Positions 1 to 64,000 of a DNA stretch of 64,000 nucleotides are shown here, piece after piece (the first letter of the stretch is position 1; each line of letters starts with the position of its first letter). The translations under genes were made by a program, and so were the position numbers. Under the pieces are notes generated by a model. It saw only the letters and a program-made list of their open reading frames with translations. It had not been told where the DNA came from and did not search any database. Origin of the DNA: Thermodesulfobacteriota bacterium (GTDB lineage Bacteria; Desulfobacterota; Desulfobacteria; Desulfobacterales; C00003060); contig JAXHVD010000001.1 of the NCBI GenBank assembly GCA_034189385.1, positions 256,001-320,000 on the forward strand, read 5' to 3'.

Positions 1-285
1 TTACAAACGAATACTATGTACGGGAAGGGCTGTGGTCCCCCTCCCCCTGCTAGCCGATCCTGTATTCGTGTGCCTGTCTTGTCCATGGCCCTGAGTCTGA
101 TCACCGCAACCACTCCGGATTCTAGCCCCTGTCAGGCTGGCATTTCCTATGTGTGCCACTTACATGCAATGATAAAACGTTAGGTGTACTGAGAAGATCA
201 CCCGTGTTCATGAGTGGATAGGCCGACGGCAAGGGAGAAGGCGGGATGCTCAGGGTTGTCGCCTGCGCAGCCGTTTTGGGACGGA

Positions 286-302
286 TTGGCATGAATAATG
301 CT
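286..302 (+). promoter_or_regulatory. candidate sigma-54 promoter
   Basis: TTGGCATGAATAATGCT has GG-N10-GC spacing, in intergenic DNA upstream of the EPS locus. Confidence 0.4.
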
Positions 303-343
303 TGTAATTGCAAGGGAATCCATGTAATATTATGACGTAGTAC

Positions 344-468
344 TTGAACCGAATAAGCGAGCGCATTCTCCACAGGAGAGCTACCGCAGCCCCTGTAGGT
401 TCTGCCTGACGGCAGTGGTTCTGTCCGTTGGCAGTGCTAGCGCGGCGCCGGCCACGGGGAGGGTTCAA
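344..468 (+). repeat. palindromic repeat family A (TTGAACCGAAT..TTCAA), copy 1
   Basis: Starts TTGAACCGAATAAGCGAGCGCATTC and ends GGTTCAA; same start at 7727 and 35450. Confidence 0.75.
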
Positions 469-750
469 TAACAAACTCGGGGACAAAGGATGATTCCAGG
501 GAATGGGTAGCCCGACCCACAGGAAAAATGACTTCGGCCTTCGATGGGTGAGCATAAAAGCAGGTAGGTCTGAAAAGGACTCCGGCCAGCTCAACGTTAG
601 GCCCTTTTTGGGACGAAAATCTTGCTACACAAGCCACTGGTTTAATCTGTCCATGCCGAACTTGATTAAGGATTCAGTCCGACATTGGAGCATCTCGAAA
701 CTTCCCGAAATCATAACACCTTATTAGCTAGTCCGCTATCCTAATAGTAG

Positions 751-779
751 TTGACAATGGGGGCTTTAGTAAATAAAAT
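751..779 (+). promoter_or_regulatory. sigma-70 promoter
   Basis: TTGACA-17 nt-TAAAAT followed by an AT-rich tract. Confidence 0.6.
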
Positions 780-1526
780 TATATATAATTTTATATCACA
801 GAAGTGTCTTGGTCTTTTTTTAGTGCGAGGCGCCGTCACTACTTTTTGAAATGATAGTCTTCTGTTTCCCTGCCCGCAATCCAGTGAGAGGAATGTGGCC
901 ATGGATCTGGGGATGGCCCATCCCGAGCGTGGGGTGCGGGATTTCAGCCCCTGCCAAACAAAAGCCTTGGCTTAGACAGTGAATGGGAAGAGAGGGCCGT
1001 GTGCCAATTGCGCTGTTCGATCTTTATGGTTATTCTATGGCTGAAGCCAACAATCGGATCGTGCCTAGTGGGGTTTGGGAAGTTTGCATTGCCGTGTATG
1101 GCCTAAACCCCCGAGTAGTGCCCCCTTGTTGTTAGCTGTTGCCAGGTGGTGACTGGCCCAAGAAGCGGGGCCCTTATCTCGATAAAGCCATAAAAAGCAA
1201 CAAGTTATCCTCGATTATCCGTGTAATTGAAGGTGCGGAGCTGTATGTTGGATGCAGAATTTTTTGGATGCTTCAACAGTTCTCTGGGGAGGTGGAGAAT
1301 TGTCCGCTACGGTAGCGAAGGGAGAGTAGATGCAGGATATTGAGTTTGCCTGTTGCCGATCAGTGTGGCAGAGAGATGGGAGGACTGAGCGCATTTGTTA
1401 GGGGTCTCCATTGGTTACTTGGGGTTCTGAGGGCAGATTGCCAAGAACTTCATGAAGAGTCTTGAGCTCTGTGCAGTTCGAGGGTCTTTTGGAAGGCTCT
1501 CGTATTTTTGTGCGTGAAGCGGTTCT

Positions 1527-2300
1527 ATGCTACTCAGTGGCTGCAAGGCAATCCAGATGAGGATATGGGCACTGAATAAGGACGTTGTTCTGAGGCGATC
1601 CAAGCAACTTGCTACATTCTTAGGGGCAAGGTTAACGGACCCTTGGCTTTGCCGCTTTCAAGGACTTGTCAACTACATGAGACTCGGTCGTTGGATGCAC
1701 GAACACGGTTTCCAAACAAAACAGCTGGTTCCGGACAGAAATGCAGTCTTTGCTTCTGTTGCACGAAAGGTGCGAAATGAGCGTGTTCTCTATCTTGAAT
1801 TCGGAGTGTTTGAAGGTGCCAGTATCCGTTACTGGTCGCGCGAACTGCAACATCCTGATTCAATTCTTCATGGTTTTGACAGCTTCGAGGGGTTACCTGA
1901 AGATTTCGATGTTTCCTATCACTATTCCTTGGGAAAGGGTGCGTTTTCAACGCAAGGACGGGTACCCGTGATTCACGACAAAAGGGTGAAGTTCTTCAAG
2001 GGCTGGTTTGACCAGGTTCTTCCAGGCTACTCGGTTCCACCTCATAATGTGCTTGTTATCAACATGGATGCGGATCTCTATTCTTCTACTCTCTACGTTT
2101 TACGTCATTTGCGGAAGTGGATACGTTGCGGGACATTCATATACTTCGATGAAATGTCCCGCTTGGAACATGAACCTAGGGCCTTTGAAGTGTTTCTTAG
2201 AGAGAACAAACTGAGTTTCCGGTTGGTCTGCGCTGATCAGTCCCTTAATAACGCTTTCTTCGAGTGCATAGGCGAGGGGGCGGGCGGCTCGCAGGTTTAA
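1527..2300 (+). CDS. TylF/MycF/NovP-family O-methyltransferase
   Basis: YLEFGVFEG, GFDSFEGLPE, KGWF and DADLYSST motifs; start uncertain. Confidence 0.8.
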   Translation: MLLSGCKAIQMRIWALNKDVVLRRSKQLATFLGARLTDPWLCRFQGLVNYMRLGRWMHEHGFQTKQLVPDRNAVFASVARKVRNERVLYLEFGVFEGASIRYWSRELQHPDSILHGFDSFEGLPEDFDVSYHYSLGKGAFSTQGRVPVIHDKRVKFFKGWFDQVLPGYSVPPHNVLVINMDADLYSSTLYVLRHLRKWIRCGTFIYFDEMSRLEHEPRAFEVFLRENKLSFRLVCADQSLNNAFFECIGEGAGGSQV

Positions 2301-2370
2301 CCATCGGTAAAAACCGGTTTTCTGGGAAAGGCGCCTTGACCATCATGAAGCGCTTTCAGGCTACTACATG

Positions 2371-2620
2371 GAGACCCTTGCACAACCCCTTCTCTTTTGT
2401 CCGTATGAACTCTTTGACCTTATCTACGAGCCTGGTCACTAAATTGCCCAAAAACTCTCCGCTTCAGGCAGATCAAACAGTTTACGATTTGCCCATTGAT
2501 ATGGGTCGCTTGCCCCGTTAGATTTCCCGAGGGGAACCGTATTTAATGGGGTGAACTTTGCCCGGGCGGATACTCCATAAAGCTCATAATGGTAGCTCGA
2601 AGTAGTTATGCAAAACTCTC
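2371..2620 (+). mobile_element. MITE-like repeat family B
   Basis: Imperfect TIRs GAGACCCTTGCACAAC / GTTATGCAAAACTCTC, flanked by an ACATG direct repeat; internal similarity to the copies at 28540 and 51786. Confidence 0.7.
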
Positions 2621-2717
2621 ACATGGCCGTCCCAACTTGGATGAGTCTCTCCGATGAAAAAAACTCGGTGCCTTGTTGTTCAAGAGGATTTGGATTTGAC
2701 TATCAGCCTTTAATTCC

Positions 2718-4619
2718 ATGAATGGGCCCGTGCATTCGACAGAGTTCCGGTTACGCTTAAAGGATTTGTATAAGCAAGGTAATTTTGCGGAAGGATACCG
2801 TTTGCTAGCCCGACGGGCCCTGGCCACTCCGCCCTTCTATGAATACCCCTGGCTTGCCAAAGAGCTGGCAAGGTGTGTGGCAGAACCATTCACATTTCGC
2901 TTGGGCCTTCTGAGCACCTTCACTTTCGAGCCGATCAGACACAGCCTGTCCGCTGTGGCACTGGCCCAAGGATTCGAGTTGAAGCTTTACTTTGGAGGTT
3001 TTCAGCAACTAGAACAAGAAGTAATGATTCTCGGGAGTGGCCTCGCCCGGCACAAGCCACAAGTCATTGTTGTCGCTTGGCGTCTTGCGGACCTTTCACC
3101 GCTTCTGTGGCACTCGCCATTGGATCTAACAGAATCAAAGCTTCAAGGTGAGATAGAGGGCGTCCTTGATCGGGCTGTCGAGCTTGTTCGGGCCTGCAGG
3201 AACAACTTGCCACAGAGTCACCTAATTCTCCACACCGTAGTGCCACCCGACCATCCCGTGTTTGGAGTGGTTGATTTCCAGCATCCTCGAGGGCATCAAT
3301 GGATTACTAACTCAATAAACGCGGGACTTCGGAAGTTGGCAACCGAAACAGAAGGTGTTCATTTGTTGGATTGTGAGGCCGTAGCTAGGCGTATTCATGG
3401 TGAAGCATGGTTTGATGCAAGGCACTGGTACACAGCACGAGCACCGCTTGCTGCTGAGGGATTGGTGGCCTTGGCATACGAATATGTCAAATACCTCAGG
3501 GCCTTGTCAGGAAAAACAAAGAAGGTGCTTGTCACAGATCTGGACAACACGCTTTGGGGGGGAATACTGGGCGAAGACGGTTTTAACGGCATAGCCCTTG
3601 GGGAGACATATCCCGGAAATGCCTTTTTGGCTTTTCAGTGGGAGATGAAGATGCTTTCTAGGAGAGGTGTCCTCCTGGCTATCAACAGTAAGAACAACGA
3701 GGCAGATGTGCGCGAAGTATTTGAGAAACACCAACACATGGCCCTCGATTGGAATGCCTTTGCCGCAGTGCGTGTTAACTGGCAGGACAAGGCCACCAAC
3801 ATGGTCGAACTGGCCGAGGACCTCTCCCTGGGATTAGATAGTTTTGTGTTCATTGATGATAACCCTTATGAATTGGAAATGGTTCATCAGGCACTTCCTG
3901 AGGTCACTGTGATCAAGACCCCCAAAGAGCCTAGCGATTTGCCCGGACTTCTGTCACGTCTCGGATACTTCGAGAGCGTCGTTTATAGCGATGCAGACCG
4001 AAAACGTACCGAATTCTATAGTGCTCAAGCAAAACGGGCAGAGTTAAAGCGCAGTAGTAGAGATTTGGATGCCTTTTATCGGTCCCTTTCGATGAAGTTG
4101 ACCGTCTACGAAGTGGGTGAAGCTGAGACTCCTCGCGTGGCTCAACTCACGCAGCGCACAAATCAATTTAATATGACAACGCGTCGCTACAGTGAGGTCG
4201 ATATCAAGTATTTTCGGAATTCGCCAGCACATCTTCTTCGTGCGTACCATCTTGAAGACCGTTTTGGAGATAATGGGATAATTGCAGTAGTCGTTGTCAA
4301 AATGGATCGCGAAACATGGTATCTTGATTCATTCCTGATGAGCTGCCGTGTCATTGGTCGAGCGGTGGAGACAGCTATCCTGGCGTTATTGATTCAGGAG
4401 GCCAAGCGAGCTAGTGCTGCGGTGCTTAAGGCTGATTTTCTGCCATCAGAGAAAAACACTCCTGCGAGAGATGTCTATGCTAAGCACGGATTCAGAAAGG
4501 TGGAGGAGAGCCCTGAATGTATCCAGTGGGAAATAGACGTTGCCGAAGCCTCTCTGGAGGGTCCGGAATTTTTTGAAGTGATTGATACAACCAAAAAAAC
4601 CGAGGGCAAGAAATTGTGA
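2718..4619 (+). CDS. FkbH-like HAD-IIIC phosphatase / glyceryl transferase
   Basis: KVLVTDLDNTLWGG, SKNN, FIDDNPYE, QRTNQFN, DRFGDNG and LMSCRV motifs. Confidence 0.92.
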   Translation: MNGPVHSTEFRLRLKDLYKQGNFAEGYRLLARRALATPPFYEYPWLAKELARCVAEPFTFRLGLLSTFTFEPIRHSLSAVALAQGFELKLYFGGFQQLEQEVMILGSGLARHKPQVIVVAWRLADLSPLLWHSPLDLTESKLQGEIEGVLDRAVELVRACRNNLPQSHLILHTVVPPDHPVFGVVDFQHPRGHQWITNSINAGLRKLATETEGVHLLDCEAVARRIHGEAWFDARHWYTARAPLAAEGLVALAYEYVKYLRALSGKTKKVLVTDLDNTLWGGILGEDGFNGIALGETYPGNAFLAFQWEMKMLSRRGVLLAINSKNNEADVREVFEKHQHMALDWNAFAAVRVNWQDKATNMVELAEDLSLGLDSFVFIDDNPYELEMVHQALPEVTVIKTPKEPSDLPGLLSRLGYFESVVYSDADRKRTEFYSAQAKRAELKRSSRDLDAFYRSLSMKLTVYEVGEAETPRVAQLTQRTNQFNMTTRRYSEVDIKYFRNSPAHLLRAYHLEDRFGDNGIIAVVVVKMDRETWYLDSFLMSCRVIGRAVETAILALLIQEAKRASAAVLKADFLPSEKNTPARDVYAKHGFRKVEESPECIQWEIDVAEASLEGPEFFEVIDTTKKTEGKKL

Positions 4620-4867
4620 ATGAGGATACCATTCAAGAGCGGGTTAAAGAGGTCATGGCGGGCATCTTTTCCATGGATCCAGCTGACATCGGGCCCCATT
4701 CTTCACTTAGGACCATAAAAAAATGGGACAGCCTGCAGCACGTGAATTTGATTATAGCCCTTGAACAGGCCTTTGGCTTGCGTATCGCCGTTTCGCAGGC
4801 TGTTGAAATGACATCATTTCCCTCGGTGTGCCGTGTTGTCGCACAATCCTTGGGGGAAGCCTTTTGA
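4616..4867 (+). CDS. acyl carrier protein
   Basis: WDSL phosphopantetheine motif; 83 aa; overlaps the FkbH stop. Confidence 0.9.
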   Translation: MNEDTIQERVKEVMAGIFSMDPADIGPHSSLRTIKKWDSLQHVNLIIALEQAFGLRIAVSQAVEMTSFPSVCRVVAQSLGEAF

Positions 4868-5526
4868 GTAGCCCTGAAACCTTACCACAGCCCCGAAAGA
4901 TGACTCGAGATGATTTAAAAGACGTCGTGGACCTCCATGTCCTTTGTTTCCCTCACTATTTTCTTACAGGCTTGGGAGACGGTGTTTTACGCCACTATTA
5001 TACATACGCAATGGATGATCCGCAGAGCCTCGTCATCGTCCTTGAAATACCGGAGTCTGGTCGCGTCGTAGGTCTTGCAGTTGGAACGTTTGACCCGGAG
5101 TTCCAGGCGAAACTGTTTCTTAGTCATCTGTTTGGCTTCTTGTGGGGTGTTCTGCGTGGGGTATTTATGAGTCACACTGTCCGAGAGGGAATTGTGCAGC
5201 GCTTATGGGACATGAAATGGGCTGTGAGAAGTCTATTCAGGGCAACTATTAATCATGTGACAGCTGATCCACAAACTGCTAGTCCTCTGATTACTGACTA
5301 CGCGTGTCTTCTCGTGAACGCAGTGCATCCTGAGTGGCGGGGATGGCAAAGTTCCGAGCGTTTCCTAAAATACTTCACGAATTGTGTGCTCGAGATGGGG
5401 GCTACCGGAATTTGGGGGACGGTATATCCTGAAAACCTTGCCGCTTTGATCCTTTACAAGCGGCTTTCCTGGAATATTGAGAAGCAGGGCCCCAAGCGCG
5501 TGATGGTCTGGCTTGATCTTATGTGA
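4864..5526 (+). CDS. GNAT-family N-acyltransferase
   Basis: AVHPEWRG and ENLAALILY GNAT motifs; TTG start overlapping the ACP stop. Confidence 0.7.
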   Translation: MSSPETLPQPRKMTRDDLKDVVDLHVLCFPHYFLTGLGDGVLRHYYTYAMDDPQSLVIVLEIPESGRVVGLAVGTFDPEFQAKLFLSHLFGFLWGVLRGVFMSHTVREGIVQRLWDMKWAVRSLFRATINHVTADPQTASPLITDYACLLVNAVHPEWRGWQSSERFLKYFTNCVLEMGATGIWGTVYPENLAALILYKRLSWNIEKQGPKRVMVWLDLM

Positions 5527-5534
5527 TTCATTCA

Positions 5535-5712
5535 TGAGTTTGAATGATTTTGACATTGCTTTCCCCAAAGTGAAGAGCTGTGCAGATTGATGACGCCTAT
5601 TTGCCAGTTTCGAGAAGCGAAGTCAATCAAACATGATCTAATCCAGGAGGCCCGTATTCGTTTTTTCAAGGGCAAGCACGGCTTCTGTCTGGAGCTAGCC
5701 GAGGGAACCTGA
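5535..5712 (+). pseudogene. remnant of a VOC/glyoxalase-family gene
   Basis: Frame ending at 5712 reads IKHDLIQEARIRFFKGKHGFCLELAEG, resembling VOC proteins of FkbH loci; upstream part is in other frames. Confidence 0.45.
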
Positions 5713-5747
5713 GTGAGCAGAGAGGAGAGTTTTCGTCCCTGTTCTCT

Positions 5748-5886
5748 GAGACCTTTGAACAACACCTTTCCACTTAGTTCTTTAAGCTTTTCAATCCGCC
5801 AGGGTAGACCGCTCATCCCGACGGAGCCGGGAATGGGTCTCCTCAAAAACCCACAACGACGTTGAAAAGAGTAATCCAGCGGTCTC
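5748..5886 (+). mobile_element. MITE-like repeat family B (short)
   Basis: GAGACCTTTG...GGTCTC ends; core CCGCTCATCCCGACGGAGCCGGGAA nearly identical at 27457 and 42648, partly at 51786. Confidence 0.75.
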
Positions 5887-6256
5887 GTTTTAAAGTCAAT
5901 AAGCTAGATGCTAGTCTGTCATAGTGAGGAGAGTCGCCTTCGTTGCCGGCAGGAAGCCCGAAGCAGCGGTCGCCTTTTGCGTGCGACGGATTGCTTCTTT
6001 CGCCAATCTGCCAGCAATGCTGAGGCAAGCCCCCGAGGTCAGTTTGCCTAAGTGATTCTTTCGTCGGCCAAGTATAGTACACGGCAGGAAGGTTCTCTAA
6101 GTAGGCTGAAGTGACTACTCAAACTTAACTCCCGATAATTTGAGAGCGATGGCGCAGCCAGTTGAAGAAGGTGGGTGGCCTGTGGTAATGATCAACCGGT
6201 ATGGCAAATCGAGTAAGTGAGGAAATAGGGTTTATCTCGCTAGAGCGGAGTTCTTA

Positions 6257-7642
6257 ATGACAATAAAGAAGAGTGCCAGACAATTAGGGTTTGGCGTTGT
6301 ATTCTTTGTTTTGACCGGGATATTGCTTGCCAAAGTTATCATGATTTCTCTAACACTGGGAATCATAGCTTTGTCATGTGCAATATTGTTAGTTCTCACA
6401 ATCGTGTTTCGGAAAATGGACTACCTGTTGTATGCATGGCTTGTGCTCACGAGCGTGATCTGGTTTATCATGCTGCGGGGATTGTCACCTGCTTATTATC
6501 AGTTTATCGGCAGAGGCATCTTTTGGGGCATTCTTGTTTGTGCGTTTGCAGCATGGGCTATAGATATTATCCTCAGAGGTCGGCAGTTCACGCCTTTGGA
6601 CAACGTGTCTCTAAAGGCAAGCATACTAGTTTTCGTGCTCTGGTGTACGGCAACGCTGACCACCTCTGTGGACGTCTTATACAGTTTCAGAAAATGGCTT
6701 CATATTATCTTTGCATTAGTTGCTTCCTACATGTTCTATGATTTTTTTTCGCGGGATGAAAAAAACATCAAAAGAATGATCAACATCGTCTCGCTGGTGA
6801 TGGTTCTTGTGTCTTCTTTGACGATAGCTGTTGCCGCTCGGGCGCTGATGCTGGGGATGCCAATTTATAAAGAGATAAATCTCTGGTTCCAAAACCCGAA
6901 TGTGCTCGGCGCATTTTTGATGGTCCCTTTACCTATATTGGTCACCAGCGGATTTAATTTTTGGCCGGTCAGACGGTTTAAGTGGTTGTTCCTGTCTCCT
7001 GTGTTTCTGGCGTTGTTGATTTCCTCTTCTCGGAGTGCTTGGCTGGCGGTACTTGTCGCGCTGACTTTCTTATGTTCCAAGGGGAAAACAAGGTTACCAT
7101 TTGCAGCTGTCACTACTGTTGTTCTTGTCTTAGGTAGTATAACATTTCCATTTTGGGGGACGGATTTCTACGACTTCATAGCAGGGGAGCGCTACACCGG
7201 GCGCAGGGAAATTTGGCAGGCGGCCTTGAGTACTGTCCGCGATTATCCACTGTTCGGGATCGGCCTTGGAAACAGCGCGAAGGTTGTTCCCAATTATATT
7301 GAAAACCCATACTTTGCGAGCCATTTTGTTAATACTCATAATCTGTACCTTCAGAACAGTGTGGAAATGGGTTTTGGTTCCGTTTTAATATTGCTAGTTT
7401 TTTACGTCATCTTTTTTCTTTCTTCAGTCAGAATTGAAAATAGCCTGAAATCGCATGATCTAAAGTTGGTGGTGAGGGGAACTCTGGCGACTTTTTTGGC
7501 GCTACTTGTTCATGGCATTTTTGAATGCGGTAGTTTCCTGACGACGTTTGATGCCGGAGAGTTCACGGTCATGTTGCCATACATCCTTATGGCTTTGCCA
7601 TTTGCAGCAAAGAAGTTGGAAGGGAGGGCACAGCCAGGCTGA
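6257..7642 (+). CDS. O-antigen ligase / Wzy polymerase family membrane protein
   Basis: Many TM helices; NPN, SSSRSAW, GRREIW, PLFGIGLG and THNLYL motifs. Confidence 0.88.
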   Translation: MTIKKSARQLGFGVVFFVLTGILLAKVIMISLTLGIIALSCAILLVLTIVFRKMDYLLYAWLVLTSVIWFIMLRGLSPAYYQFIGRGIFWGILVCAFAAWAIDIILRGRQFTPLDNVSLKASILVFVLWCTATLTTSVDVLYSFRKWLHIIFALVASYMFYDFFSRDEKNIKRMINIVSLVMVLVSSLTIAVAARALMLGMPIYKEINLWFQNPNVLGAFLMVPLPILVTSGFNFWPVRRFKWLFLSPVFLALLISSSRSAWLAVLVALTFLCSKGKTRLPFAAVTTVVLVLGSITFPFWGTDFYDFIAGERYTGRREIWQAALSTVRDYPLFGIGLGNSAKVVPNYIENPYFASHFVNTHNLYLQNSVEMGFGSVLILLVFYVIFFLSSVRIENSLKSHDLKLVVRGTLATFLALLVHGIFECGSFLTTFDAGEFTVMLPYILMALPFAAKKLEGRAQPG

Positions 7643-7726
7643 CGCTGGATACTGGATGCTGCCTAATGGAAATGAGATGTTTGTAAGGATCGTAAGTGAA
7701 TTCTATTCAAACAATGCGGAAATGAC

Positions 7727-7868
7727 TTGAACCGATTAAGCGAGCGCATTCCCCGTAGGTTCTGCCTGAAGGCAGTGCTTCGCAGGCTGCGGGGTTAGCG
7801 AGCGTATATAAAATGAGACATATTCCTTACGGTCGAAGATTCCCTGCAGCTTGCTGCAGGGCCTTCAA
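7727..7868 (+). repeat. palindromic repeat family A, copy 2
   Basis: TTGAACCGATTAAGCGAGCGCATTC...CCCTGCAGCTTGCTGCAGGG...TTCAA. Confidence 0.75.
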
Positions 7869-7889
7869 TAATGGGCTGGTGGAAATCTG

Positions 7890-9071
7890 ATGAAGCTAGC
7901 AGTCTTCAGTGGACAGTACTTCTGGTTTAATGGCAATAATTATTCAACGGACGAAGCCTTTGTCAAGTTTGTTATGTCCTTTTATCCGAGTTTTGAAAAA
8001 ATTGTATTTTGTGACGCTGTCAAGCAAGAAAGAAAACGACAACCGTATCTTCTGAATCCGAGGAAATTCGAGGTCTGTCCCCTTCCTGATTTTACCATTT
8101 GCTCTTTCGGCAGCATGCTAATCAGCGCTCCTCGGATTTACCGCATAGTGAGGGATAACATGTGGCAGTGGGACCTGATTTGGGTCCATGCCCCACATCC
8201 GGTTAGCTTGATATTTGCATATGTTTGCAGGCAACTGCACAAGCCTTTCTTCCTATTTGTCCGTCAGAACTTCAGGGAATATATCGTAAACAGAAGCCGT
8301 GGGAAGAGGTTTTGGGCAGCACGGATGCTGGCTTTTATTCTGGAACATGCTTTTCGAACGATGAGTTCTCGTGTTTTGACCTTTACCGTGGGAAGGGAGA
8401 TGTACGAGATATACGGGAAAACTGGAAGGAACGTTTGTCAGACGGCCGTTTCCCTCATTCACGATTCAGACATTGACAGTGGCGCAAGCAGGTCGAAGGA
8501 TGCCGCGGTTCTCCGAATGGTCACCGTTGGAAGATTGGACCCTGAGAAGGGGATGATCTATTTGATCGAGGCAGTGAGCGATTTGGTGAGAAGTGGGACA
8601 AAAGGGGTGATGCTAGACATCGTGGGTGACGGATCCGAAGGGATGACACTCCGACGGAAAGTCGATGATGAGGGCCTATCGGACCACGTTGTTTTTCGGG
8701 GATACATACCCCACGGAGAGGCGCTTTTTCGTGTATACAGACAAAGCGATGTTTTGATACTGCCATCATTGACTGAAGGATGCCCCCAGGTTCTTTTCGA
8801 GGCCATGGCATGTGGTGTTGCCATCGTGGCTACCAGAGTTGGAGGTATCCCTTTTTTCATTGAAGACGGGGGCAATGGCTTACTTGTAAACCCCGCAAGT
8901 CCGGGTGAAATAGTTTCGGCGATCCTCCGACTCAAGGGGGATAGAAGCCTGTTATTTCGCCTTGCCAACAAGGGTATTGAGACCGCCAGAAAACACACGG
9001 TTGAGATCGAGAGGCAGCACATGCTTGAATGCATTGAACGGCACTTTAACGCACCTCTTGCCGCAGTTTGA
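7890..9071 (+). CDS. glycosyltransferase family 4
   Basis: VGRLDPEKG and EGCPQVLFEAMACG (EX7E). Confidence 0.92.
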   Translation: MKLAVFSGQYFWFNGNNYSTDEAFVKFVMSFYPSFEKIVFCDAVKQERKRQPYLLNPRKFEVCPLPDFTICSFGSMLISAPRIYRIVRDNMWQWDLIWVHAPHPVSLIFAYVCRQLHKPFFLFVRQNFREYIVNRSRGKRFWAARMLAFILEHAFRTMSSRVLTFTVGREMYEIYGKTGRNVCQTAVSLIHDSDIDSGASRSKDAAVLRMVTVGRLDPEKGMIYLIEAVSDLVRSGTKGVMLDIVGDGSEGMTLRRKVDDEGLSDHVVFRGYIPHGEALFRVYRQSDVLILPSLTEGCPQVLFEAMACGVAIVATRVGGIPFFIEDGGNGLLVNPASPGEIVSAILRLKGDRSLLFRLANKGIETARKHTVEIERQHMLECIERHFNAPLAAV

Positions 9072-9098
9072 TCGAACGCATCGCGCTGAAGCATTCCC

Positions 9099-10277
9099 AT
9101 GAAAGTCGGTTACATCCCGGGGGCTCTTGACGAATTGAGCGGGGCCAACTTCCCCCACCTAATCCACATGCAGGAAAATCTCCGCGCTTTGCGAACTCGG
9201 CTTCCCACTGAAGTTTTGCGAGCTCAGAGGGCCAGCACTTTGTTTGTGAGCTTTCGCGGCCGCCTGGCGGGTAGATGGATGGAAAAGGCCCCGCTTTTTA
9301 TGATGCGACGTCTAGTCCACGTGGTGTTCTTCTGCCACCGATTCTTTGAGTTGAAAGCGAAATTAAGAGATGCAATGTATGATTTCTTCATCGTTAGGCA
9401 CTGCATTTCAAATTACCTCGTGGTGAGATATCTTCACCGGCAGCGTGCCAAACTTCTTCTCGAAATGCACGGCTTCAGGCATATTGAAGACCAGGAGTAC
9501 GGTCAGAGCAAGAGGTCATCACTTTATTTCGAATCCATAGCCCGGATGGAGCGAAGCGTCCTCAACTGGGCAGATGCTGTCACAGTGGTATCTGGCGGAC
9601 TCAGAGCCTTGTGCGTGCGATTGGGCGTTGATGGTCGAAAGATTCATGTCATCCACAACGGAGTCGATCCCGAAAAGTTCCGGGGACCGACGGACCCTGA
9701 GCCGGTGTTGAAGACATACGACCTCAAGAAGGCTGTCGTGGTTGGGTTTGTTGGAAGCTTTGCCCGCTACCATGGTTTAGACATTCTGATTGGCATTGCC
9801 AAGACACTTGCCAACCGCGTTCAGGGTCTAAGGTTTTTGATTGTAGGCAAAAACGTCCATGGATCGGACGACTGGAGGAATGAGGTGGCCATAGGCGGTG
9901 TCGGACAGATTTTTACTTTCACCGGAGAGGTGCCTCACCATCTCATCCCGAAATACATTTCAGCGATGGATATCGCAGTCATACCGGATTTCAACACCTA
10001 TGGTTCGCCCATGAAGCTCTTTGAGTATATGGCCATGGGGCGGGCGGTAGTGGCGCCTGATGTAGGTCCTATTCGAGAGATTGTTTCAAACGGGGAGACT
10101 GGAGTGCTCTTTAAGAAGGGCGATGTCGCGGGCGCGAGCAAGAGCGTTGAGCTACTGATAAGAAACCGGCCGCTGCGAGATGCAATCGGGCAAAGGGCAC
10201 GCCAGAAGGTGTTGAGGCAATATACCTGGGAGCGAAATGCGGCCAGGATACGGCGGATTGCCGAAGGATTGATCTGA
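9099..10277 (+). CDS. glycosyltransferase family 4
   Basis: IHNGVD, GFVGSF and SPMKLFEYMAMG. Confidence 0.92.
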   Translation: MKVGYIPGALDELSGANFPHLIHMQENLRALRTRLPTEVLRAQRASTLFVSFRGRLAGRWMEKAPLFMMRRLVHVVFFCHRFFELKAKLRDAMYDFFIVRHCISNYLVVRYLHRQRAKLLLEMHGFRHIEDQEYGQSKRSSLYFESIARMERSVLNWADAVTVVSGGLRALCVRLGVDGRKIHVIHNGVDPEKFRGPTDPEPVLKTYDLKKAVVVGFVGSFARYHGLDILIGIAKTLANRVQGLRFLIVGKNVHGSDDWRNEVAIGGVGQIFTFTGEVPHHLIPKYISAMDIAVIPDFNTYGSPMKLFEYMAMGRAVVAPDVGPIREIVSNGETGVLFKKGDVAGASKSVELLIRNRPLRDAIGQRARQKVLRQYTWERNAARIRRIAEGLI

Positions 10278-10310
10278 ATGGCCATTGTCGCTTAGAAAGC
10301 TTCTGAAATA

Positions 10311-11285
10311 ATGTCCGCACAGATATCCATTTTTGTCGTTAACTACAATACCCGTGATTTGCTCAGGGGGTGTCTCCACTCTGTATTCGAAAATTGCGGG
10401 GATTCTGAGATAACGGTATTTGTGGCTGATAACAACTCTGACGATGGCAGTGCTGAGATGATGGGCGAGGTTTTTCCTGAGGTATACGTTGTCCGTCATC
10501 GGAACAACCTGGGGTTTACTAGAGCGATTAACAGACTCCTGCCCATGGGTCAAGGGGAATACTTCCTCATCCTCCACCCAGACATGGAGCTTACGGCGGG
10601 GACACTGAGGAGTCTTGTTGCCTTTTTGGAGGCCCATCCTAAAGCGGGTATCGTGGGGGGGAACTTGTACTATCCAGATGGCAGCCCAAACCCTTGCGAA
10701 ATACTCCTGCCCGGTTTCAGTAGTGATCTGCTGTGCTTTGCCTTTCGACTGTTCAGAAAGCTTCGTGAAGGCGTGGATCTGCCGCCAGTCCATAATCCCC
10801 TCGAATGGGACCATAAATCTGCAGTTCGGGTTAACTGGGTTTGGAATGCCTGCATGATGGTTCGTCGGCAGGTTTTTGAAAAGATAGGATTTTTTGATGA
10901 GCGCTTCTTCGTTTGGTATGCTGATTGGGATCTTTGCAGGAGAGCTTTTGAGGCTGGTTGGTCCACCCATTACGTGCCATCTGCAACGGCCATTCATCGC
11001 GAACGACAGAGTTTCAGTAATGCGTACATGACGAGGAAGGAAGTTCGATACAAGCTCGACGGCTGGTTCAGTGCACCGAGGCAGATAGAAGATCGGCATG
11101 TGTTTCTGAGAAAACATGTCAGCTGGGGATCCGTACTCGGTGCCAAGATCATATATGTGTTGGAGAACAGCTTGCGACTGCTTCATGTTCTGGGAAAAGT
11201 GGCCTTGGGGAAAAGTAGGCCCCATGAGACTTCGTATCAACTCAAGGCATGTCTCGAGACCATCCAGTCCATTATTAAGGCGTAG
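10311..11285 (+). CDS. glycosyltransferase family 2
   Basis: VNYNT, DNNSDDGS, NLGF and FDERFF. Confidence 0.9.
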   Translation: MSAQISIFVVNYNTRDLLRGCLHSVFENCGDSEITVFVADNNSDDGSAEMMGEVFPEVYVVRHRNNLGFTRAINRLLPMGQGEYFLILHPDMELTAGTLRSLVAFLEAHPKAGIVGGNLYYPDGSPNPCEILLPGFSSDLLCFAFRLFRKLREGVDLPPVHNPLEWDHKSAVRVNWVWNACMMVRRQVFEKIGFFDERFFVWYADWDLCRRAFEAGWSTHYVPSATAIHRERQSFSNAYMTRKEVRYKLDGWFSAPRQIEDRHVFLRKHVSWGSVLGAKIIYVLENSLRLLHVLGKVALGKSRPHETSYQLKACLETIQSIIKA

Positions 11286-11291
11286 TCTCAG

Positions 11292-12269
11292 ATGGAACCT
11301 ATCGTTAGCGTGATCATTCCCACGTACAATCGCTCGCGCTTCTTGGGCGAGGCTTTGGACAGTGCTTTGAATCAAACGTACAAAGAGATGGAAATCATCG
11401 TGGTTGACGATGGTTCCACGGATGACACTGCACAACTTGTGCAGAGGTATAAAGGGCGGATACAGTATATTTACCAGAAGCGGTCTGAACGATCCAACGC
11501 GAGGAATCGGGGGGTTCGGGAGTCCTGCGGAGAGTATATTGCCTTTCTGGATTCTGACGACCTTTGGCTGCCGGAGAAGATAGAACGTCAAGTGAAGATT
11601 TTGAATGAGAACGAGCAAATAGGCGTTGTTTACGCTGGGGTCCAGTTCATCGACGAGAATGGAAGAGCGTATGAAGGAAAGATTTGTTGGGAGGCGCTGC
11701 AACGAAAGCGCCAGAGCTTGTATGAAGATCTCATGACTTGCAACGTCATTAGCGGATCGGCGTCCTCAGTCCTATTACGTCGTGAATGCATAGACAGGGT
11801 AGGACCCTTCGACGAAGCCATGAATACCTGTGAGGATTTGGACCTCTGGCGAAGGTTAGCTGGACTTTATCGTTTTCAGAAGATAGATCTGCCCCTCGTG
11901 AAGTTGCGGGTGCATATCGAGAATACTCAGGACAGGTTGAGCGCAATGGCGAAGGGATACGAGACTATACTGTGGAAGATATGGAGGCAGGGAACACCTC
12001 CCGAATCGGCAAGCTATAAGAATGAAGCGATCATCAAACTCCTAGCTCAAATCGCCTCTCTTTACAAACAAGATCACAACTTGTGGCGATTTTTTTGGTT
12101 CTGTGGCAGGTCCGCATTGGAGAGATCGAACTGGTTCCTTACTTGGACCTTTTGGCAGGCTTTTATGCGTTTGTATCGCGAGCACCGTGACCGTTTCAGG
12201 CGTTGTGGTCGCACTGGACGTGCTGTTCAATGGCATGGACCGGAGGGAGAAGGCAATACCACTAGATGA
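11292..12269 (+). CDS. glycosyltransferase family 2
   Basis: VIIPTYN, VDDGSTD, FLDSDD and EDLDLW. Confidence 0.93.
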   Translation: MEPIVSVIIPTYNRSRFLGEALDSALNQTYKEMEIIVVDDGSTDDTAQLVQRYKGRIQYIYQKRSERSNARNRGVRESCGEYIAFLDSDDLWLPEKIERQVKILNENEQIGVVYAGVQFIDENGRAYEGKICWEALQRKRQSLYEDLMTCNVISGSASSVLLRRECIDRVGPFDEAMNTCEDLDLWRRLAGLYRFQKIDLPLVKLRVHIENTQDRLSAMAKGYETILWKIWRQGTPPESASYKNEAIIKLLAQIASLYKQDHNLWRFFWFCGRSALERSNWFLTWTFWQAFMRLYREHRDRFRRCGRTGRAVQWHGPEGEGNTTR

Positions 12270-12988
12270 AACGCTTGAAGGATTTGCTGGGGCGAGAAAG
12301 CCGAAAGCGTATCTCAGAGGCTTTGTTTAGAAGGAAATCCTATTACTTGGCAAAATATGGGAGGCGGCGGCGTGATCGAGTCAAAATAGACGCCTATATG
12401 GAGTCCACTTCTTGCAGGAAACTGAATCTTGGCTGTGGAGACAACCTTTTGGAGGGATGGCTGAATTCGGACATTCTGGATACGGGGAACGATAAAATTT
12501 TCGTAGATGCACGAGAGGCCTTCCCTTTCGGAAACGAGACTTTTCGCTTCATCTATTCCGAACACCTCCTCGAACACCTCGATTATGCCGACGGTTTGAA
12601 TTTTCTGAAGGAATCTCACAGAGTGCTTCAATGGGACGGGGTGTTGAGAATTTCAACGCCTGACCTCGGTTTTCTCGCTGATTTTTACGTAAACGATACA
12701 CCAGAAAACCAAACCTACCTCAAATGGGCTTCTCAATTTTACTGGCAATCCTTGGATGTTTTCAAAGCGCTCGTAGTGGATCGGTATTTCAGAAGTTGGG
12801 GCCATAGGTGCATATACGACTTCGACTTAATCAGGGATTCCTGTAAAGCGGTAGGGTTTACACACGTGAAGGCCGTGGAGGTAGGCGAGAGCGATTTCTC
12901 CGAGCTAAAAGGCATAGAACGTCACGGTGAGGTCATCTCCGAGCGATGGAACATTAAGGAATCTTTGGTAATTGAGGCGGTGAAGTAA
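12266..12988 (+). CDS. class I SAM-dependent methyltransferase
   Basis: LNLGCG, EHLLEHL and LRISTPD. Confidence 0.85.
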   Translation: MKRLKDLLGRESRKRISEALFRRKSYYLAKYGRRRRDRVKIDAYMESTSCRKLNLGCGDNLLEGWLNSDILDTGNDKIFVDAREAFPFGNETFRFIYSEHLLEHLDYADGLNFLKESHRVLQWDGVLRISTPDLGFLADFYVNDTPENQTYLKWASQFYWQSLDVFKALVVDRYFRSWGHRCIYDFDLIRDSCKAVGFTHVKAVEVGESDFSELKGIERHGEVISERWNIKESLVIEAVK

Positions 12989-13010
12989 AGGTGTAGTGCG
13001 GAGAGGTTAG

Positions 13011-13979
13011 ATGCTCCCAGTATCTATCATAGTCCCAGCCTGGAATGAGGAAAAGGTTCTCTCGAAAACATTTCAGGCTTTGGGGGGTGTTGATTACGAG
13101 AGGGAAAAAAGCGAACTCATCGTGGTAGCTGGTGGCGAAGACAAGACTTATGAGGTTGCAAAAGACCTTGCTGGATTGAAGCACCCATTCTCTCGGAATA
13201 TTGTGATTCCTCAGGAAGGGCGGGGAACCAAGAATGCTGCCATTCAGCAAGGTATCAGAGAAGCAAAGAACCCAGTGATCGTTTTACTCGATGCTGACAC
13301 TATCGTGAGCCCTCGCTGGCTTACACAACTGGTTGAGCCCATTGAAAGGGGAGAGTGCGATCTTGCCATTGCCAACTCTGAGCCGATCAGAAGAAACTGG
13401 GTGTCTGATTACTTCATGATCATTAAGACTTCTTCTGCTGAAGAGATCACGACCTATCCTGGTCATTCACTAGCCTTGAGGGCTGACATTGTTTTGCGGG
13501 ATGTCGATCATTTTTTCGACGAAAGTATATGGATGGGCGACGATTATATGTTGGTAACACGAGTAAAGGAAGCGGGAGGAAACACCATGTTCGTGAGGAG
13601 CGCCTTGGTGAAGACCCATTTTCCTTGTTCTCTCAGATATTTCATCAAGATAGAGACCAAGTGGTTAACCGCTTTTATCAATTTCAACGGCGTAAATCCA
13701 AGGACATTGCTGAAGAGTACCGTGATTATGGCGTCGTTGCTGACGCTCATGCCCTTTTCTTGGATCCTGTTTACCGGTTCATTGGTATTCCATGGGGCAT
13801 ACGTAGGTAAGAAGTTGAAAATGTTTCGCCTTGCAGCGAAACAGTACGAAACCAAGACGATTCGTCTTTTTGGCTTTATTTTCCTTTCCTACCTCTATCA
13901 TGTGCTAAACCTGGCAGCCCACATCCGTTATTTTTTGGGCATGTGGCAAGATTCTTACTACCAAGGACAGCGAGGTTGA
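13011..13979 (+). CDS. glycosyltransferase family 2 with C-terminal TM segments
   Basis: IVPAWNEE, LDAD and GDD. Confidence 0.85.
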   Translation: MLPVSIIVPAWNEEKVLSKTFQALGGVDYEREKSELIVVAGGEDKTYEVAKDLAGLKHPFSRNIVIPQEGRGTKNAAIQQGIREAKNPVIVLLDADTIVSPRWLTQLVEPIERGECDLAIANSEPIRRNWVSDYFMIIKTSSAEEITTYPGHSLALRADIVLRDVDHFFDESIWMGDDYMLVTRVKEAGGNTMFVRSALVKTHFPCSLRYFIKIETKWLTAFINFNGVNPRTLLKSTVIMASLLTLMPFSWILFTGSLVFHGAYVGKKLKMFRLAAKQYETKTIRLFGFIFLSYLYHVLNLAAHIRYFLGMWQDSYYQGQRG

Positions 13980-13989
13980 CGGAATAGAT

Positions 13990-14853
13990 ATGGCATCTAC
14001 GGCGTTCAGGGAGTTTTTTCGCCTTTGTTATAACGGCGCATGGAGCATGCCGGGTCTGCGCCGTTTTCTTCAAGCAGTCTTGCACGGATCAAGGCCTCTT
14101 GGGTCCTTATATAGCAAGTTTTTGTTGCAGCCAAGCTTGCCAAATGAGGATGTCGTCCTTGGCTTTGATGACCAACTCATCATTGTGCACAACCCCCGAA
14201 GGAATGTGATTGGACAAGAGATCTTCTTAAAGGGTGTATGGGAACCGGAGGTGACGCGATACATCGCCTCGAGAATCAGGCCGGGGATGACGATTCTGGA
14301 CGTCGGCGCGGATATCGGATACTACACGCTCCTATTTGCAAAAAGAGTAGGACCACAGGGAATGGTCTTCGCCTTTGAGCCGATTCCCGAAGCCTGTGTA
14401 ACCCTTGAGAAGAACATCCGGCTGAACGGGTACCAGAACGTGAGGGTTCTGGACTACGCCTTGTACGATAGTAATGGGTTCTTCGTTCTGGAGGGCCCAC
14501 TTGATATCTCGAGAATCAATCCGCTAAAGGCAGGAGAAGGAGAGAATGATCTGAGAGTCGAAACGAGGGTTTTCGATGATTGCTTGGAGGAACTGGATGT
14601 TGACTGCATCGACCTTGTTAAGATTGATGTGGAGGGGGCGGAGATGAACGTATTGGAAGGCATGAAGAAGTCACTCCAGAAATTCCATCCCGCCCTGTTG
14701 GTGGAGGTCCATCCAAATTATCTTGGAAGCTTCAATCGTGCGAGTGAGGATCTGATGGAGTTTCTTGATGACATGGGGTACAGGATCACTCCAGTGGATA
14801 GGCCTGCTCTGAACTTCCAAAAAGGCAATATAACAATCCACTGTAGGTATTGA
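13990..14853 (+). CDS. FkbM-family methyltransferase
   Basis: DVGADIGY, AFEP and KIDVEGAE. Confidence 0.92.
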   Translation: MASTAFREFFRLCYNGAWSMPGLRRFLQAVLHGSRPLGSLYSKFLLQPSLPNEDVVLGFDDQLIIVHNPRRNVIGQEIFLKGVWEPEVTRYIASRIRPGMTILDVGADIGYYTLLFAKRVGPQGMVFAFEPIPEACVTLEKNIRLNGYQNVRVLDYALYDSNGFFVLEGPLDISRINPLKAGEGENDLRVETRVFDDCLEELDVDCIDLVKIDVEGAEMNVLEGMKKSLQKFHPALLVEVHPNYLGSFNRASEDLMEFLDDMGYRITPVDRPALNFQKGNITIHCRY

Positions 14854-15035
14854 TTCTAATGAAATGCAGGAATAAAAGAGCATTAGCATAGGTGTTGATT
14901 TCCGGAGCCGCTTTAGCCCTTTACTTCCCATGCCAGAGGAGACCAGCAGAGGAAGTTGAGCTGGATATACCCATGCTGGAACGAAAGATCAGAGCTAAGT
15001 TTGAAGGTGCCCCATAGGTTCGTGGATCTGAAATA

Positions 15036-15920
15036 ATGGACGTTTCTGTTGTCATTCGTGCCAAGAACGAAGCCGAGTTTATCGGAGATACGTTGAGGAG
15101 GGTTGCAGAACAGAGGTTCGACGGCACGCACGAGGTAATTGTCGTCGACTCTGAGTCCAGCGATGAGACCCCGAGCATAGCGGAAAGGCATAAGGCAAAG
15201 GTAATTCGAATCGGTGCCCAGGACTTCACCTATGGCAAGGCGCTAAATTTGGGGGCTGATGCGGCTGAAGGGCGATTCATTGTAAACCTGTCTGCTCATG
15301 CCCTGCCGGCAGATGAAGCTTGGCTAGGAAACCTTCTTTGCGAATTTGAAATGCCTGAAGTCGCCGGCGTTTATGGGAGACAGTTGTCACACGGTCATGA
15401 AAACCCATTTGATGCCTGTAGAAACGAAAGTTTTTTCGGCAATACCAAGAAATGCTTCAACAGAGAGAATCGAAAAGCCTTGAGACATGTTCATTTCTCA
15501 AACAGCAACTCCGCCGTTAGAAGGGAGATATGGAAACAGTGCAAGTTTGATGAGGATGTCGGCTATGCTGAAGATGTCCTGTGGCAAAGAGCTGTCATTT
15601 CTGCTGGGTATACCATCGTATACGCTCCGTCGGCAGCGGTGTATCACACCCACCCGCTGCGCCTCCAAAGTGCTTTCAGAAACTCGAGAAACTGTGCACG
15701 AGCATTGGCATCGCTGGCTGGAAAACAACGTTCAACGCTATTGATTCTTTATGATTTGGCGGTGTTTTTGACACTCATGGCGAGTGGATTACACTCTAAT
15801 CTCTCATACATTGTGAAGAACAAACATTTCCATTTCTTAAAGACTACTCCGACGTACGTTTTGGCGGAAGGCTTGGGATGGCTCGTTGGGAGAATGGGCT
15901 ACAGGATAGCAAAATCCTGA
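15036..15920 (+). CDS. glycosyltransferase family 2 (rhamnosyltransferase-like)
   Basis: VIRAKNE, VDSES, FSNSNS, AED and VYHTH. Confidence 0.88.
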   Translation: MDVSVVIRAKNEAEFIGDTLRRVAEQRFDGTHEVIVVDSESSDETPSIAERHKAKVIRIGAQDFTYGKALNLGADAAEGRFIVNLSAHALPADEAWLGNLLCEFEMPEVAGVYGRQLSHGHENPFDACRNESFFGNTKKCFNRENRKALRHVHFSNSNSAVRREIWKQCKFDEDVGYAEDVLWQRAVISAGYTIVYAPSAAVYHTHPLRLQSAFRNSRNCARALASLAGKQRSTLLILYDLAVFLTLMASGLHSNLSYIVKNKHFHFLKTTPTYVLAEGLGWLVGRMGYRIAKS

Positions 15921-15946
15921 CCTTACACAACTCTGATGGCCAAGAG

Positions 15947-16963
15947 ATGGAAGGTGACAAACTGCCCAGAGTTTCCATCATCATCCCCATGAGAAATGAA
16001 GAGGCTTACATCGGCACCTGTTTGCAGTCTGTCGTAGAACAGGATTATCCTGTGACGCTCTTGGAAGTCCTGATCGTGGATGGCATGTCAGAAGATTCGT
16101 CAAGAAATATCGTCCAAAGCTTTTCCAATAACTGCCCTTATATCCGGCTGCTGGAAAACGCGGAAAAGGCAACGACGTGTGCTTTAAACATAGGGATCAG
16201 GGAGGCGACTGGAGATATCATCATTCGGGTGGATGCCCACTGCTTGATCGAGCCGGACTACGTCCGTTCCTGTGTGAGAGAATTAGGAAATACGGACGCT
16301 GACAATGTCGGTGGCCCTATGCGCCCTATCGGAAAGAGCTTTGTCCAAAAGGCTATCGCTCTAGCAATGAGTCATCCCTTCGGAGTCGGTGGCGGTAGAT
16401 TCCATTATAGTGAGAAGGAAATGTTCGTAGACACAGTATATTTGGGGGCATACCGTCGAGAGGTGTTTGAAAGAATCGGACTATATGACGAAGAAGCCCA
16501 TTACAGTGAGGATGATGAACTGAATTATCGTATAACGAGAAGCGGCGGTAGGATTTTGCTCAGCCCCCGGATTCGTTCGCATTACTACCCACGGACATCC
16601 CTTGCGGGTTTGTGGCGCCAGTTCTTCAGCTATGGCATGGGAAAGACACGAACGATGAGGAAGCACGGCAGGCCGATTACTTGGAGACAGTTAATTCCGC
16701 CTTTTTTTGTTTTGTCACTGATAGCTGGTTTCGTAGGATTTCTGGCTGACACAAGATTCGCGTTGCTTCTATTCGGCGTTTTGGGAAGTTATTTCATGTT
16801 GGCAGTCATTGCAGCCGCAAAGATAGGCATGAGAGAGGGTCGGAGGTTTTTTTTGATCATGCCGGTCGTTTTTGCCGTGATTCACGCCAGCTACGGCATG
16901 GGCTTTCTAACGGGAATTGCCATCTCATATTGGGCCGACCCGATTCTAAAGGGAAAAGCCTGA
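15947..16963 (+). CDS. glycosyltransferase family 2 (ExoA-like)
   Basis: IPMRNEE, VDGMSED, RVDAH and SEDDELN; C-terminal TM segments. Confidence 0.9.
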   Translation: MEGDKLPRVSIIIPMRNEEAYIGTCLQSVVEQDYPVTLLEVLIVDGMSEDSSRNIVQSFSNNCPYIRLLENAEKATTCALNIGIREATGDIIIRVDAHCLIEPDYVRSCVRELGNTDADNVGGPMRPIGKSFVQKAIALAMSHPFGVGGGRFHYSEKEMFVDTVYLGAYRREVFERIGLYDEEAHYSEDDELNYRITRSGGRILLSPRIRSHYYPRTSLAGLWRQFFSYGMGKTRTMRKHGRPITWRQLIPPFFVLSLIAGFVGFLADTRFALLLFGVLGSYFMLAVIAAAKIGMREGRRFFLIMPVVFAVIHASYGMGFLTGIAISYWADPILKGKA

Positions 16964-17023
16964 ATGTGATGAAGGCGTGATCGGTCGCGCTGACTTCATC
17001 CAGCCGGAGGACGAAAAGGCGGC

Positions 17024-18364
17024 ATGTTAAAGAGAAGTTTTGACATAACTCTATCTCTTATTGGCTTGATTCTTCTTACCCCCTTTTTTTTGGCTATTGC
17101 TATCTTCATCAAGCTCGATTCGAAGGGGCCTGTCTTTTTTCGGCAGACGAGGATCGGAAAAGGCGGGAAACCATTTCGTATGTTCAAATTCAGGACAATG
17201 GTCGACGCAGGACATTGGGTGGGCCCCCTACTTTCTCGCCAAAGTGATCCTAGAGTGACCACCATAGGTGCGATCTTAAGGAGACTGAAATTAAATGAGT
17301 TCCCCCAGCTGATCAATGTCCTTCGGGGTGAGATGAGCTTTGTAGGCCCAAGACCGGAAGTGCCTGAGTTTGTGAAGCTATACACCAAAGAACAGCAGAG
17401 AATACTGTGCGTCAGACCCGGTATTGTCGGGCCGAGTCAGATTCGTATGCGCAACGAGGAAGAGCTTTACCCTGAAGGTGTTGATCCACAGGTGTATTAC
17501 AGTCGCCATATACTGCCGATGAAATTGGGTGTGGACTTAAGTTATGTCGATAATCGGTCATTCGTGAAAGACGTGGGATACCTTTTTCAGGGAATATGGA
17601 CTACCATAACTGGAGCCATAACAGGTCGACATCTCTTTTCAAATTCGGAACAGATTGCCTTGTTTTTTTGTGATATATTCATCTGTGGCCTCTCCTACAG
17701 TCTGGCTTACTTCTTGCGGTTTGACGACGAGTTTAGTCGACTGCACAAGACCGTAGTGGCGCATACGCTCCCCTATGTGGTTGTTACGCGAATGGGGGCT
17801 CTCGCGTACTTCGGCCTCTATAGTTCCATAGTCCAATACTTCTCATTTAATGATGTGATCAAAGTAATTAAGGGAGTGTGCTTTAGCTCAGCATTGGTAA
17901 TACTTTTGGCTTTTCTGGTAGGTGAGCGATCCCATCCACGCTCCGTGTTCGCAATTGACTGGTTCATTGTCATGTTTCTTTTAGTTGGATACAGGGTGTC
18001 CTTAAGAACTCTTAGAGAGCGCTTGAATCAGAGGGAGCGTGAGGTTGAAGAAAAGGTGCTAATTTATGGAGCTGGGGACACGGGAGATCTTGCATTACGG
18101 TATTTGAGAATGCAGGGTATGCTTGATGTGGTGGCATTTGTAGATGATGACCCCAAAAAGCTCAGAAAGACCTTTAAGGGTATCAAGGTCTTAGGAAATC
18201 GAAACGATATCGAGGCATTGGTAAGGCTTCACCATGTCGATCATGTTCTTATTGCCATGGATGATCTAAATCATGAGAGTCTTGAGCAGGCGAAGATTCT
18301 TTGCAAAAAGGCCGGTGTCAGTTATGAAGTCTTTGCCCTGACCAACGGGGGGACTCGAGGTTGA
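17024..18364 (+). CDS. priming sugar-phosphate transferase fused to a TM + Rossmann-like (CoA-binding-like) region
   Basis: N-terminal KRSFD, KFRTM, DPRVT, GEMSFVGPRPE; C-terminal IYGAGDTG and FVDDDPKK. Confidence 0.88.
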   Translation: MLKRSFDITLSLIGLILLTPFFLAIAIFIKLDSKGPVFFRQTRIGKGGKPFRMFKFRTMVDAGHWVGPLLSRQSDPRVTTIGAILRRLKLNEFPQLINVLRGEMSFVGPRPEVPEFVKLYTKEQQRILCVRPGIVGPSQIRMRNEEELYPEGVDPQVYYSRHILPMKLGVDLSYVDNRSFVKDVGYLFQGIWTTITGAITGRHLFSNSEQIALFFCDIFICGLSYSLAYFLRFDDEFSRLHKTVVAHTLPYVVVTRMGALAYFGLYSSIVQYFSFNDVIKVIKGVCFSSALVILLAFLVGERSHPRSVFAIDWFIVMFLLVGYRVSLRTLRERLNQREREVEEKVLIYGAGDTGDLALRYLRMQGMLDVVAFVDDDPKKLRKTFKGIKVLGNRNDIEALVRLHHVDHVLIAMDDLNHESLEQAKILCKKAGVSYEVFALTNGGTRG

Positions 18365-18574
18365 CGGAGTAATGGAGTGTCAGAGTATTGGAGTAGTGGT
18401 CAGTGCGAAAGGATAAGAACCGCAGATATCAAAAGCTTAGAGTTTGGAATGACGCCATTGAGTATTATGCTGAGAGAGGCGAATGGACTAATCATCATAA
18501 TGGCGAAGGAAAGAAATGCGATTGATAGGAATGGTTGATGCAGTCCTCGACTACTGCGCTACTCCATCACTCCG
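18365..18574. repeat. empty inverted element with 8-nt-period arms
   Basis: CGGAGTAATGGAGTG...GAGTATTGGAGTAGT on the left and CTACTCCATCACTCCG on the right. Confidence 0.7.
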
Positions 18575-18591
18575 GTCGGCAGGGAGGATCC

Positions 18592-19578
18592 ATGAAAATT
18601 GAGGGTGCCAAAACGTTAGTCACAGGAGCCGGTGGATTCATCGGAAGTCACCTGGTGGAAGCCCTTGTGTTACAAGGCGCTGACGTACGAGCCTTTGTGC
18701 GCTATAATTCTAGAGGTGACCTGGGACTCTTGGAAAGATTATCAAAAAAGATTTCGACGGAAATAGAGATACTGGTGGGCGATTTGAAGGACTCAGAAGC
18801 AGTGAGGCGGTCAGTGAAACATTGTGATATGATTTTTCATCTCGGCTCACTTATCGCCATCCCTTATTCTTATGTTAATCCAATGGATTTTGTACAAACT
18901 AATGTCGTCGGGACAGCCAATCTCCTGAATGCCTGCCTGGAATCTGGGGTGGAAAAGATAGTCCACACGTCAACCAGCGAGGTATATGGTACGGCAGTGT
19001 ATTCTCCCATCGATGAAAGGCATCCTATCCAGGCTCAGTCTCCCTATTCAGCGACCAAAATTGCCGCAGAAAAGTTGGCGGAAAGCTATCACAGGAGTTT
19101 TGGGCTCCCTGTTGCTGTTGCTCGGCCTTTTAATACATACGGCCCGCGGCAGTCTGCCAGGGCTGTCATACCGACGATTATTCTGCAGGCACTGAATGGG
19201 AACAGCATTAGACTGGGTTCGCTCCATCCTACGCGGGATTTCACCTATGTGGAAGACACAGTGCGGGGGATCGTGGATGTTGCAGAATCGTCATACTCTA
19301 CTGGCGAAGTGCTTAATATAGGCTCGGGTCATGAAATATCTATTGGCGCCCTGGCAGAACGGATTATCTCTATCATGGGAAAGAGGGTGGGAATATTTAA
19401 AGACGACCAAAGGGTTAGACCGGAAAAGAGTGAGGTGGAAAGGCTTATATGTGATGCTTCCCGGGTGAGGAAGTTCCTGGGTTGGAAACCACGAGTAAGG
19501 TTGGACGAGGGTCTTGAGAGAACAGTTGGTTGGTTCAGGTCTTTCTACCAGAGTTCTGGACGAACCTATTTCTTATAA
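18592..19578 (+). CDS. NAD-dependent NDP-sugar 4,6-dehydratase (LegB-like)
   Basis: TGAGGFIG, LIAIPYSY, TSEVYG, YSATK and RPFNTYGPRQSARA; GGAGG RBS. Confidence 0.9.
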   Translation: MKIEGAKTLVTGAGGFIGSHLVEALVLQGADVRAFVRYNSRGDLGLLERLSKKISTEIEILVGDLKDSEAVRRSVKHCDMIFHLGSLIAIPYSYVNPMDFVQTNVVGTANLLNACLESGVEKIVHTSTSEVYGTAVYSPIDERHPIQAQSPYSATKIAAEKLAESYHRSFGLPVAVARPFNTYGPRQSARAVIPTIILQALNGNSIRLGSLHPTRDFTYVEDTVRGIVDVAESSYSTGEVLNIGSGHEISIGALAERIISIMGKRVGIFKDDQRVRPEKSEVERLICDASRVRKFLGWKPRVRLDEGLERTVGWFRSFYQSSGRTYFL

Positions 19579-19632
19579 TCCCGTTCTGAACGTTAAGAGA
19601 AGCGAAGAGAGAGGCCATGTATAATCGACATA

Positions 19633-21333
19633 TTGCTTTGGAATTTTCTCCAGAAGAAAGCACCCATCTATCCCACGAAACCTGGCAAGATTATACTACA
19701 GACTACTATCAGAAAGCTGAATCGAAATAACGTCATTGGGCATTTCATTGTGTCTGTCGCTGCGGTATCCATTTTTGTCGCCAATATACCGCACTCTGGT
19801 TTGTGGTACCCAGACTCAGCGGGACACGCCCTGAATGGTGTCTTCTACAGGGACATGATTGAAGACGGCGGATTTCTCCACCCTCGGACCTATGCAGAAA
19901 GATATTACGTACAGTATCCGCACCTTACAGTCGCCGCATGGCCTCCGGTCTTTTACAGTATAGAGGCTCTGCTCTTTGGGCTGCTTGGAATATCTTCGGT
20001 CACCGCAAAGTTAGCGGTTTTGCTATTTAGTCTTCTGGGAATTAATATGTTTTTCTTGTTGTGCAGACTCTGGTTCCCCTTGGGTCTGTCAGTGATTGCT
20101 TCCATATTATGCCTTTTGCAGCCCGTCATGTTGTTTGGTCAGAAAAATGTGATGCTAGAAATGCCAGCCCTGGCGGTGAGCATAGCAGCTCTCTACTGCC
20201 TATATATCGGTACGGAAAGGAATAACTCCTGGGCGTTGTTCTTCACACCATTGTTTATGGCTTTGGCGTTTCTTACAAAACAAAGTGCCGTATTTCTGTT
20301 ACCTATGTGGCTATTATGGATGATACTGGGTAAGGAATGGCACACGATTTGGTCGCGGTCCTTTGTCTCAGGAGTTTTAGTTGGTGCCGTGGCCTTGATC
20401 CCGTGGATAATTATAAGCTTTACTTCAAGCCGGTTTTATGTGAGTTCAGCCGTCTTCAAAGCACGTCACATATGGCCCAACTTCCTTTCCTATATGAAGG
20501 ATTCTTCTGAGATCGTTTCAACTATGGTTATCCTTTTGTCGATTGCTTCTATTACCCTCTTCACTAAGCTCAGGTCCAGGCGTGGCTACACGTTTGCTCT
20601 TATGTGGGCGGGGACTGTGTCATTGTGCTTATTACTGTATGATAAACGGATTGTCTCACCGGAGCCTCGGCAAGCCATCTTCCTTGTGCCTGCACTGATA
20701 ATTTTGTGTATGGAAGCAATGTTGTTTTTCAAAAAGAACGCTGAATCTTTCCTTCGCGGCAGGCGAGCCTTTTCAATTGTGCTGATTATTCTAATCTGCT
20801 TGCACCTGAGTCCTGAGAAGTTGTGGGGCGGCCCGGACATTCAGGGGTTTGATAAGGCAGCAGACTTTGTAGTAAAAGATCTAGATTGCGTGTCCGTCCT
20901 TTACGACGGCTATTTCAGTGCTAATTTTGTTTTCCACATGCGGGCGCGAGATAAAGACAGACGTGTATTTGTTTTTCGGTCCAGCAAGGTAGTTTACTCT
21001 ACAAAGTGGCTCCTTCATTTTGATTACAACGAATTGATAACTGAGGAAAGTGAATTCTTTGAACTTCTTGATCGCTATTCGATTAAATATATTGTTCAAG
21101 AGGAAAAGGACTTCTTGGGAACTCCAGCAATTGAAAGGTTGCGTCAATGGGTGCAGAAGGAAGGATTCACAGTGGTTGAAGAGCATTCCATTGACTGTCG
21201 GGCTCTTAGTAGCTTTGGGAGTCTTGTGGTCTATGAGTATTTGGACTATGAAGCCAAGCCAATCAGACGAATAGATCTGGACATGCCAGTCCTCGGGCGT
21301 CAGCTGAGTGTGGAAGTTCAAAAAGGGATGTGA
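19633..21333 (+). CDS. ArnT/PMT-like GT-C membrane glycosyltransferase
   Basis: Polytopic membrane protein; YPD near the N-terminus, WPP, MLE and FLTKQ. Confidence 0.7.
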   Translation: MLWNFLQKKAPIYPTKPGKIILQTTIRKLNRNNVIGHFIVSVAAVSIFVANIPHSGLWYPDSAGHALNGVFYRDMIEDGGFLHPRTYAERYYVQYPHLTVAAWPPVFYSIEALLFGLLGISSVTAKLAVLLFSLLGINMFFLLCRLWFPLGLSVIASILCLLQPVMLFGQKNVMLEMPALAVSIAALYCLYIGTERNNSWALFFTPLFMALAFLTKQSAVFLLPMWLLWMILGKEWHTIWSRSFVSGVLVGAVALIPWIIISFTSSRFYVSSAVFKARHIWPNFLSYMKDSSEIVSTMVILLSIASITLFTKLRSRRGYTFALMWAGTVSLCLLLYDKRIVSPEPRQAIFLVPALIILCMEAMLFFKKNAESFLRGRRAFSIVLIILICLHLSPEKLWGGPDIQGFDKAADFVVKDLDCVSVLYDGYFSANFVFHMRARDKDRRVFVFRSSKVVYSTKWLLHFDYNELITEESEFFELLDRYSIKYIVQEEKDFLGTPAIERLRQWVQKEGFTVVEEHSIDCRALSSFGSLVVYEYLDYEAKPIRRIDLDMPVLGRQLSVEVQKGM

Positions 21334-21751
21334 GTTTTTACTATAGACGGGTTTATTTGGTGACATTTGATTCTGAGCATGTAGGGGGCAGATGGGAATG
21401 GGTCAAGTTGTGCCAAAACAAACGGGCCTTTGTACAACGCATTCTCACCCGGTTGTGTGGGCTTTTTGAGCTAGACACGGTCGCGACTTGTTGGCTAGAT
21501 CGCGAGAACTCTCCGCCTGATGCCGGTCACACAGTTCACGATTTGTCCACTTTCTTGGGCCGCTCACGGCAGCCGGAAGGGTACCCCCATAAGTTCAGCC
21601 CGTTGTTCGATGAATGGCGTCGTCTGTTGACAGAAGCATTGCATGGAGTCTAGGCGAAAATTAGTGCGCTTGAGAATTCACTGAAAAGGTAAATATCGGT
21701 TTGGAGGTATATCTTCGGGGAAAGGGATAACGGACAGCGGAGAACGGACAC

Positions 21752-22477
21752 ATGAGAGCAGTTATCTTGGCAGGAGGCAAGGGCCGACGCTTGCTTCCCT
21801 ATACGACGGTCATCCCAAAACCACTCATGCCGGTGGGGGGGCGGCCCATACTGGAGGTGATCATAAGGCAGCTGAAATCCAGTGGGTTTTCTCGTGTAAC
21901 CCTGGCTGTTGGCTACCTGGCAGAATTAATTGAGGCTTACTTTGGTGATGGGACCAAATACGGAATCCGAGTTGATTATTCCAGAGAAGATAAGCCCTTG
22001 GGCACGATTGGGTCGCTTTCCCTTATTGAGGGGCTCGACGAGACCTTTATGGTCATGAACGGCGATGTTCTCACCAACTTGGATTATGCAGATTTGGTGG
22101 GCTTTCATGATAAACACGGTGCAGTGGCCACTATTGCTACCTGTAATAGGGACGTGAACATCGATTTGGGGATTCTAGAATTGGACGGCGACCTCCAAAT
22201 AATGGACTATATAGAAAAGCCAACCTTCAAACACCATGTGAGCATGGGGGTTTATGCATTTGAGCCCGAAATACTCGACTTTATAGAGGCCGAAAAGTAT
22301 CTGGACTTCCCCGACCTTGTCCTTGCCCTTATAAAGGGCGGCAGGAGGGTGATGGCCTTTCCCTTTGATGGATATTGGTTAGATATTGGGCGACATGAGG
22401 ACTATGCCCAAGCCCTGGAAGAGTTTGAGACCCTCGAGGAATTTGAGACGCTTAAGGAGAAGCTTCACATTGAGTGA
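21752..22477 (+). CDS. sugar-phosphate nucleotidyltransferase
   Basis: ILAGGKGRRL.P.T..PKPL, PLGT, NGD, EKP and WLDIG. Confidence 0.93.
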   Translation: MRAVILAGGKGRRLLPYTTVIPKPLMPVGGRPILEVIIRQLKSSGFSRVTLAVGYLAELIEAYFGDGTKYGIRVDYSREDKPLGTIGSLSLIEGLDETFMVMNGDVLTNLDYADLVGFHDKHGAVATIATCNRDVNIDLGILELDGDLQIMDYIEKPTFKHHVSMGVYAFEPEILDFIEAEKYLDFPDLVLALIKGGRRVMAFPFDGYWLDIGRHEDYAQALEEFETLEEFETLKEKLHIE

Positions 22478-23828
22478 ATGGAAAGTGCCCCTCTTTGATT
22501 TAGATGTAGGAGACGAGGAGAAGGAAAGCGTAGAGGGGGTTTTGGATTCGAACTGGTTGACCATGGGCGAGGTAACCCGAGATTTTGAGTCTGCTTTTGC
22601 GGACTATGTTGGCATAAAACACACGCTGGCTGTCAGTTCAGGGACAGCTGCCATGCACCTTGCCCATATGGCCCTGGGGTTGGGGCATGGTGATGAGGTG
22701 ATTTGTCCTTCACTTACCTTTGTGGCTACTGCCAATGCGATACGATATACGGGAGCAACACCAGTGTTTGCGGACATACAGAGTCAAGACGACCTTAACA
22801 TATCTCCTGCGGATATCGAGTCAAAGATCACGGAGCAGACCAGGGCGATTGCCGTAGTCCACTACGCAGGCTTCCCATGCGATATGGACAGCATCATGGA
22901 AATAGCGCGGACGCACGACCTTTTTGTTATCGAAGATGCTGCTCATGCCGTTGGCGGGGAATACGTGAGCTCAAGGCTGAGGGCTGAAAGCTCAAAGCAG
23001 GAGAGTGAGGGCTCCAGGCTGAAAATGGGCTCAAAGCTCCCCGGTGAAATGGTCCCTAGTCGTCGGGAATTTCACGGGGCGGGGAACGCTGAAAGCTCAA
23101 AGCCAGAGGCCAGACAACGGAGAACGGACAACGGAGAACAGACAACAGGCAATAGGCAACAGAGACCGGATAACGGACGTAGTCGCAAGCTGGGTACTAT
23201 TGGTGACATTGGGTGCTTCAGCTTTTTTGGAAATAAGAACATGACCACGGCTGAGGGGGGCATGGTTGTCACGGATAGGGATGATTTGGCAGAGAGGATG
23301 AAAATCGCCCGGTCCCACGGCATGACAAGCCTGACCTGGGACAGGTACAAAGGCCATGAATTCAGCTATGACGTGGTCCAGATGGGCTTCAACTATCGAA
23401 TAGACGAACTGCGTTCCAGCCTGGGGATTGCCCAGTTGAAAAAACTGGACAAGAACAACAGGGCACGCAGGTCACTGTGGTCGCTTTACAAGGATAAGTT
23501 GGAGGGTATTGAGGAGATTAGGGTCCCCTTTGCTAAGTTTGATGGGATTTCATCCTGCCACATTTTTCCTGTTTTGCTGTCAGAAAACATCGAGAGAGAT
23601 AGCCTGATGGAATATCTGCGCGGCCAGGGCATCCAAACAAGTATCCACTATCCTCCTGTCCACCTGTTTTCCTACTATAAGAAACTGGGGCTATCAGAAC
23701 CTGATCTGCCTCTTACAGAATATGTGGGCAGAAGAGAGGTAACCTTACCCCTCTTTCCCACTATGGGGGCGGGGGATGTTGAATATGTTGTGAAGGCCAT
23801 ACAAGGATACCTGGCTAATCGATATTGA
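22470..23828 (+). CDS. DegT/DnrJ/EryC1/StrS aminotransferase with a ~69-aa in-frame repeat-derived insertion
   Basis: SSGTAA, TFVAT, EDAAHA, FSFFGNKN and EGG; TTG start overlaps the upstream gene. Confidence 0.9.
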   Translation: MSEWKVPLFDLDVGDEEKESVEGVLDSNWLTMGEVTRDFESAFADYVGIKHTLAVSSGTAAMHLAHMALGLGHGDEVICPSLTFVATANAIRYTGATPVFADIQSQDDLNISPADIESKITEQTRAIAVVHYAGFPCDMDSIMEIARTHDLFVIEDAAHAVGGEYVSSRLRAESSKQESEGSRLKMGSKLPGEMVPSRREFHGAGNAESSKPEARQRRTDNGEQTTGNRQQRPDNGRSRKLGTIGDIGCFSFFGNKNMTTAEGGMVVTDRDDLAERMKIARSHGMTSLTWDRYKGHEFSYDVVQMGFNYRIDELRSSLGIAQLKKLDKNNRARRSLWSLYKDKLEGIEEIRVPFAKFDGISSCHIFPVLLSENIERDSLMEYLRGQGIQTSIHYPPVHLFSYYKKLGLSEPDLPLTEYVGRREVTLPLFPTMGAGDVEYVVKAIQGYLANRY

Positions 23829-23987
23829 TGATTTTCCCTTTGCCGTTGCTCCCTGTTAAATAGACCGTGCATGTATCGGGATAGGAAAGCAGCAGATGAA
23901 AATGAGATCTCTCTGCACTCTAAGGTTTCAGCGAAGTGGGCGGCGAAAAAGTCTATGAAATTATAAGATTAGATCCAACCGGACAGA

Positions 23988-24003
23988 TGGCATTTTTTAT
24001 GCA
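23988..24003 (+). promoter_or_regulatory. candidate sigma-54 promoter for wza-wzc
   Basis: TGGCATTTTTTATGCA has GG-N10-GC spacing. Confidence 0.5.
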
Positions 24004-24227
24004 TGTTGTTTTTTGCGGAGCCTGCACCATTGCCGAGAGGCCGATAAAGCACGCACACTCAAGAGGTATTGCCCTGTCATACTAAACATGATATAATTAG
24101 ATAAAATTAATAGTCCATAGGTCAAACGATGTATTCTTTCAGTATGTTATAGCTAGTTTTAGGTATCTCAAGGCTCTTGCTTAGAATTCTTGATAGTATG
24201 ATTCACCAGAAAAGGCACGGAGGGCCC

Positions 24228-24956
24228 ATGACTGGCAGGCTCTTGAAGGTATCCGCTGTATTTATTCTCCTCATCATGCTTGTTGCGTGCTCCACTACAG
24301 AGTCTCTGGGTCCGCAAGGAATGGAAGGGGCCATGATGGCAGAGCCGCTTGGAGACTACCACCTCCGGCCTGGAGATGAAATCCAAATAAGATTTTTTTA
24401 CAATCCGGACTTAAACGAAACACTGATGGTCGGTCCTGATGGAAAGATATGCTTGCCGCTCCTTGATGAGATTCTTGTGGCAGGCTTGACGAGTTCTCAA
24501 GTGGATGACGTTCTTACAAAAGCCTATCTTAAGCACCTGGCAAATGTGAGTATCAATGTGACAGTGAGAGAGTACTCTGGACTGAAGGTGTACGTGGGAG
24601 GTGAAGTGGCCAGACCGGGTTTTTATTCCCTCAAAGGCAACATGTCCGTCCTGGAGGCGATCTTGGCCGCGAATGGGTTTAAGGAGACAGCGAAGCCTGA
24701 GAGTGTGGTCCTTGTGCGAAAAGGACCCGGAAATAGGCCTGTGGCCATGGCTGTGGACCTGAGGCCTGTCCTGTCTGGTGAGCAACTGGAGAACGACATC
24801 TATGTGATGCCATCGGATATTGTCTATGTGCCTAAGACCTTTGTCGCCAAGGCAGGCAAGTTTGTGGACCAGTATCTGAGAAGAGTGTTGTTTCTGGATG
24901 CCATCATGCAGGGCGCAGGCTGGGCACTTGGAGACGAGTGGGTAAGAAGCAACTGA
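24228..24956 (+). CDS. wza: polysaccharide export lipoprotein (Wza/OPX family)
   Basis: LVAC lipobox; YHLRPGD, VGPDGKI.LP, VGGEV..PG and DIVYVP. Confidence 0.88.
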   Translation: MTGRLLKVSAVFILLIMLVACSTTESLGPQGMEGAMMAEPLGDYHLRPGDEIQIRFFYNPDLNETLMVGPDGKICLPLLDEILVAGLTSSQVDDVLTKAYLKHLANVSINVTVREYSGLKVYVGGEVARPGFYSLKGNMSVLEAILAANGFKETAKPESVVLVRKGPGNRPVAMAVDLRPVLSGEQLENDIYVMPSDIVYVPKTFVAKAGKFVDQYLRRVLFLDAIMQGAGWALGDEWVRSN

Positions 24957-24972
24957 TGAAGGGTTTCGAATA

Positions 24973-27228
24973 ATGGATTCGGCATACAGACAAGAGAAAA
25001 GGAGGTCTCGCCGTGATGTGGCAGGCGTTCTTTTTCGGAGGAAATGGGCCATCCTAGCGGTTTTTCTGTCCACTGTTATACCAGTCACGGTGTACACTCT
25101 TTTGCAGGCCCCTATTTACCAAGCGGAGTCACGTATTTTGGTAAAGCCCGGCAGAGAGAACATTTATGTTTCACCTGTGGGAGCACCAGAGGGGGCTCAT
25201 CCACCCACGATCGTTCAGCGGGTAGCTGAGGTTATTAATTCAGAGATCGAGATTATCAGAAGCAGGGTTCTCATCCGCAGGGTTTTGGAAGAGGTAGAAA
25301 TTGCCAAGGCCTTCCCTCCTCGAGGGTCGAAAAACTCTGGGGTATCCCACGTCAGTGAATCGCTTCCCGGGAAGGTCTTAAAGAAAGTAGGCCTGGCAGG
25401 GGTTTTCCCTCCTGCCCTTTTGGAAGATTCCGTGGCAGCCCAGGAGGTTGAAGCGCCCCCTTTAGCCGTTGCCGTGCGCAGGGTGTTAGCCAACCTATCG
25501 GTGGAACGACTCAAGGGTACAGATGTTATCAGGGTTGGGTTCAAATCTCCTGACCCCGATATTCCAGCTCGGTTTCTCAATGTCCTTGTGGAACGTTATC
25601 TTGAGCGCCACCTTGAGGTGCACCAAAGCAAGAAATCAGCTGATTTCTTTAAGGCTCAATCAAGGAATCTGGCCCAGAAATTGAGGACCGCCACAAGCGA
25701 GCTGGCAGAATTCAACAAGAAATACGGTATCGTCAATTTTGAACAGAAGAAGGAACTCATCCTTAAGAAATACACCGAGATAGAAGCGGCAATCAAAGAC
25801 AATGAGGCCGAAATCCTGGGTAGCCGACGGAGGATAGAGACCTTGAGGGCAAAGCTTGCAAGAACGCCGGAACACGAGTATGCAGGCCAGCACGAGACGC
25901 CCGATTCTGCTGTCATCAATGATTTGAAGAAAAAACTCGCTGACTTGGAGTTGGAAAAGCTGCGGCTCATGCACAAATACAAGCCGGAGAATCCCAAGAT
26001 CACAAACGTGAATGAGTTGATGGCGAGGGCCAAGGAGATGTTAGAGGTCGAACAGGAGAAATTCCATGGCTCGGTCTCTACCGAAGTGAATGCGAACCAT
26101 CAAAAACTGGAATTTGAGCTGATGATGGAGGAAGTCCGCTTGGAGGCCCTTGAGAGCCAGCAATCGGAGCTGGGGACGCAGTTGATAGAATATGGGCGCA
26201 AGGTTGAGAGGCTGGGCTTGCTGGAGCCGGAACTGAGGGCTCGTGAGAGGACTGTCACGGCCCACGAACAGACTTACAGGCTCTATCTTACGAAGTTTGA
26301 AGAGAGCAGGGTATCCGATGCCATGGATGCCGCCAAGATGGTCAGTGTGACCGTTGTTGAACCAGCCCGGCCTCCTCTTGGCCCCCTTCCGGCTCACAAG
26401 GCATTGAACATTTTTGTGAGCATCTGCCTCGGGGGGCTGGCGGCTTTAGGCCTGGCTTTCTTGGTGGAATACTTTGACCAGAGCTTCAAGGTCCCAGAAG
26501 ATATTAGAGATGATCTTGGGTTGCCCGTACTCGGAGCTGTGAGGGATCTGCGACGCAAGGAAATGGAAGACGTGGAAGCCCTTGGTTATAGTTCCACGTC
26601 TCCCATTCACTATCAGACGATCAAGAGCGGCGTGGTGATGGGTGCTGAGGAAAAAGGGCTTAAACTATTGTGCATTTGCAGCCCTACGCCGCATGAAGGT
26701 TGTTCCACAATTGCCATCAATATTGCCGCATCCCTGGCAAAAGACAGGCGATGTCGAGTGGTCCTAGTGGATGCAAACTTTCGGAACCCTACGTTGCACG
26801 CCAGTTTCAACCTTCCAAACAAGACCGGATTCTCGGATATTGTCCAGGAGGGTACAGATGTTCGAGAGGCGGTCAATGAATCAGCCATTCCCGGTCTCTT
26901 TGTTATCACCAGCGGTGTCAGTATGAAGAACCCGATGGCTGTTCTTGAATCAGATAGAATGGAAGAGGTCATAAAGCTTCTAAAAGAAGAATTTGAATGG
27001 GTACTCTTTGATTGTGCGCCTACAAAGTATTTCCCTGACTCCTCTGTTCTGGCACGCCGGCTGGCCGGTGAGATGGGCGTTGTCTTGGTTGTTCGGGCAG
27101 AACACAAGCACGCGGACATAGCTGTCCAGGCCAAAGAAAGCATGGAGGAAGCAGGTGGAAAGGTTCTTGGCGCAGTGCTTAACCGACAGAGATATGTCAT
27201 TCCTGAAACAGTTTACAGAAGACTGTGA
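24973..27228 (+). CDS. wzc: polysaccharide co-polymerase with BY-kinase-like domain (Wzc/GumC family)
   Basis: Two TM segments flanking a coiled coil; C-terminal P-loop domain with degenerate Walker A (EGCST) and GAVLN. Confidence 0.85.
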   Translation: MDSAYRQEKRRSRRDVAGVLFRRKWAILAVFLSTVIPVTVYTLLQAPIYQAESRILVKPGRENIYVSPVGAPEGAHPPTIVQRVAEVINSEIEIIRSRVLIRRVLEEVEIAKAFPPRGSKNSGVSHVSESLPGKVLKKVGLAGVFPPALLEDSVAAQEVEAPPLAVAVRRVLANLSVERLKGTDVIRVGFKSPDPDIPARFLNVLVERYLERHLEVHQSKKSADFFKAQSRNLAQKLRTATSELAEFNKKYGIVNFEQKKELILKKYTEIEAAIKDNEAEILGSRRRIETLRAKLARTPEHEYAGQHETPDSAVINDLKKKLADLELEKLRLMHKYKPENPKITNVNELMARAKEMLEVEQEKFHGSVSTEVNANHQKLEFELMMEEVRLEALESQQSELGTQLIEYGRKVERLGLLEPELRARERTVTAHEQTYRLYLTKFEESRVSDAMDAAKMVSVTVVEPARPPLGPLPAHKALNIFVSICLGGLAALGLAFLVEYFDQSFKVPEDIRDDLGLPVLGAVRDLRRKEMEDVEALGYSSTSPIHYQTIKSGVVMGAEEKGLKLLCICSPTPHEGCSTIAINIAASLAKDRRCRVVLVDANFRNPTLHASFNLPNKTGFSDIVQEGTDVREAVNESAIPGLFVITSGVSMKNPMAVLESDRMEEVIKLLKEEFEWVLFDCAPTKYFPDSSVLARRLAGEMGVVLVVRAEHKHADIAVQAKESMEEAGGKVLGAVLNRQRYVIPETVYRRL

Positions 27229-27456
27229 TAGGGCCTTCCCTGCCCCCTTGCACAACCCCTTTTCACTCAGTTCTGTGAGCTTCTTAGTCCGCTAGACCGG
27301 TCACAGCAACCAGACTGTTGGTCAAAAAGGGCTGCAATGAAGGTTGGAATGAGTGATTCAAAGCCCTTCCGGCCTGAGACTATCAATGTGATAGGGTGTG
27401 CATCTTATTTATCTGCTATGCACTGTCCCTCTGGACGGGCATGGAAGTTTTTCTGA

Positions 27457-27597
27457 GAGACCTTTGCACAACCTCTTCTTACTGGGTTTTGTAGACTTTT
27501 TGATGCGCCACGGCGGACCGCTCATCCCGACGGAGTCGGGAACGGGTACCCCAAAAAGACCCACAATGAACGTTCGAAAGAGTTATGGAAAGGCCCC
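27457..27597 (+). mobile_element. MITE-like repeat family B
   Basis: GAGACCTTTGCACAAC...GTTATGGAAAGGCCCC; shared core sequence. Confidence 0.75.
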
Positions 27598-27659
27598 TTG
27601 ATTCATTCTGCCCAAAATAGTGGCATATTGTATGAAAAAAAATAGCCACAAGTGGAATT

Positions 27660-27826
27660 TGCTATTGTAATGTGTTATGGTTGTCTCCGATCTGTGACCC
27701 CCAACACGGATACGTTACATCTACTCCCACTCCGCAATCATCTCTGCCCGTTGGGTGGCGAGCTCCCGGATAGTGATAGCGACAATAATGCCCCAACGGC
27801 TTGACCTGGCACGTTTTTCCCCTTAA
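27660..27826 (+). promoter_or_regulatory. putative structured leader with UGA-containing uORF (27677-27826)
   Basis: Extended -10 TGCTATTGT; ATG at 27677, TGA at codon 7, frame open to TAA 27824-27826; CCGTTGGG can pair with either of two partners. Confidence 0.4.
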
Positions 27827-27914
27827 CAAGAGGAAGTCCAGTGAGAGCGGCAGCGCTGGGTTCGGTTCAGGCAAGCTGGTGGTTATGGAGAATATAGAGA
27901 AAAGGAGTGTTCAT

Positions 27915-28523
27915 GTGAAAAGAAAATCATTTGCGGTAATCTTGAGTCTTATGTTCTGCCTTCTTCTGGCCAATCCTCTGCAAAGTTGTGTGGGACGGCT
28001 TCTCGTTGTTGCGATCAACAACTCCACAGATCAAGTTATCATGGGGCAAATGTTGTCTATCCTGATCAATGAGAGAACAGGGACCACCGTTGACATTATA
28101 CAAGCGGGTGACGTGAAGACGTGCCATGAGGCGGTACTCAAGGGAGAGGCTGACATTTATGTCAATTACATAGGAGATGGACTGGCTTTGACTGGGGGGG
28201 GCGGAGGAGATGACCCTCAAAAGGTCTACACATTGGTCAGCCAGTCCTTTATGGAGAGGTTCGGAATGGTCTGGCTAAAGCCCTTTGGTTTCAAGGGCCC
28301 GTTGACCATAAAGGGCGATTCTAACAAGAAAGGGAGTGGCAGCTTAGCTGCACCAGTCACGACCAAGGATGTATTGAGAAAGTTCCCTGTTCTGGACAGG
28401 CTGATAAACAAACTGGGAGGTAGGGTGGACAACAGTATCATGGAAGAACTGAAGAGAAAGGCAGAAGGCCAAGAAGTCAAAGAGGTCGTGAGGGAGTTTC
28501 TGAAGGCCCACAAGCTGATCTAG
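27915..28523 (+). CDS. OpuAC/glycine-betaine-like substrate-binding protein
   Basis: AAGGAG RBS plus GTG start; signal peptide then CVG; GEADIYVNY.G and WLKPFGF motifs. Confidence 0.65.
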   Translation: MKRKSFAVILSLMFCLLLANPLQSCVGRLLVVAINNSTDQVIMGQMLSILINERTGTTVDIIQAGDVKTCHEAVLKGEADIYVNYIGDGLALTGGGGGDDPQKVYTLVSQSFMERFGMVWLKPFGFKGPLTIKGDSNKKGSGSLAAPVTTKDVLRKFPVLDRLINKLGGRVDNSIMEELKRKAEGQEVKEVVREFLKAHKLI

Positions 28524-28539
28524 GGATGATCAAGGCCGG

Positions 28540-28709
28540 TGGCGATCTGCAACAGGTCGGGCGGCCTTATTCGCCAAATCGCGAAAACTCTCCGCCTGAG
28601 GCGGATCAAAAGTTCACGATTTACCCACTATCGTGGGCCGCTCACAGCAGCCGAATGGGTGCCCCAAATAGCTCACAATGACCGTTCGGAAGAGTTATGC
28701 AAAGCTCTC
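28540..28709 (+). mobile_element. MITE-like repeat family B (left end degenerate)
   Basis: CTCCGCCTGAGGCGGATCAAA core and right end GTTATGCAAAGCTCTC. Confidence 0.65.
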
Positions 28710-28854
28710 ACCTTGTGTACTGGCTTCACGTATGTTATCTAGCGGGGCTCCACCCTTCAGACAGCAGGTGCAGTCTTTTCGTGAAGGGTCTGGGTCATGA
28801 GCAGAAGTGATGAATCTGAAATAAGCAGATGGAAAAGGGAGGAACCGCCATAAT

Positions 28855-29349
28855 ATGAATAAGTCATTCCTTGCGATTGTCTTGTGCCTGGTTTGGACGG
28901 GATCTGCCTGGAGCCACGGGGACATTTCGAAACTCCCTAGTTCAGTGCAGATTATGCAATATAGACTGGGCCTGTACATGAACCCGGACGATTTAGCTAT
29001 CCGCAATAAACTGGCCATGGCCCTTTACCGAACGAACCAGTTAAGGGAGGCGGAACAGGAACTAAAGCATATACTTGAAACGGATCCCGTGAATTTTGAC
29101 GCCCTTGACGGATTGGGGATTGTGCTTATTAAGATAGGTAGGGACGATGAGGCCCTGGAGCAATTGAAGAAGGCCGTGAAGATCAATGAACAGGATGTGA
29201 TGGTCCATGTCCATCTGTCCGTTGTCTATGACAAGATGAAACTGGTGAATCACGCCCAGAGTGAGCTGGAAAAAGCGAGGTCCCTTACAACGGCTCCGGC
29301 CGAGCTTGAGAACATAGAGAAAGAACGAACGCTGGTGAAAGGTCCTTAG
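28855..29349 (+). CDS. secreted tetratricopeptide-repeat protein
   Basis: Signal peptide (AWS-HG); TPR-like helical repeats. Confidence 0.8.
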   Translation: MNKSFLAIVLCLVWTGSAWSHGDISKLPSSVQIMQYRLGLYMNPDDLAIRNKLAMALYRTNQLREAEQELKHILETDPVNFDALDGLGIVLIKIGRDDEALEQLKKAVKINEQDVMVHVHLSVVYDKMKLVNHAQSELEKARSLTTAPAELENIEKERTLVKGP

Positions 29350-29409
29350 TGCGAAGTACTGGTTACGTAGTTTCAATCGGTGACAAGACTTTTAGAGGTT
29401 AAGAATTTT

Positions 29410-30327
29410 ATGAAAAACAGGTGTCTGTTTGGAGTACTATTTGTCGTTGTGTTCTTTTTTTCTGGGTGCCAAGGCAAGGAAGGCGGTGTCTCGGGCAAGG
29501 GAGACACACCCATCAGGATCGGCTACATGATTTGCAACAGTTTACAAGAGAGCATGGCAAGGTTTGAGCCAATAACGGCCTACCTGAGTGAGAAGGTGGG
29601 GCGGCGGTTTGAATCGACGTACGTCAATACTTATGAGTTTGAAGACTTGGTTCGGAAGAAGGAGGTGGATGTTACTCACACCAACTCCATCCTTCCGATC
29701 ATTTTCAAAAAGGAGTATGGACTTGAAATGTTGGCTACCGAGGTGCGAGGAAGGCACGGTCACAAAGACACGGGGGCCATCATTGCATTGAAGAAAAGCG
29801 GCATAAAGACTTTTGACGATATGCGCGGAAAGACCATGGTGTTCGGTCCTGCCCTGGCCCCCTTCGGCTATATGGCACAATATGCTCTGATGCTGGAGAA
29901 CGGATTTGATCCAGAGGAAGACCTCACGTATTACGCCATCCCTTGGGGCTCCTTTAAACATGAAAAGATCATTTATGGCGTGCTCTTTGGGGCCTACGAT
30001 TTGGGAACGGCCCCCCGTTTGGACTTGGACCACATGGCCCAAGAAGGGAAGATCAATTTGGACGATTTTAACATCATCGCCGAAACGATACCCATGCCCT
30101 ATTGAACAGTGGGCGTGATGCCCCACGTGGATCGTGGGCTGGCCAAAAAGATTAAGGAAGTTCTCATCAATCTGAAAAAGGACGAGACCGTTTTGGTGGA
30201 TGGCGAGGTGCGAAGAGTTGCTGAGAGTGCCTGGATAGAGGGATTTGTGGAGGCAATTGACAGCGAATACGACAGCATTCGAGAGCGGCTCAAGCGGTGC
30301 AACATGGCTCCTTATAGGCAGTATTGA
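29410..30327 (+). CDS. PhnD-like ABC substrate-binding lipoprotein, probable selenoprotein (UGA at 30103-30105)
   Basis: FSGC lipobox; track ORFs 29380-30105 and 30109-30327 are in one frame separated only by TGA (PMPY-U-TVG); hairpin CCCACG-TGGAT-CGTGGG at 30122-30138. Confidence 0.8.
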
Positions 30328-30517
30328 TTCAGCCTAAGACCTAGCCTTTTGAAAAGACCCCAATGGCTCAATATCCTTTGCAAAACAGGGTTCTTGAAAG
30401 GGCTAACGTTTTACGATTCAGCCACTAACGGGTTTTGTACCATATGACAAACATGAGTTTGCACGGCGACCGTTGGCTGGTGGAGTGTCGGAACATATGT
30501 CAAATGGAGGTTCCAAA

Positions 30518-31510
30518 TTGAGGAATGACTTACTTCGTCTCGTTTTCATCAGAGCTGTTTTGCTTTCTTTTTTGGTGATGATTCTCTCCCTTTCCCTGAC
30601 AAGTGTCGCTTTAGGAAAGCCGCTGGTTATAGAAAAGGGTATTATCAAGTCCGATACGACCTGGCAGAACGAAGTGATCATCCGGGGGGACGTGGAGATA
30701 GCTGAGGGTGCCACATTGGTCATCATGCCGGGAACTGTCGTCAAGTTTGCAAAGATACAAGAGAATGGTCCCGCGAATCTTGAGATGGACAAGGCAAAAA
30801 ACTTCACTCGCGCTGAACTGATTATCAATGGAAGGATACTGGCCCAAGGCACGAAAGACAAAGTCGTCGTCTTCACTTCTGCGGAGAAATCTCCTAGCCT
30901 TGCTGATTGGGGGGCCATTAACATGTTGGAGAGCGACAATAACATCTTTGAGTATTGTGACATCAGCTACGGCCATACTGCAGTGCACGGACACGGTGCC
31001 CAGTTCACGGTCGCCAATTGTTATCTCCATGACAACGGCGTGGCGATCGGTTTCAAGAATGTGGATCAATGCAAACCCCAATGCGTCACCGTTCTCTATA
31101 ACCATATTACTCGAAATGGGGGGGGCGTATTGTGCAGCAGGGACTCGAGAGCTGTGGTGAGTCACAACCAAATTGATCACAACAAGTTCTTTGGCATATA
31201 TGGGAAAATGGGATCCCACCTGAGTATCAGGTATAATCACGCCGTTCATAATGGGAAAGGGGTTATTGTCTATGCCATGAAGGGCCTACAGCTTCGAGAA
31301 AACAACATTTCTGACAATGATGAGTATAACATCTCCCTGATGGAGGGTCAGATATGGAATGTAGATGCCCGCCATAATTGGTGGGGCACACCGGACACTA
31401 AGATCATCACAGCGTTGATCTGGGACAAGGATGAGGAGGTGACGCTGGGCACAGTGGACTTTTCTGGCTTTGCAGATTCGCCGATTGATGGCGCGGGACT
31501 TCCACGGTGA
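30518..31510 (+). CDS. secreted right-handed parallel beta-helix protein
   Basis: Signal peptide; DTTW, LVIMPGTVV, DWGAI, Asn-rich repeats and NWWG. Confidence 0.8.
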   Translation: MRNDLLRLVFIRAVLLSFLVMILSLSLTSVALGKPLVIEKGIIKSDTTWQNEVIIRGDVEIAEGATLVIMPGTVVKFAKIQENGPANLEMDKAKNFTRAELIINGRILAQGTKDKVVVFTSAEKSPSLADWGAINMLESDNNIFEYCDISYGHTAVHGHGAQFTVANCYLHDNGVAIGFKNVDQCKPQCVTVLYNHITRNGGGVLCSRDSRAVVSHNQIDHNKFFGIYGKMGSHLSIRYNHAVHNGKGVIVYAMKGLQLRENNISDNDEYNISLMEGQIWNVDARHNWWGTPDTKIITALIWDKDEEVTLGTVDFSGFADSPIDGAGLPR

Positions 31511-31517
31511 TTAGATA

Positions 31518-32051
31518 GTGGACTGGTTAGACAGACTGAGCATAGCGGCCATAGCGGCCATAGCGGTGATCACCATAGGCATGTTGGCAAATCAGGCGCT
31601 CATGCAAAGAGGGGAAGAGAATCCTGGTGAGGAAGCCAAGGGAGGGAAGAGCTCCTACGCCTTGCAGATGGAGGAAGACAACAAGCTTTTCAAAGAAGTG
31701 CGTGCTTTTCAGGAACAAGGGCACTATCAGGAAGCCATGGCACAAGCTAAAGATATTATGAAAAGCTATCCAAAGAAATCTATGCCCTATGTTTATCTGG
31801 CACGGCTGCATTTCAAACAGGGAGAACTGAGAGAGACGATCATTAACTATCGACTGGCAGTGGAGATGGAGCCGGACTATGTGGATGAAAGAACACCACT
31901 TTTCATTGGAGAGGAGATCAAACAGATTGTCGAAGAAGGTAGAGAGAAATTTGGACGGGAAAAGGTGCTGAAGCCTGAAGACAGTCAGGTTAGGAACGCC
32001 TTGAAAGACATCTACTATCTTCAGAGTAGGTTGGCTGGAGGGTGTGAATAG
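31518..32051 (+). CDS. membrane-anchored TPR protein with C-terminal GGCE
   Basis: N-terminal TM segment; TPR-like helices; ends RLAGGCE. Confidence 0.7.
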   Translation: MDWLDRLSIAAIAAIAVITIGMLANQALMQRGEENPGEEAKGGKSSYALQMEEDNKLFKEVRAFQEQGHYQEAMAQAKDIMKSYPKKSMPYVYLARLHFKQGELRETIINYRLAVEMEPDYVDERTPLFIGEEIKQIVEEGREKFGREKVLKPEDSQVRNALKDIYYLQSRLAGGCE

Positions 32052-33125
32052 ATGAGGGCGCTCAGGGTGATTGATGCTTCCATAGTGACCGGGGCCCTGT
32101 TGGGACTGGGAGGTGTTTTCCTGGTCTCTTTTGGAAATCCAGTGAACTCTGGAATCTGCGTCTCCTGTTTTATGGAGAATGTAGCCGGGGCCTTGCAGCT
32201 CCACGATGACCTGCGTATGAGTTACATACGTCCTGAACTCATAGGCTTCATATTAGGGTCCTTTCTGGTGGCCACAAAGTCTGGGCGATTTCAGGTGAAA
32301 GGAGGTTCCTCTCCTCTCATCCGGTTTTTCATGGGCTTTTTCATCATCGTAGGGTGTGCTGTCTTTATCGGATGTCCCATCAAGATGATTCTTCGCTTAG
32401 GGGCTGGTGACCTGACGGCTATTGCCGCTACTCTGGGGCTCACGTTTGGGATCTGGTTGGGTGTCAGGTACATCAAAGGGGGGTTCGCCCTGGACCGAGA
32501 AAAGGCGCTTCCCCCTATGAATGGCCTTGTAATTCCACTAGTTGCCCTTCTTCTACTGGTTTTCCTATTCATCAGTCCATCTTTTGTTAAAACAGGACAA
32601 AAGGGTCCGGCAGCCTGGCACGCCCCCATATTCATATCACTATTCACAGGGCTCGCCATCGGCGCTTTTGCCCAAAGGTCAGGGCTGTGCATCACTGGAG
32701 GGATACGAAATTTCTTCCTGGCTGGAGAGAGAACGTTGCTGAATGGCGTTATTACCGCCTTCCTATCGGCTCTCATGCTGAGTGTCGTTCTGGGGCAATT
32801 CCGATGGGGGATGACCGCCCAACCGGCATCCCACCTAAACCATGGATGGACCTTCTTGGCTATGGTCCTCGTGGGCATTGCCTCTGTATTGATTGATGGG
32901 TGTCCTTTTAGGCAGTTGATAAAAGCGGGACAGGGCGATGTAGATGCCGGTGTGACAACGCTAGGGATGCTTTTTGGTGGGGGCCTGGTATACTCATGGG
33001 TGCTCAGAAGCACTTCTGCTGGCCCCACGTTCGAAGGAAAGATTGTGGTGCTGATTGGCCTGATTTTTGCTTTGGTGGTAGCTGTGGCATTTCGAAAAAG
33101 AAAACTTGTCGGTCAAGAGAGATAG
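32052..33125 (+). CDS. yedE: YedE/YeeE family putative selenium/sulfur-compound transporter
   Basis: GNPxNxGICxSCF, YIRPE, GCP twice and SGLCITG; about 10 TM segments. Confidence 0.88.
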   Translation: MRALRVIDASIVTGALLGLGGVFLVSFGNPVNSGICVSCFMENVAGALQLHDDLRMSYIRPELIGFILGSFLVATKSGRFQVKGGSSPLIRFFMGFFIIVGCAVFIGCPIKMILRLGAGDLTAIAATLGLTFGIWLGVRYIKGGFALDREKALPPMNGLVIPLVALLLLVFLFISPSFVKTGQKGPAAWHAPIFISLFTGLAIGAFAQRSGLCITGGIRNFFLAGERTLLNGVITAFLSALMLSVVLGQFRWGMTAQPASHLNHGWTFLAMVLVGIASVLIDGCPFRQLIKAGQGDVDAGVTTLGMLFGGGLVYSWVLRSTSAGPTFEGKIVVLIGLIFALVVAVAFRKRKLVGQER

Positions 33126-33140
33126 CAAAGGTTATATGGA

Positions 33141-33722
33141 ATGAAATGGTTTGGGAAAGCTAACAAAGAGGAAGTCTCTCTTCAATCTGAAGCCGTGACC
33201 AGGGGCCTCTTGATATTTTCAGATACCAGCACGGTCATGCAGGCTGAGCAGATACTTAAAGAGGAAAGTTACAATATCAAAGTCGTCAGCCCTCCTGAGA
33301 AGTATCGTACCGGCTGCGACCTGTGCGTGGAGTTCCCATTGGTTGAGGAGCCGGGGATTACGAGGATCTTGAAGAAGCTGGGATTGACACCCATAGATGT
33401 GCTCCCCATATCTCCGAATGGACTGGAGCCTTTGAGACTATGCAGAACCAAGGACTTTGGCCAGTATCTCATGGTCAGGGCGGCCAACATGAAGATTACC
33501 ATAGAGAAGAAGACCAATAGGATCGTCAATGTGTCTGGCGGGGGTTGCCCGGATGTGCCTTACTTGGCTTACGAGATGGTAGGCAAAGTCCTCTCCGAGG
33601 CCCCTGAACCGGTACTTATAGGTTTTTCCATGTGCGCCTATTCCCTGAATACGGCTCGAGAAGAAATGATGAAGATTACGGGAGGGAGAGATGCTTCTTC
33701 TGGTTGGGCCGATACCGATTAG
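33141..33722 (+). CDS. DUF3343-domain protein
   Basis: AE..LK, RTGCD, SGGGCPD and C-terminal Cys motifs; adjacent to yedE. Confidence 0.75.
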   Translation: MKWFGKANKEEVSLQSEAVTRGLLIFSDTSTVMQAEQILKEESYNIKVVSPPEKYRTGCDLCVEFPLVEEPGITRILKKLGLTPIDVLPISPNGLEPLRLCRTKDFGQYLMVRAANMKITIEKKTNRIVNVSGGGCPDVPYLAYEMVGKVLSEAPEPVLIGFSMCAYSLNTAREEMMKITGGRDASSGWADTD

Positions 33723-34554
33723 GGACCTACCCCTTTCGCTGGGTCGGATTGAGGTTACCGAAGAGGGGCTTAGGGTGGACAGTCAAGCCCTGGATGTGAA
33801 CCGAGGGACAGCCGCCATGATGTCAGCTGCTTACACCGTCTGTAAGGAGTTTGGCTTGGAAGGCCCCATGGGTTTGGTGGCAGGGGATATAGGCACCAGG
33901 GCTGGCAGTGTAAGAATCTATGAGCATCTGGCAGACAACCTCTCGCTGGAAGATGTGGATGTTCTGACCCTCCACTACATCATGCCTGATATTCCCAGGA
34001 ATAAGGCTTTTTTGGAGACAATGGCGTCCCTGAAAAAAAGGCCTGTTCTGATAGCCGATGCCGGTGCCATGTATGTGGCCAAGGCTGGCGGCGATGCTGA
34101 CAAATATGATGTCTTTACCCCGGATTTGGGGGAGATGGCCTTCCTGGCTGACGAGAGAGCGGCCCATCCCGCCTACACGCGAGGATTCATCTTTCATCTG
34201 GAAGACGATGTGCCTGAGTTGATCCGCCGAGCCCATGCGTCCAAAAACGCTGCTCGCACGTTATTCGTGAAGGGCAAAGTCGACTATATCTGCCAGGACG
34301 GGGAGATCGTTGAAGCCATAACGGAACCGAATATAGAGGAGTTGGAACCCGTCGGGGGAACTGGGGACATGATTACCGGAATGATCAGTGGATTGATCTA
34401 TGCCGGGAAATCACATCTTGAAGCCTGCCGGATAGCAGGAAGAGTGAACAGGAAGGCCGGGGAACTTTGCCGGCCCACCCCTGCCACCCAGGTGGTGGAG
34501 ATCATAAAGTGTATCCCAGAGGCACTGAAACAGGTGCTCAAAGAGCAAGGATAG
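33691..34554 (+). CDS. ribokinase-fold carbohydrate kinase / NAD(P)H-hydrate dehydratase-like protein
   Basis: LIADAG, FTPD.GE, VKG..D and GGTGD anion-hole motif. Confidence 0.75.
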   Translation: MLLLVGPIPIRDLPLSLGRIEVTEEGLRVDSQALDVNRGTAAMMSAAYTVCKEFGLEGPMGLVAGDIGTRAGSVRIYEHLADNLSLEDVDVLTLHYIMPDIPRNKAFLETMASLKKRPVLIADAGAMYVAKAGGDADKYDVFTPDLGEMAFLADERAAHPAYTRGFIFHLEDDVPELIRRAHASKNAARTLFVKGKVDYICQDGEIVEAITEPNIEELEPVGGTGDMITGMISGLIYAGKSHLEACRIAGRVNRKAGELCRPTPATQVVEIIKCIPEALKQVLKEQG

Positions 34555-34557
34555 GTC

Positions 34558-34821
34558 ATGCCCAAGTTCATCATCCCTTTTCCACTTCGTGAACATGTGG
34601 ACAATCAGCGCGAAGTCGTGGTCGACGGAAATAGCCTGAAAGAAACCATGGAGCAGTTTTGGCGAAGGTATCCTGCACTGAAAAGGGTGAATCATGATTC
34701 GTCTCTCCTATCTATCTTTGTCAATAGCAGATTGATTAGGACTGGGATCGAAACGTGGGACAGCCTGCCTTTGAATAAGGATGATGAGATCACTCTCATA
34801 ATCCCCATAGCTGGAGGGTAG
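34558..34821 (+). CDS. MoaD/ThiS/CysO-like ubiquitin-fold carrier protein
   Basis: 87 aa; IP.PLR, YP.L, IFVN and C-terminal PIAGG. Confidence 0.9.
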   Translation: MPKFIIPFPLREHVDNQREVVVDGNSLKETMEQFWRRYPALKRVNHDSSLLSIFVNSRLIRTGIETWDSLPLNKDDEITLIIPIAGG

Positions 34822-34832
34822 GGGGAGGAGAT

Positions 34833-35408
34833 TTGGTCTCATTAGGGGAAATCAGCCGCACAGTGTTGCCGGTTCAGCATTGGCAGGAGATTCAGGCGCA
34901 TTGCAAGAGGAAACTCGCGGGACAGTATCTGCCTGGTGAGTCCGCAGGCCGAAAGGCCTATGGTTTGCTGGCAGGCACCCAGAATGGTTCGACCCTAAAG
35001 GTGGAGCGAATACTGCCGGCAAGAAGAAATGTCAGAGATCAAGAGCCTTATAAGACGTATATGGACAAGATGATGGAACAGCATGCCATCCCTTCGAAGA
35101 CGCCCTTGAGTAGCAGAGGCTGGATCACGGATCCTGAGGAGCTCAAGCAGTATTACGATAGGTGCGACCAAGAAGGACTTATCGTATTTGGGACTTATCA
35201 TATGCATGTTGTCCCCTGGGAACATGATGCTGTGAGGGATACGCCGACCAAATTGGATGCTATATTGGCCCGAAATAGTAATCTTTTTTCATTCATCGTT
35301 TCCATGGTTGATGTGAGCCATCCCAGCATTAGAGCCTTTTATGAAGCCATGAGGGAGAGAGAGATACCGGTCCTTGTGGAAGACGGACAATCTGTAAGTC
35401 CTCAATAA
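34833..35408 (+). CDS. divergent JAB/MPN (JAMM, Mec+-like) metalloprotease
   Basis: GLLAG, DPEE, G.YHMH and PTKLD; directly follows the Ubl gene. Confidence 0.7.
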   Translation: MVSLGEISRTVLPVQHWQEIQAHCKRKLAGQYLPGESAGRKAYGLLAGTQNGSTLKVERILPARRNVRDQEPYKTYMDKMMEQHAIPSKTPLSSRGWITDPEELKQYYDRCDQEGLIVFGTYHMHVVPWEHDAVRDTPTKLDAILARNSNLFSFIVSMVDVSHPSIRAFYEAMREREIPVLVEDGQSVSPQ

Positions 35409-35449
35409 CCTCGGGCAAAGCCCCTAAGACCACGTTGGCCAAGAGGCAA

Positions 35450-35526
35450 TTGAACCGAATAAACGAGCGCATTCCCCTTGGGTTGACTTCGACGAGCTCA
35501 GTCGAGTGGCCACGGGGAGGGTTCAA
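35450..35526 (+). repeat. palindromic repeat family A, copy 3
   Basis: TTGAACCGAATAAACGAGCGCATTC...CCACGGGGAGGGTTCAA. Confidence 0.75.
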
Positions 35527-35634
35527 TTTGAAAACGTCTGAAAATCGCTCAAACAGTCAGCCATTTTCAAATTAGACCACCTAACGCCCTAGTTTTTAAA
35601 AAGTTGCGACAACCTGACGAAAGAAAATGAAATT

Positions 35635-36810
35635 ATGGGAGATATCCTGGACACAGAACCAGAGTTGATGGTGGAGTATACGGATCCCTTGGAGGGATTC
35701 AAAGGGTGGTTGGCCATTGACTGCCTTTCCCACAAGCTTTGCGCTGGAGGGTTCAGAGTCCAAAAGGGACTCACCCGTGACATCGTGGTCAGTTTGGCCC
35801 GGAACATGAATCTGAAGATGCGGATAGCGGGCATTCGGGCAGATGGGGCCAAGAGCGGGATTGACTATGATCCCCATTCACCCGGAAAGACAGCGGCACT
35901 TCACCGCTTCATAAGGGCCATACGACCCCTCATTCTGGAGCGCTATTCCATGGGGCCGGACCTCAATGTGAAGCTGAAAGAACTTGATGATATTGCGAAG
36001 CAATTGGACATTCCTTCGGTAAAGGTTGCCATCGCCAAAGCCCAGGGCTTTGATCTCCCGTACTTTTTGAAACGCTATGGCCTCTTGGGAGAGCCGGTGG
36101 ATCATGCCACAGTCGGAAAACTGCGTTCAGGTTTTGGGCTTGCGGCAGCCTGCTTAGGAGTCCTTGAGTTCCTGGGGATCCCCAATGAAAAGGCAACGGT
36201 GGCCATTCAAGGTTTTGGTGGTTTGGGCAGCGCAGCTGCTTATGGTCTTCAGAGGGCCGGGGTTAAAGTGGTTGGGATAGCCGATGAGGAGAAAAGCCTC
36301 ACCTGTACCAATGAGCACCCACTTGATGTGAAGGCCTTGGTGCAACACGCTGTGAACGGCCTCATTCCAAGTGGATGGAAGAACAGCGGACAGTACGCTG
36401 ATCGAAGTCACATATTTGACGTCACGTGCGACGTGTTCATTCCGGCAGCGATCGAGAATGCTGTTGTTCAAGATAATGCCGGGACCATCTCCACAAAGGC
36501 CATCGTGCCCGGTGCCAATCTTGCCATTACTGAGGAGGCGGAAAGGGTACTGAACGATCGTGGGATTATTACCATACCGGATTTTGTGGCAGGATGCGGT
36601 GGTTCCATGTCGATGAAGGCGCTGTTTGGTCCCAAATCCCATCCCACTGCAGCAGATTTGCTTAACGGCTTGGCTGAAGGCATGCGTGGCATGGTGAAGA
36701 GGGTCTTAGAGCGGAGTCAGAAAGACGGCACCACACCAAGGGAGGCAGCCTTGGATCTGTGCTCCGAAGCCCCGATCTATCCCGATGCCAAACCGTACGG
36801 CCCTCTGTGA
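35635..36810 (+). CDS. Glu/Leu/Phe/Val dehydrogenase family protein
   Basis: GGFR, M.LK, GAKSGI, GPD, IQGFGGLG, PAA, GAN and IPDFVA. Confidence 0.88.
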   Translation: MGDILDTEPELMVEYTDPLEGFKGWLAIDCLSHKLCAGGFRVQKGLTRDIVVSLARNMNLKMRIAGIRADGAKSGIDYDPHSPGKTAALHRFIRAIRPLILERYSMGPDLNVKLKELDDIAKQLDIPSVKVAIAKAQGFDLPYFLKRYGLLGEPVDHATVGKLRSGFGLAAACLGVLEFLGIPNEKATVAIQGFGGLGSAAAYGLQRAGVKVVGIADEEKSLTCTNEHPLDVKALVQHAVNGLIPSGWKNSGQYADRSHIFDVTCDVFIPAAIENAVVQDNAGTISTKAIVPGANLAITEEAERVLNDRGIITIPDFVAGCGGSMSMKALFGPKSHPTAADLLNGLAEGMRGMVKRVLERSQKDGTTPREAALDLCSEAPIYPDAKPYGPL

Positions 36811-36900
36811 GCTGAAAGCTGAAGGCTCAATAGCTGAAAGGGTCCTCAGGATCCAGCAAACCATCCATTCCTCTTCCCAACACCCCAAGGCGCAACAATC

Positions 36901-38277
36901 ATGCCCTCTCATCCCATTGATTTTGAAATAAATCCAAACGTCTATAGCACCCCTGAACTACTAGCCATATTTGACGAAAAGGCAAGGTACCAGCGGTGGC
37001 TCGATTTCGAGGCTGCCCTGGCAAAGGCCCAGGCAGAGATGGGCGTGATCCCTCAAGAAGCGGCTGATGAGATCCAAAGCAAGGCAAGGCTTGCATACTT
37101 AGACTTGGACGCCGTTCACGAGGGGTATCTTCATAGCCGCAATTCTCTCATGCCGTTGATAAACGGTCTTCGCAACGTCTGCGAGAAGGGCTACGGAGAG
37201 TACGTTCATTTCGGTGTGACTACTCAAGACGTTCTGGATACTGGCGAAGTCCTTGAGCTGAGAAAGACCTTGGCCGTCGTTTATCGCGATCTTCGGGCCC
37301 TGGAGATGACTTGCCTGGATCTGGCAAAGAGGCATCGATCAACGCCCATGGTGGCCCGCACCCACGGCCAACAGGCCCTACCTGCCACCTTTGGCCTAAA
37401 GGTTGTCACTTGGTCAAGCGAGATTCGGCGTCACATTGACCGGACTAAAGACCTTTCTCAGAGATTGACGTTCGGGCAATTGAGCGGTGCCGTTGGAACC
37501 ATGGCCGCCTTGGGGCCCCATGCGATGGAAGTTGCCAGACGCACCCTGGACCTCTTGGGCCTCAGGCGTCGTCCCTTGGCGTGGCATAGCTCCAGGGAGC
37601 ACATCGGGGAATTGGCCTGTGCCTTTACCCTCATGGTCACCACGTTCGCGAAGATGGCCAATGAGATATTCCAACTTCAGAAGACGGAAATCGGCGAGTT
37701 GAAAGAACCTGCGCCAAAAGGAGCTATGGCCAGTAGCACGATGCCTCATAAGAGAAACCCTGTTATCTGTCAACGGGTTGTCGTCCTTTCTCGGCATGTG
37801 AGACACCTGGCAGGGACCGTTGTAGAGAGTATGGCGCACGAGCACGAGCGAGATGCCCGCTGCCTGTGGGGGGAGTGGTTGGCTGTGCCCCAGCTATGCA
37901 TCCACACCGGCGCCGCCTTGAAGTACATGCTAGATGTGATGTCAGGCCTCGAGGTGAACGTTGATCGCATGAAGGAAAATCTCCATCTTCAGAAAGCCAT
38001 GATCACATCGGAATGGCTGCTTTTCAAGTTGAGCCACACCATGGGCAAGATGAAGTCTTTAGAGAAGCTCCACGAGCTTTCAAACAAGGCCATGGATGCA
38101 GGGATTCCATTCAAAAGGGCTGTCATGGATGACCATGATACAGGGAATCTCCTTACGAGTGATGAAATAGAATATCTCGACCACCCGGAAAGATACATCG
38201 GGCATGCCCTGGAGATAGTAGACGAGACTGTGGAGGAGATTGAAGGGAAGAGGGCTTCAGATCCAACAAAGCTGTAG
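36901..38277 (+). CDS. adenylosuccinate lyase-like (aspartase/fumarase superfamily) protein 1
   Basis: HFGVTTQD, RTHGQQA, GAVG, SSTMPHKRNP and HERD. Confidence 0.9.
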   Translation: MPSHPIDFEINPNVYSTPELLAIFDEKARYQRWLDFEAALAKAQAEMGVIPQEAADEIQSKARLAYLDLDAVHEGYLHSRNSLMPLINGLRNVCEKGYGEYVHFGVTTQDVLDTGEVLELRKTLAVVYRDLRALEMTCLDLAKRHRSTPMVARTHGQQALPATFGLKVVTWSSEIRRHIDRTKDLSQRLTFGQLSGAVGTMAALGPHAMEVARRTLDLLGLRRRPLAWHSSREHIGELACAFTLMVTTFAKMANEIFQLQKTEIGELKEPAPKGAMASSTMPHKRNPVICQRVVVLSRHVRHLAGTVVESMAHEHERDARCLWGEWLAVPQLCIHTGAALKYMLDVMSGLEVNVDRMKENLHLQKAMITSEWLLFKLSHTMGKMKSLEKLHELSNKAMDAGIPFKRAVMDDHDTGNLLTSDEIEYLDHPERYIGHALEIVDETVEEIEGKRASDPTKL

Positions 38278-38354
38278 GGTTCACATCGCAGGATTTATGT
38301 GTCTGAGGGGGAGAGACTCTGTCGTGATGGTCAACTCTGCAGTATCGGGTAACG

Positions 38355-39035
38355 AAATCCTAATGTCGAATATCGAAGCCCGAGACAAATTCGAATGACA
38401 AAAAGAGATAAACCCAAGCAATATGATCTGGAAGATCGAACGCTTGCGTTTGCAAAACGGGTCAGAGCATTGGTAAAAAAGCTGAAAAAGACCATGGGAA
38501 ATATGGAAGACGGAAAGCAGGTGATTCGTGCTTCGGGCTCTGTCGGCGCGAACTACATCGAGGCCAATGAATCTCTCAGCAAGAAGGACTTCATCATGAG
38601 AATCAAGATTAGTCGGAAAGAGGCTAAAGAAAGCCGATACTGGCTGCGACTGTTGGATATTGGTGACGCGCCAGAGCAAGAGAATGAGCGTAAGGTTTTA
38701 GTTAACGAGGCTACGGAACTCATGAATATCTTCGGCGCAATATTGGTCAAGAGCAAAAGTGGTTAGAACATTTGGGCCTCTCAATTTCGGATTTAGAAGG
38801 CGCTGGTCAATGCCTATGAACGTGATGGATTCTCATAATGCCAATCAGTGCCTGAACGAAAAGTCATGTTCAAGGGAAATCCGAATACGGAACTAAGAAA
38901 TTCAAAAAGAATTCGAATGCGAAATGACAGAATGGTCAAGATAATTGATGACTCTTTGGAATTAGATCGTTTTGGTCATTGAGATATTACCATTTTTGTC
39001 ATTGTTTCGTGTTTCGAGATTCGGATCTCGAATTT
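38355..39035. mobile_element. four-helix-bundle cassette with (CGAAATC)-like inverted arms
   Basis: 38355-38390 is an imperfect reverse complement of 39001-39035; a second internal left arm lies at ~38877-38930. Confidence 0.6.
38395..38766 (+). CDS. four helix bundle protein (23S rRNA IVS-protein / TIGR02436-like)
   Basis: DLEDRT..FA, Q..R..GSVGANYIEA, KDF and KEAKES.YWL. Confidence 0.92.
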   Translation: MTKRDKPKQYDLEDRTLAFAKRVRALVKKLKKTMGNMEDGKQVIRASGSVGANYIEANESLSKKDFIMRIKISRKEAKESRYWLRLLDIGDAPEQENERKVLVNEATELMNIFGAILVKSKSG

Positions 39036-39084
39036 TTGAACGCAAGGAGCGGGTTTTCTGTGAAGCATCAATTAGGAAGCGATC

Positions 39085-40527
39085 ATGATTTCGTGCAAGC
39101 CAAACAGCCATATCACCGATTCACGATTCTATAGCAGCGGCTATACCACTGAGGAGGCCCGCAGGGTCTTTTGCGATAAATATCGGTACCAACGCTGGAT
39201 AGAGATAGAAGCCGCTATGGCCTCAGCACAGGCGGATCTTGGAATGATTCCCAAATGGGCAGCCGAGGCCCTCACTGAGAAGGCCCACCTTCGCTATTTG
39301 GACCTGGAGGCCATTAAGGCGGGCATAAAGACAACCAGTCACTCCCTTCTCCCTTTGCTTAGGGCGTGGCAGGAAGTTTGTGACGCCGCTGCTGGAGAAT
39401 TCATTCACTTTGGTGCCACTACCCAGGATATTCAAGACACTGCCCAGGTCCTAGAGATTCGTGACATACTGGGTATTGTTGAGCGCGACCTTACGGCGAT
39501 TGTCCGACAAGTGATGGAACTGGCCGAGCGTTACTCAGGGCTTGTTACCATTGGTCGCACGCACACACAACATGCCTTGTCCATGACACTGGGGCTAAAG
39601 GTGGCTGTGTGGCTAGATGAGCTTTGGCGAAACGTCGAGCGACTGATGGAATGCAAGGAGCGGGTGCTGGTGAGTCAGCTTTTCGGGGGGGTTGGTACGA
39701 TGGATGCCTTTGGTAATAAGGGCCTTGAGCTATTGTCCCTGTTTTCGCAGAGGCTGAAACTAAAGGCGCCCCTCACAGCCTGGCATGTCTCGCGGGACCG
39801 GGGGGCTGAATTCCTTGCCACCATGGCCATGATTTCTGGCACTTGTGCCAAGATAGCCAATGAGATCCGATGCCTGGCGAGGAGTGAAACTGGGGAACTG
39901 GAAGAGCCTTTTCAAATGGGCAAAGTGGGGAGCAGTACCATGCCTCACAAGAGAAATCCTGAAATGTGCGAGCAAGTCATCGTATTGGCAAGGCTCATTA
40001 AGGCCAATGCGGGTTTGGGCTTTGAAGGGATGATTAATGAGCACGAACGGGATTATCGGGCCGTGAGGTTGGAGTGGGTCACCATAACGGACACATCCCT
40101 TTTTGTGTGCGGGCTTTTGTCCTTGATGAAGTCGATCTTGAAGGATCTTATCATCCATGAAAATAGGATTCGTGAGAATGTTGACAAGGCAGCCACGCTC
40201 ATTTCAACAGAGGCCTTGATGTTTTTTCTCGGAGAGACCATAGGGAAGCAGACGGCCCATGAGATTGTCTATGAGACCTCCATGGAGGCTATTGAGACCA
40301 GTCAACCCTTGATCGATCTGTTGATGAACCATAAGGAGATACAGGGAAGATTCAGGCGTGAGGATGTTGAAAGAATCATTGATCCCAAGAACCACGTTGG
40401 CATGTCTGAAAAGCTGACACGCAGAGCGGTTGCATACGTAAGAGAGAAACTACTAGAGAAAGGCCCGTGTGAACAGAGTGAAAGGCTCTGCCCCCTTAGC
40501 GAAAAAGACGGGCGCTGCAGTGTTTGA
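39085..40527 (+). CDS. adenylosuccinate lyase-like protein 2
   Basis: HFGATTQD, GRTHTQHA, GSSTMPHKRNP and HERD. Confidence 0.9.
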   Translation: MISCKPNSHITDSRFYSSGYTTEEARRVFCDKYRYQRWIEIEAAMASAQADLGMIPKWAAEALTEKAHLRYLDLEAIKAGIKTTSHSLLPLLRAWQEVCDAAAGEFIHFGATTQDIQDTAQVLEIRDILGIVERDLTAIVRQVMELAERYSGLVTIGRTHTQHALSMTLGLKVAVWLDELWRNVERLMECKERVLVSQLFGGVGTMDAFGNKGLELLSLFSQRLKLKAPLTAWHVSRDRGAEFLATMAMISGTCAKIANEIRCLARSETGELEEPFQMGKVGSSTMPHKRNPEMCEQVIVLARLIKANAGLGFEGMINEHERDYRAVRLEWVTITDTSLFVCGLLSLMKSILKDLIIHENRIRENVDKAATLISTEALMFFLGETIGKQTAHEIVYETSMEAIETSQPLIDLLMNHKEIQGRFRREDVERIIDPKNHVGMSEKLTRRAVAYVREKLLEKGPCEQSERLCPLSEKDGRCSV

Positions 40528-40597
40528 GCAATTTGAGATAGTGTTTTCAGCAAGATAAGCATTAGTCTTTTATGAAGAACTTTTCGCTTTTGATTCT

Positions 40598-40687
40598 CTG
40601 ATTCTGGGTACTGGTTACTTGATGCCAGATAAGCGAAATGATGGGAGAGACTCTTTGAAGTGTCCAGTATCGTGCATCCAGCATCAG
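40598..40687. repeat. empty inverted element with (CTGGATR)-like heptamer arms
   Basis: CTGATTCTGGGTACTGGTTACTTGATGC versus GTGTCCAGTATCGTGCATCCAGCATCAG; a related arm lies at ~7643-7662. Confidence 0.65.
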
Positions 40688-40760
40688 ACTGCGCTGTAGT
40701 GAACTCTCGCAATGCTCACAAAATGGACAACTCACAACACGTTGTCCTGGTATTCTATCT

Positions 40761-41477
40761 TTGAAACGCTATCAAAGACAGATAATCCTTTCTGAATGGG
40801 GTCCGGAAACCCAGAAAAAGCTTAAGGCCGCCAGGGTTTTTGTCGCCGGGGCAGGTGGCCTGGGGTGTCCCGCTGCATTGAATCTTGCCCTCGCAGGTGT
40901 GGGACACATCAGGATCTGCGATTTCGACACTGTTGAGATTAGCAATCTCAACAGACAATTCTTGCATACAGAAAAAAGTGTCGGCACCAGGAAGGCCCGC
41001 TCTGCGCGGGAGACCCTCTTGTCCATCAATTCAGAGATCACCGTTGAGGCCATATCAGAGAAGATCACTGATCGAAACGTGGGTGATGTCGTGGGGGACG
41101 CCCAGGTGATCGTGGATTGCCTAGACAATTTTTCCGCCCGTTATGCCTTGAATAACTGTGCCGTGAGGAAGGGTATCCCCATGGTTCACGGGGCCATATG
41201 GGGGTTGGAAGGGCGTGTCGTCTTTCTCGACCCTCCCAAGACCCCCTGCCTTGCATGCATTTTCCCCAAGGCCCCGGCCAGTGAGCCGTTGCCAGTCATA
41301 GGCGCCGTTTCTTGCGTCACAGGAAGCCTGCAAGCCCTAGAGACCATTAAGTACCTGACTGGGATCGGGAGGCTTTCAGCCGGACGCATGTTGATTATAG
41401 ACGGATCCACCATGGTATTTCAGGAGCTTGAAGTCTTCAGAAACCCCGAATGTCCTGTTTGTGGAGAACAAGAGTGA
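40761..41477 (+). CDS. ThiF/MoeB/HesA E1-like adenylyltransferase
   Basis: RYQRQI, GAGGLG, D.VEISNLNRQ, DCLDN, CLAC and CPVC; no rhodanese domain. Confidence 0.93.
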   Translation: MKRYQRQIILSEWGPETQKKLKAARVFVAGAGGLGCPAALNLALAGVGHIRICDFDTVEISNLNRQFLHTEKSVGTRKARSARETLLSINSEITVEAISEKITDRNVGDVVGDAQVIVDCLDNFSARYALNNCAVRKGIPMVHGAIWGLEGRVVFLDPPKTPCLACIFPKAPASEPLPVIGAVSCVTGSLQALETIKYLTGIGRLSAGRMLIIDGSTMVFQELEVFRNPECPVCGEQE

Positions 41478-41479
41478 AA

Positions 41480-41985
41480 AGAGGTCAAGGTGGGAAGCTC
41501 AATGCTTAAAGCTGAAGGCTCAAAGCTTAAAGCGAACAAATACCGCATCAACTGTTTGAAATTGAGTTTATCAACCCTTTGATCATCGACGCTATTTCTA
41601 TTCCACTTAATTCGAGTTTGGAATACGCTTCGTCAGAAATCCATTTCTTTCTTTTGAAGACTTCGAGCAAGGTCATTGTTTCATAGAGAGAGCCTCTCGA
41701 CACATACAAGAACTGAACAAACTCCTTCTTTGAAAAGCGTCCCTTTCCTTCGGCAATATTCATAGACACACTCGTGGAACTAGCTTCAATCTGTTCAAGC
41801 AACCGATAGTGTTTACGGTCTGTAGACAGATCTTCTACAAGATCAATTACCTGAACGGCGAAATCGACCGCCTTGTTCCACACGTCCAGGTTTTGATAGG
41901 CGAATTTCATTGAAATATTGGTCCTCTTTCACCTTCCGACCTTCAGCATTGAGCTTTCAACATTGAGCTCTCCACTTTCAGCTCT
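41480..41985. mobile_element. four-helix-bundle cassette with (GCTSAAA)n inverted arms
   Basis: ~55-bp imperfect inverted arms at 41480-41536 and 41928-41985. Confidence 0.7.
41548..41910 (-). CDS. four helix bundle protein
   Basis: YQNLDVW, SVSMNIAEG.GR, EF..FL..SRGSL.E. Confidence 0.92.
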   Translation of the reverse strand: MKFAYQNLDVWNKAVDFAVQVIDLVEDLSTDRKHYRLLEQIEASSTSVSMNIAEGKGRFSKKEFVQFLYVSRGSLYETMTLLEVFKRKKWISDEAYSKLELSGIEIASMIKGLINSISNS

Positions 41986-42490
41986 ATTTTGCCCACTTCG
42001 GGCCTGAAGCATTGTGCACTCTGTCCATGCGGGGTACATAAGGTTTCAGATCCAGCACCGGCGTGCCATGGAAGGCATCGATTGCATCGACCCGGATGAC
42101 ATTATTCCTTACAGAGAGAATCTTGCATACAGAGAGGCCAATGAGGTTGGGCCTCCTGGGGGAGCGGGTGGCAAAGACGCCTGTGAGCGGGTTACTCATG
42201 TTGCCTCTAGGGTGAACACGCAGCGTCTTTCTCTTCTCGGGCGTGTCGTTCTTGTCAAACCAATAGAGAACCACTAAGTGGGAGAACTGATTTAGGCCCA
42301 AAAGGGCATCGGCATATTCTGGGTAGATTTCTATGGTGGTTGTGCCTGCCTCCTTTTTCACCTTTCCCACTGGAAAGACATGAAAGGCGTCCACTGAATC
42401 TTCTTGTTTGCCCTCAGCCGGAGTCAGGGCCAAGCCTGCCGTGACAAGTCCTGCCAAAACAACACATGCCAACACCAAGATCGCTTTCAT
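41984..42490 (-). CDS. tsaA: TsaA/TrmO-family SAM-binding protein with N-terminal signal peptide
   Basis: L.GL..FSHL, GVFATRSP.RPN.IGLS and GTPVLDLKPY. Confidence 0.85.
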   Translation of the reverse strand: MKAILVLACVVLAGLVTAGLALTPAEGKQEDSVDAFHVFPVGKVKKEAGTTTIEIYPEYADALLGLNQFSHLVVLYWFDKNDTPEKRKTLRVHPRGNMSNPLTGVFATRSPRRPNLIGLSVCKILSVRNNVIRVDAIDAFHGTPVLDLKPYVPRMDRVHNASGPKWAK

Positions 42491-42647
42491 ATTGACTTCT
42501 CCTAGAAAATAATTTATATTATCAATGTATTAACACAGGGTCGGACACTTGGTCAAGATTAAGATTTCGCTTCTTTTCCTATTTCAGTCATCCCGACTAT
42601 CGGGTTCCTAGATTTCGCATTGTGACAGTAGGCAGTTAGCCCTCCGT

Positions 42648-42874
42648 GAGACCTTTGAATGACAGGGATAGGCTTTCGATTTTAGACTTTGGAATGCTTT
42701 CGGTTGGAACTCGTCGGTGAAGCCAGCCGAGATATTGCGAAAACCTGTCGCCTTCGAACGGTTATTGTGGGTCTTTTTTGGGTACCCGTTCCCGACTCCG
42801 TCGGGATGAGCGGTCCGCCCTGGCGGATCAAATAGCTCACAGAATCAAGTGAGAAGGGGTTGTGCAAAGGTCTC
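42648..42874 (-). mobile_element. MITE-like repeat family B
   Basis: GAGACCTTTGAA...TGTGCAAAGGTCTC; carries the reverse complement of the core. Confidence 0.78.
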
Positions 42875-42907
42875 GCATGGCCTTAGAGCTCAAAGGAGGT
42901 AGTCGAA

Positions 42908-44968
42908 GTGAAGGAAAAATGGGTACCCACTGAATTGTTGCTGTCTTTTCTTGTACTAGTGACCATTCATGGAGGTGCGAGGGCAGCCACTATTTATGTG
43001 CCTGACGATCATGGGACCATTCAGATTGCCATTAATAACGCTGCTGACGGAGACACCATTATTGTCAGAGACGGGACATACACGGAGTATGTCGAGCTTG
43101 GCACTTCGGCTGCCAATACAAAAAACAACCTGATCATCCAAGCTGAAAATGAAGGCTCTGCTATCATTCAATGTACAGACAGCGGCGATGTTCCGGTTAT
43201 ATACATAGAAGGAGATAGCGAGGGAGTACCGACAGGCACCATCATAGATGGTTTTGATATCAAGAGGTCAAGTGGTGGAAAAGGCGCCGGGGTTTTTATC
43301 AGCAACGCAAATACGAGTACCTATGCTGCTGTCACTGTGGAGGATTGCACCATATCCGGGGACACAAGCCTTCACTCGGGGGTTAGATTAAATGGGTATA
43401 TTGAAGCCACTATTACCGGAAACACAATCACCGGACCAAAAGAAGCCGGCATAGCCACCTCTGCCCCTGATTACTCTTCAAATGAAGACTATCTTTATGA
43501 AGATTCGATCGTAACGATTGAGGACAATATCATAAACGGCAATAGTGTCACCGATCAAGCTGGCATATTCCTAAAGGGGCATGCCGACAATACCACCCAG
43601 GTCGTCATCCGAGGCACGAGCACTGGCGTGCCAAAGACCTCCCGTATCTATGGAAATAGAACAGCCGGAATACGATTGGAAGATATTTACGGTGCTGTTA
43701 CGATTGATAATAACCAGGTTAATAACAATTCAAAAGCAGGAATATGCATGATAGATATAGGTTCAGAAAGCGCGATCGCAACCATTCAGAATAACAATAT
43801 TAACGATAATACTCAAGCCGGCATTACGGTAGCCGGTGCGTCTTATTTAACTATTGGGAGTAATAATAACATCAATGACAATGGAACGGGCGGAGTGGCT
43901 TTTAACAAAGCAACCATAACGATTTTATATTCAGACCCCATAAACGCCAGTTCACAACCGGTGACGATTTCAGGAAATAAGATCTACTCTAACAACACGT
44001 ATGCCGGAATCGGGATAATAGATGCCATTACTGGGACCGTAACTATTACCGACCAAAACGATATTTATCAAAATACTCGGGGAGGGATTGGGATCCAAAA
44101 TTCCTGTGAACTTCGCATTATCGGGAACAAGATCCGTGACAATGTGCGCGGAGGAATCCATACCGGCACCGATATAGCAGATGATGCCTTCAGTGATACT
44201 ACAGGGTTTCTTGGCGGTCCTGGCTCCGCTGACCTTACCATTACACAAAACAAGATCTATGGCAATGGTGAAAGCGGCTACGGCGGTGGCATTGATGTAA
44301 GACATGCTTCCGGCACCATTCATAACAACCTGGTGTATAGAAATCACAGAGGGGGGATCAGGTTCGGCGATTATATTACCGAGATTGTCAACAACACAGT
44401 AGCTCATAACGGCAATGACAACGACACCCCCACCGATCCAGATGACGATACTGGGGGCGGTATTGTTTATGACAACCTTGCAGGTGCTGTTAATGCGCAA
44501 CCAGAGGGAACACTTAGCGATTCCGCTAATTACCCCAATCCCCGCATAAGGAATAACATTTCTGCCTATAACATAACAACAGGACTCAGGGTTGGAAAAA
44601 TGCCAACGGATCTTACTACATGTCCCGACAACCCGGTTTATTCTTCTGATAGTATTAATTATAGGGACTATAACCTCGTATATCTCAATAATGGAACAAC
44701 CGATGATTGCGGGTGGTATACAGATACTGGTGTTTCCTATGCACGCATTTTGTCCTGTGCAAATAAGCAGTACGGTGGTTGTGGGGCAAACTGGCCCTAT
44801 CCGTTTGTAATGGTGGACCCACATGATATTATCGCAGATCCCCTGTTTGTAAGTACTACGGAGGGAAGTGAAGACTATCACCTTAAAGCCGGATCGCCAG
44901 CCATAGGTGGCGGAGTTGGTGGGGCCACGATGGGTGCCTATGGGGGTTCCGATCCGATCAATTGGTAG
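42908..44968 (+). CDS. secreted right-handed beta-helix (pectate-lyase-fold) protein
   Basis: Signal peptide; IYVPDD..TIQ.AI, Asn/Gly beta-helix repeats, DPLF and YHL..GSPAI. Confidence 0.85.
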   Translation: MKEKWVPTELLLSFLVLVTIHGGARAATIYVPDDHGTIQIAINNAADGDTIIVRDGTYTEYVELGTSAANTKNNLIIQAENEGSAIIQCTDSGDVPVIYIEGDSEGVPTGTIIDGFDIKRSSGGKGAGVFISNANTSTYAAVTVEDCTISGDTSLHSGVRLNGYIEATITGNTITGPKEAGIATSAPDYSSNEDYLYEDSIVTIEDNIINGNSVTDQAGIFLKGHADNTTQVVIRGTSTGVPKTSRIYGNRTAGIRLEDIYGAVTIDNNQVNNNSKAGICMIDIGSESAIATIQNNNINDNTQAGITVAGASYLTIGSNNNINDNGTGGVAFNKATITILYSDPINASSQPVTISGNKIYSNNTYAGIGIIDAITGTVTITDQNDIYQNTRGGIGIQNSCELRIIGNKIRDNVRGGIHTGTDIADDAFSDTTGFLGGPGSADLTITQNKIYGNGESGYGGGIDVRHASGTIHNNLVYRNHRGGIRFGDYITEIVNNTVAHNGNDNDTPTDPDDDTGGGIVYDNLAGAVNAQPEGTLSDSANYPNPRIRNNISAYNITTGLRVGKMPTDLTTCPDNPVYSSDSINYRDYNLVYLNNGTTDDCGWYTDTGVSYARILSCANKQYGGCGANWPYPFVMVDPHDIIADPLFVSTTEGSEDYHLKAGSPAIGGGVGGATMGAYGGSDPINW

Positions 44969-45088
44969 TCTTTTGGTAAGAATTGAGCGATTCATGTTTT
45001 ATGTTCATCGAGCAATGCACACATCTCCTGGGTGAGGGGATAACGGTCAAAAGGAAACTGTCATCAAACTCATAGTGAGAATAAGACC

Positions 45089-46159
45089 ATGAAATCTAAA
45101 CTGACTGCTTTGTTTGCCCTATTATTAACCGTAATGCTGAGTTTCAGTAGCCTGGTCCGTGGTGGACAGGTTGTCAAAAATTCCTATGAGGATAGTTTCC
45201 CCTGGGTGAAGGGTGACTGTTTAGTCTGGCAAGGTAATATCGACGGCGATTGGGAGATTTTTCTCTATAACATAGCTGCCAAAGAATTCTGCCAGATTAC
45301 CGATAATGACTATGGTGACATTTCCCCTCGGACTGATGGGAATTATGTGGTCTGGTTAGGATTTAGCTCTTCTGGTGGTGAAATCTTCCTGTACGATATA
45401 TCGAACGGCAAAACCACTCAAATTACCAATGACACGAATGTAGATTCCCCTCCTCAGATTGCAAATGGCCGGGTAGTGTGGACATCACAGGAGGTCACGG
45501 GGTCAGTTGAACCGGGCGAGATCTTTCTTCATGACATTGTCCCTAGAATGACGACGCCAGTGTCTGCCTCTGTTGATCCTTTGGGCACCCTGGATGACAG
45601 TTTCCCCCGCATTAATGATGAAGGCGTTACGTGGGTGCAAGCCGATGATGCAGGCAATACCGCCTTGTTTGTGTATTACTTTGGTAATAATGGTAATGGT
45701 GCCGAACCTGCCCCTGAAGGCTTTGTATGGACCGACAGTGCCCAGACAGATGGAGATTTAACGGTGATGACCCGATTCGATGGAAACGACAGGGAGATCG
45801 TTGTCTATAACGCTAGCCTCAAGACATATGAGCAGATCACCGATAATGACATTGAGGATAGAGATCCCCGCATCAGTGGAACTCACATAGCTTGGGTGGG
45901 GGGTGAAGGGCAGGCCGCAGAGATATACCTCAGTGCCGACGTTGACATGGAGCCAGACAACGGTGAGGATGACGATCCAGAGGAACCAGGTCCTCCAAGC
46001 GGAGGTGGTGGCGGTGGAGGGGGGTCTTGTTTTATTGGAACAGCGTCTTGCGGTGAAACCACGAAGGGCCCGGGGTACGTGATGGTAGGGGGTCTTATCT
46101 CGGCCGCCCTTGTGTTTTTTTTCTGGGTAAGAAAAGAGCATATGTCTCGTCACTTCTAA
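45089..46159 (+). CDS. secreted beta-propeller-repeat protein with CFI-box C-terminal signal
   Basis: Repeats of EIFLY..QITDN..D..P; poly-G then CFIGTA, a TM segment and a basic tail. Confidence 0.8.
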   Translation: MKSKLTALFALLLTVMLSFSSLVRGGQVVKNSYEDSFPWVKGDCLVWQGNIDGDWEIFLYNIAAKEFCQITDNDYGDISPRTDGNYVVWLGFSSSGGEIFLYDISNGKTTQITNDTNVDSPPQIANGRVVWTSQEVTGSVEPGEIFLHDIVPRMTTPVSASVDPLGTLDDSFPRINDEGVTWVQADDAGNTALFVYYFGNNGNGAEPAPEGFVWTDSAQTDGDLTVMTRFDGNDREIVVYNASLKTYEQITDNDIEDRDPRISGTHIAWVGGEGQAAEIYLSADVDMEPDNGEDDDPEEPGPPSGGGGGGGGSCFIGTASCGETTKGPGYVMVGGLISAALVFFFWVRKEHMSRHF

Positions 46160-46233
46160 ATGGGACTGCTGAGGCGGACATTGTCCTTCCGCCTTCTTCG
46201 ACATATCAATTCATCCCAATAGCGAGGTCTAAC

Positions 46234-49200
46234 ATGCGAATGGTCTGCCTCTATTTCTTCATGGCATTTTTGATCCTCTGGGCATCAGGCGCCGCGGCCG
46301 AGAATCTTGTGACAAATCCAGGATTTGAGGCAGGCATTGGCTCGCCGTGGGCGAGCAACTCCCAGACATATTACTCTTTAGACAGCGGGGCATTTCATGC
46401 TGGCGCCCAATCTCTTAAAGTAACCGTTTCTGAGACTGCAGGCAATCATATTTGGATGGGTCAGAGTCTCCAGGTGACTCCAGGTGAATCTTACGATGTT
46501 GGCGCGTGGATTAAGACGGAGAGTGTGAGCGGTGCCGGAGCACAGGTATTCGTGGAATGGTCCAGCCCAAGCACATGGTTAGGTGGAGAATATGGTTTCA
46601 AGACAGTGAAAGGCACCCAAGACTGGCAGTATACTGGTCTCTCAGGTCTGATAATGCCGGAAAACGCGACAACCGCCACGGTTTTTGTCTCCATGCTGCA
46701 AGGATCAACGGGGACGGCCTGGTTTGACGATGTCATGGTGGAAAGACAGGCAAAGTCCGTTTTGGAGACGGTCCTGTTACGGCCAAACTACAGGGACAAG
46801 CTTTTACCGGATGCGCGGTCTCCTGAAATAGGAGTAGAAGTTATTCTGACCCCTGAAGAGGAGGATTTGACGCTGGGCGAATTAGAGATCACGGTGGCGC
46901 TCAAGAATGAAAGCGGGGATATTGTTCTCCAAGATGGTCCCATAGTTCCTTCGTCGAAGCGTTTTGAGGTGGACTTGGATATTGCCGCCGATACCCCACC
47001 GGGAGATTACACTCTTGCCATAGATCTCTTCACAGGCAAAACTCTCCTAAAGCAAGACACGTACCTAATAGAGAGATTGTCACAGGAGGCGTTTGACGAT
47101 TTGACCTCCTACATTGATAGCTACGGCCGTTTTATTCTTAATGACGAGCCTTTTTTCCCTCTGGGTTTATATGTGGTTGAATGCACCAATGGCAGTTACG
47201 CTGCCGAGCTAGATGAAATAGCTGACAGCCCTTTCGACACGTTGATGAATTATAGCGTCAACCGATGTGGCTCTGATGCGACGGACGCTCAGATCTGGGG
47301 GTACTTGGATGAACTGGCATTGCCATCGCGAGATTTGAAACTCATCTTTTCCCTTTCAGAGTACTTTGACGGGGCGCCGGCGGGCTGGGCTACTTGGATG
47401 TTTTCTATGCCTACAGACGGCACTTTCGACCTTTATGGCTGGTGGACGGGAGGTTCAAACAGGGCCAGCGATGCGCCCTATATGGTAAGCTATGGCAGCT
47501 TCTCTCAAACCATCAACATCGACCAGAGAATTCAGACCGGGGCCTGGAATTATATAGGCTCTTTCACCTTTGCCGGGTCAACATCGGGCACTGTGGTTTT
47601 AGGCAATGATGCCAATGGCTATGTGATTGCCGATGCCATTGGATGGGATACCGATGGAGATAGCAACCCAGACATCATTGTTGATGATGTGGATGCGGGG
47701 TTTTCCACCCAAGGCAATGGCTGGCTTACAAGTACGTCCGTTAATTCATACCTTAATCATGAGCATTATCATGCCAGGTTTTCCGATGACATTGCTACTA
47801 TAACTCACAAGGTGAACACCTTTAAGGCCCATCCTGCAGTCATAAGCTGGTATCTCAATGACGAACGCGACCCGACGAACTATCTGTCTCAATTGGAAGA
47901 ACGGTATGCTGCGATAACACAGGCGGATGGGAACCATCCCGTTTGGTCCGTGCATTGGAATACCGATTGGTTACTACAAGAGGGGCATACGACAGACATC
48001 GTGGGAATGGACTCGTATCCAATAGAGAACTTACCAATCACCGTTGTCGGAGAAGTGGCGGATACAGCACTCCAGGCTGGCAGACCCCTTTGGTTTGTGC
48101 CCCAGATATTTGATTGGAGGGATTATCCCGGTGACCCGGCGGGGCGCGATCTCACAGGGCGGCCTCCCACAAAAGAAGAAATGCGGGCCATGACCTATCT
48201 GGCCACCAACCATGGTGCCAAGGGACTCATTTACTACTCTTATTTCAACATCCGGGATGATGCCGATTATGGGACCAGGTGGCCACAGATAAAGGAGATT
48301 GCAGCTGAGATTCGTGACCTCAGGGATGTCATCCTTTCCATTCACCAGACGAATGATAACGACATTGCCTGTGACAACAGCAATATTGACTTTAAGTTGA
48401 TGAGAGAAGGCAATAGGTACTATCTCTTCGCGGTCAACACAAAGGAGCAAGCCCTGGCTGATGTGTCATTCGCCATCAACATGGAGCTGGAATCATCAAC
48501 CGTTGACGTGCGTTTCGAAGAAGACCTCGACGGTGATAGACAGGTATCTCTAATAAACGGTACGATAATAGATAGTTTTAGCCCTTACGAGGTGCACGTC
48601 TATTCTTGGCAAGGTGCTGCTGACAAAGACGGAGATGGTTTTGATTCGTTGGAGGAATGGGGGCCTAACAGAGATGATCCCAACTACGATGGTAATGGGG
48701 ACGGCTATGCGGACAGCGAATATGCGAATGTGGCCTCAGGTCATACTTTTGACAAGCAGCACTATGTGACTTTGGCTGTTTCCGAACCGGGCCGTTTAAG
48801 TCATTGTGCGGCCATTGACAACCCGGATCCGGCAAACACCCCATTCAGAAGAGGGTTTCCCCACGGCTTCTTTCGTTTTCAGGTCAGCGAATTTGATTCA
48901 CAGGACGGTTGCAAAGACGTGACCCTGCTGCTGCCCAGAAATACGAACATTGAGGCTTACTACAAATACGGAAGGACACCAGACAGCCCTGATCATGACC
49001 ACTGGTACGAATTCATGTTTGACAGAGAGACGGGTGCTGAGATCTTTCACGAGGAGACCTTGACCCGGATCGTCCTCCATCTGTGTGATGGAAAGCGGGG
49101 AGATGATGCTCTTTCCGTTGTCGGCACGATTGTTGACACAGGAGGCCCTGCCATCATCACCACTGCTGCACCTTCTGTGGTCACGGGCACGGCCGATTCG

Positions 49201-49536
49201 GTGACCTCAAGTTCGGCCAAGCTGACTGGGACGGTCAATCCCAATGGTGAAAGCACCACGTCTTATTTCGAGTACGGTACGACCGAAAGCTACGAATTGA
49301 GCACAGGGGGCTTGAATTTGAATGCAGGCGGTACGGCAGAGCCCGTGAGTGAAGATATTTCCGGGCTGAATAAGGGCACAAGCTATCATTTCCGTTTGGT
49401 GGCCACAAATACCAAAGGGGCAGTGTACGGAGATGACATGACCTTTACTACGAAAAGCGGCGGTGGTGGTGGCGGTGGAGGTTGCTTTGTGGCCACGGCA
49501 GGTTTGAGCCTAACCCTGCCCCTGTTTCATCCGTGA
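46234..49536 (+). CDS. large secreted multidomain carbohydrate-active protein (CBM, GH-like barrel, golvesin/Xly-like domain, choice-of-anchor-U-like, FN3, CFI-box)
   Basis: NLVTNPGFE...AWFDDV; HPAVISWYLNDE; VIADAI; YYKYG.TP and DGKRGDD; GTVNPNG; GGGGGGGGCFVATA. Confidence 0.75.
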   Translation: MRMVCLYFFMAFLILWASGAAAENLVTNPGFEAGIGSPWASNSQTYYSLDSGAFHAGAQSLKVTVSETAGNHIWMGQSLQVTPGESYDVGAWIKTESVSGAGAQVFVEWSSPSTWLGGEYGFKTVKGTQDWQYTGLSGLIMPENATTATVFVSMLQGSTGTAWFDDVMVERQAKSVLETVLLRPNYRDKLLPDARSPEIGVEVILTPEEEDLTLGELEITVALKNESGDIVLQDGPIVPSSKRFEVDLDIAADTPPGDYTLAIDLFTGKTLLKQDTYLIERLSQEAFDDLTSYIDSYGRFILNDEPFFPLGLYVVECTNGSYAAELDEIADSPFDTLMNYSVNRCGSDATDAQIWGYLDELALPSRDLKLIFSLSEYFDGAPAGWATWMFSMPTDGTFDLYGWWTGGSNRASDAPYMVSYGSFSQTINIDQRIQTGAWNYIGSFTFAGSTSGTVVLGNDANGYVIADAIGWDTDGDSNPDIIVDDVDAGFSTQGNGWLTSTSVNSYLNHEHYHARFSDDIATITHKVNTFKAHPAVISWYLNDERDPTNYLSQLEERYAAITQADGNHPVWSVHWNTDWLLQEGHTTDIVGMDSYPIENLPITVVGEVADTALQAGRPLWFVPQIFDWRDYPGDPAGRDLTGRPPTKEEMRAMTYLATNHGAKGLIYYSYFNIRDDADYGTRWPQIKEIAAEIRDLRDVILSIHQTNDNDIACDNSNIDFKLMREGNRYYLFAVNTKEQALADVSFAINMELESSTVDVRFEEDLDGDRQVSLINGTIIDSFSPYEVHVYSWQGAADKDGDGFDSLEEWGPNRDDPNYDGNGDGYADSEYANVASGHTFDKQHYVTLAVSEPGRLSHCAAIDNPDPANTPFRRGFPHGFFRFQVSEFDSQDGCKDVTLLLPRNTNIEAYYKYGRTPDSPDHDHWYEFMFDRETGAEIFHEETLTRIVLHLCDGKRGDDALSVVGTIVDTGGPAIITTAAPSVVTGTADSVTSSSAKLTGTVNPNGESTTSYFEYGTTESYELSTGGLNLNAGGTAEPVSEDISGLNKGTSYHFRLVATNTKGAVYGDDMTFTTKSGGGGGGGGCFVATAGLSLTLPLFHP

Positions 49537-49782
49537 GAGCCTTTGATGAGTACAACTTGTTTTTCCTTTCCGCATTGACCTTTCAACTTTCAGCCCCCGG
49601 CTTCTAGGCCTGATTTCATGACACTGAGGGCTTTTCACAGCCTCTTCTCGCTGGTTCCCATAAGTTTCTTGATCCGCAAGGATGGACCGTTCACTTTGCC
49701 TAGCCCCGGGTACGCCGAAAATCTCATAATGTCGTAAGAATGGGTGTGAAGATGTTTCACCAGTGTTCACATGTACTCATAG

Positions 49783-50292
49783 GTGCTACTTGTGGATAAG
49801 TTTACGAGTTTTATGAAAGTCTTGGGGGCTCTTGAAAAAAAGGGTGTGGAATACATTCTTGTTGGTGGGGTAGCTGTCGTTCTTCAGGGCCTACCACGTA
49901 CTACAGAGGATGTGGATATCTTTGTCAAGCCGGAGCAAGCAAATATTGAGAGGCTTAGAGAAGCTCTTATGTCTGTATATAATGACACTTGTATTGGTGA
50001 GATCACACTTAGTGAGTTGGAACGGTATCCAGTCATACGGTACGGAACCCCTGATGGATTTTGCTTAGATATCCTTGCCCGTTTGGGCGAAGCGGTTGCT
50101 TTTGATGACTTGGATATGGAAGTAGTTGAAGTCCATGACGTTAACGTCCGCGTAGCCACGCCGGAAACATTATATCGTTTGAAAAAGGACACGGTGCGGC
50201 CGAAAGATCGCCAGGACGCCCTGTTTCTGAGGAAACTCATCGGGCAACGAAGCCTGAAGAAAGAAGCCTGTGACGGAGATAGCTCACAATGA
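49783..50292 (+). CDS. nucleotidyltransferase (AbiEii/DUF6036-like)
   Basis: LVGG.A...G.PR.T.D.D and K....RPKD..D motifs. Confidence 0.8.
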   Translation: MLLVDKFTSFMKVLGALEKKGVEYILVGGVAVVLQGLPRTTEDVDIFVKPEQANIERLREALMSVYNDTCIGEITLSELERYPVIRYGTPDGFCLDILARLGEAVAFDDLDMEVVEVHDVNVRVATPETLYRLKKDTVRPKDRQDALFLRKLIGQRSLKKEACDGDSSQ

Positions 50293-50546
50293 AAGGAGAT
50301 GAAAAGGGTAGAATACAGAAATTCAGCAGTTTCGAAGAAGCCGATGATGCACTCTACTGCTTTGAGCCAGACCAGGAATACTTCGACAGGGTTGCTCGCC
50401 TTTGGAATTTCGTAGATAGGCTATACCCCAGAGACTATATGCGTGGTATATTTCGCTACCGTTCCATTGACGAGGCGAATAGACAAGCCGAAGAATGGCT
50501 TGAAGAGCATACCAAGCGCTTTCAGAAACAGCGCATGCGCAAATAA
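50289..50546 (+). CDS. small hypothetical protein, possible partner of the nucleotidyltransferase
   Basis: ATGA overlap; internal repeat KFSSFEEA / RYRSIDEA. Confidence 0.6.
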   Translation: MKGDEKGRIQKFSSFEEADDALYCFEPDQEYFDRVARLWNFVDRLYPRDYMRGIFRYRSIDEANRQAEEWLEEHTKRFQKQRMRK

Positions 50547-50734
50547 GATCCCCACCATCCGGGAAATCGGCGTCGGAGAAACGTCGCCACACACAACACC
50601 AATCTTCGTTAGTCTGTGCCGGGCCCATTGAATTTGCATTGTTCAATTGGGGTTCGTCCGCGCCTAGACCAGGTGCCCTTGTGTAATCCTTGTCAAAACT
50701 TCAAAAAGCACTTGACCTCGGATTTCTTGCCATG

Positions 50735-50759
50735 TTATGAGTACTAAAAGTACTCATAA
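50735..50759. promoter_or_regulatory. perfect palindromic operator overlapping a promoter
   Basis: TTATGAGTACT-AAA-AGTACTCATAA, downstream of TTGACC (50712) and just before the RBS of the regulator. Confidence 0.7.
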
Positions 50760-50770
50760 AGGAGTGCCAA

Positions 50771-51328
50771 TTGGAGACGCTATTTTCCGGGCTGATACCG
50801 TCCAAAACCCGAATTAAACTTCTTGTGCGCTTCTTTTTCAATCCCGAGCTGCGCTCGTATCTTAGGGAACTTGCCAACGAATTTGGCGTTTCCACCAACT
50901 CGGTTCGCAAAGAGCTCAACCAGCTTACCCGTACTAATCTGCTGAAATCAGAAAGAAATGGACGACAGGTCTTGTACACGGCCAATGAAGACCATCCGCT
51001 GTTCCCTGAACTCAGGTCCATGGTTACCAAGGTCATGGGCGTTGATCAGGTGGTAGATGGCATTGTGAATCAATTGGGGGACCTTGAGGTGGCCTATTTA
51101 ATCGGTGATTACGCGGAGGGAAAGGATACGGGGATCATAGACCTGGTGCTGGTGGGAAGGATTGACAAGGGTCATCTGAACTATTTGATAGAAAGAACAG
51201 AGCAGCACATGAAGCGGAAGATCCGCCCCTTGGTGCTGAATCGTCAAGAGTATGAGAAACTCCTTCCGGAGTTGAGGAAACGGCCTCAGGTATTGCTCTG
51301 GGGAAATAACAGAGATCAGGGTGACTGA
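50771..51328 (+). CDS. winged-helix (ArsR-like) regulator fused to a minimal nucleotidyltransferase-like domain
   Basis: SKTRIKLL..FF.NP, YLRELA.EF..S.N.VR.EL and GDYA.G.D...IDL..VG. Confidence 0.82.
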   Translation: METLFSGLIPSKTRIKLLVRFFFNPELRSYLRELANEFGVSTNSVRKELNQLTRTNLLKSERNGRQVLYTANEDHPLFPELRSMVTKVMGVDQVVDGIVNQLGDLEVAYLIGDYAEGKDTGIIDLVLVGRIDKGHLNYLIERTEQHMKRKIRPLVLNRQEYEKLLPELRKRPQVLLWGNNRDQGD

Positions 51329-51365
51329 CCACTCCATCGGTTGTCTTAAATACTTCAACCTGAAA

Positions 51366-51561
51366 GGGCTGTTGCCCAAATCCCTTTTCGCTTGGGCTAA
51401 AGCGTTTTTTGACAAATGTGGGGCTCGCTCTAGGCGATGTCAAAACTCTCCGCCGCGGCGGATCAAGCAGTTGACATCGCTAGTCTTCCACTTCGCCAAC
51501 ATTTGTTGGCAAAAAACGCCTTAATGCCCGCTCAAAGGAATTCTTGTTTGGGCAACAGCCC
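51366..51561. mobile_element. MITE with perfect 15-bp terminal inverted repeats
   Basis: GGGCTGTTGCCCAAA / TTTGGGCAACAGCCC; TGAA one base outside each end; internal core like family B. Confidence 0.78.
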
Positions 51562-51785
51562 GTGAAGAATTGACTCTTGGGTCAGGGTTGACCGGCGAGG
51601 GGTGAAGCGCTGACCTTGCGACTTACGCGTAGCGTTGCAGATTGAGTTGAATCGCGGTCTCAGCGATTCGAGTCAGTACTTGGTGGTCTCAGCGAGCTCT
51701 GTGAGAGACAGTAGTTGACTTGGTTATGTCTTCTGTAACCCAGGGGGCGGAGCTGGTAAGTTATAACCAAAAGTCTTGAACTGTT

Positions 51786-51996
51786 GAGCCTTTGCACAAT
51801 CTATTTTCGCTCGTTCCTACAAGCTTTTTGACCCAGCCCACGGGCTCACCCACTAAATCGCAGAAACCCTCCGCCTCAGGCGGATCAAACAGTTTAGGAT
51901 ATACCCACTGACGTGGGCCTTTCATCCCGACGGAGCCGGGAATGGCTACCCCAAATACTCCACAATAACCGTTCGAAACAGTTATTCAAAGATCTC
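51786..51996 (+). mobile_element. MITE-like repeat family B
   Basis: GAGCCTTTGCACAA...GTTATTCAAAGATCTC. Confidence 0.72.
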
Positions 51997-52053
51997 CAAT
52001 CCCTGACGCTTTTTTCAAAACGAATTGCACAAGAGCAAGAGCCTCTGGGTAGT

Positions 52054-52797
52054 ATGAAAAAAACATCGCTGTCCGTGCTGGTGCCTGCCTATAACGAAGA
52101 GCGATTTGTAGAAAGAAGCCTGTATAGGTTGTTGGTGCTGGAGGAAAGTCCCTACCTTGAAAAGGTTCAGGTCATCGTTGTGAACGATTGCTCAACTGAC
52201 AATACTTCAGAGATACTTGACAGGCTTTCCTCGGAACTTCCACTGAAGAGTGAAGTGGTGCAGTGGAAATTCATCAATCACGAAAAAAACATGGGAAAAG
52301 GCGTGGCCGTTCAGACGGCATTGCAGGCAGCCGTCTGCGAAATAGCGGTGGTCCATGATGCTGATCTCGAATACCATCCGAAAGATATTATCAGAATGAT
52401 TCCCCTGTTTGTTGAAGAGGGTGCCGACGCCGTTTATGGATCAAGATTTGCGCCGCACGAGTACCGGCGAGTCCTCTTCTACAGGCACGAACTTGGAAAC
52501 AGATTCCTGACGTTCCTGTCCAATCTTATTTCGAACCTGAATCTGACGGACATAGAAACCTGCTATAAGGCCGTGAGAACCGCATTACTGAAGAGCATTC
52601 CTCTTAGAAGCAAGGACTACAGGATTGAGCCGGAGATAACGATGAAGCTGGCAAAAAGAAATGCAGAGATTTTCGAAATCCCGATTAACTATTCTGGAAG
52701 GACGTATCAGGAAGGGAAAAAGATCGGCTGGAGAGACGGGTTTAAGGCTATTTGGGCCATACTGCGGTTTGGTTTTTCAGATGACATCGGCCCGTGA
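52054..52797 (+). CDS. glycosyltransferase family 2 (DPM1-like)
   Basis: VPAYNEE, GKG, DADLEY.P, YGSRF, TDIETCYK and EGKKIGW. Confidence 0.9.
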   Translation: MKKTSLSVLVPAYNEERFVERSLYRLLVLEESPYLEKVQVIVVNDCSTDNTSEILDRLSSELPLKSEVVQWKFINHEKNMGKGVAVQTALQAAVCEIAVVHDADLEYHPKDIIRMIPLFVEEGADAVYGSRFAPHEYRRVLFYRHELGNRFLTFLSNLISNLNLTDIETCYKAVRTALLKSIPLRSKDYRIEPEITMKLAKRNAEIFEIPINYSGRTYQEGKKIGWRDGFKAIWAILRFGFSDDIGP

Positions 52798-52955
52798 GAC
52801 ACGTATATGGGCAGAATCTGAAGAAGGGAGATAAGTACTGTATATGCTTATGCCGGATCGTGTAGTCAAGATCATCTTGAGAGACCTTTATTCCAAAACT
52901 CCCCTTAGAAAAAACCAAGGCTCTCAGTATACTATGCCAGTTTCCAAATGCTGTT

Positions 52956-53792
52956 ATGTTTATGAACCAAAACGCCCCCATAACCATTATTGAGCCGTCC
53001 CGAGGCTGTATAAGCCTTAAGCTCCAGGATATCTGGGAGTATCGGGAGCTCCTGTATTTTCTAGTCTGGCGAGATATCAAAGTAAGGTATAAGCAAACGG
53101 CACTGGGAGCTGCGTGGGCAGTCATTCAGCCCTTTTTCACCATGGTTGTATTCAGCCTTTTCTTTGGGAGGCTGGCCAAAGTCCCGTCCGATGGCATCCC
53201 TTACCCCATTTTTAGTTATGCTGCCTTGGTGCCTTGGACATTTTTTGCTCAAGGCCTAGCCCAGTCTTCCAACAGCTTGGTGGGCAGTGCTCATCTCATC
53301 AGCAAGGTATACTTCCCCCGACTCGTAATCCCGATCTCCAGCATCCTGTCCGGCTTGGTAGATTTTGTCGTTGCGTTTATTATGCTGGTGGTGATGATGT
53401 TTTACTACAGGCTGTATCCTACTGCTGCCATCATCTTCTTGCCTGGTCTACTCCTCCTCGCCCTGATCACAGCCCTAGGGGTTGGCCTGTGGCTCTCTGC
53501 TATAAATGTGAAATACCGAGACGTGCGGTACACGGTTGGGTTCATCAGCCAATTCTGGCTCTTTGCGACACCTATTGCCTACCCGAGCAGCCTGCTTTCT
53601 GAACCATGGAGAACACTATACGCGATTAATCCGATGGTAGGTGTGGTAGAAGGCTTCCGTTGGGCCCTACTGGGCACCCAAACAGCACCTGGGCCAATGG
53701 TGGCCGTCTCCTCTCTCGTGGCCATTGTTCTCCTAATCAGCGGCGCCTTTTATTTTCGGAGGATGGAGAAAACATTTGCAGATATAGTTTAA
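52956..53792 (+). CDS. wzm: ABC-2 polysaccharide transporter permease
   Basis: RDIKVRYKQT.LG..W, KVYFPR, YRDV and NPM. Confidence 0.93.
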   Translation: MFMNQNAPITIIEPSRGCISLKLQDIWEYRELLYFLVWRDIKVRYKQTALGAAWAVIQPFFTMVVFSLFFGRLAKVPSDGIPYPIFSYAALVPWTFFAQGLAQSSNSLVGSAHLISKVYFPRLVIPISSILSGLVDFVVAFIMLVVMMFYYRLYPTAAIIFLPGLLLLALITALGVGLWLSAINVKYRDVRYTVGFISQFWLFATPIAYPSSLLSEPWRTLYAINPMVGVVEGFRWALLGTQTAPGPMVAVSSLVAIVLLISGAFYFRRMEKTFADIV

Positions 53793-53794
53793 GA

Positions 53795-54294
53795 GACGGC
53801 GGACTAACGACCGCAGACCGCAGAGAAAGAACTTAACCGCGGACCGCTGATGGCTGATCAATGGCAGCTTATTTAAGATATCAAGTACTTCTAGATGGGT
53901 TATAAATTCGAAAAATTAGAGATTTGGGAACTGGCGTTAGCATATATCGATCTTTTTTATCAGATTGCTGAAAAACTACCCCAGATCGAAAAGCGTAATT
54001 TAGGATCAAAGGCCCTGCGCGCTCCTACTTCAATTGCCTTGAACACTGCCGAGGGATCGACGGGTCAAAGCAATGCAGAACAAAATCGATTTATAGGCAT
54101 TGCAATCCGATCTCTGGTTGAAACAGTTGCTTGTCTCCATCTGATGAAACGAAGGAACTACATCGACAAAAGATATGTTTCAACGGTCCTGTTTCTTGAG
54201 CGAGCAGCTTTTTGGAAAACTTCAGGCTGTTAGAAACCACTTGAAATCCACAGCGGCTCCATAAACAGCGGTCTGCTGTCCGTTGTCAGCTGTC
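53795..54294. mobile_element. four-helix-bundle cassette with (GACCGCA)-like inverted arms
   Basis: 53795-53823 is an imperfect reverse complement of 54266-54294. Confidence 0.65.
53895..54264 (+). pseudogene. four helix bundle gene with a +1 frameshift
   Basis: FEKLEIW and SIALN.AEGS; removing one A from AAAA at 54168-54171 restores the family-like C-terminus SEQLFGKLQAVRNHLK, with stop at 54264. Confidence 0.7.
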
Positions 54295-54297
54295 ACT

Positions 54298-55608
54298 ATG
54301 AGTGATCTCGCCATCAAAGTCCAAAACCTTTCCAAGCAATACCAGCTAGGGGAACATCAACAGGCGTATTACAAGACTCTTCGAGAATCGATCATGGGCA
54401 CTCTAACCGCTCCATTTCGCCACCTGAAAAGTATACGGTTCTCACATGGCCTTGAGCCTTCAGCCTTGAGCCTTGAGCCGTCGAATGACTTCATTTGGGC
54501 CCTCGAGGACGTCTCCTTTGAAATCAAGCGCGGTGAAGTTGTAGGCATCATCGGCCGAAATGGGGCTGGCAAGACCACTCTGCTTAAGATCCTGTCACGC
54601 ATTACGGAACCAACGGAGGGCAGGGCTGAAATACACGGCCGGGTGGGCTCGCTGCTTGAAGTGGGCACTGGGTTTCACCCGGAACTGACGGGGCGAGAGA
54701 ATATTTTCTTAAACGGGGCTATCCTGGGCATGAGAAAGGCAGAGATTGAAGGCAAATTTGATAAGATCGTAGCCTTTGCTGAAATAGAGAAATTTATTGA
54801 CACCCCAGTCAAACGTTACTCCAGCGGCATGTATGTTCGGCTGGCGTTCTCCGTCGCAGCGCACCTGGAGCCTGAGATTTTGCTTGTCGATGAGGTGTTG
54901 GCAGTGGGAGATGCTGCATTTCAAAAAAAGTGCCTTGGCAAAATGGGGGACGTTGCCAAAGAGGGGCTCACGGTGTTGTTTGTGAGTCACAACATGGCTG
55001 CGATAGAAGGCCTTTGTCATTCAGCTTACCTGTTGGACCAGGGCCACATTATGGCCACTGGAAATGCCCATGAGGTTGTCGAAGTCTATATATCTTCCCT
55101 GAGACTGCTGGACGATCAGCCTCTGTGTGAAAGATCGGATCGTCAGGGAGATGGAAGGTTGAGATTCACCGACATGCAATTCCTTGGGGTGGATGGGGCA
55201 CCAATTGACATAATTCAGTGTGGGCAACATTTGAGAATCTGCATTGGATACAGTAGTGACATCGATGCATTACAAAACGTTGTGCTATCCATCGGTCTTT
55301 ATACAATGAGAGGACAGTGTATGCTCATATTGAATAACGAGATGGTTGGTAGTGAATTCAATTTCATTCCTCCTGCCGGCCAGTTTTGGTGCTCAGTCGA
55401 CCGTTTTCCCCTAGCGCCGGGCCATTACTATTTGAACCTTTTCTGTGAAGTGAATGGAGTCATCGTGGACTGGGTCCAACAAGCGGCCCATCTAACGGTG
55501 GAAGCGGGTGATTTCTACGGGACAGGTAAGCTGCCACCCCCAGGGCACGGAGGCCTACTGATTCCACATCGCTGGCAGGTAAGAGGGGAAAAGTTTAGAG
55601 AGGTCTAG
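54298..55608 (+). CDS. wzt: ABC polysaccharide transporter ATPase with Wzt C-terminal domain
   Basis: GRNGAGKTT, YSSGM, LVDEVLAVGD and VSH; C-terminal Ig-like domain. Confidence 0.93.
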   Translation: MSDLAIKVQNLSKQYQLGEHQQAYYKTLRESIMGTLTAPFRHLKSIRFSHGLEPSALSLEPSNDFIWALEDVSFEIKRGEVVGIIGRNGAGKTTLLKILSRITEPTEGRAEIHGRVGSLLEVGTGFHPELTGRENIFLNGAILGMRKAEIEGKFDKIVAFAEIEKFIDTPVKRYSSGMYVRLAFSVAAHLEPEILLVDEVLAVGDAAFQKKCLGKMGDVAKEGLTVLFVSHNMAAIEGLCHSAYLLDQGHIMATGNAHEVVEVYISSLRLLDDQPLCERSDRQGDGRLRFTDMQFLGVDGAPIDIIQCGQHLRICIGYSSDIDALQNVVLSIGLYTMRGQCMLILNNEMVGSEFNFIPPAGQFWCSVDRFPLAPGHYYLNLFCEVNGVIVDWVQQAAHLTVEAGDFYGTGKLPPPGHGGLLIPHRWQVRGEKFREV

Positions 55609-56318
55609 TGAAACTCAAGGAGCTTCTATTGTACCTTGTGGTTGCTTTTGGTCGACGTATGCCGCGCTTGTTGCGGTTTCTGCCGCTTCGTGCTGACATG
55701 ATCACCAGATTAAACTCGAAAGAGGCGTATGACCTCCTTTATGCACAAGATGATATGCTCGACCAATATCTCTCACCTGGACGGCTAAGCTTTTATGAAG
55801 AGGTAGCCAACCATTGCTCGGAGGTGTTAGTTACTACTTATCCGGTCAGCACAGTGCGCGTAGTAGATCTGGGTTGCGGAACTGGCCACTTGCTGTTTTA
55901 TCTGTGGAAGTGCCTTGGGCGCAGTCCGCACGTAGAGTTTTGGGGGGTTGACCATGCTCCTGCAGCGATTGAGAGAGGTAAAGAACTGATGCCTCAGGCA
56001 AAGCTGATCATAGGTGACATTTACAATACCAACCTCTACTCGAATTATTTTGATTTGGTACTGTGCACGGAAACTCTGGAGCACTTACAATTTCCAGAAA
56101 GAGCCGTCAAAGAAATGGATCGGATTTGCAGGCCTTGCGGAAAGACCGTTATTACAGTTCCTGACGGAGCGAAAGATAAATGGGCGGGTCACGTGAACTT
56201 CTGGACAGAGTCGGATCTTTGGGAGTTTTTGAAGCCATTTGGAGTGCGGGAAATTTTGCCGCTGGACAATGAGATGGTTTTTGGCGCTGTCTTGTCAAAA
56301 GATCGTGAAGTGATATGA
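55608..56318 (+). CDS. class I SAM-dependent methyltransferase
   Basis: VDLGCGTG, ETLEHL and ITVP. Confidence 0.88.
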   Translation: MKLKELLLYLVVAFGRRMPRLLRFLPLRADMITRLNSKEAYDLLYAQDDMLDQYLSPGRLSFYEEVANHCSEVLVTTYPVSTVRVVDLGCGTGHLLFYLWKCLGRSPHVEFWGVDHAPAAIERGKELMPQAKLIIGDIYNTNLYSNYFDLVLCTETLEHLQFPERAVKEMDRICRPCGKTVITVPDGAKDKWAGHVNFWTESDLWEFLKPFGVREILPLDNEMVFGAVLSKDREVI

Positions 56319-56464
56319 CTTATCGATTTTTTTACAGTTCGGTTTGGACCTACAAAATCGGTTGGAGCGAACCTCAGGCGACATGGATCAAGACTGCCTC
56401 GGGTGCTGTGCTATACGGAGGGGCGTTTGGACGAACTGCCCGATAAAATCTTTACGCAAGAGCT

Positions 56465-59257
56465 ATGAGCCTCAAAACTGTAAAGGATAGGGACTTGAAT
56501 CGTAGCGATGTCAAGAACCCGGACGGAGGTGAGGTGTTGCCCAATGCGAGATTTTACCCCCGGGTCACGTTTGGTATCATCGTCCTCAACGGGGAACCGT
56601 TTTTGCAGTACAATCTGCGGGCCCTTTATCCATTTGCTCATCAGATTATTGTGGTGGAGGGTGCTTGTGTAGCAGCCGCTTCTCTAGCCACTTCAGACGG
56701 ACACTCAACGGATGGCACTTTAGAGAAACTCTGGGTATTTAAAGAAAAGGAAGATCCAGACAACAAACTTGTTATCGTTACGGCTGAAAATGAAGGTAGA
56801 CGGGATGGTTTTTGGAGCGAAAAGGATGAGATGTCCCAAGCCTATGCCCGGAGGGCTACTGGGGATTGGCTTTGGCAGGTAGACTATGATGAATTCTACT
56901 TGGAAAATGATATGGTTATAGTCTTGGAGATGTTACAATCAGACCCAGGCATAACAGCTGTGTCTTTTCCATATAAACAATTTTGGGGAGGATTTGACTA
57001 TTTGGAGACCGGCCAGTGGTTTATCTATGATCACCCGTGCTTCCATCGACTGTTCCGTTGGAGTCCAGGTTACCAGTACGTGAAGCATCGCCCTCCTACG
57101 GTAGTGGATGAAAGGGGGCGCGATTTGCGCACTCTAAAGTGGGTGTCCCATAAGCAAATGCGAGAGATGGGGATTTACCTTTATCACTATTCGTATGTTC
57201 TGCCGAAGCAGGCCCGGCAGAAAGTGGGATACTACACCCATGTGACTTGGTCTGATCATTATCGAGACAATGAGCGCTGGTTGAAGGAGGGTTATTATGG
57301 GCTTACCGACCCATATTTCATTGGTGAGGGCGGCCGGCGTATGCCACAATGGTTAGAACGCTATCGTGGTCCGCACCCAGCTGAGATTGTCAAGATGCGG
57401 GAAGATCTGCATACGGGCCAGGCCAAAGAGCCTCTACGCCCCCTCGAAGACATCGAGAAGCTATTGAGCTCCCCTCGGTATGCATTGGGACGGTGGGTTT
57501 TGCGAGCCTATCTATTTGTATTGTGGAACGCGAGACAGGTAGCGAGACGACTGAGAAGATTTCTAGCGCCTTTACTACACCCCGTATCTGGTTGGGTAGC
57601 GGAGAGCCCGTCAAGAAGGGATCCTCGCTTGATCTGGTACCAGATTCTTACCAAAGGGTTCAGGAAGGCAGTAATAGCACGCTACGATGCTATGTTCTAC
57701 GAGGCGCATGACGAGCTCAAGCCGGGCTATGCTAAATTGGCAGACCATATATATGATTGGGCCAAACCACGTTCAGCTTGTGATCTGGGATGCGGTAACG
57801 GGTTTCTGCTGTATTTCCTGGCTCAGAGAGGGGTGGAGGTTTTTGGAGTTGACGGGTCGCCTGATGTGTTAGACTTTGTTGATCAAAGCCTTCATGGGCG
57901 AGTTGCCGTTGCTAGCTTGACTTCCCGACAAGACTTCGGTGTGAACGATTTAGCTATTTCCACCGAGGTTGCGGAGCACCTTCCCAAGCGAGCCTCACGA
58001 GCCTTTGTTGACAACATAGTCCGCAGTGCTCGCAAGCATATTGTCTTTGCCGCTGCTCGTCCGGGCCAATGGGGCGATGGGCATATCAATTGTCAACCAC
58101 GAGGGTTCTGGATTAAGCTATTCATGGAACGAGGTTGGGTCTATGATCACCAGGCTACTGAAGCGTTTGTAAGCAAAGTGAATAACACGTCGGAAATTGT
58201 AAAAACATTACCATGGATGCTTGACAACTTTATGCTGTTTGGGCGGAGATGTACTTCTCCGTACAACGGTCAGCAACAAAGAAAGCCTGCCGTGGATCGG
58301 TTTCATATAGTTGTGTCAAACTATAAGCGTATTTCATGCTTTGTTGACAACTTCCGCCGGATTCAAGGCTTCGACAGGCGGCGCGACCGGGTGATTATAT
58401 TTGACTGCTCGCCAGATCCAGACTGGCAGGAGCAGTTGGCCATTGCAGAAAGTCTGACTTTTCTTGGACTACGATGGGGAGAAAATCTCTATTTCATCCG
58501 GCGGAGGAACTGGAATGTGAACCACGGGGCGCAACTGGATTACTTCCGATGTCTGATAGACCAAAGTATTCCGAAACCCGAATATGCTGCGTTCATGCAA
58601 GACCACTATCTGGACTTGAAGCGCTTCGTAAAAGAGGACACGATTCCTGAGAATGCAGTGTATGATTTGGATCAAGTAGAGGCTAAGTTCCGATCCGACC
58701 CCGATATCGGCTGTGCTTTTTTCAGCCGGTATGGCATTCGAGTTAGCACTTCCAGCCCTATATCGGATAAGGACTTCTGGGGCGACGGTGCGGAGCTGAT
58801 CCCTGGTGCGAAACGCAGATGGTTTCTCGTTGACGGTGGCAACTTTATCGTTCGTCCGCAATTATACCTGAATTGGTTCAAGGCACACCCACATAGGCTC
58901 ACACAGGGTTTCTATGTGCAGAACTGTTGGGAAGTCCGCCTGGGCAAGATTCTGTGTGATCAAGGAATTAAGTGGGCTGACATGTACCGAAATATCGAGT
59001 ATTCTACTATCGAGGACCTTGATGCCATCGAGGCATCGCGAGGAGAGAAGGTTTCGATGCTGTGGTATGACAATCGCGTATGGTTTTTCTTCGGTGGTCG
59101 TGACATGCAATCTTACCCACCTAAGCCTCTGATTCCGATATTGCGGTATTTTATGAGATACATTCGGGACTGGATCTTTCACTCAAGGGACAAACGGCTT
59201 AGGTTTGTGTGGCCTTCAGATTTAGAGTTTAATCCAGCCGAGGAGGTGAGATTATGA
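56465..59257 (+). CDS. three-domain fusion: GT2-like + SAM methyltransferase + GT-A-like domain
   Basis: IIVLNGE and QVDYDE; DLGCGNG, EVAEHL and GHINCQ; IVVSNY, FDCS and FMQD. Confidence 0.75.
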   Translation: MSLKTVKDRDLNRSDVKNPDGGEVLPNARFYPRVTFGIIVLNGEPFLQYNLRALYPFAHQIIVVEGACVAAASLATSDGHSTDGTLEKLWVFKEKEDPDNKLVIVTAENEGRRDGFWSEKDEMSQAYARRATGDWLWQVDYDEFYLENDMVIVLEMLQSDPGITAVSFPYKQFWGGFDYLETGQWFIYDHPCFHRLFRWSPGYQYVKHRPPTVVDERGRDLRTLKWVSHKQMREMGIYLYHYSYVLPKQARQKVGYYTHVTWSDHYRDNERWLKEGYYGLTDPYFIGEGGRRMPQWLERYRGPHPAEIVKMREDLHTGQAKEPLRPLEDIEKLLSSPRYALGRWVLRAYLFVLWNARQVARRLRRFLAPLLHPVSGWVAESPSRRDPRLIWYQILTKGFRKAVIARYDAMFYEAHDELKPGYAKLADHIYDWAKPRSACDLGCGNGFLLYFLAQRGVEVFGVDGSPDVLDFVDQSLHGRVAVASLTSRQDFGVNDLAISTEVAEHLPKRASRAFVDNIVRSARKHIVFAAARPGQWGDGHINCQPRGFWIKLFMERGWVYDHQATEAFVSKVNNTSEIVKTLPWMLDNFMLFGRRCTSPYNGQQQRKPAVDRFHIVVSNYKRISCFVDNFRRIQGFDRRRDRVIIFDCSPDPDWQEQLAIAESLTFLGLRWGENLYFIRRRNWNVNHGAQLDYFRCLIDQSIPKPEYAAFMQDHYLDLKRFVKEDTIPENAVYDLDQVEAKFRSDPDIGCAFFSRYGIRVSTSSPISDKDFWGDGAELIPGAKRRWFLVDGGNFIVRPQLYLNWFKAHPHRLTQGFYVQNCWEVRLGKILCDQGIKWADMYRNIEYSTIEDLDAIEASRGEKVSMLWYDNRVWFFFGGRDMQSYPPKPLIPILRYFMRYIRDWIFHSRDKRLRFVWPSDLEFNPAEEVRL

Positions 59258-59667
59258 ATGTGGAATCTGTCGACTACGATGGAATCAAATATGCCGAGAT
59301 CATATGGGCCGGCACTCAGGTGGACGAAACCACTTTCTTTTCGCCTCCTGAGTCTTCCTTTCAGTTTGGATTACTGGCGCACAAGGCGGGTTTTGTCGAA
59401 CCCGCTCACTATCATAAACCCATTACGCGCACGATCAAAGACCTCCAACAGATGTTTGTTGTCCAGCGTGGGGTTGTTGCGGTTCAATTGTATACCGATG
59501 ACGGCAACCTTTTACGTGAGATCGTGATGCAGCCTGGCGATGCGATTGTCTTGATTCATGGGGTACATGCTATTCGCGTTATTGAGGATATGCAGTGCAT
59601 TAGCGTCAAACAGGGGCCGTTCATGGGAACTAAAAACGACAAAATACTCGTTGAGGTCAAGAAATGA
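59254..59667 (+). CDS. cupin-fold protein
   Basis: AHYH, PGD, H and VKQGP.....DK. Confidence 0.7.
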   Translation: MNVESVDYDGIKYAEIIWAGTQVDETTFFSPPESSFQFGLLAHKAGFVEPAHYHKPITRTIKDLQQMFVVQRGVVAVQLYTDDGNLLREIVMQPGDAIVLIHGVHAIRVIEDMQCISVKQGPFMGTKNDKILVEVKK

Positions 59668-60785
59668 TTCCGGTATTTGAACCTCTAATTGACCGGCAAG
59701 AAATTGACGCTGTGGTTGCTGCATTAGAGCACGGCGAGATTTCAGGTACATTTGGCAAATCGATCCCTAACTTTGAACAAAAGTTTTCGGAGTATTGCGG
59801 CTGCAAATATGGCGTCGCAGTGAATAGTGGCACCTCTGGCCTACACCTTGCGGCAGCGGCGGCTGACATCGGGGCCGGTGATGAAGTCCTCGTCAGTGCA
59901 AGCACGAATATTGCCACCGCATTAGCAGCTGTCCACAATGGTGCCGTCCCGGTCCCCGTGGACTCAGAAAACGTGACTTGGAACCTTGACCTTGAGTTGA
60001 TCGAACGTCTGGTCACTCCTAATACCCGCGCCATAATACCCGTGCATCTTTTCGGGCACCCCGTAGACATGGATCGTCTTATGGAAATTGCCATACGACA
60101 TGACTTGGTCGTAATTGAAGACTGTGCAGAGTCCCACGGAGCTACCTGCCGTGGTAAGATGACGGGCGGCTTTGGCGATATGGGCTGCTTTAGCTTCTAC
60201 GCCAACAAGGTCATCACAACAGGTGAAGGGGGTATGGTAATAACGAACGACGAATCACTGGCTGAAAGGCTACGATTGTTGCGAAATTTGGCATTTACCA
60301 AGCCGCGTTTTCGGCATGAGGTGGCGGGCTATAATTACCGAATGACGGGTTACCAGGCAGCCATGGGATTAGCTCAATTGGGCAAAATCGATCACATTAT
60401 TCGTGAAAAGCGCCGTGTTGCCCGTACGTATAGCGACTACCTAAAAGACATTCGAGGTTTGCAATTGCCGGTGGAACTGGATTGGGCCAGAAATGTCCAT
60501 TGGATGTATGCTGTTGTAGTCAAACCGGAATTTGGAATGACGCGTGATCAATTGATGGAAGCTCTATGGGCCGACGGAATACAAACAAGAACCTTTTTCT
60601 GTCCGATGAGCCAGCAACCAGTTTTGCAGTCGTTGCCCGGCTTTCAGGATGTACCCACACCGGTGGCTGACCGGCTATGGGAGACCGGGCTGTATTTGCC
60701 CTCCTCCTGGAATTTGTCAGAGGAAATCATCAAGAATATTTCGGACAGGATTCGAGGAGCCTGTAGGGAAGGAAGAAAAGAATAG
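59664..60785 (+). CDS. DegT/DnrJ aminotransferase (perosamine synthase-like)
   Basis: MIPVFEP, EDCAESHG, FSFYANK.ITTGEGG and GYNYRM. Confidence 0.92.
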   Translation: MIPVFEPLIDRQEIDAVVAALEHGEISGTFGKSIPNFEQKFSEYCGCKYGVAVNSGTSGLHLAAAAADIGAGDEVLVSASTNIATALAAVHNGAVPVPVDSENVTWNLDLELIERLVTPNTRAIIPVHLFGHPVDMDRLMEIAIRHDLVVIEDCAESHGATCRGKMTGGFGDMGCFSFYANKVITTGEGGMVITNDESLAERLRLLRNLAFTKPRFRHEVAGYNYRMTGYQAAMGLAQLGKIDHIIREKRRVARTYSDYLKDIRGLQLPVELDWARNVHWMYAVVVKPEFGMTRDQLMEALWADGIQTRTFFCPMSQQPVLQSLPGFQDVPTPVADRLWETGLYLPSSWNLSEEIIKNISDRIRGACREGRKE

Positions 60786-60923
60786 CGTCTACTAATGTTG
60801 GATATTGTGTCATTGCATTCACTGAAAGCAAAGATACCTTTCTGCTGTTATAAGGTCATACCGTTGGGACGGGGATGGCATGTTTTTTGTTGGAAAAGGT
60901 GAGGAGTTAGATAGGAATTTCAG

Positions 60924-61688
60924 ATGAGTTCATACACTGGGCGGCATGCTGAACTTTACGACGTCTTTTACGCAGATAAGCCATACGAGGAGGAAGCGGC
61001 GTTCGTCCATCAATGCTTGCAAGAATATGGCATCGTGACAACACGAAGCGTACTTGAGTTGGCGTGCGGTACTGGCTCACATGCTCTGGCGCTTGAGAAA
61101 TTCGGCTACCAAATTGTTGCTACAGATTACTCAGAAGACATGTTGGCCCGAGCCCGGCGCAAAGCGGCCGAATTGGGTTCTTCCGTTGATTGTCAGTGGC
61201 AAGATATGCGTACGTTAGACGTTGCAGAGAGGCCGTTTGAGGCCGTGATTTGCCTGTTCGATTCGATAGGATACGTAAAGACTAACGAAGATATTACGAG
61301 AGTGCTTAAGGGGGTCCATCGACACCTCTGTCCGGACGGGCTGTTTATCTTTGAATTCTGGCATGCAGGTGCGATGTTGCCCGGTTACGAGCCTGTGCGT
61401 GTTCGCGAATGGGCCATGCCTGAAGGCAAATTTATTCGAATTTCACAAACAGAGTTGGACTGCGTACAACAGACAGCCACTGTCCAATATAGTGTTTATG
61501 AGTTACGTGATGATGGGACCTATGACAGTTTTGAAGAAACTCAGGTGAACCGGTATTTCCTCATTCAGGAAATGGCGGCTTTGCTCTCTTCTTGCGACTT
61601 CACGCCTCTCAAATGGTTCTCGGGATTCTCAGATAACGAAGAGATTGATGAAAACACCTGGCATGTGTTAGCGGTGGCGCGAAGGTGA
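60924..61688 (+). CDS. class I SAM-dependent methyltransferase
   Basis: YD..Y..K.Y..E, ELACGTG, DMR and CLFDSIGY. Confidence 0.88.
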   Translation: MSSYTGRHAELYDVFYADKPYEEEAAFVHQCLQEYGIVTTRSVLELACGTGSHALALEKFGYQIVATDYSEDMLARARRKAAELGSSVDCQWQDMRTLDVAERPFEAVICLFDSIGYVKTNEDITRVLKGVHRHLCPDGLFIFEFWHAGAMLPGYEPVRVREWAMPEGKFIRISQTELDCVQQTATVQYSVYELRDDGTYDSFEETQVNRYFLIQEMAALLSSCDFTPLKWFSGFSDNEEIDENTWHVLAVARR

Positions 61689-61737
61689 CGCTAGGGATTC
61701 CCTTTGGAAGGGTTTTCCAAGGAGCTGTATTGGTAGA

Positions 61738-62979
61738 ATGAAAGTCGGCGTATATTTGGATGACAGCACTCCTCAGGCGGGAGGCGGGCATGCGTTCCAG
61801 GATGACATATTTCAGGCCTTAGTTGAGCTTGCGGTTGAAAGCAAGCATTTTTTTGTGGTCTTTGGTGAAGGTCAACCTCGGCAATCCTTTATCAGACCTT
61901 CTCCAAACTTGGCGTTCGTTGATTTGTTGAAACTCCGGCGTAAACAGATGAAAAGACGGGTACGTATCAAATTGGCACGGGCCTATAATAGAATCGCCTT
62001 TGAACTTCCAGGGATGCCGCTTTTGAGTCGGGGCAGGTCAACGTGGATCGACCAACAGCTTTCAGATGTTGGCATCGATATCTTGTGGAACATTACGCCT
62101 CCCGGGATTCATCCGGACAACGTCCCTTTCATTTGCACGGTGCTTGACCTTCAGCATCGCCTCCAGCCATGGTTTCCTGAGGTCAGTACCGAGGGGATGT
62201 GGGGCTGGCGAGAAGCGCAGTACAGTCGTTTGCAGCGGGCAGCATTCGTCATCGTGGGGACTGAAACAGGTAAATCTGAAGTGATGCGATTCTATCAAGT
62301 GCCACAGGAACGGATCAAAGTGCTTCCTCATCCGACCCCTAATTTTGCTTTGCGAGAGAACCGATCTGGCCGAGAAGAAGATGATGAAGAAGTCATGCGG
62401 AGATACCAGATTTCACACGAATATTTGTTTTACCCGGCTCAGTTCTGGCCTCACAAGAACCACGTCAATCTGTTGCTGGCCTTACGTTACCTGCGGGATG
62501 CCTTCGGAATTGAGTATCATTTAGTTTTCGTGGGCTCGGACAAGGGGAATGAGTCTTATGTGAGATCTGTGGCTCAAAAGTTGGGCTTGCACTCGAACAC
62601 CCATTTTCTCGGCTTCGTGTCTCAGGAGGAGATGGTCTCCTTATATCGTCAGGCTTTTGCTTTGACGTACTTGACATTCTTTGGGCCTGAGAACCTTCCT
62701 CCGCTGGAGGCATTTGCCTTGGGATGTCCTGTAATAGCTTCAAGAGTTCCGGGAGCAGAAGAACAATTGGGTGGTGCAGCCCTGCTGGTAGATCCGAACA
62801 ATGTAGAGCAGGTCGCAAATGGGATCAAACAGCTCAGGGATGATTCTGATCTCCGGCAGGGACTGGTAACGCGGGGATATGCTCGAGCATCCAGTTGGAC
62901 TGGAGTGGATTTTGTTAGAAGTGTGTTTTCCATATTCGACGAGTTCGAGTCGGTACGGCGTTGCTGGTCGATGCACTAG
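61738..62979 (+). CDS. glycosyltransferase family 4
   Basis: DLQH..P.F, YPAQFWPHKNH and LPPLEAF. Confidence 0.9.
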   Translation: MKVGVYLDDSTPQAGGGHAFQDDIFQALVELAVESKHFFVVFGEGQPRQSFIRPSPNLAFVDLLKLRRKQMKRRVRIKLARAYNRIAFELPGMPLLSRGRSTWIDQQLSDVGIDILWNITPPGIHPDNVPFICTVLDLQHRLQPWFPEVSTEGMWGWREAQYSRLQRAAFVIVGTETGKSEVMRFYQVPQERIKVLPHPTPNFALRENRSGREEDDEEVMRRYQISHEYLFYPAQFWPHKNHVNLLLALRYLRDAFGIEYHLVFVGSDKGNESYVRSVAQKLGLHSNTHFLGFVSQEEMVSLYRQAFALTYLTFFGPENLPPLEAFALGCPVIASRVPGAEEQLGGAALLVDPNNVEQVANGIKQLRDDSDLRQGLVTRGYARASSWTGVDFVRSVFSIFDEFESVRRCWSMH

Positions 62980-62991
62980 CCTCCAATTCTT

Positions 62992-63915
62992 ATGGTAAGT
63001 CCAAGCCTTAGACAACTGCCCCCACCACCCCCCAACAAAAAGGGATGGCCGTGGACCGAGGAGAGTCCACAAGTTCCAGACGCCATGCCCGATTGTAGTG
63101 CCTGGCCGAAGATCAGCATCGTCACGCCTTCATACAACCAAGGGCGGTTTATCGAAGAAACCATTCGTTCCGTGCTCCTCCAGGGGTATCCCAACTTAGA
63201 ATATATGGTGATAGATGGAGGTTCAGATGACGGCAGTGTTGATATCATCCAAAAATACTCAGATCATCTCGCATTTTGGATAAGCGAATCCGATAAAGGA
63301 CAAGTTGACGCCATAAACAAAGGATTCGACGAGGCAACGGGTGCCATTTTCGGTTGGATCAATTCGGACGATTTTTACTATCCGGGGGCCTTTCATGTTA
63401 TTGCGAGAACCTTTCTTGACTGCCCTGACATGGCCCTTATTTACGGATACGAGGACAACGTAGATATCCGGGGCAGATTGATACAACCGGTCTTTCCAAC
63501 GGTTAGGGACGCACGCACGACCATGCTCTATTTTGCCCAGCCTCTGCCGCAGCTCGCTTGCTTCTGGCGAAGTGACGCACACCGAGCCGTTGGCGGACTG
63601 AACGAGGCCCTTCACTATCTGCTTGACTATGATTTCTTGCTTCGGTTGGCATATCGTTTTCCTTCTGCATACTTGCATTTGCGCGTTGGGGCTTTTCGCA
63701 AGTATCCCGAGCAGAAGACGCAAATGACCAAGCGGGTCATTTCTGAACAGTACACAGTCCTGGAGCAGTTTGTGAATGGGCTGGATATTCCGCCGTGGAA
63801 GCGGCAGTTGTTGAGATGCTGGCACCGGGCATTGCTCAGATGGAGATACAAGTTAGGCTTTCAGGGAGGTAAATCGGTGGCTCGAAGGCTGCACAAGATG
63901 GTTGCTTGGAGGTGA
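62992..63915 (+). CDS. glycosyltransferase family 2
   Basis: GWPW, ISIVTPSYNQG, DGGS.D and NSDD. Confidence 0.92.
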   Translation: MVSPSLRQLPPPPPNKKGWPWTEESPQVPDAMPDCSAWPKISIVTPSYNQGRFIEETIRSVLLQGYPNLEYMVIDGGSDDGSVDIIQKYSDHLAFWISESDKGQVDAINKGFDEATGAIFGWINSDDFYYPGAFHVIARTFLDCPDMALIYGYEDNVDIRGRLIQPVFPTVRDARTTMLYFAQPLPQLACFWRSDAHRAVGGLNEALHYLLDYDFLLRLAYRFPSAYLHLRVGAFRKYPEQKTQMTKRVISEQYTVLEQFVNGLDIPPWKRQLLRCWHRALLRWRYKLGFQGGKSVARRLHKMVAWR

Positions 63916-64000
63916 GATCCTTCAAATGGCGTCATAATTGGGCATAATAGGTTCTAACAAAGAAGCCGAGACGTCCCGGCATCGTGCCCGAGAGTGTCTC

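Follow-up and report, generated by a model that had tools for sequence, protein, structure and literature searches.

A conserved gene cluster of sulfur-cycling bacteria that joins a selenium-import-like relay with Ubl, E1 and lyase proteins and may make a selenium- or sulfur-containing small molecule

Sulfur carrier proteins acting with JAMM enzymes are known from the biosynthesis of thiocarboxylate siderophores, with QbsE and QbsD as the case treated in PMC5925218. Two further papers (PMC12998232, PMC13047784) tie disproportionation to YedE-related genes, and the latter, PMC13047784, describes the carriage of thiosulfate by YeeE/YedE relatives. We present a gene cluster that holds both kinds of component, located in a 64,000-nt stretch of Thermodesulfobacteriota bacterium (GCA_034189385.1, JAXHVD010000001.1). 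This whole stretch is the window in what follows, and all coordinates are positions in it. The cluster is conserved in sulfur-cycling bacteria and is undescribed, no account of it having been found in the literature. It may join a selenium-import-like relay with Ubl, E1 and lyase proteins, with a selenium- or sulfur-containing small molecule as the product.

Gene content, order and conservation

ORF calls with Pfam and NCBIfam scans place the following genes on the + strand.

27801..28523 (start at 27801 or 27915), +, SBP1, OpuAC-like binding protein (PF04069, 55 bits)
28855..29349, +, TPR1, exported TPR protein (TPR families)
29380..30327, +, SBP2, PhnD-like binding protein (PF12974, 150.8 bits with the TGA read through)
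30473..31510, +, NosD-like right-handed beta-helix protein (PF13229, PF05048)
31518..32051, +, TPR2, membrane-anchored TPR protein with C-terminal AGGCE (weak TPR matches)
32052..33125, +, YedE-family channel of the selenium-associated type (TIGR04112, 389 bits, cut-off 200)
33141..33722, +, DUF3343 (Se_S_carrier) fusion (PF11823, 56.5 bits; about 100 further residues on the C-terminal side)
33691..34554, +, kinase-fold enzyme, Carb_kinase/YjeF_C/NnrD-like, with a GGTGD motif (PF01256, 50.6 bits)
34558..34821, +, ThiS/MoaD-like Ubl, ending in PIAGG and then a stop codon (PF02597, 29 bits)
34833..35408, +, JAB/MPN-fold protein, a family of its own (Pfam 16 bits only; fold from a model)
35635..36810, +, divergent Glu/Leu/Phe/Val-type amino acid dehydrogenase, GDH (PF00208, PF02812)
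36901..38277, +, Ly1, fumarate-lyase-superfamily enzyme of the ADSL/CMLE/XcbD group (Lyase_1/ADSL_C)
38395..38766, +, 23S_rRNA_IVP-family four-helix-bundle gene, between Ly1 and Ly2 (PF05635, TIGR02436)
39085..40527, +, Ly2, second fumarate-lyase-superfamily enzyme (Lyase_1/ADSL_C)
40761..41477, +, MoeB/ThiF-type E1 adenylyltransferase without a rhodanese domain (PF00899, 251.7 bits)

A preliminary description had read these genes as a single + strand run, tightly spaced or overlapping from yedE to JAB, and this layout is borne out: the stop codon of TPR2 abuts the YedE start (0 nt), gaps of 15, 3 and 11 nt separate YedE from the DUF3343 fusion, the kinase-fold gene from the Ubl, and the Ubl from JAB, respectively, and the DUF3343 and kinase-fold genes overlap by 32 nt. 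The absence from the vicinity of cysteine synthase, MoaE, ThiG and a rhodanese domain likewise holds among the window ORFs scanned, which comprise all but the smallest. The lyase genes that it had described as a pair are both present, but here the four-helix-bundle gene intervenes, as it does in this genome only; elsewhere the Ly1-Ly2 gap measures 6-131 nt. We rejected this gene as a member of the system, its position being empty of it in other loci. A terminator-like hairpin at 39013-39032 lies between it and Ly2.

A search for the neighbourhood in other genomes had been suggested as a check, and 37 loci from other species were retrieved by way of their JAB-like gene, many of them truncated by contig ends. 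The complete set of 13 genes that runs from SBP1 to E1 is kept in 17 of these. The DUF3343-fusion and kinase-fold genes lie beside JAB in 35/37, followed by the Ubl (32/37), Ly1 (31/37), Ly2 (29/37), YedE (27/37), an adjacent E1 and TPR2 (25/37 each), the NosD-like protein (23/37), SBP1 (22/37) and TPR1 (21/37); the dehydrogenase adjoins JAB in 26/37 and is missing there in 11/37. Two genomes have the set split into DUF3343-kinase-JAB-Ly1-Ly2 and Ubl-GDH-E1 and retain every part. Since the arrangement recurs in other species, it is more than a chance association. The hosts include Desulfobulbia, Desulfocapsa, Thermodesulfatator and SEEP-SRB2-type MAGs.

Envelope proteins and the selenium link

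SBP1 is probably a lipoprotein (LQSC), with an invariant Cys63 within the lipobox-like motif. Cys162 of the NosD-like protein is also invariant, as is the AGGCE end of TPR2 in 26 sequences. When its TGA is translated as U, SBP2 gives a Phosphonate-bd match over residues 48-297 of 316 (E 5.4e-44). This in-frame TGA, at 30103-30105 in the motif PMPY-U-T, recurs unchanged in two run X1 contigs, of which one represents a variant strain, and the genome encodes SelA, SelB, SelD and tRNA-Sec. A Cys codon (TGC or TGT) occupies the same position in 23/23 related loci. This Sec/Cys pattern is the usual one, and the UGA is a selenocysteine codon in this genome only; thus, the UGA seen in the preliminary description is real but is not conserved as UGA.

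The DUF3343 fusion carries three invariant cysteines (C59, C136 and C165); no relative of its C-terminal domain was detected, and none of the PDB folds matched its structural model (pLDDT 82.2) at E <= 0.001. The kinase-fold protein matches TM0922 Nnr (E 2.7e-6). Another contig (C29) of the same genome lends weight to the link with selenium, as it bears a YedE - DUF3343-fusion - kinase-fold - SelD cassette in which the kinase-fold paralogue adjoins SelD; a YedE - DUF3343-fusion - kinase-fold cassette also adjoins SelD in 3/7 other cluster genomes examined. This link gains further from the cluster YedE being the sole TIGR04112 match in 5/5 relatives checked, all five of which have a Sec-containing SelD. 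SelD itself, found in 369/401 genomes sampled from the phylum and in 30/37 cluster genomes (MAGs of unknown completeness), is so nearly universal in the phylum that its co-occurrence says nothing on selenium versus sulfur. The previously suggested association with selenium stands on the TIGR04112-type YedE, the SelD cassette and SBP2 as a selenoprotein in this genome, but not on selD co-occurrence. Sulfur-cycling hosts, the thiosulfate carriage by YeeE/YedE relatives and the fact that sulfur is, to our knowledge, the cargo of all known Ubl carriers count against the explanation that we prefer below. We consider selenium a slightly likelier cargo than sulfur in this organism.

Carrier, activating and lyase components

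The Ubl ends in an invariant G86-G87 (17 aligned sequences) within a PIAGG invariant in 33, and no extension follows the GG. It is single-copy in 32/32 other cluster genomes; a second DUF3343-kinase-Ubl trio, found in this MAG only (4.19% contamination), counts against the preferred explanation. The E1 has two conserved CxxC pairs and scores below all NCBIfam equivalog cut-offs. The JAB model (pLDDT 89.1) finds its best Foldseek matches in 2kks, PfJAMM1 and 8tyx, and alignment (A1) recovers the motif H123-x-H125 ... T139-x-x-D142. E36 is invariant in the family, and R/K41 stands at the canonical JAMM Glu position in the HMM alignment to 2kks; given this replacement, hydrolase activity is not assured. 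The JAB-Ubl complex was modelled with a score of 0.86 (best control 0.01), passing a mark reached by 116/157 solved complexes and 2/215 mismatched pairs, counts that hold only roughly because our own alignments were fed to the model. The runs share at least 94% of contacts with a partner pLDDT of at least 83, and Ubl residues 83-87 contact JAB H123, T139 and D142, so that in the model the Ubl tail fits into the JAB site. As JAMM-Ubl complexes have already been solved, the pass may reflect that likeness.

Both lyases keep the SSxMPxKxNP loop, behind which stands a clade-specific Cys (Ly1 30/30; Ly2 31/31). Among named NCBIfam families, the best relative of both lyases is XcbD (3-sulfopropionylcysteine synthase in NCBIfam), whose model scores 446 bits with Ly1 (cut-off 600) and 465 bits with Ly2; NF006500 gives 466 (cut-off 626) and 560 bits, respectively. 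The best PDB matches of Ly2 are 3c8t, Tad1 and CMLE. Phylogenetically, each forms a clade of its own, that of Ly1 including a Salmonella TrmO fusion (support 100/99) and that of Ly2 joined by Salmonella LyA (92/86). Neither groups with PurB, PcaB or a true XcbD; a grouping with housekeeping PurB is what the preliminary description had named as evidence against its proposal. Scores to the purB model stay under its cut-off of 326.2 bits (about 310.6-310.8 for Ly1, about 325.1-325.2 for Ly2), and a separate PurB of 560 bits is encoded on contig C8 of the same genome. We therefore reject a housekeeping PurB identity; Ly1 and Ly2 are dedicated paralogues. Compared with the GDHs 1v9l and 2tmg, the dehydrogenase retains the Lys of GAKSG and the Asp of GPD and has Ala in place of the Lys of KGG-x-R, as do 27/27 members of its family.

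A candidate pathway, its rivals and the Salmonella counterpart

A related core is found in a Salmonella plasmid island, which encodes an E1 with a rhodanese domain, a JAB (43% identical), lyases of the Ly1 (39%) and Ly2 (41%) types, a dehydrogenase (41%), a Ubl that ends in PIAGG and an SLC13 permease, along with a Peripla_BP_2 binding protein, a KdgM porin and a FecCD-type ABC permease and ATPase.

Our leading, still tentative, explanation is that the cluster forms one functional unit of two modules. The first would be an envelope relay in which a pair of lipoprotein-type binding proteins, one of them carrying a reactive Sec in this genome and Cys in the others, acts with a NosD-like beta-helix protein, two TPR proteins, one bearing the invariant GGCE arm, and YedE to catch a reduced chalcogen species and pass it into the cell, where the DUF3343 fusion with its three cysteines might take it over along with the kinase-fold partner. 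The second would be a sulfur-carrier-type system, in which the MoeB-like E1 is predicted to adenylate the C-terminal Gly-Gly of the Ubl, and the chalcogen delivered by the DUF3343/kinase-fold pair, which would occupy the place of the Salmonella rhodanese domain, could turn this adenylate into a thio- or selenocarboxylate. We infer that one dedicated lyase would add the Ubl-borne nucleophile to an unsaturated C4-dicarboxylate-type substrate, which the other lyase and the dehydrogenase, acting on an amino acid other than glutamate, would make or further convert, and that JAB would hydrolyse the link between Ubl and product, thereby releasing the latter and recycling the carrier. A JAB-GDH pair alone on a Schekmanbacteria contig and the lack of a GDH beside JAB in 11/37 loci count against this scheme.

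A possible but rather doubtful alternative is that the modules cooperate yet are chemically separate, the core being fed by ordinary sulfur (free sulfide here, the rhodanese in Salmonella) and making a thiol or thiocarboxylate dicarboxylate that leaves through a DASS permease and an outer-membrane channel and acts extracellularly as a "selenophore" or metallophore by binding selenium or a metal; the recovery of selenium for SelD would then fall to the envelope module together with YedE and the DUF3343/kinase-fold pair. The QbsE/QbsD siderophores offer a precedent, the Salmonella core is coupled to the binding protein, porin, permeases and ATPase listed above, and among the 37 loci a DASS permease (37% identical to the Salmonella SLC13 permease) lies upstream in 15, TPR and outer-membrane barrel genes lie downstream in 13 and an MFS gene lies between YedE and DUF3343 in 4. 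Moreover, the sole TIGR04112 YedE of the five relatives must still feed SelD. Yet neither a DASS nor an outer-membrane barrel gene adjoins the cluster in the genome of the window, the kinase-fold gene is just 3 nt from the Ubl, the DUF3343 and kinase-fold genes stay with the core in three loci (L001, L004, L005) that lack YedE and the binding proteins, and the E1 has lost its rhodanese domain exactly where this pair is present. A role in sulfur energy metabolism, with uptake and processing of elemental sulfur, polysulfide or thiosulfate and the Ubl as cytoplasmic acceptor, along the lines suggested for the YTD cluster in sulfur disproportionators, would suit the hosts, the Cys-bearing envelope proteins, the NosD-like proteins, the multihaem cytochromes downstream in 8 loci and the reported tie of YedE-related genes to disproportionation. 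It is nevertheless improbable: the YedE is of the TIGR04112 type, Pfam and NCBIfam scans of the window found no TusA or DsrE, the JAB family is in only 2/401 sampled genomes of the phylum, a frequency well below that of sulfur metabolism, Salmonella carries the same core, and stoichiometric protein carriers with an adenylating E1 fit biosynthesis rather than bulk flux.

We likewise give little credence to the salvage of imported organo-sulfur or -selenium dicarboxylates, such as S- or Se-(2-succino) adducts, whereby the lyases would free fumarate, deamination of the amino acid moiety would fall to the dehydrogenase, and the Ubl/E1 would trap sulfide or selenide. ADSL-family enzymes naturally run towards fumarate elimination, the catalytic Lys and Asp of the dehydrogenase are retained, and binding proteins, DASS/SLC13 permeases and porins accompany the enzymes; but we know of no catabolic route with a Ubl/E1/JAB trio, and the pairing of the two lyase orthogroups persists in different phyla, as would suit a fixed order of biosynthetic steps. 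In addition, the YedE family consists of channels that pass small inorganic species, the thiosulfate case being cited as demonstrated in PMC13047784. It is most improbable that the trio is a SAMP/Urm1-like modification system with JAB as deconjugase, or a phage-defence Ubl system, with the metabolic genes as mere neighbours. The E1 does reach 221 bits with the model for SAMP-activating E1s (cut-off 450) and matches defence E1-E2 models weakly, at 65 bits or less, and the modelled JAB-Ubl interface resembles deubiquitinase complexes, but there is neither an E2 nor a target-recognition gene, PADLOC has no match for the Ubl, JAB, kinase-fold, DUF3343 and GDH proteins, and the association of the metabolic genes with the trio persists in two phyla and where the operon is split.

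The Se/S carrier pathway envisaged in the preliminary description thus gains from the conservation, the dedicated lyases, the selenium link and the modelled Ubl tail in JAB, and is weakened by the presence of the core in Salmonella without YedE. The two versions differ in that the Salmonella core has a rhodanese-E1 and no YedE module, whereas the cluster in the window has an E1 without rhodanese and the YedE module. Hence, the core can run on an ordinary sulfur supply and does not need the envelope module.

Gene content and distribution of the cluster

All the genes listed in the preliminary description are present on the forward strand, as judged from ORF calls and from scans with Pfam and NCBIfam models. 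One genome per species was scanned with an alignment of the JAB family, yielding 37 loci; tblastn of the window proteins on these loci, many of which are truncated at contig ends, gave the counts listed below.

Features of the cluster in gene order, with the number of loci matched by tblastn
27801-41477 (+): the whole cluster (ORF calls; Pfam, NCBIfam)
SBP1: OpuAC-like binding protein (Pfam); 22/37
TPR1: TPR protein (Pfam); 21/37
SBP2: PhnD-like binding protein; 23/37
Beta-helix: NosD-like beta-helix protein (Pfam); 23/37
TPR2: second TPR protein; 25/37
YedE: putative transporter; 27/37
DUF3343 fusion: DUF3343/Se_S_carrier domain with a C-terminal extension of about 100 residues (Pfam); 35/37
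Kinase-fold protein: YjeF_C/NnrD-like (Pfam); 35/37
Ubl: ThiS/MoaD-like putative carrier; 32/37
JAB: the family by which the loci were collected
GDH: divergent Glu/Leu/Phe/Val-type dehydrogenase; 26/37
Ly1: fumarate-lyase-superfamily enzyme; 31/37
Ly2: fumarate-lyase-superfamily enzyme; 29/37
E1: MoeB/ThiF-type adenylyltransferase; 25/37

The neighbourhood, on whose conservation the preliminary description had made its proposal depend, is conserved: 17 of the 37 loci carry all 13 genes counted from SBP1 to E1, and gene order is uniform except for six loci in which TPR1 and SBP2 are swapped. The close packing claimed for yedE to JAB, under 20 bp or overlapping, also holds, with a gap of 15 nt, a 32-nt overlap and gaps of 3 nt and 11 nt; a spacing of 0 nt between TPR2 and YedE precedes this series. 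Cysteine synthase, MoaE, ThiG and rhodanese, reported as absent nearby, are indeed not found among the scanned window ORFs.

The loci come almost entirely from metagenome-assembled genomes (MAGs) of Thermodesulfobacteriota (Desulfobacterales, SEEP-SRB2-type, Desulfobulbaceae, Desulfocapsa and Thermodesulfatator). The JAB family is rare, occurring in two of 401 genomes evenly sampled from the phylum, this genome counted, and in one of 72,556 plasmid records. Two genomes, G415 and G418 (loci L015 and L018, with the related loci L049 and L050), carry a split variant, in which DUF3343-kinase-JAB-Ly1-Ly2 form one operon while Ubl-GDH-E1 form a second operon elsewhere, beside a divergently placed SBP1; in one of the two genomes this second operon lies about 16 kb off on the same contig. 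A MAG of Schekmanbacteria has JAB-like and GDH-like genes overlapping by one base (L035:2178-3901); its 12.7-kb contig has no lyases, E1 or YedE, and a different contig gives a weak match to Ubl. Searches of main-text literature found no description of this gene set, nor did excerpts of Lin et al. 2015 and of papers on sulfur metabolism in Desulfobulbales, on cable bacteria and on chuangxinmycin.

The remainder of the window (1-27228 and 50771-64000) is given over to polysaccharide synthesis and export, with genes for glycosyltransferases, Wzy, a Wza-like protein, the tyrosine kinase Wzc, Wzm/Wzt and DegT aminotransferases; ten related loci likewise have a Wzc-like gene upstream, in opposite orientation. 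Genes of the four-helix-bundle/23S-rRNA-IVP family occur at 38395-38766 (+), 41548-41910 (-) and 53895-54233 (+). The first of these lies between Ly1 and Ly2, and the terminator-like hairpin behind it (39013-39032) may split the operon in this genome. Between SBP1 and TPR1 there is a 67-aa ORF without a family match (28539-28742, +), and in the same gap a NicO/DsbD_2-like membrane gene occurs in three of the 37 loci by tblastn and in five by clustering. Downstream of E1 the window codes for further NosD-like beta-helix proteins, 25-33% identical (42908-44968, +), as do ten loci; the relatives have there a TPR gene with an outer-membrane barrel gene (13 loci), multihaem cytochromes (eight) or Lcl_C proteins (five). 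No Rfam family reached its gathering score over the whole window, nor E <= 1 in 27000-42900, which gives no riboswitch clue, and the counts from a promoter and terminator scan did not exceed those of shuffled sequences. A TrmO_N gene on the opposite strand (41984-42490, -), whose product has a signal-peptide-like N-terminus, was considered as a cluster member and rejected: none of the 37 loci has it and the genome codes for three paralogues of it, so its position beside E1 is regarded as a coincidence, tempting though it is in light of the TrmO_N-Ly1 fusion in Salmonella described below.

The enzymatic core and its counterpart in Salmonella

The Ubl matches the beta-grasp family PF02597 with 29 bits against a cut-off of 22.5 and ends in PIAGG directly before the stop codon; the Gly-Gly is invariant in the aligned relatives, and all 33 sequences already end at it. 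By family score and terminus it is a small beta-grasp protein of the ThiS/MoaD type with a free C-terminal Gly-Gly, and a predicted carrier. The E1, of 238 aa, scores 251.7 bits over the full PF00899 domain, contains GAGGLG and has two conserved CxxC pairs (C163/C166 and C231/C234). In Pfam scans it consists of the ThiF domain only, with no rhodanese domain, and it falls below the cut-off of every equivalog or subfamily model listed (MoeB, ThiF, MoeZ, UbaA), the best being NF006444 with 257 bits against 449.

The JAB-like protein scores 16.2 bits with the Pfam JAB model, whose cut-off is 22.5. Its family is tight; of 325 candidates in a search, 238 proteins passed E <= 0.001, and among the 120 relatives listed, which are 57-91% identical, only one has a precomputed Pfam JAB match. 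The predicted structure of the window protein (pLDDT 89.1) adopts the MPN fold, with Foldseek matches to 2kks, PfJAMM1 (5ld9/5lda) and 8tyx, the last a bacterial Ubl-deubiquitinase complex, at E-values from 7e-9 to 3e-8; the nearest ESM Atlas clusters, which serve as a lead only, are unnamed or Prok-JAB. The JAMM motif is given as E-x(n)-H-S/T-H-x7-S-x2-D in excerpts of PMC5925218. Here H123-x-H125 and T139-x-x-D142 are invariant or nearly so, with a 13-residue spacer; in the alignment with 2kks, R/K41 takes the place of its Glu, and E36, five residues upstream, is invariant. Modelled as a complex, JAB and Ubl scored 0.86, and the highest of three controls 0.01; a score of 0.86 was reached by 116 of 157 solved complexes and by two of 215 mismatched pairs, counts that are approximate as the alignments were our own. 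Different runs share at least 94% of their contacts, with a partner pLDDT of at least 83, and residues 83-87 of the Ubl tail are predicted to lie against H123, T139 and D142 of JAB. Since solved JAMM-Ubl complexes exist, this result may reflect likeness to them. As the Ubl is already trimmed to Gly-Gly, the most likely target of JAB is something joined to the terminal glycine.

Ly1 and Ly2 match PF00206 with 148.5 and 145.3 bits (Lyase_1/ADSL_C), keep the SSxMPxKxNP loop and the TTQD and T-H-x-Q motifs, and on these features are members of the fumarate-lyase superfamily. Their distinctness from housekeeping PurB, on which the preliminary description had also staked its case, is upheld: with the PurB model TIGR00928 they score 310.6 and 325.2 bits, below the cut-off of 326.2, and they fall outside the PurB branch of a tree, while a separate, true PurB on contig C8 of the same genome scores 560.2. 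Their best families are an unnamed ADSL subfamily (NF006500) and XcbD (NF052536), both below cut-off; with the XcbD model they reach 446.4 and 464.9 bits against 600, a control XcbD from Nocardioides JS614 reaching 687.6. The comparison with PurB and PcaB that the preliminary description had suggested was made in a maximum-likelihood tree of 28 rows, in which the deeper forks are unresolved and one row, from Streptomyces rimosus, has an internal stop. Two separate clades emerge, one joining Ly1 to a TrmO_N fusion protein of Salmonella (support 100/99), the second joining Ly2 to the remaining Salmonella lyase (92/86); the PurB of this genome, a PcaB and a true XcbD all lie outside both. Three residues past the loop a cysteine is present in 30/30 Ly1 and 31/31 Ly2 sequences (Ly1 C290, window 37765-37767; Ly2 C295, window 39967-39969), where PurB, PcaB and the Streptomyces homologue have serine; at the next position Ly1 has glutamine and the others glutamate. 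The S. rimosus homologue of Ly2 (46% identity) has no other cluster gene within 9 kb, a region in which high GC makes ORF calling noisy.

Aligned to 1v9l and 2tmg, the GDH keeps the lysine of GAKSG and the aspartate of GPD, and alanine replaces the lysine of KGG-x-R, which binds the side-chain carboxylate, in 27/27 family members. With the glutamate dehydrogenase equivalog the best score is 98.7 bits against 620. The cluster GDH is probably not glutamate-specific.

Among plasmids, the match to Ly2 that ranked second lies in an island, bounded by integrase genes, of Salmonella enterica serovar India (plasmid NZ_CP022016.1). Annotated by homology alone, it runs E1 with rhodanese, JAB, Ly2-type lyase, GDH-like protein, Ly1-type lyase fused to TrmO_N, and Ubl, followed by a Peripla_BP_2 binding protein, a KdgM porin, IS30, an SLC13 permease, and a FecCD-type ABC permease with its ATPase. 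Identities to the cluster are 43% for JAB (E 5e-53), 41% for the Ly2-type lyase, 41% for GDH and 39% for the Ly1-type lyase; the Salmonella Ubl likewise ends in PIAGG, and the SLC13 permease shares 37% identity (E 5e-94) with a DASS permease encoded upstream of SBP1 in 15 of the 37 loci. Seven families are thus common to two phyla, namely orthologues of E1, JAB, Ly1, Ly2, GDH, Ubl and SLC13/DASS. The island has no YedE, DUF3343, kinase-fold protein or envelope relay, its uptake genes being of the siderophore ABC type; conversely, the window has neither the rhodanese on E1 nor the TrmO_N fused to Ly1. Judged from this gene content, the enzymatic core is a separable unit. In place of the rhodanese domain on the Salmonella E1, the Desulfobacterota have the DUF3343/kinase-fold pair directly before Ubl, and the pair is retained in loci without YedE or binding proteins (L001, L004 and L005).

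The putative import module and its links to selenium

The preliminary description had noted a UGA-containing PhnD-like binding protein. Only with the TGA at 30103-30105 translated as an amino acid does SBP2 indeed reach full length (Phosphonate-bd match at E 5.4e-44), and at this position all 23 other loci with SBP2 have TGC or TGT, in the motif PMPY-C-T, from which we conclude that SBP2 here is the selenocysteine form of an otherwise invariant cysteine. The genome codes for a Sec-containing SelD, SelB, SelA and tRNA-Sec. In the metagenome run that is the possible source, the TGA is kept in both contigs covering the codon, one of which is a variant strain with seven other nearby differences; a run from a separate study has no coverage at this codon. 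Behind the UGA, at the place of a SECIS element, there is a hairpin with a 6-bp stem (CCCACG/CGTGGG) and the loop TGGAT, starting about 22 nt downstream; the 60-nt fold, at -14.6 kcal/mol, is no stronger than in the cysteine-form loci and has no Rfam match. Alignments reveal invariant cysteines at C52 of SBP2, C162 of the beta-helix protein and in the C-terminal GGCE of TPR2, a membrane-anchored protein whose invariant AGGCE end (window 32037-32051) translationally abuts YedE. These conserved envelope Cys/Sec residues fit a predicted thiol/selenol relay across the envelope. The AGGCE end of TPR2 is similar to the SoxY arm, GGCGG, and could serve as a carrier cysteine that swings, or be cut by JAB.

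YedE and DUF3343 are counted among selenium-associated genes in excerpts of Lin et al. 2015 (PMC5322559). The cluster YedE scores 389 bits with the NCBIfam model TIGR04112, against a cut-off of 200, over positions 3-336 of 337. By this full-length score it belongs to the selenium-type transporter family, transport itself being putative. The genome holds a second set on contig C29 (8020-11726; locus L040, 4973-8832), where YedE, DUF3343 fusion and kinase-fold genes stand in a row immediately before a Sec-containing SelD; by tblastn and Pfam these paralogues are 41%, 51% and 45% identical, respectively, to those of the cluster, and this YedE passes TIGR04112 with 478 bits. Inspection of the SelD regions of seven other cluster-bearing genomes, comprising eight SelD places, revealed the same cassette beside SelD in three (G401, G404 and G407). 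In four of the seven and in a further genome, G417, the cluster copy is the sole TIGR04112 YedE (5/5), and all five carry a Sec-containing SelD; in these genomes the import module of the cluster is probably the cell's selenium importer. Co-occurrence with SelD cannot separate selenium from sulfur, because SelD, present in 30 of 37 cluster genomes, also occurs in 369 of the 401 genomes sampled across the phylum. Both lyases are kept in 5/5 SelD-lacking cluster genomes checked, which are MAGs and possibly incomplete.

A third set, DUF3343-kinase-Ubl, extends across two contig ends (C20:203-766 and C14:73536-74779; L042 and L041), with identities of 61%, 71% and 59% and an Rrf2 regulator behind. 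Since Ubl is single-copy in 32/32 other cluster genomes and this MAG has 4.19% contamination, we give the set little weight; it could be peculiar to this organism or else have arisen through faulty binning. The DUF3343 fusion has three invariant cysteines. For its C-terminal domain a profile search of PDB sequences found no solved relative (best E 0.16), and a fold search gave no match at E <= 0.001, only weak ACT-like rows.

A candidate chalcogen relay, its rivals and known systems

We propose that a chalcogen would pass from the envelope via YedE to the DUF3343/kinase-fold pair and from there onto the E1-adenylated Ubl, whose thio- or selenocarboxylate one lyase would add to an unsaturated dicarboxylate by conjugate addition; the second lyase and the dehydrogenase would supply or convert the substrate, and JAB would free the product. 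We infer all five steps from family chemistry and gene order, and favour this relay tentatively, stopping short of calling it probable. Selenium uses of the specific kind comprise selenocysteine, selenouridine, the molybdenum-hydroxylase cofactor and SenABC-type selenometabolites; those known to us all run through SelD, and how cells capture trace selenium and pass it to enzymes is, to our knowledge, largely unknown. As the element carried, selenium is slightly favoured over sulfur, on account of the identity of the import module, the SelD cassette and the sole-YedE genomes, and on the argument that an organism rich in sulfide would have no need of an elaborate import system to supply sulfur for biosynthesis; in favour of sulfur stand all precedents for Ubl carriers and the rhodanese-E1 of Salmonella. 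That the Ubl is charged with selenium through YedE and the DUF3343/kinase-fold pair, independently of SelD and selenophosphate, and that the lyases form a C-Se bond in a small molecule of the dicarboxylate or amino acid type, we consider unlikely.

The main rival, possible if not likely, holds that sulfur stays on the Ubl and that the product is an exported chelator or carrier aiding selenium or metal capture. It would explain why both lineages carry genes for permeases, porins and binding proteins. A role in handling sulfur for energy metabolism is improbable, and we see a similarly slim chance that the cluster salvages succino-type adducts. A protein modification or defence system is very improbable. 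PADLOC gives only generic E1 matches, on which ground we rejected a phage-defence system. Synthesis of the nickel bis(dithiolene) cofactor of cable bacteria, an idea prompted by the twin lyases, the sulfur carrier and the NicO-like gene, was rejected as the main reading since the cluster occurs in many non-cable taxa, and excerpts of PMC13534509 state that the Raman signature is seen in no microorganism but cable bacteria.

Under the favoured chalcogen relay, a protein-carrier activation system occupies the slot of SelD, and the cluster offers a concrete test of alternative selenium activation. If the Ubl bears selenium, the finding would be categorically new; a protein selenocarboxylate would then be a new biological form of activated selenium, and a further route of specific selenium incorporation would stand beside those known. 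Even if the element is sulfur, a carrier pathway with fumarate-lyase-family enzymes replacing PLP enzymes would be new, as would a JAB family lacking the canonical glutamate and a product with its own transport genes, shared by marine sulfur cyclers (cable-bacteria relatives included) and a Salmonella plasmid. Bench work is possible with the Salmonella island and with the strain of locus L029, which appears to be in culture.

The cluster appears to be a new form of the Ubl carrier pathway class, resembling CysO, HcyS and QbsE in predicted components, with the PLP partner and rhodanese lacking and the JAMM motif altered. In CysO-MoeZ-Mec+-CysM of mycobacteria and HcyS/HcyF/HcyD of Wolinella, a GG carrier, a MoeB-type E1 and a JAMM enzyme are reportedly encoded together. 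There the thiocarboxylate on the carrier acts as nucleophile, and release of the carrier-bound product falls to the JAMM enzyme. In contrast to these systems, the cluster has two fumarate-lyase-family enzymes and a dehydrogenase instead of a PLP synthase (CysM/MetY), an E1 without rhodanese, a JAB with R/K at the glutamate position and a 13-residue spacer, and a link with YedE, DUF3343 and a kinase-fold enzyme. Among functionally named families, both lyases match XcbD (NF052536) best; XcbD, of the same fumarate-lyase subgroup, is named in NCBIfam as 3-sulfopropionylcysteine synthase and forms a C-S bond in bacterial coenzyme M synthesis; the lyases differ in falling below its 600-bit cut-off, in forming separate clades and in having no ComA-like or PLP partner nearby.

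In thioquinolobactin biosynthesis, according to excerpts of PMC5925218, the carrier protein, JAMM and E1 (QbsC/D/E) serve metallophore synthesis beside transport genes, and QbsD must trim a C-terminal CF from QbsE. In Salmonella, too, the relative of the cluster has a siderophore-type ABC importer next to it. The window Ubl ends at GG already, so JAB must do otherwise than QbsD, and the cluster lacks an acyl-adenylating ligase; the GG-CF end of QbsE, as given in those excerpts, resembles the GGCE of TPR2 rather than the Ubl. The YTD cluster of sulfur disproportionators, described in parts of PMC12998232 and PMC13047784 as YedE-related, TusA, DsrE-like and chp genes, is similar in joining a YedE-family channel to cysteine carriers in the same bacterial orders. 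Its partner proteins, as given there, are different, with no counterpart of Ubl, E1, JAB or the lyases; neither paper contains the words MoeB, ThiF, DUF3343 or adenylosuccinate, and JAMM is absent from PMC12998232. Compared with selenium-associated genes, the cluster lacks a YedF/TusA-like protein and places five extracytoplasmic proteins before YedE. Closest in arrangement is the YedE-DUF3343-kinase-SelD cassette, which has the same three families in the same order, with the Ubl-JAB to E1 genes of the cluster standing in the place of SelD.
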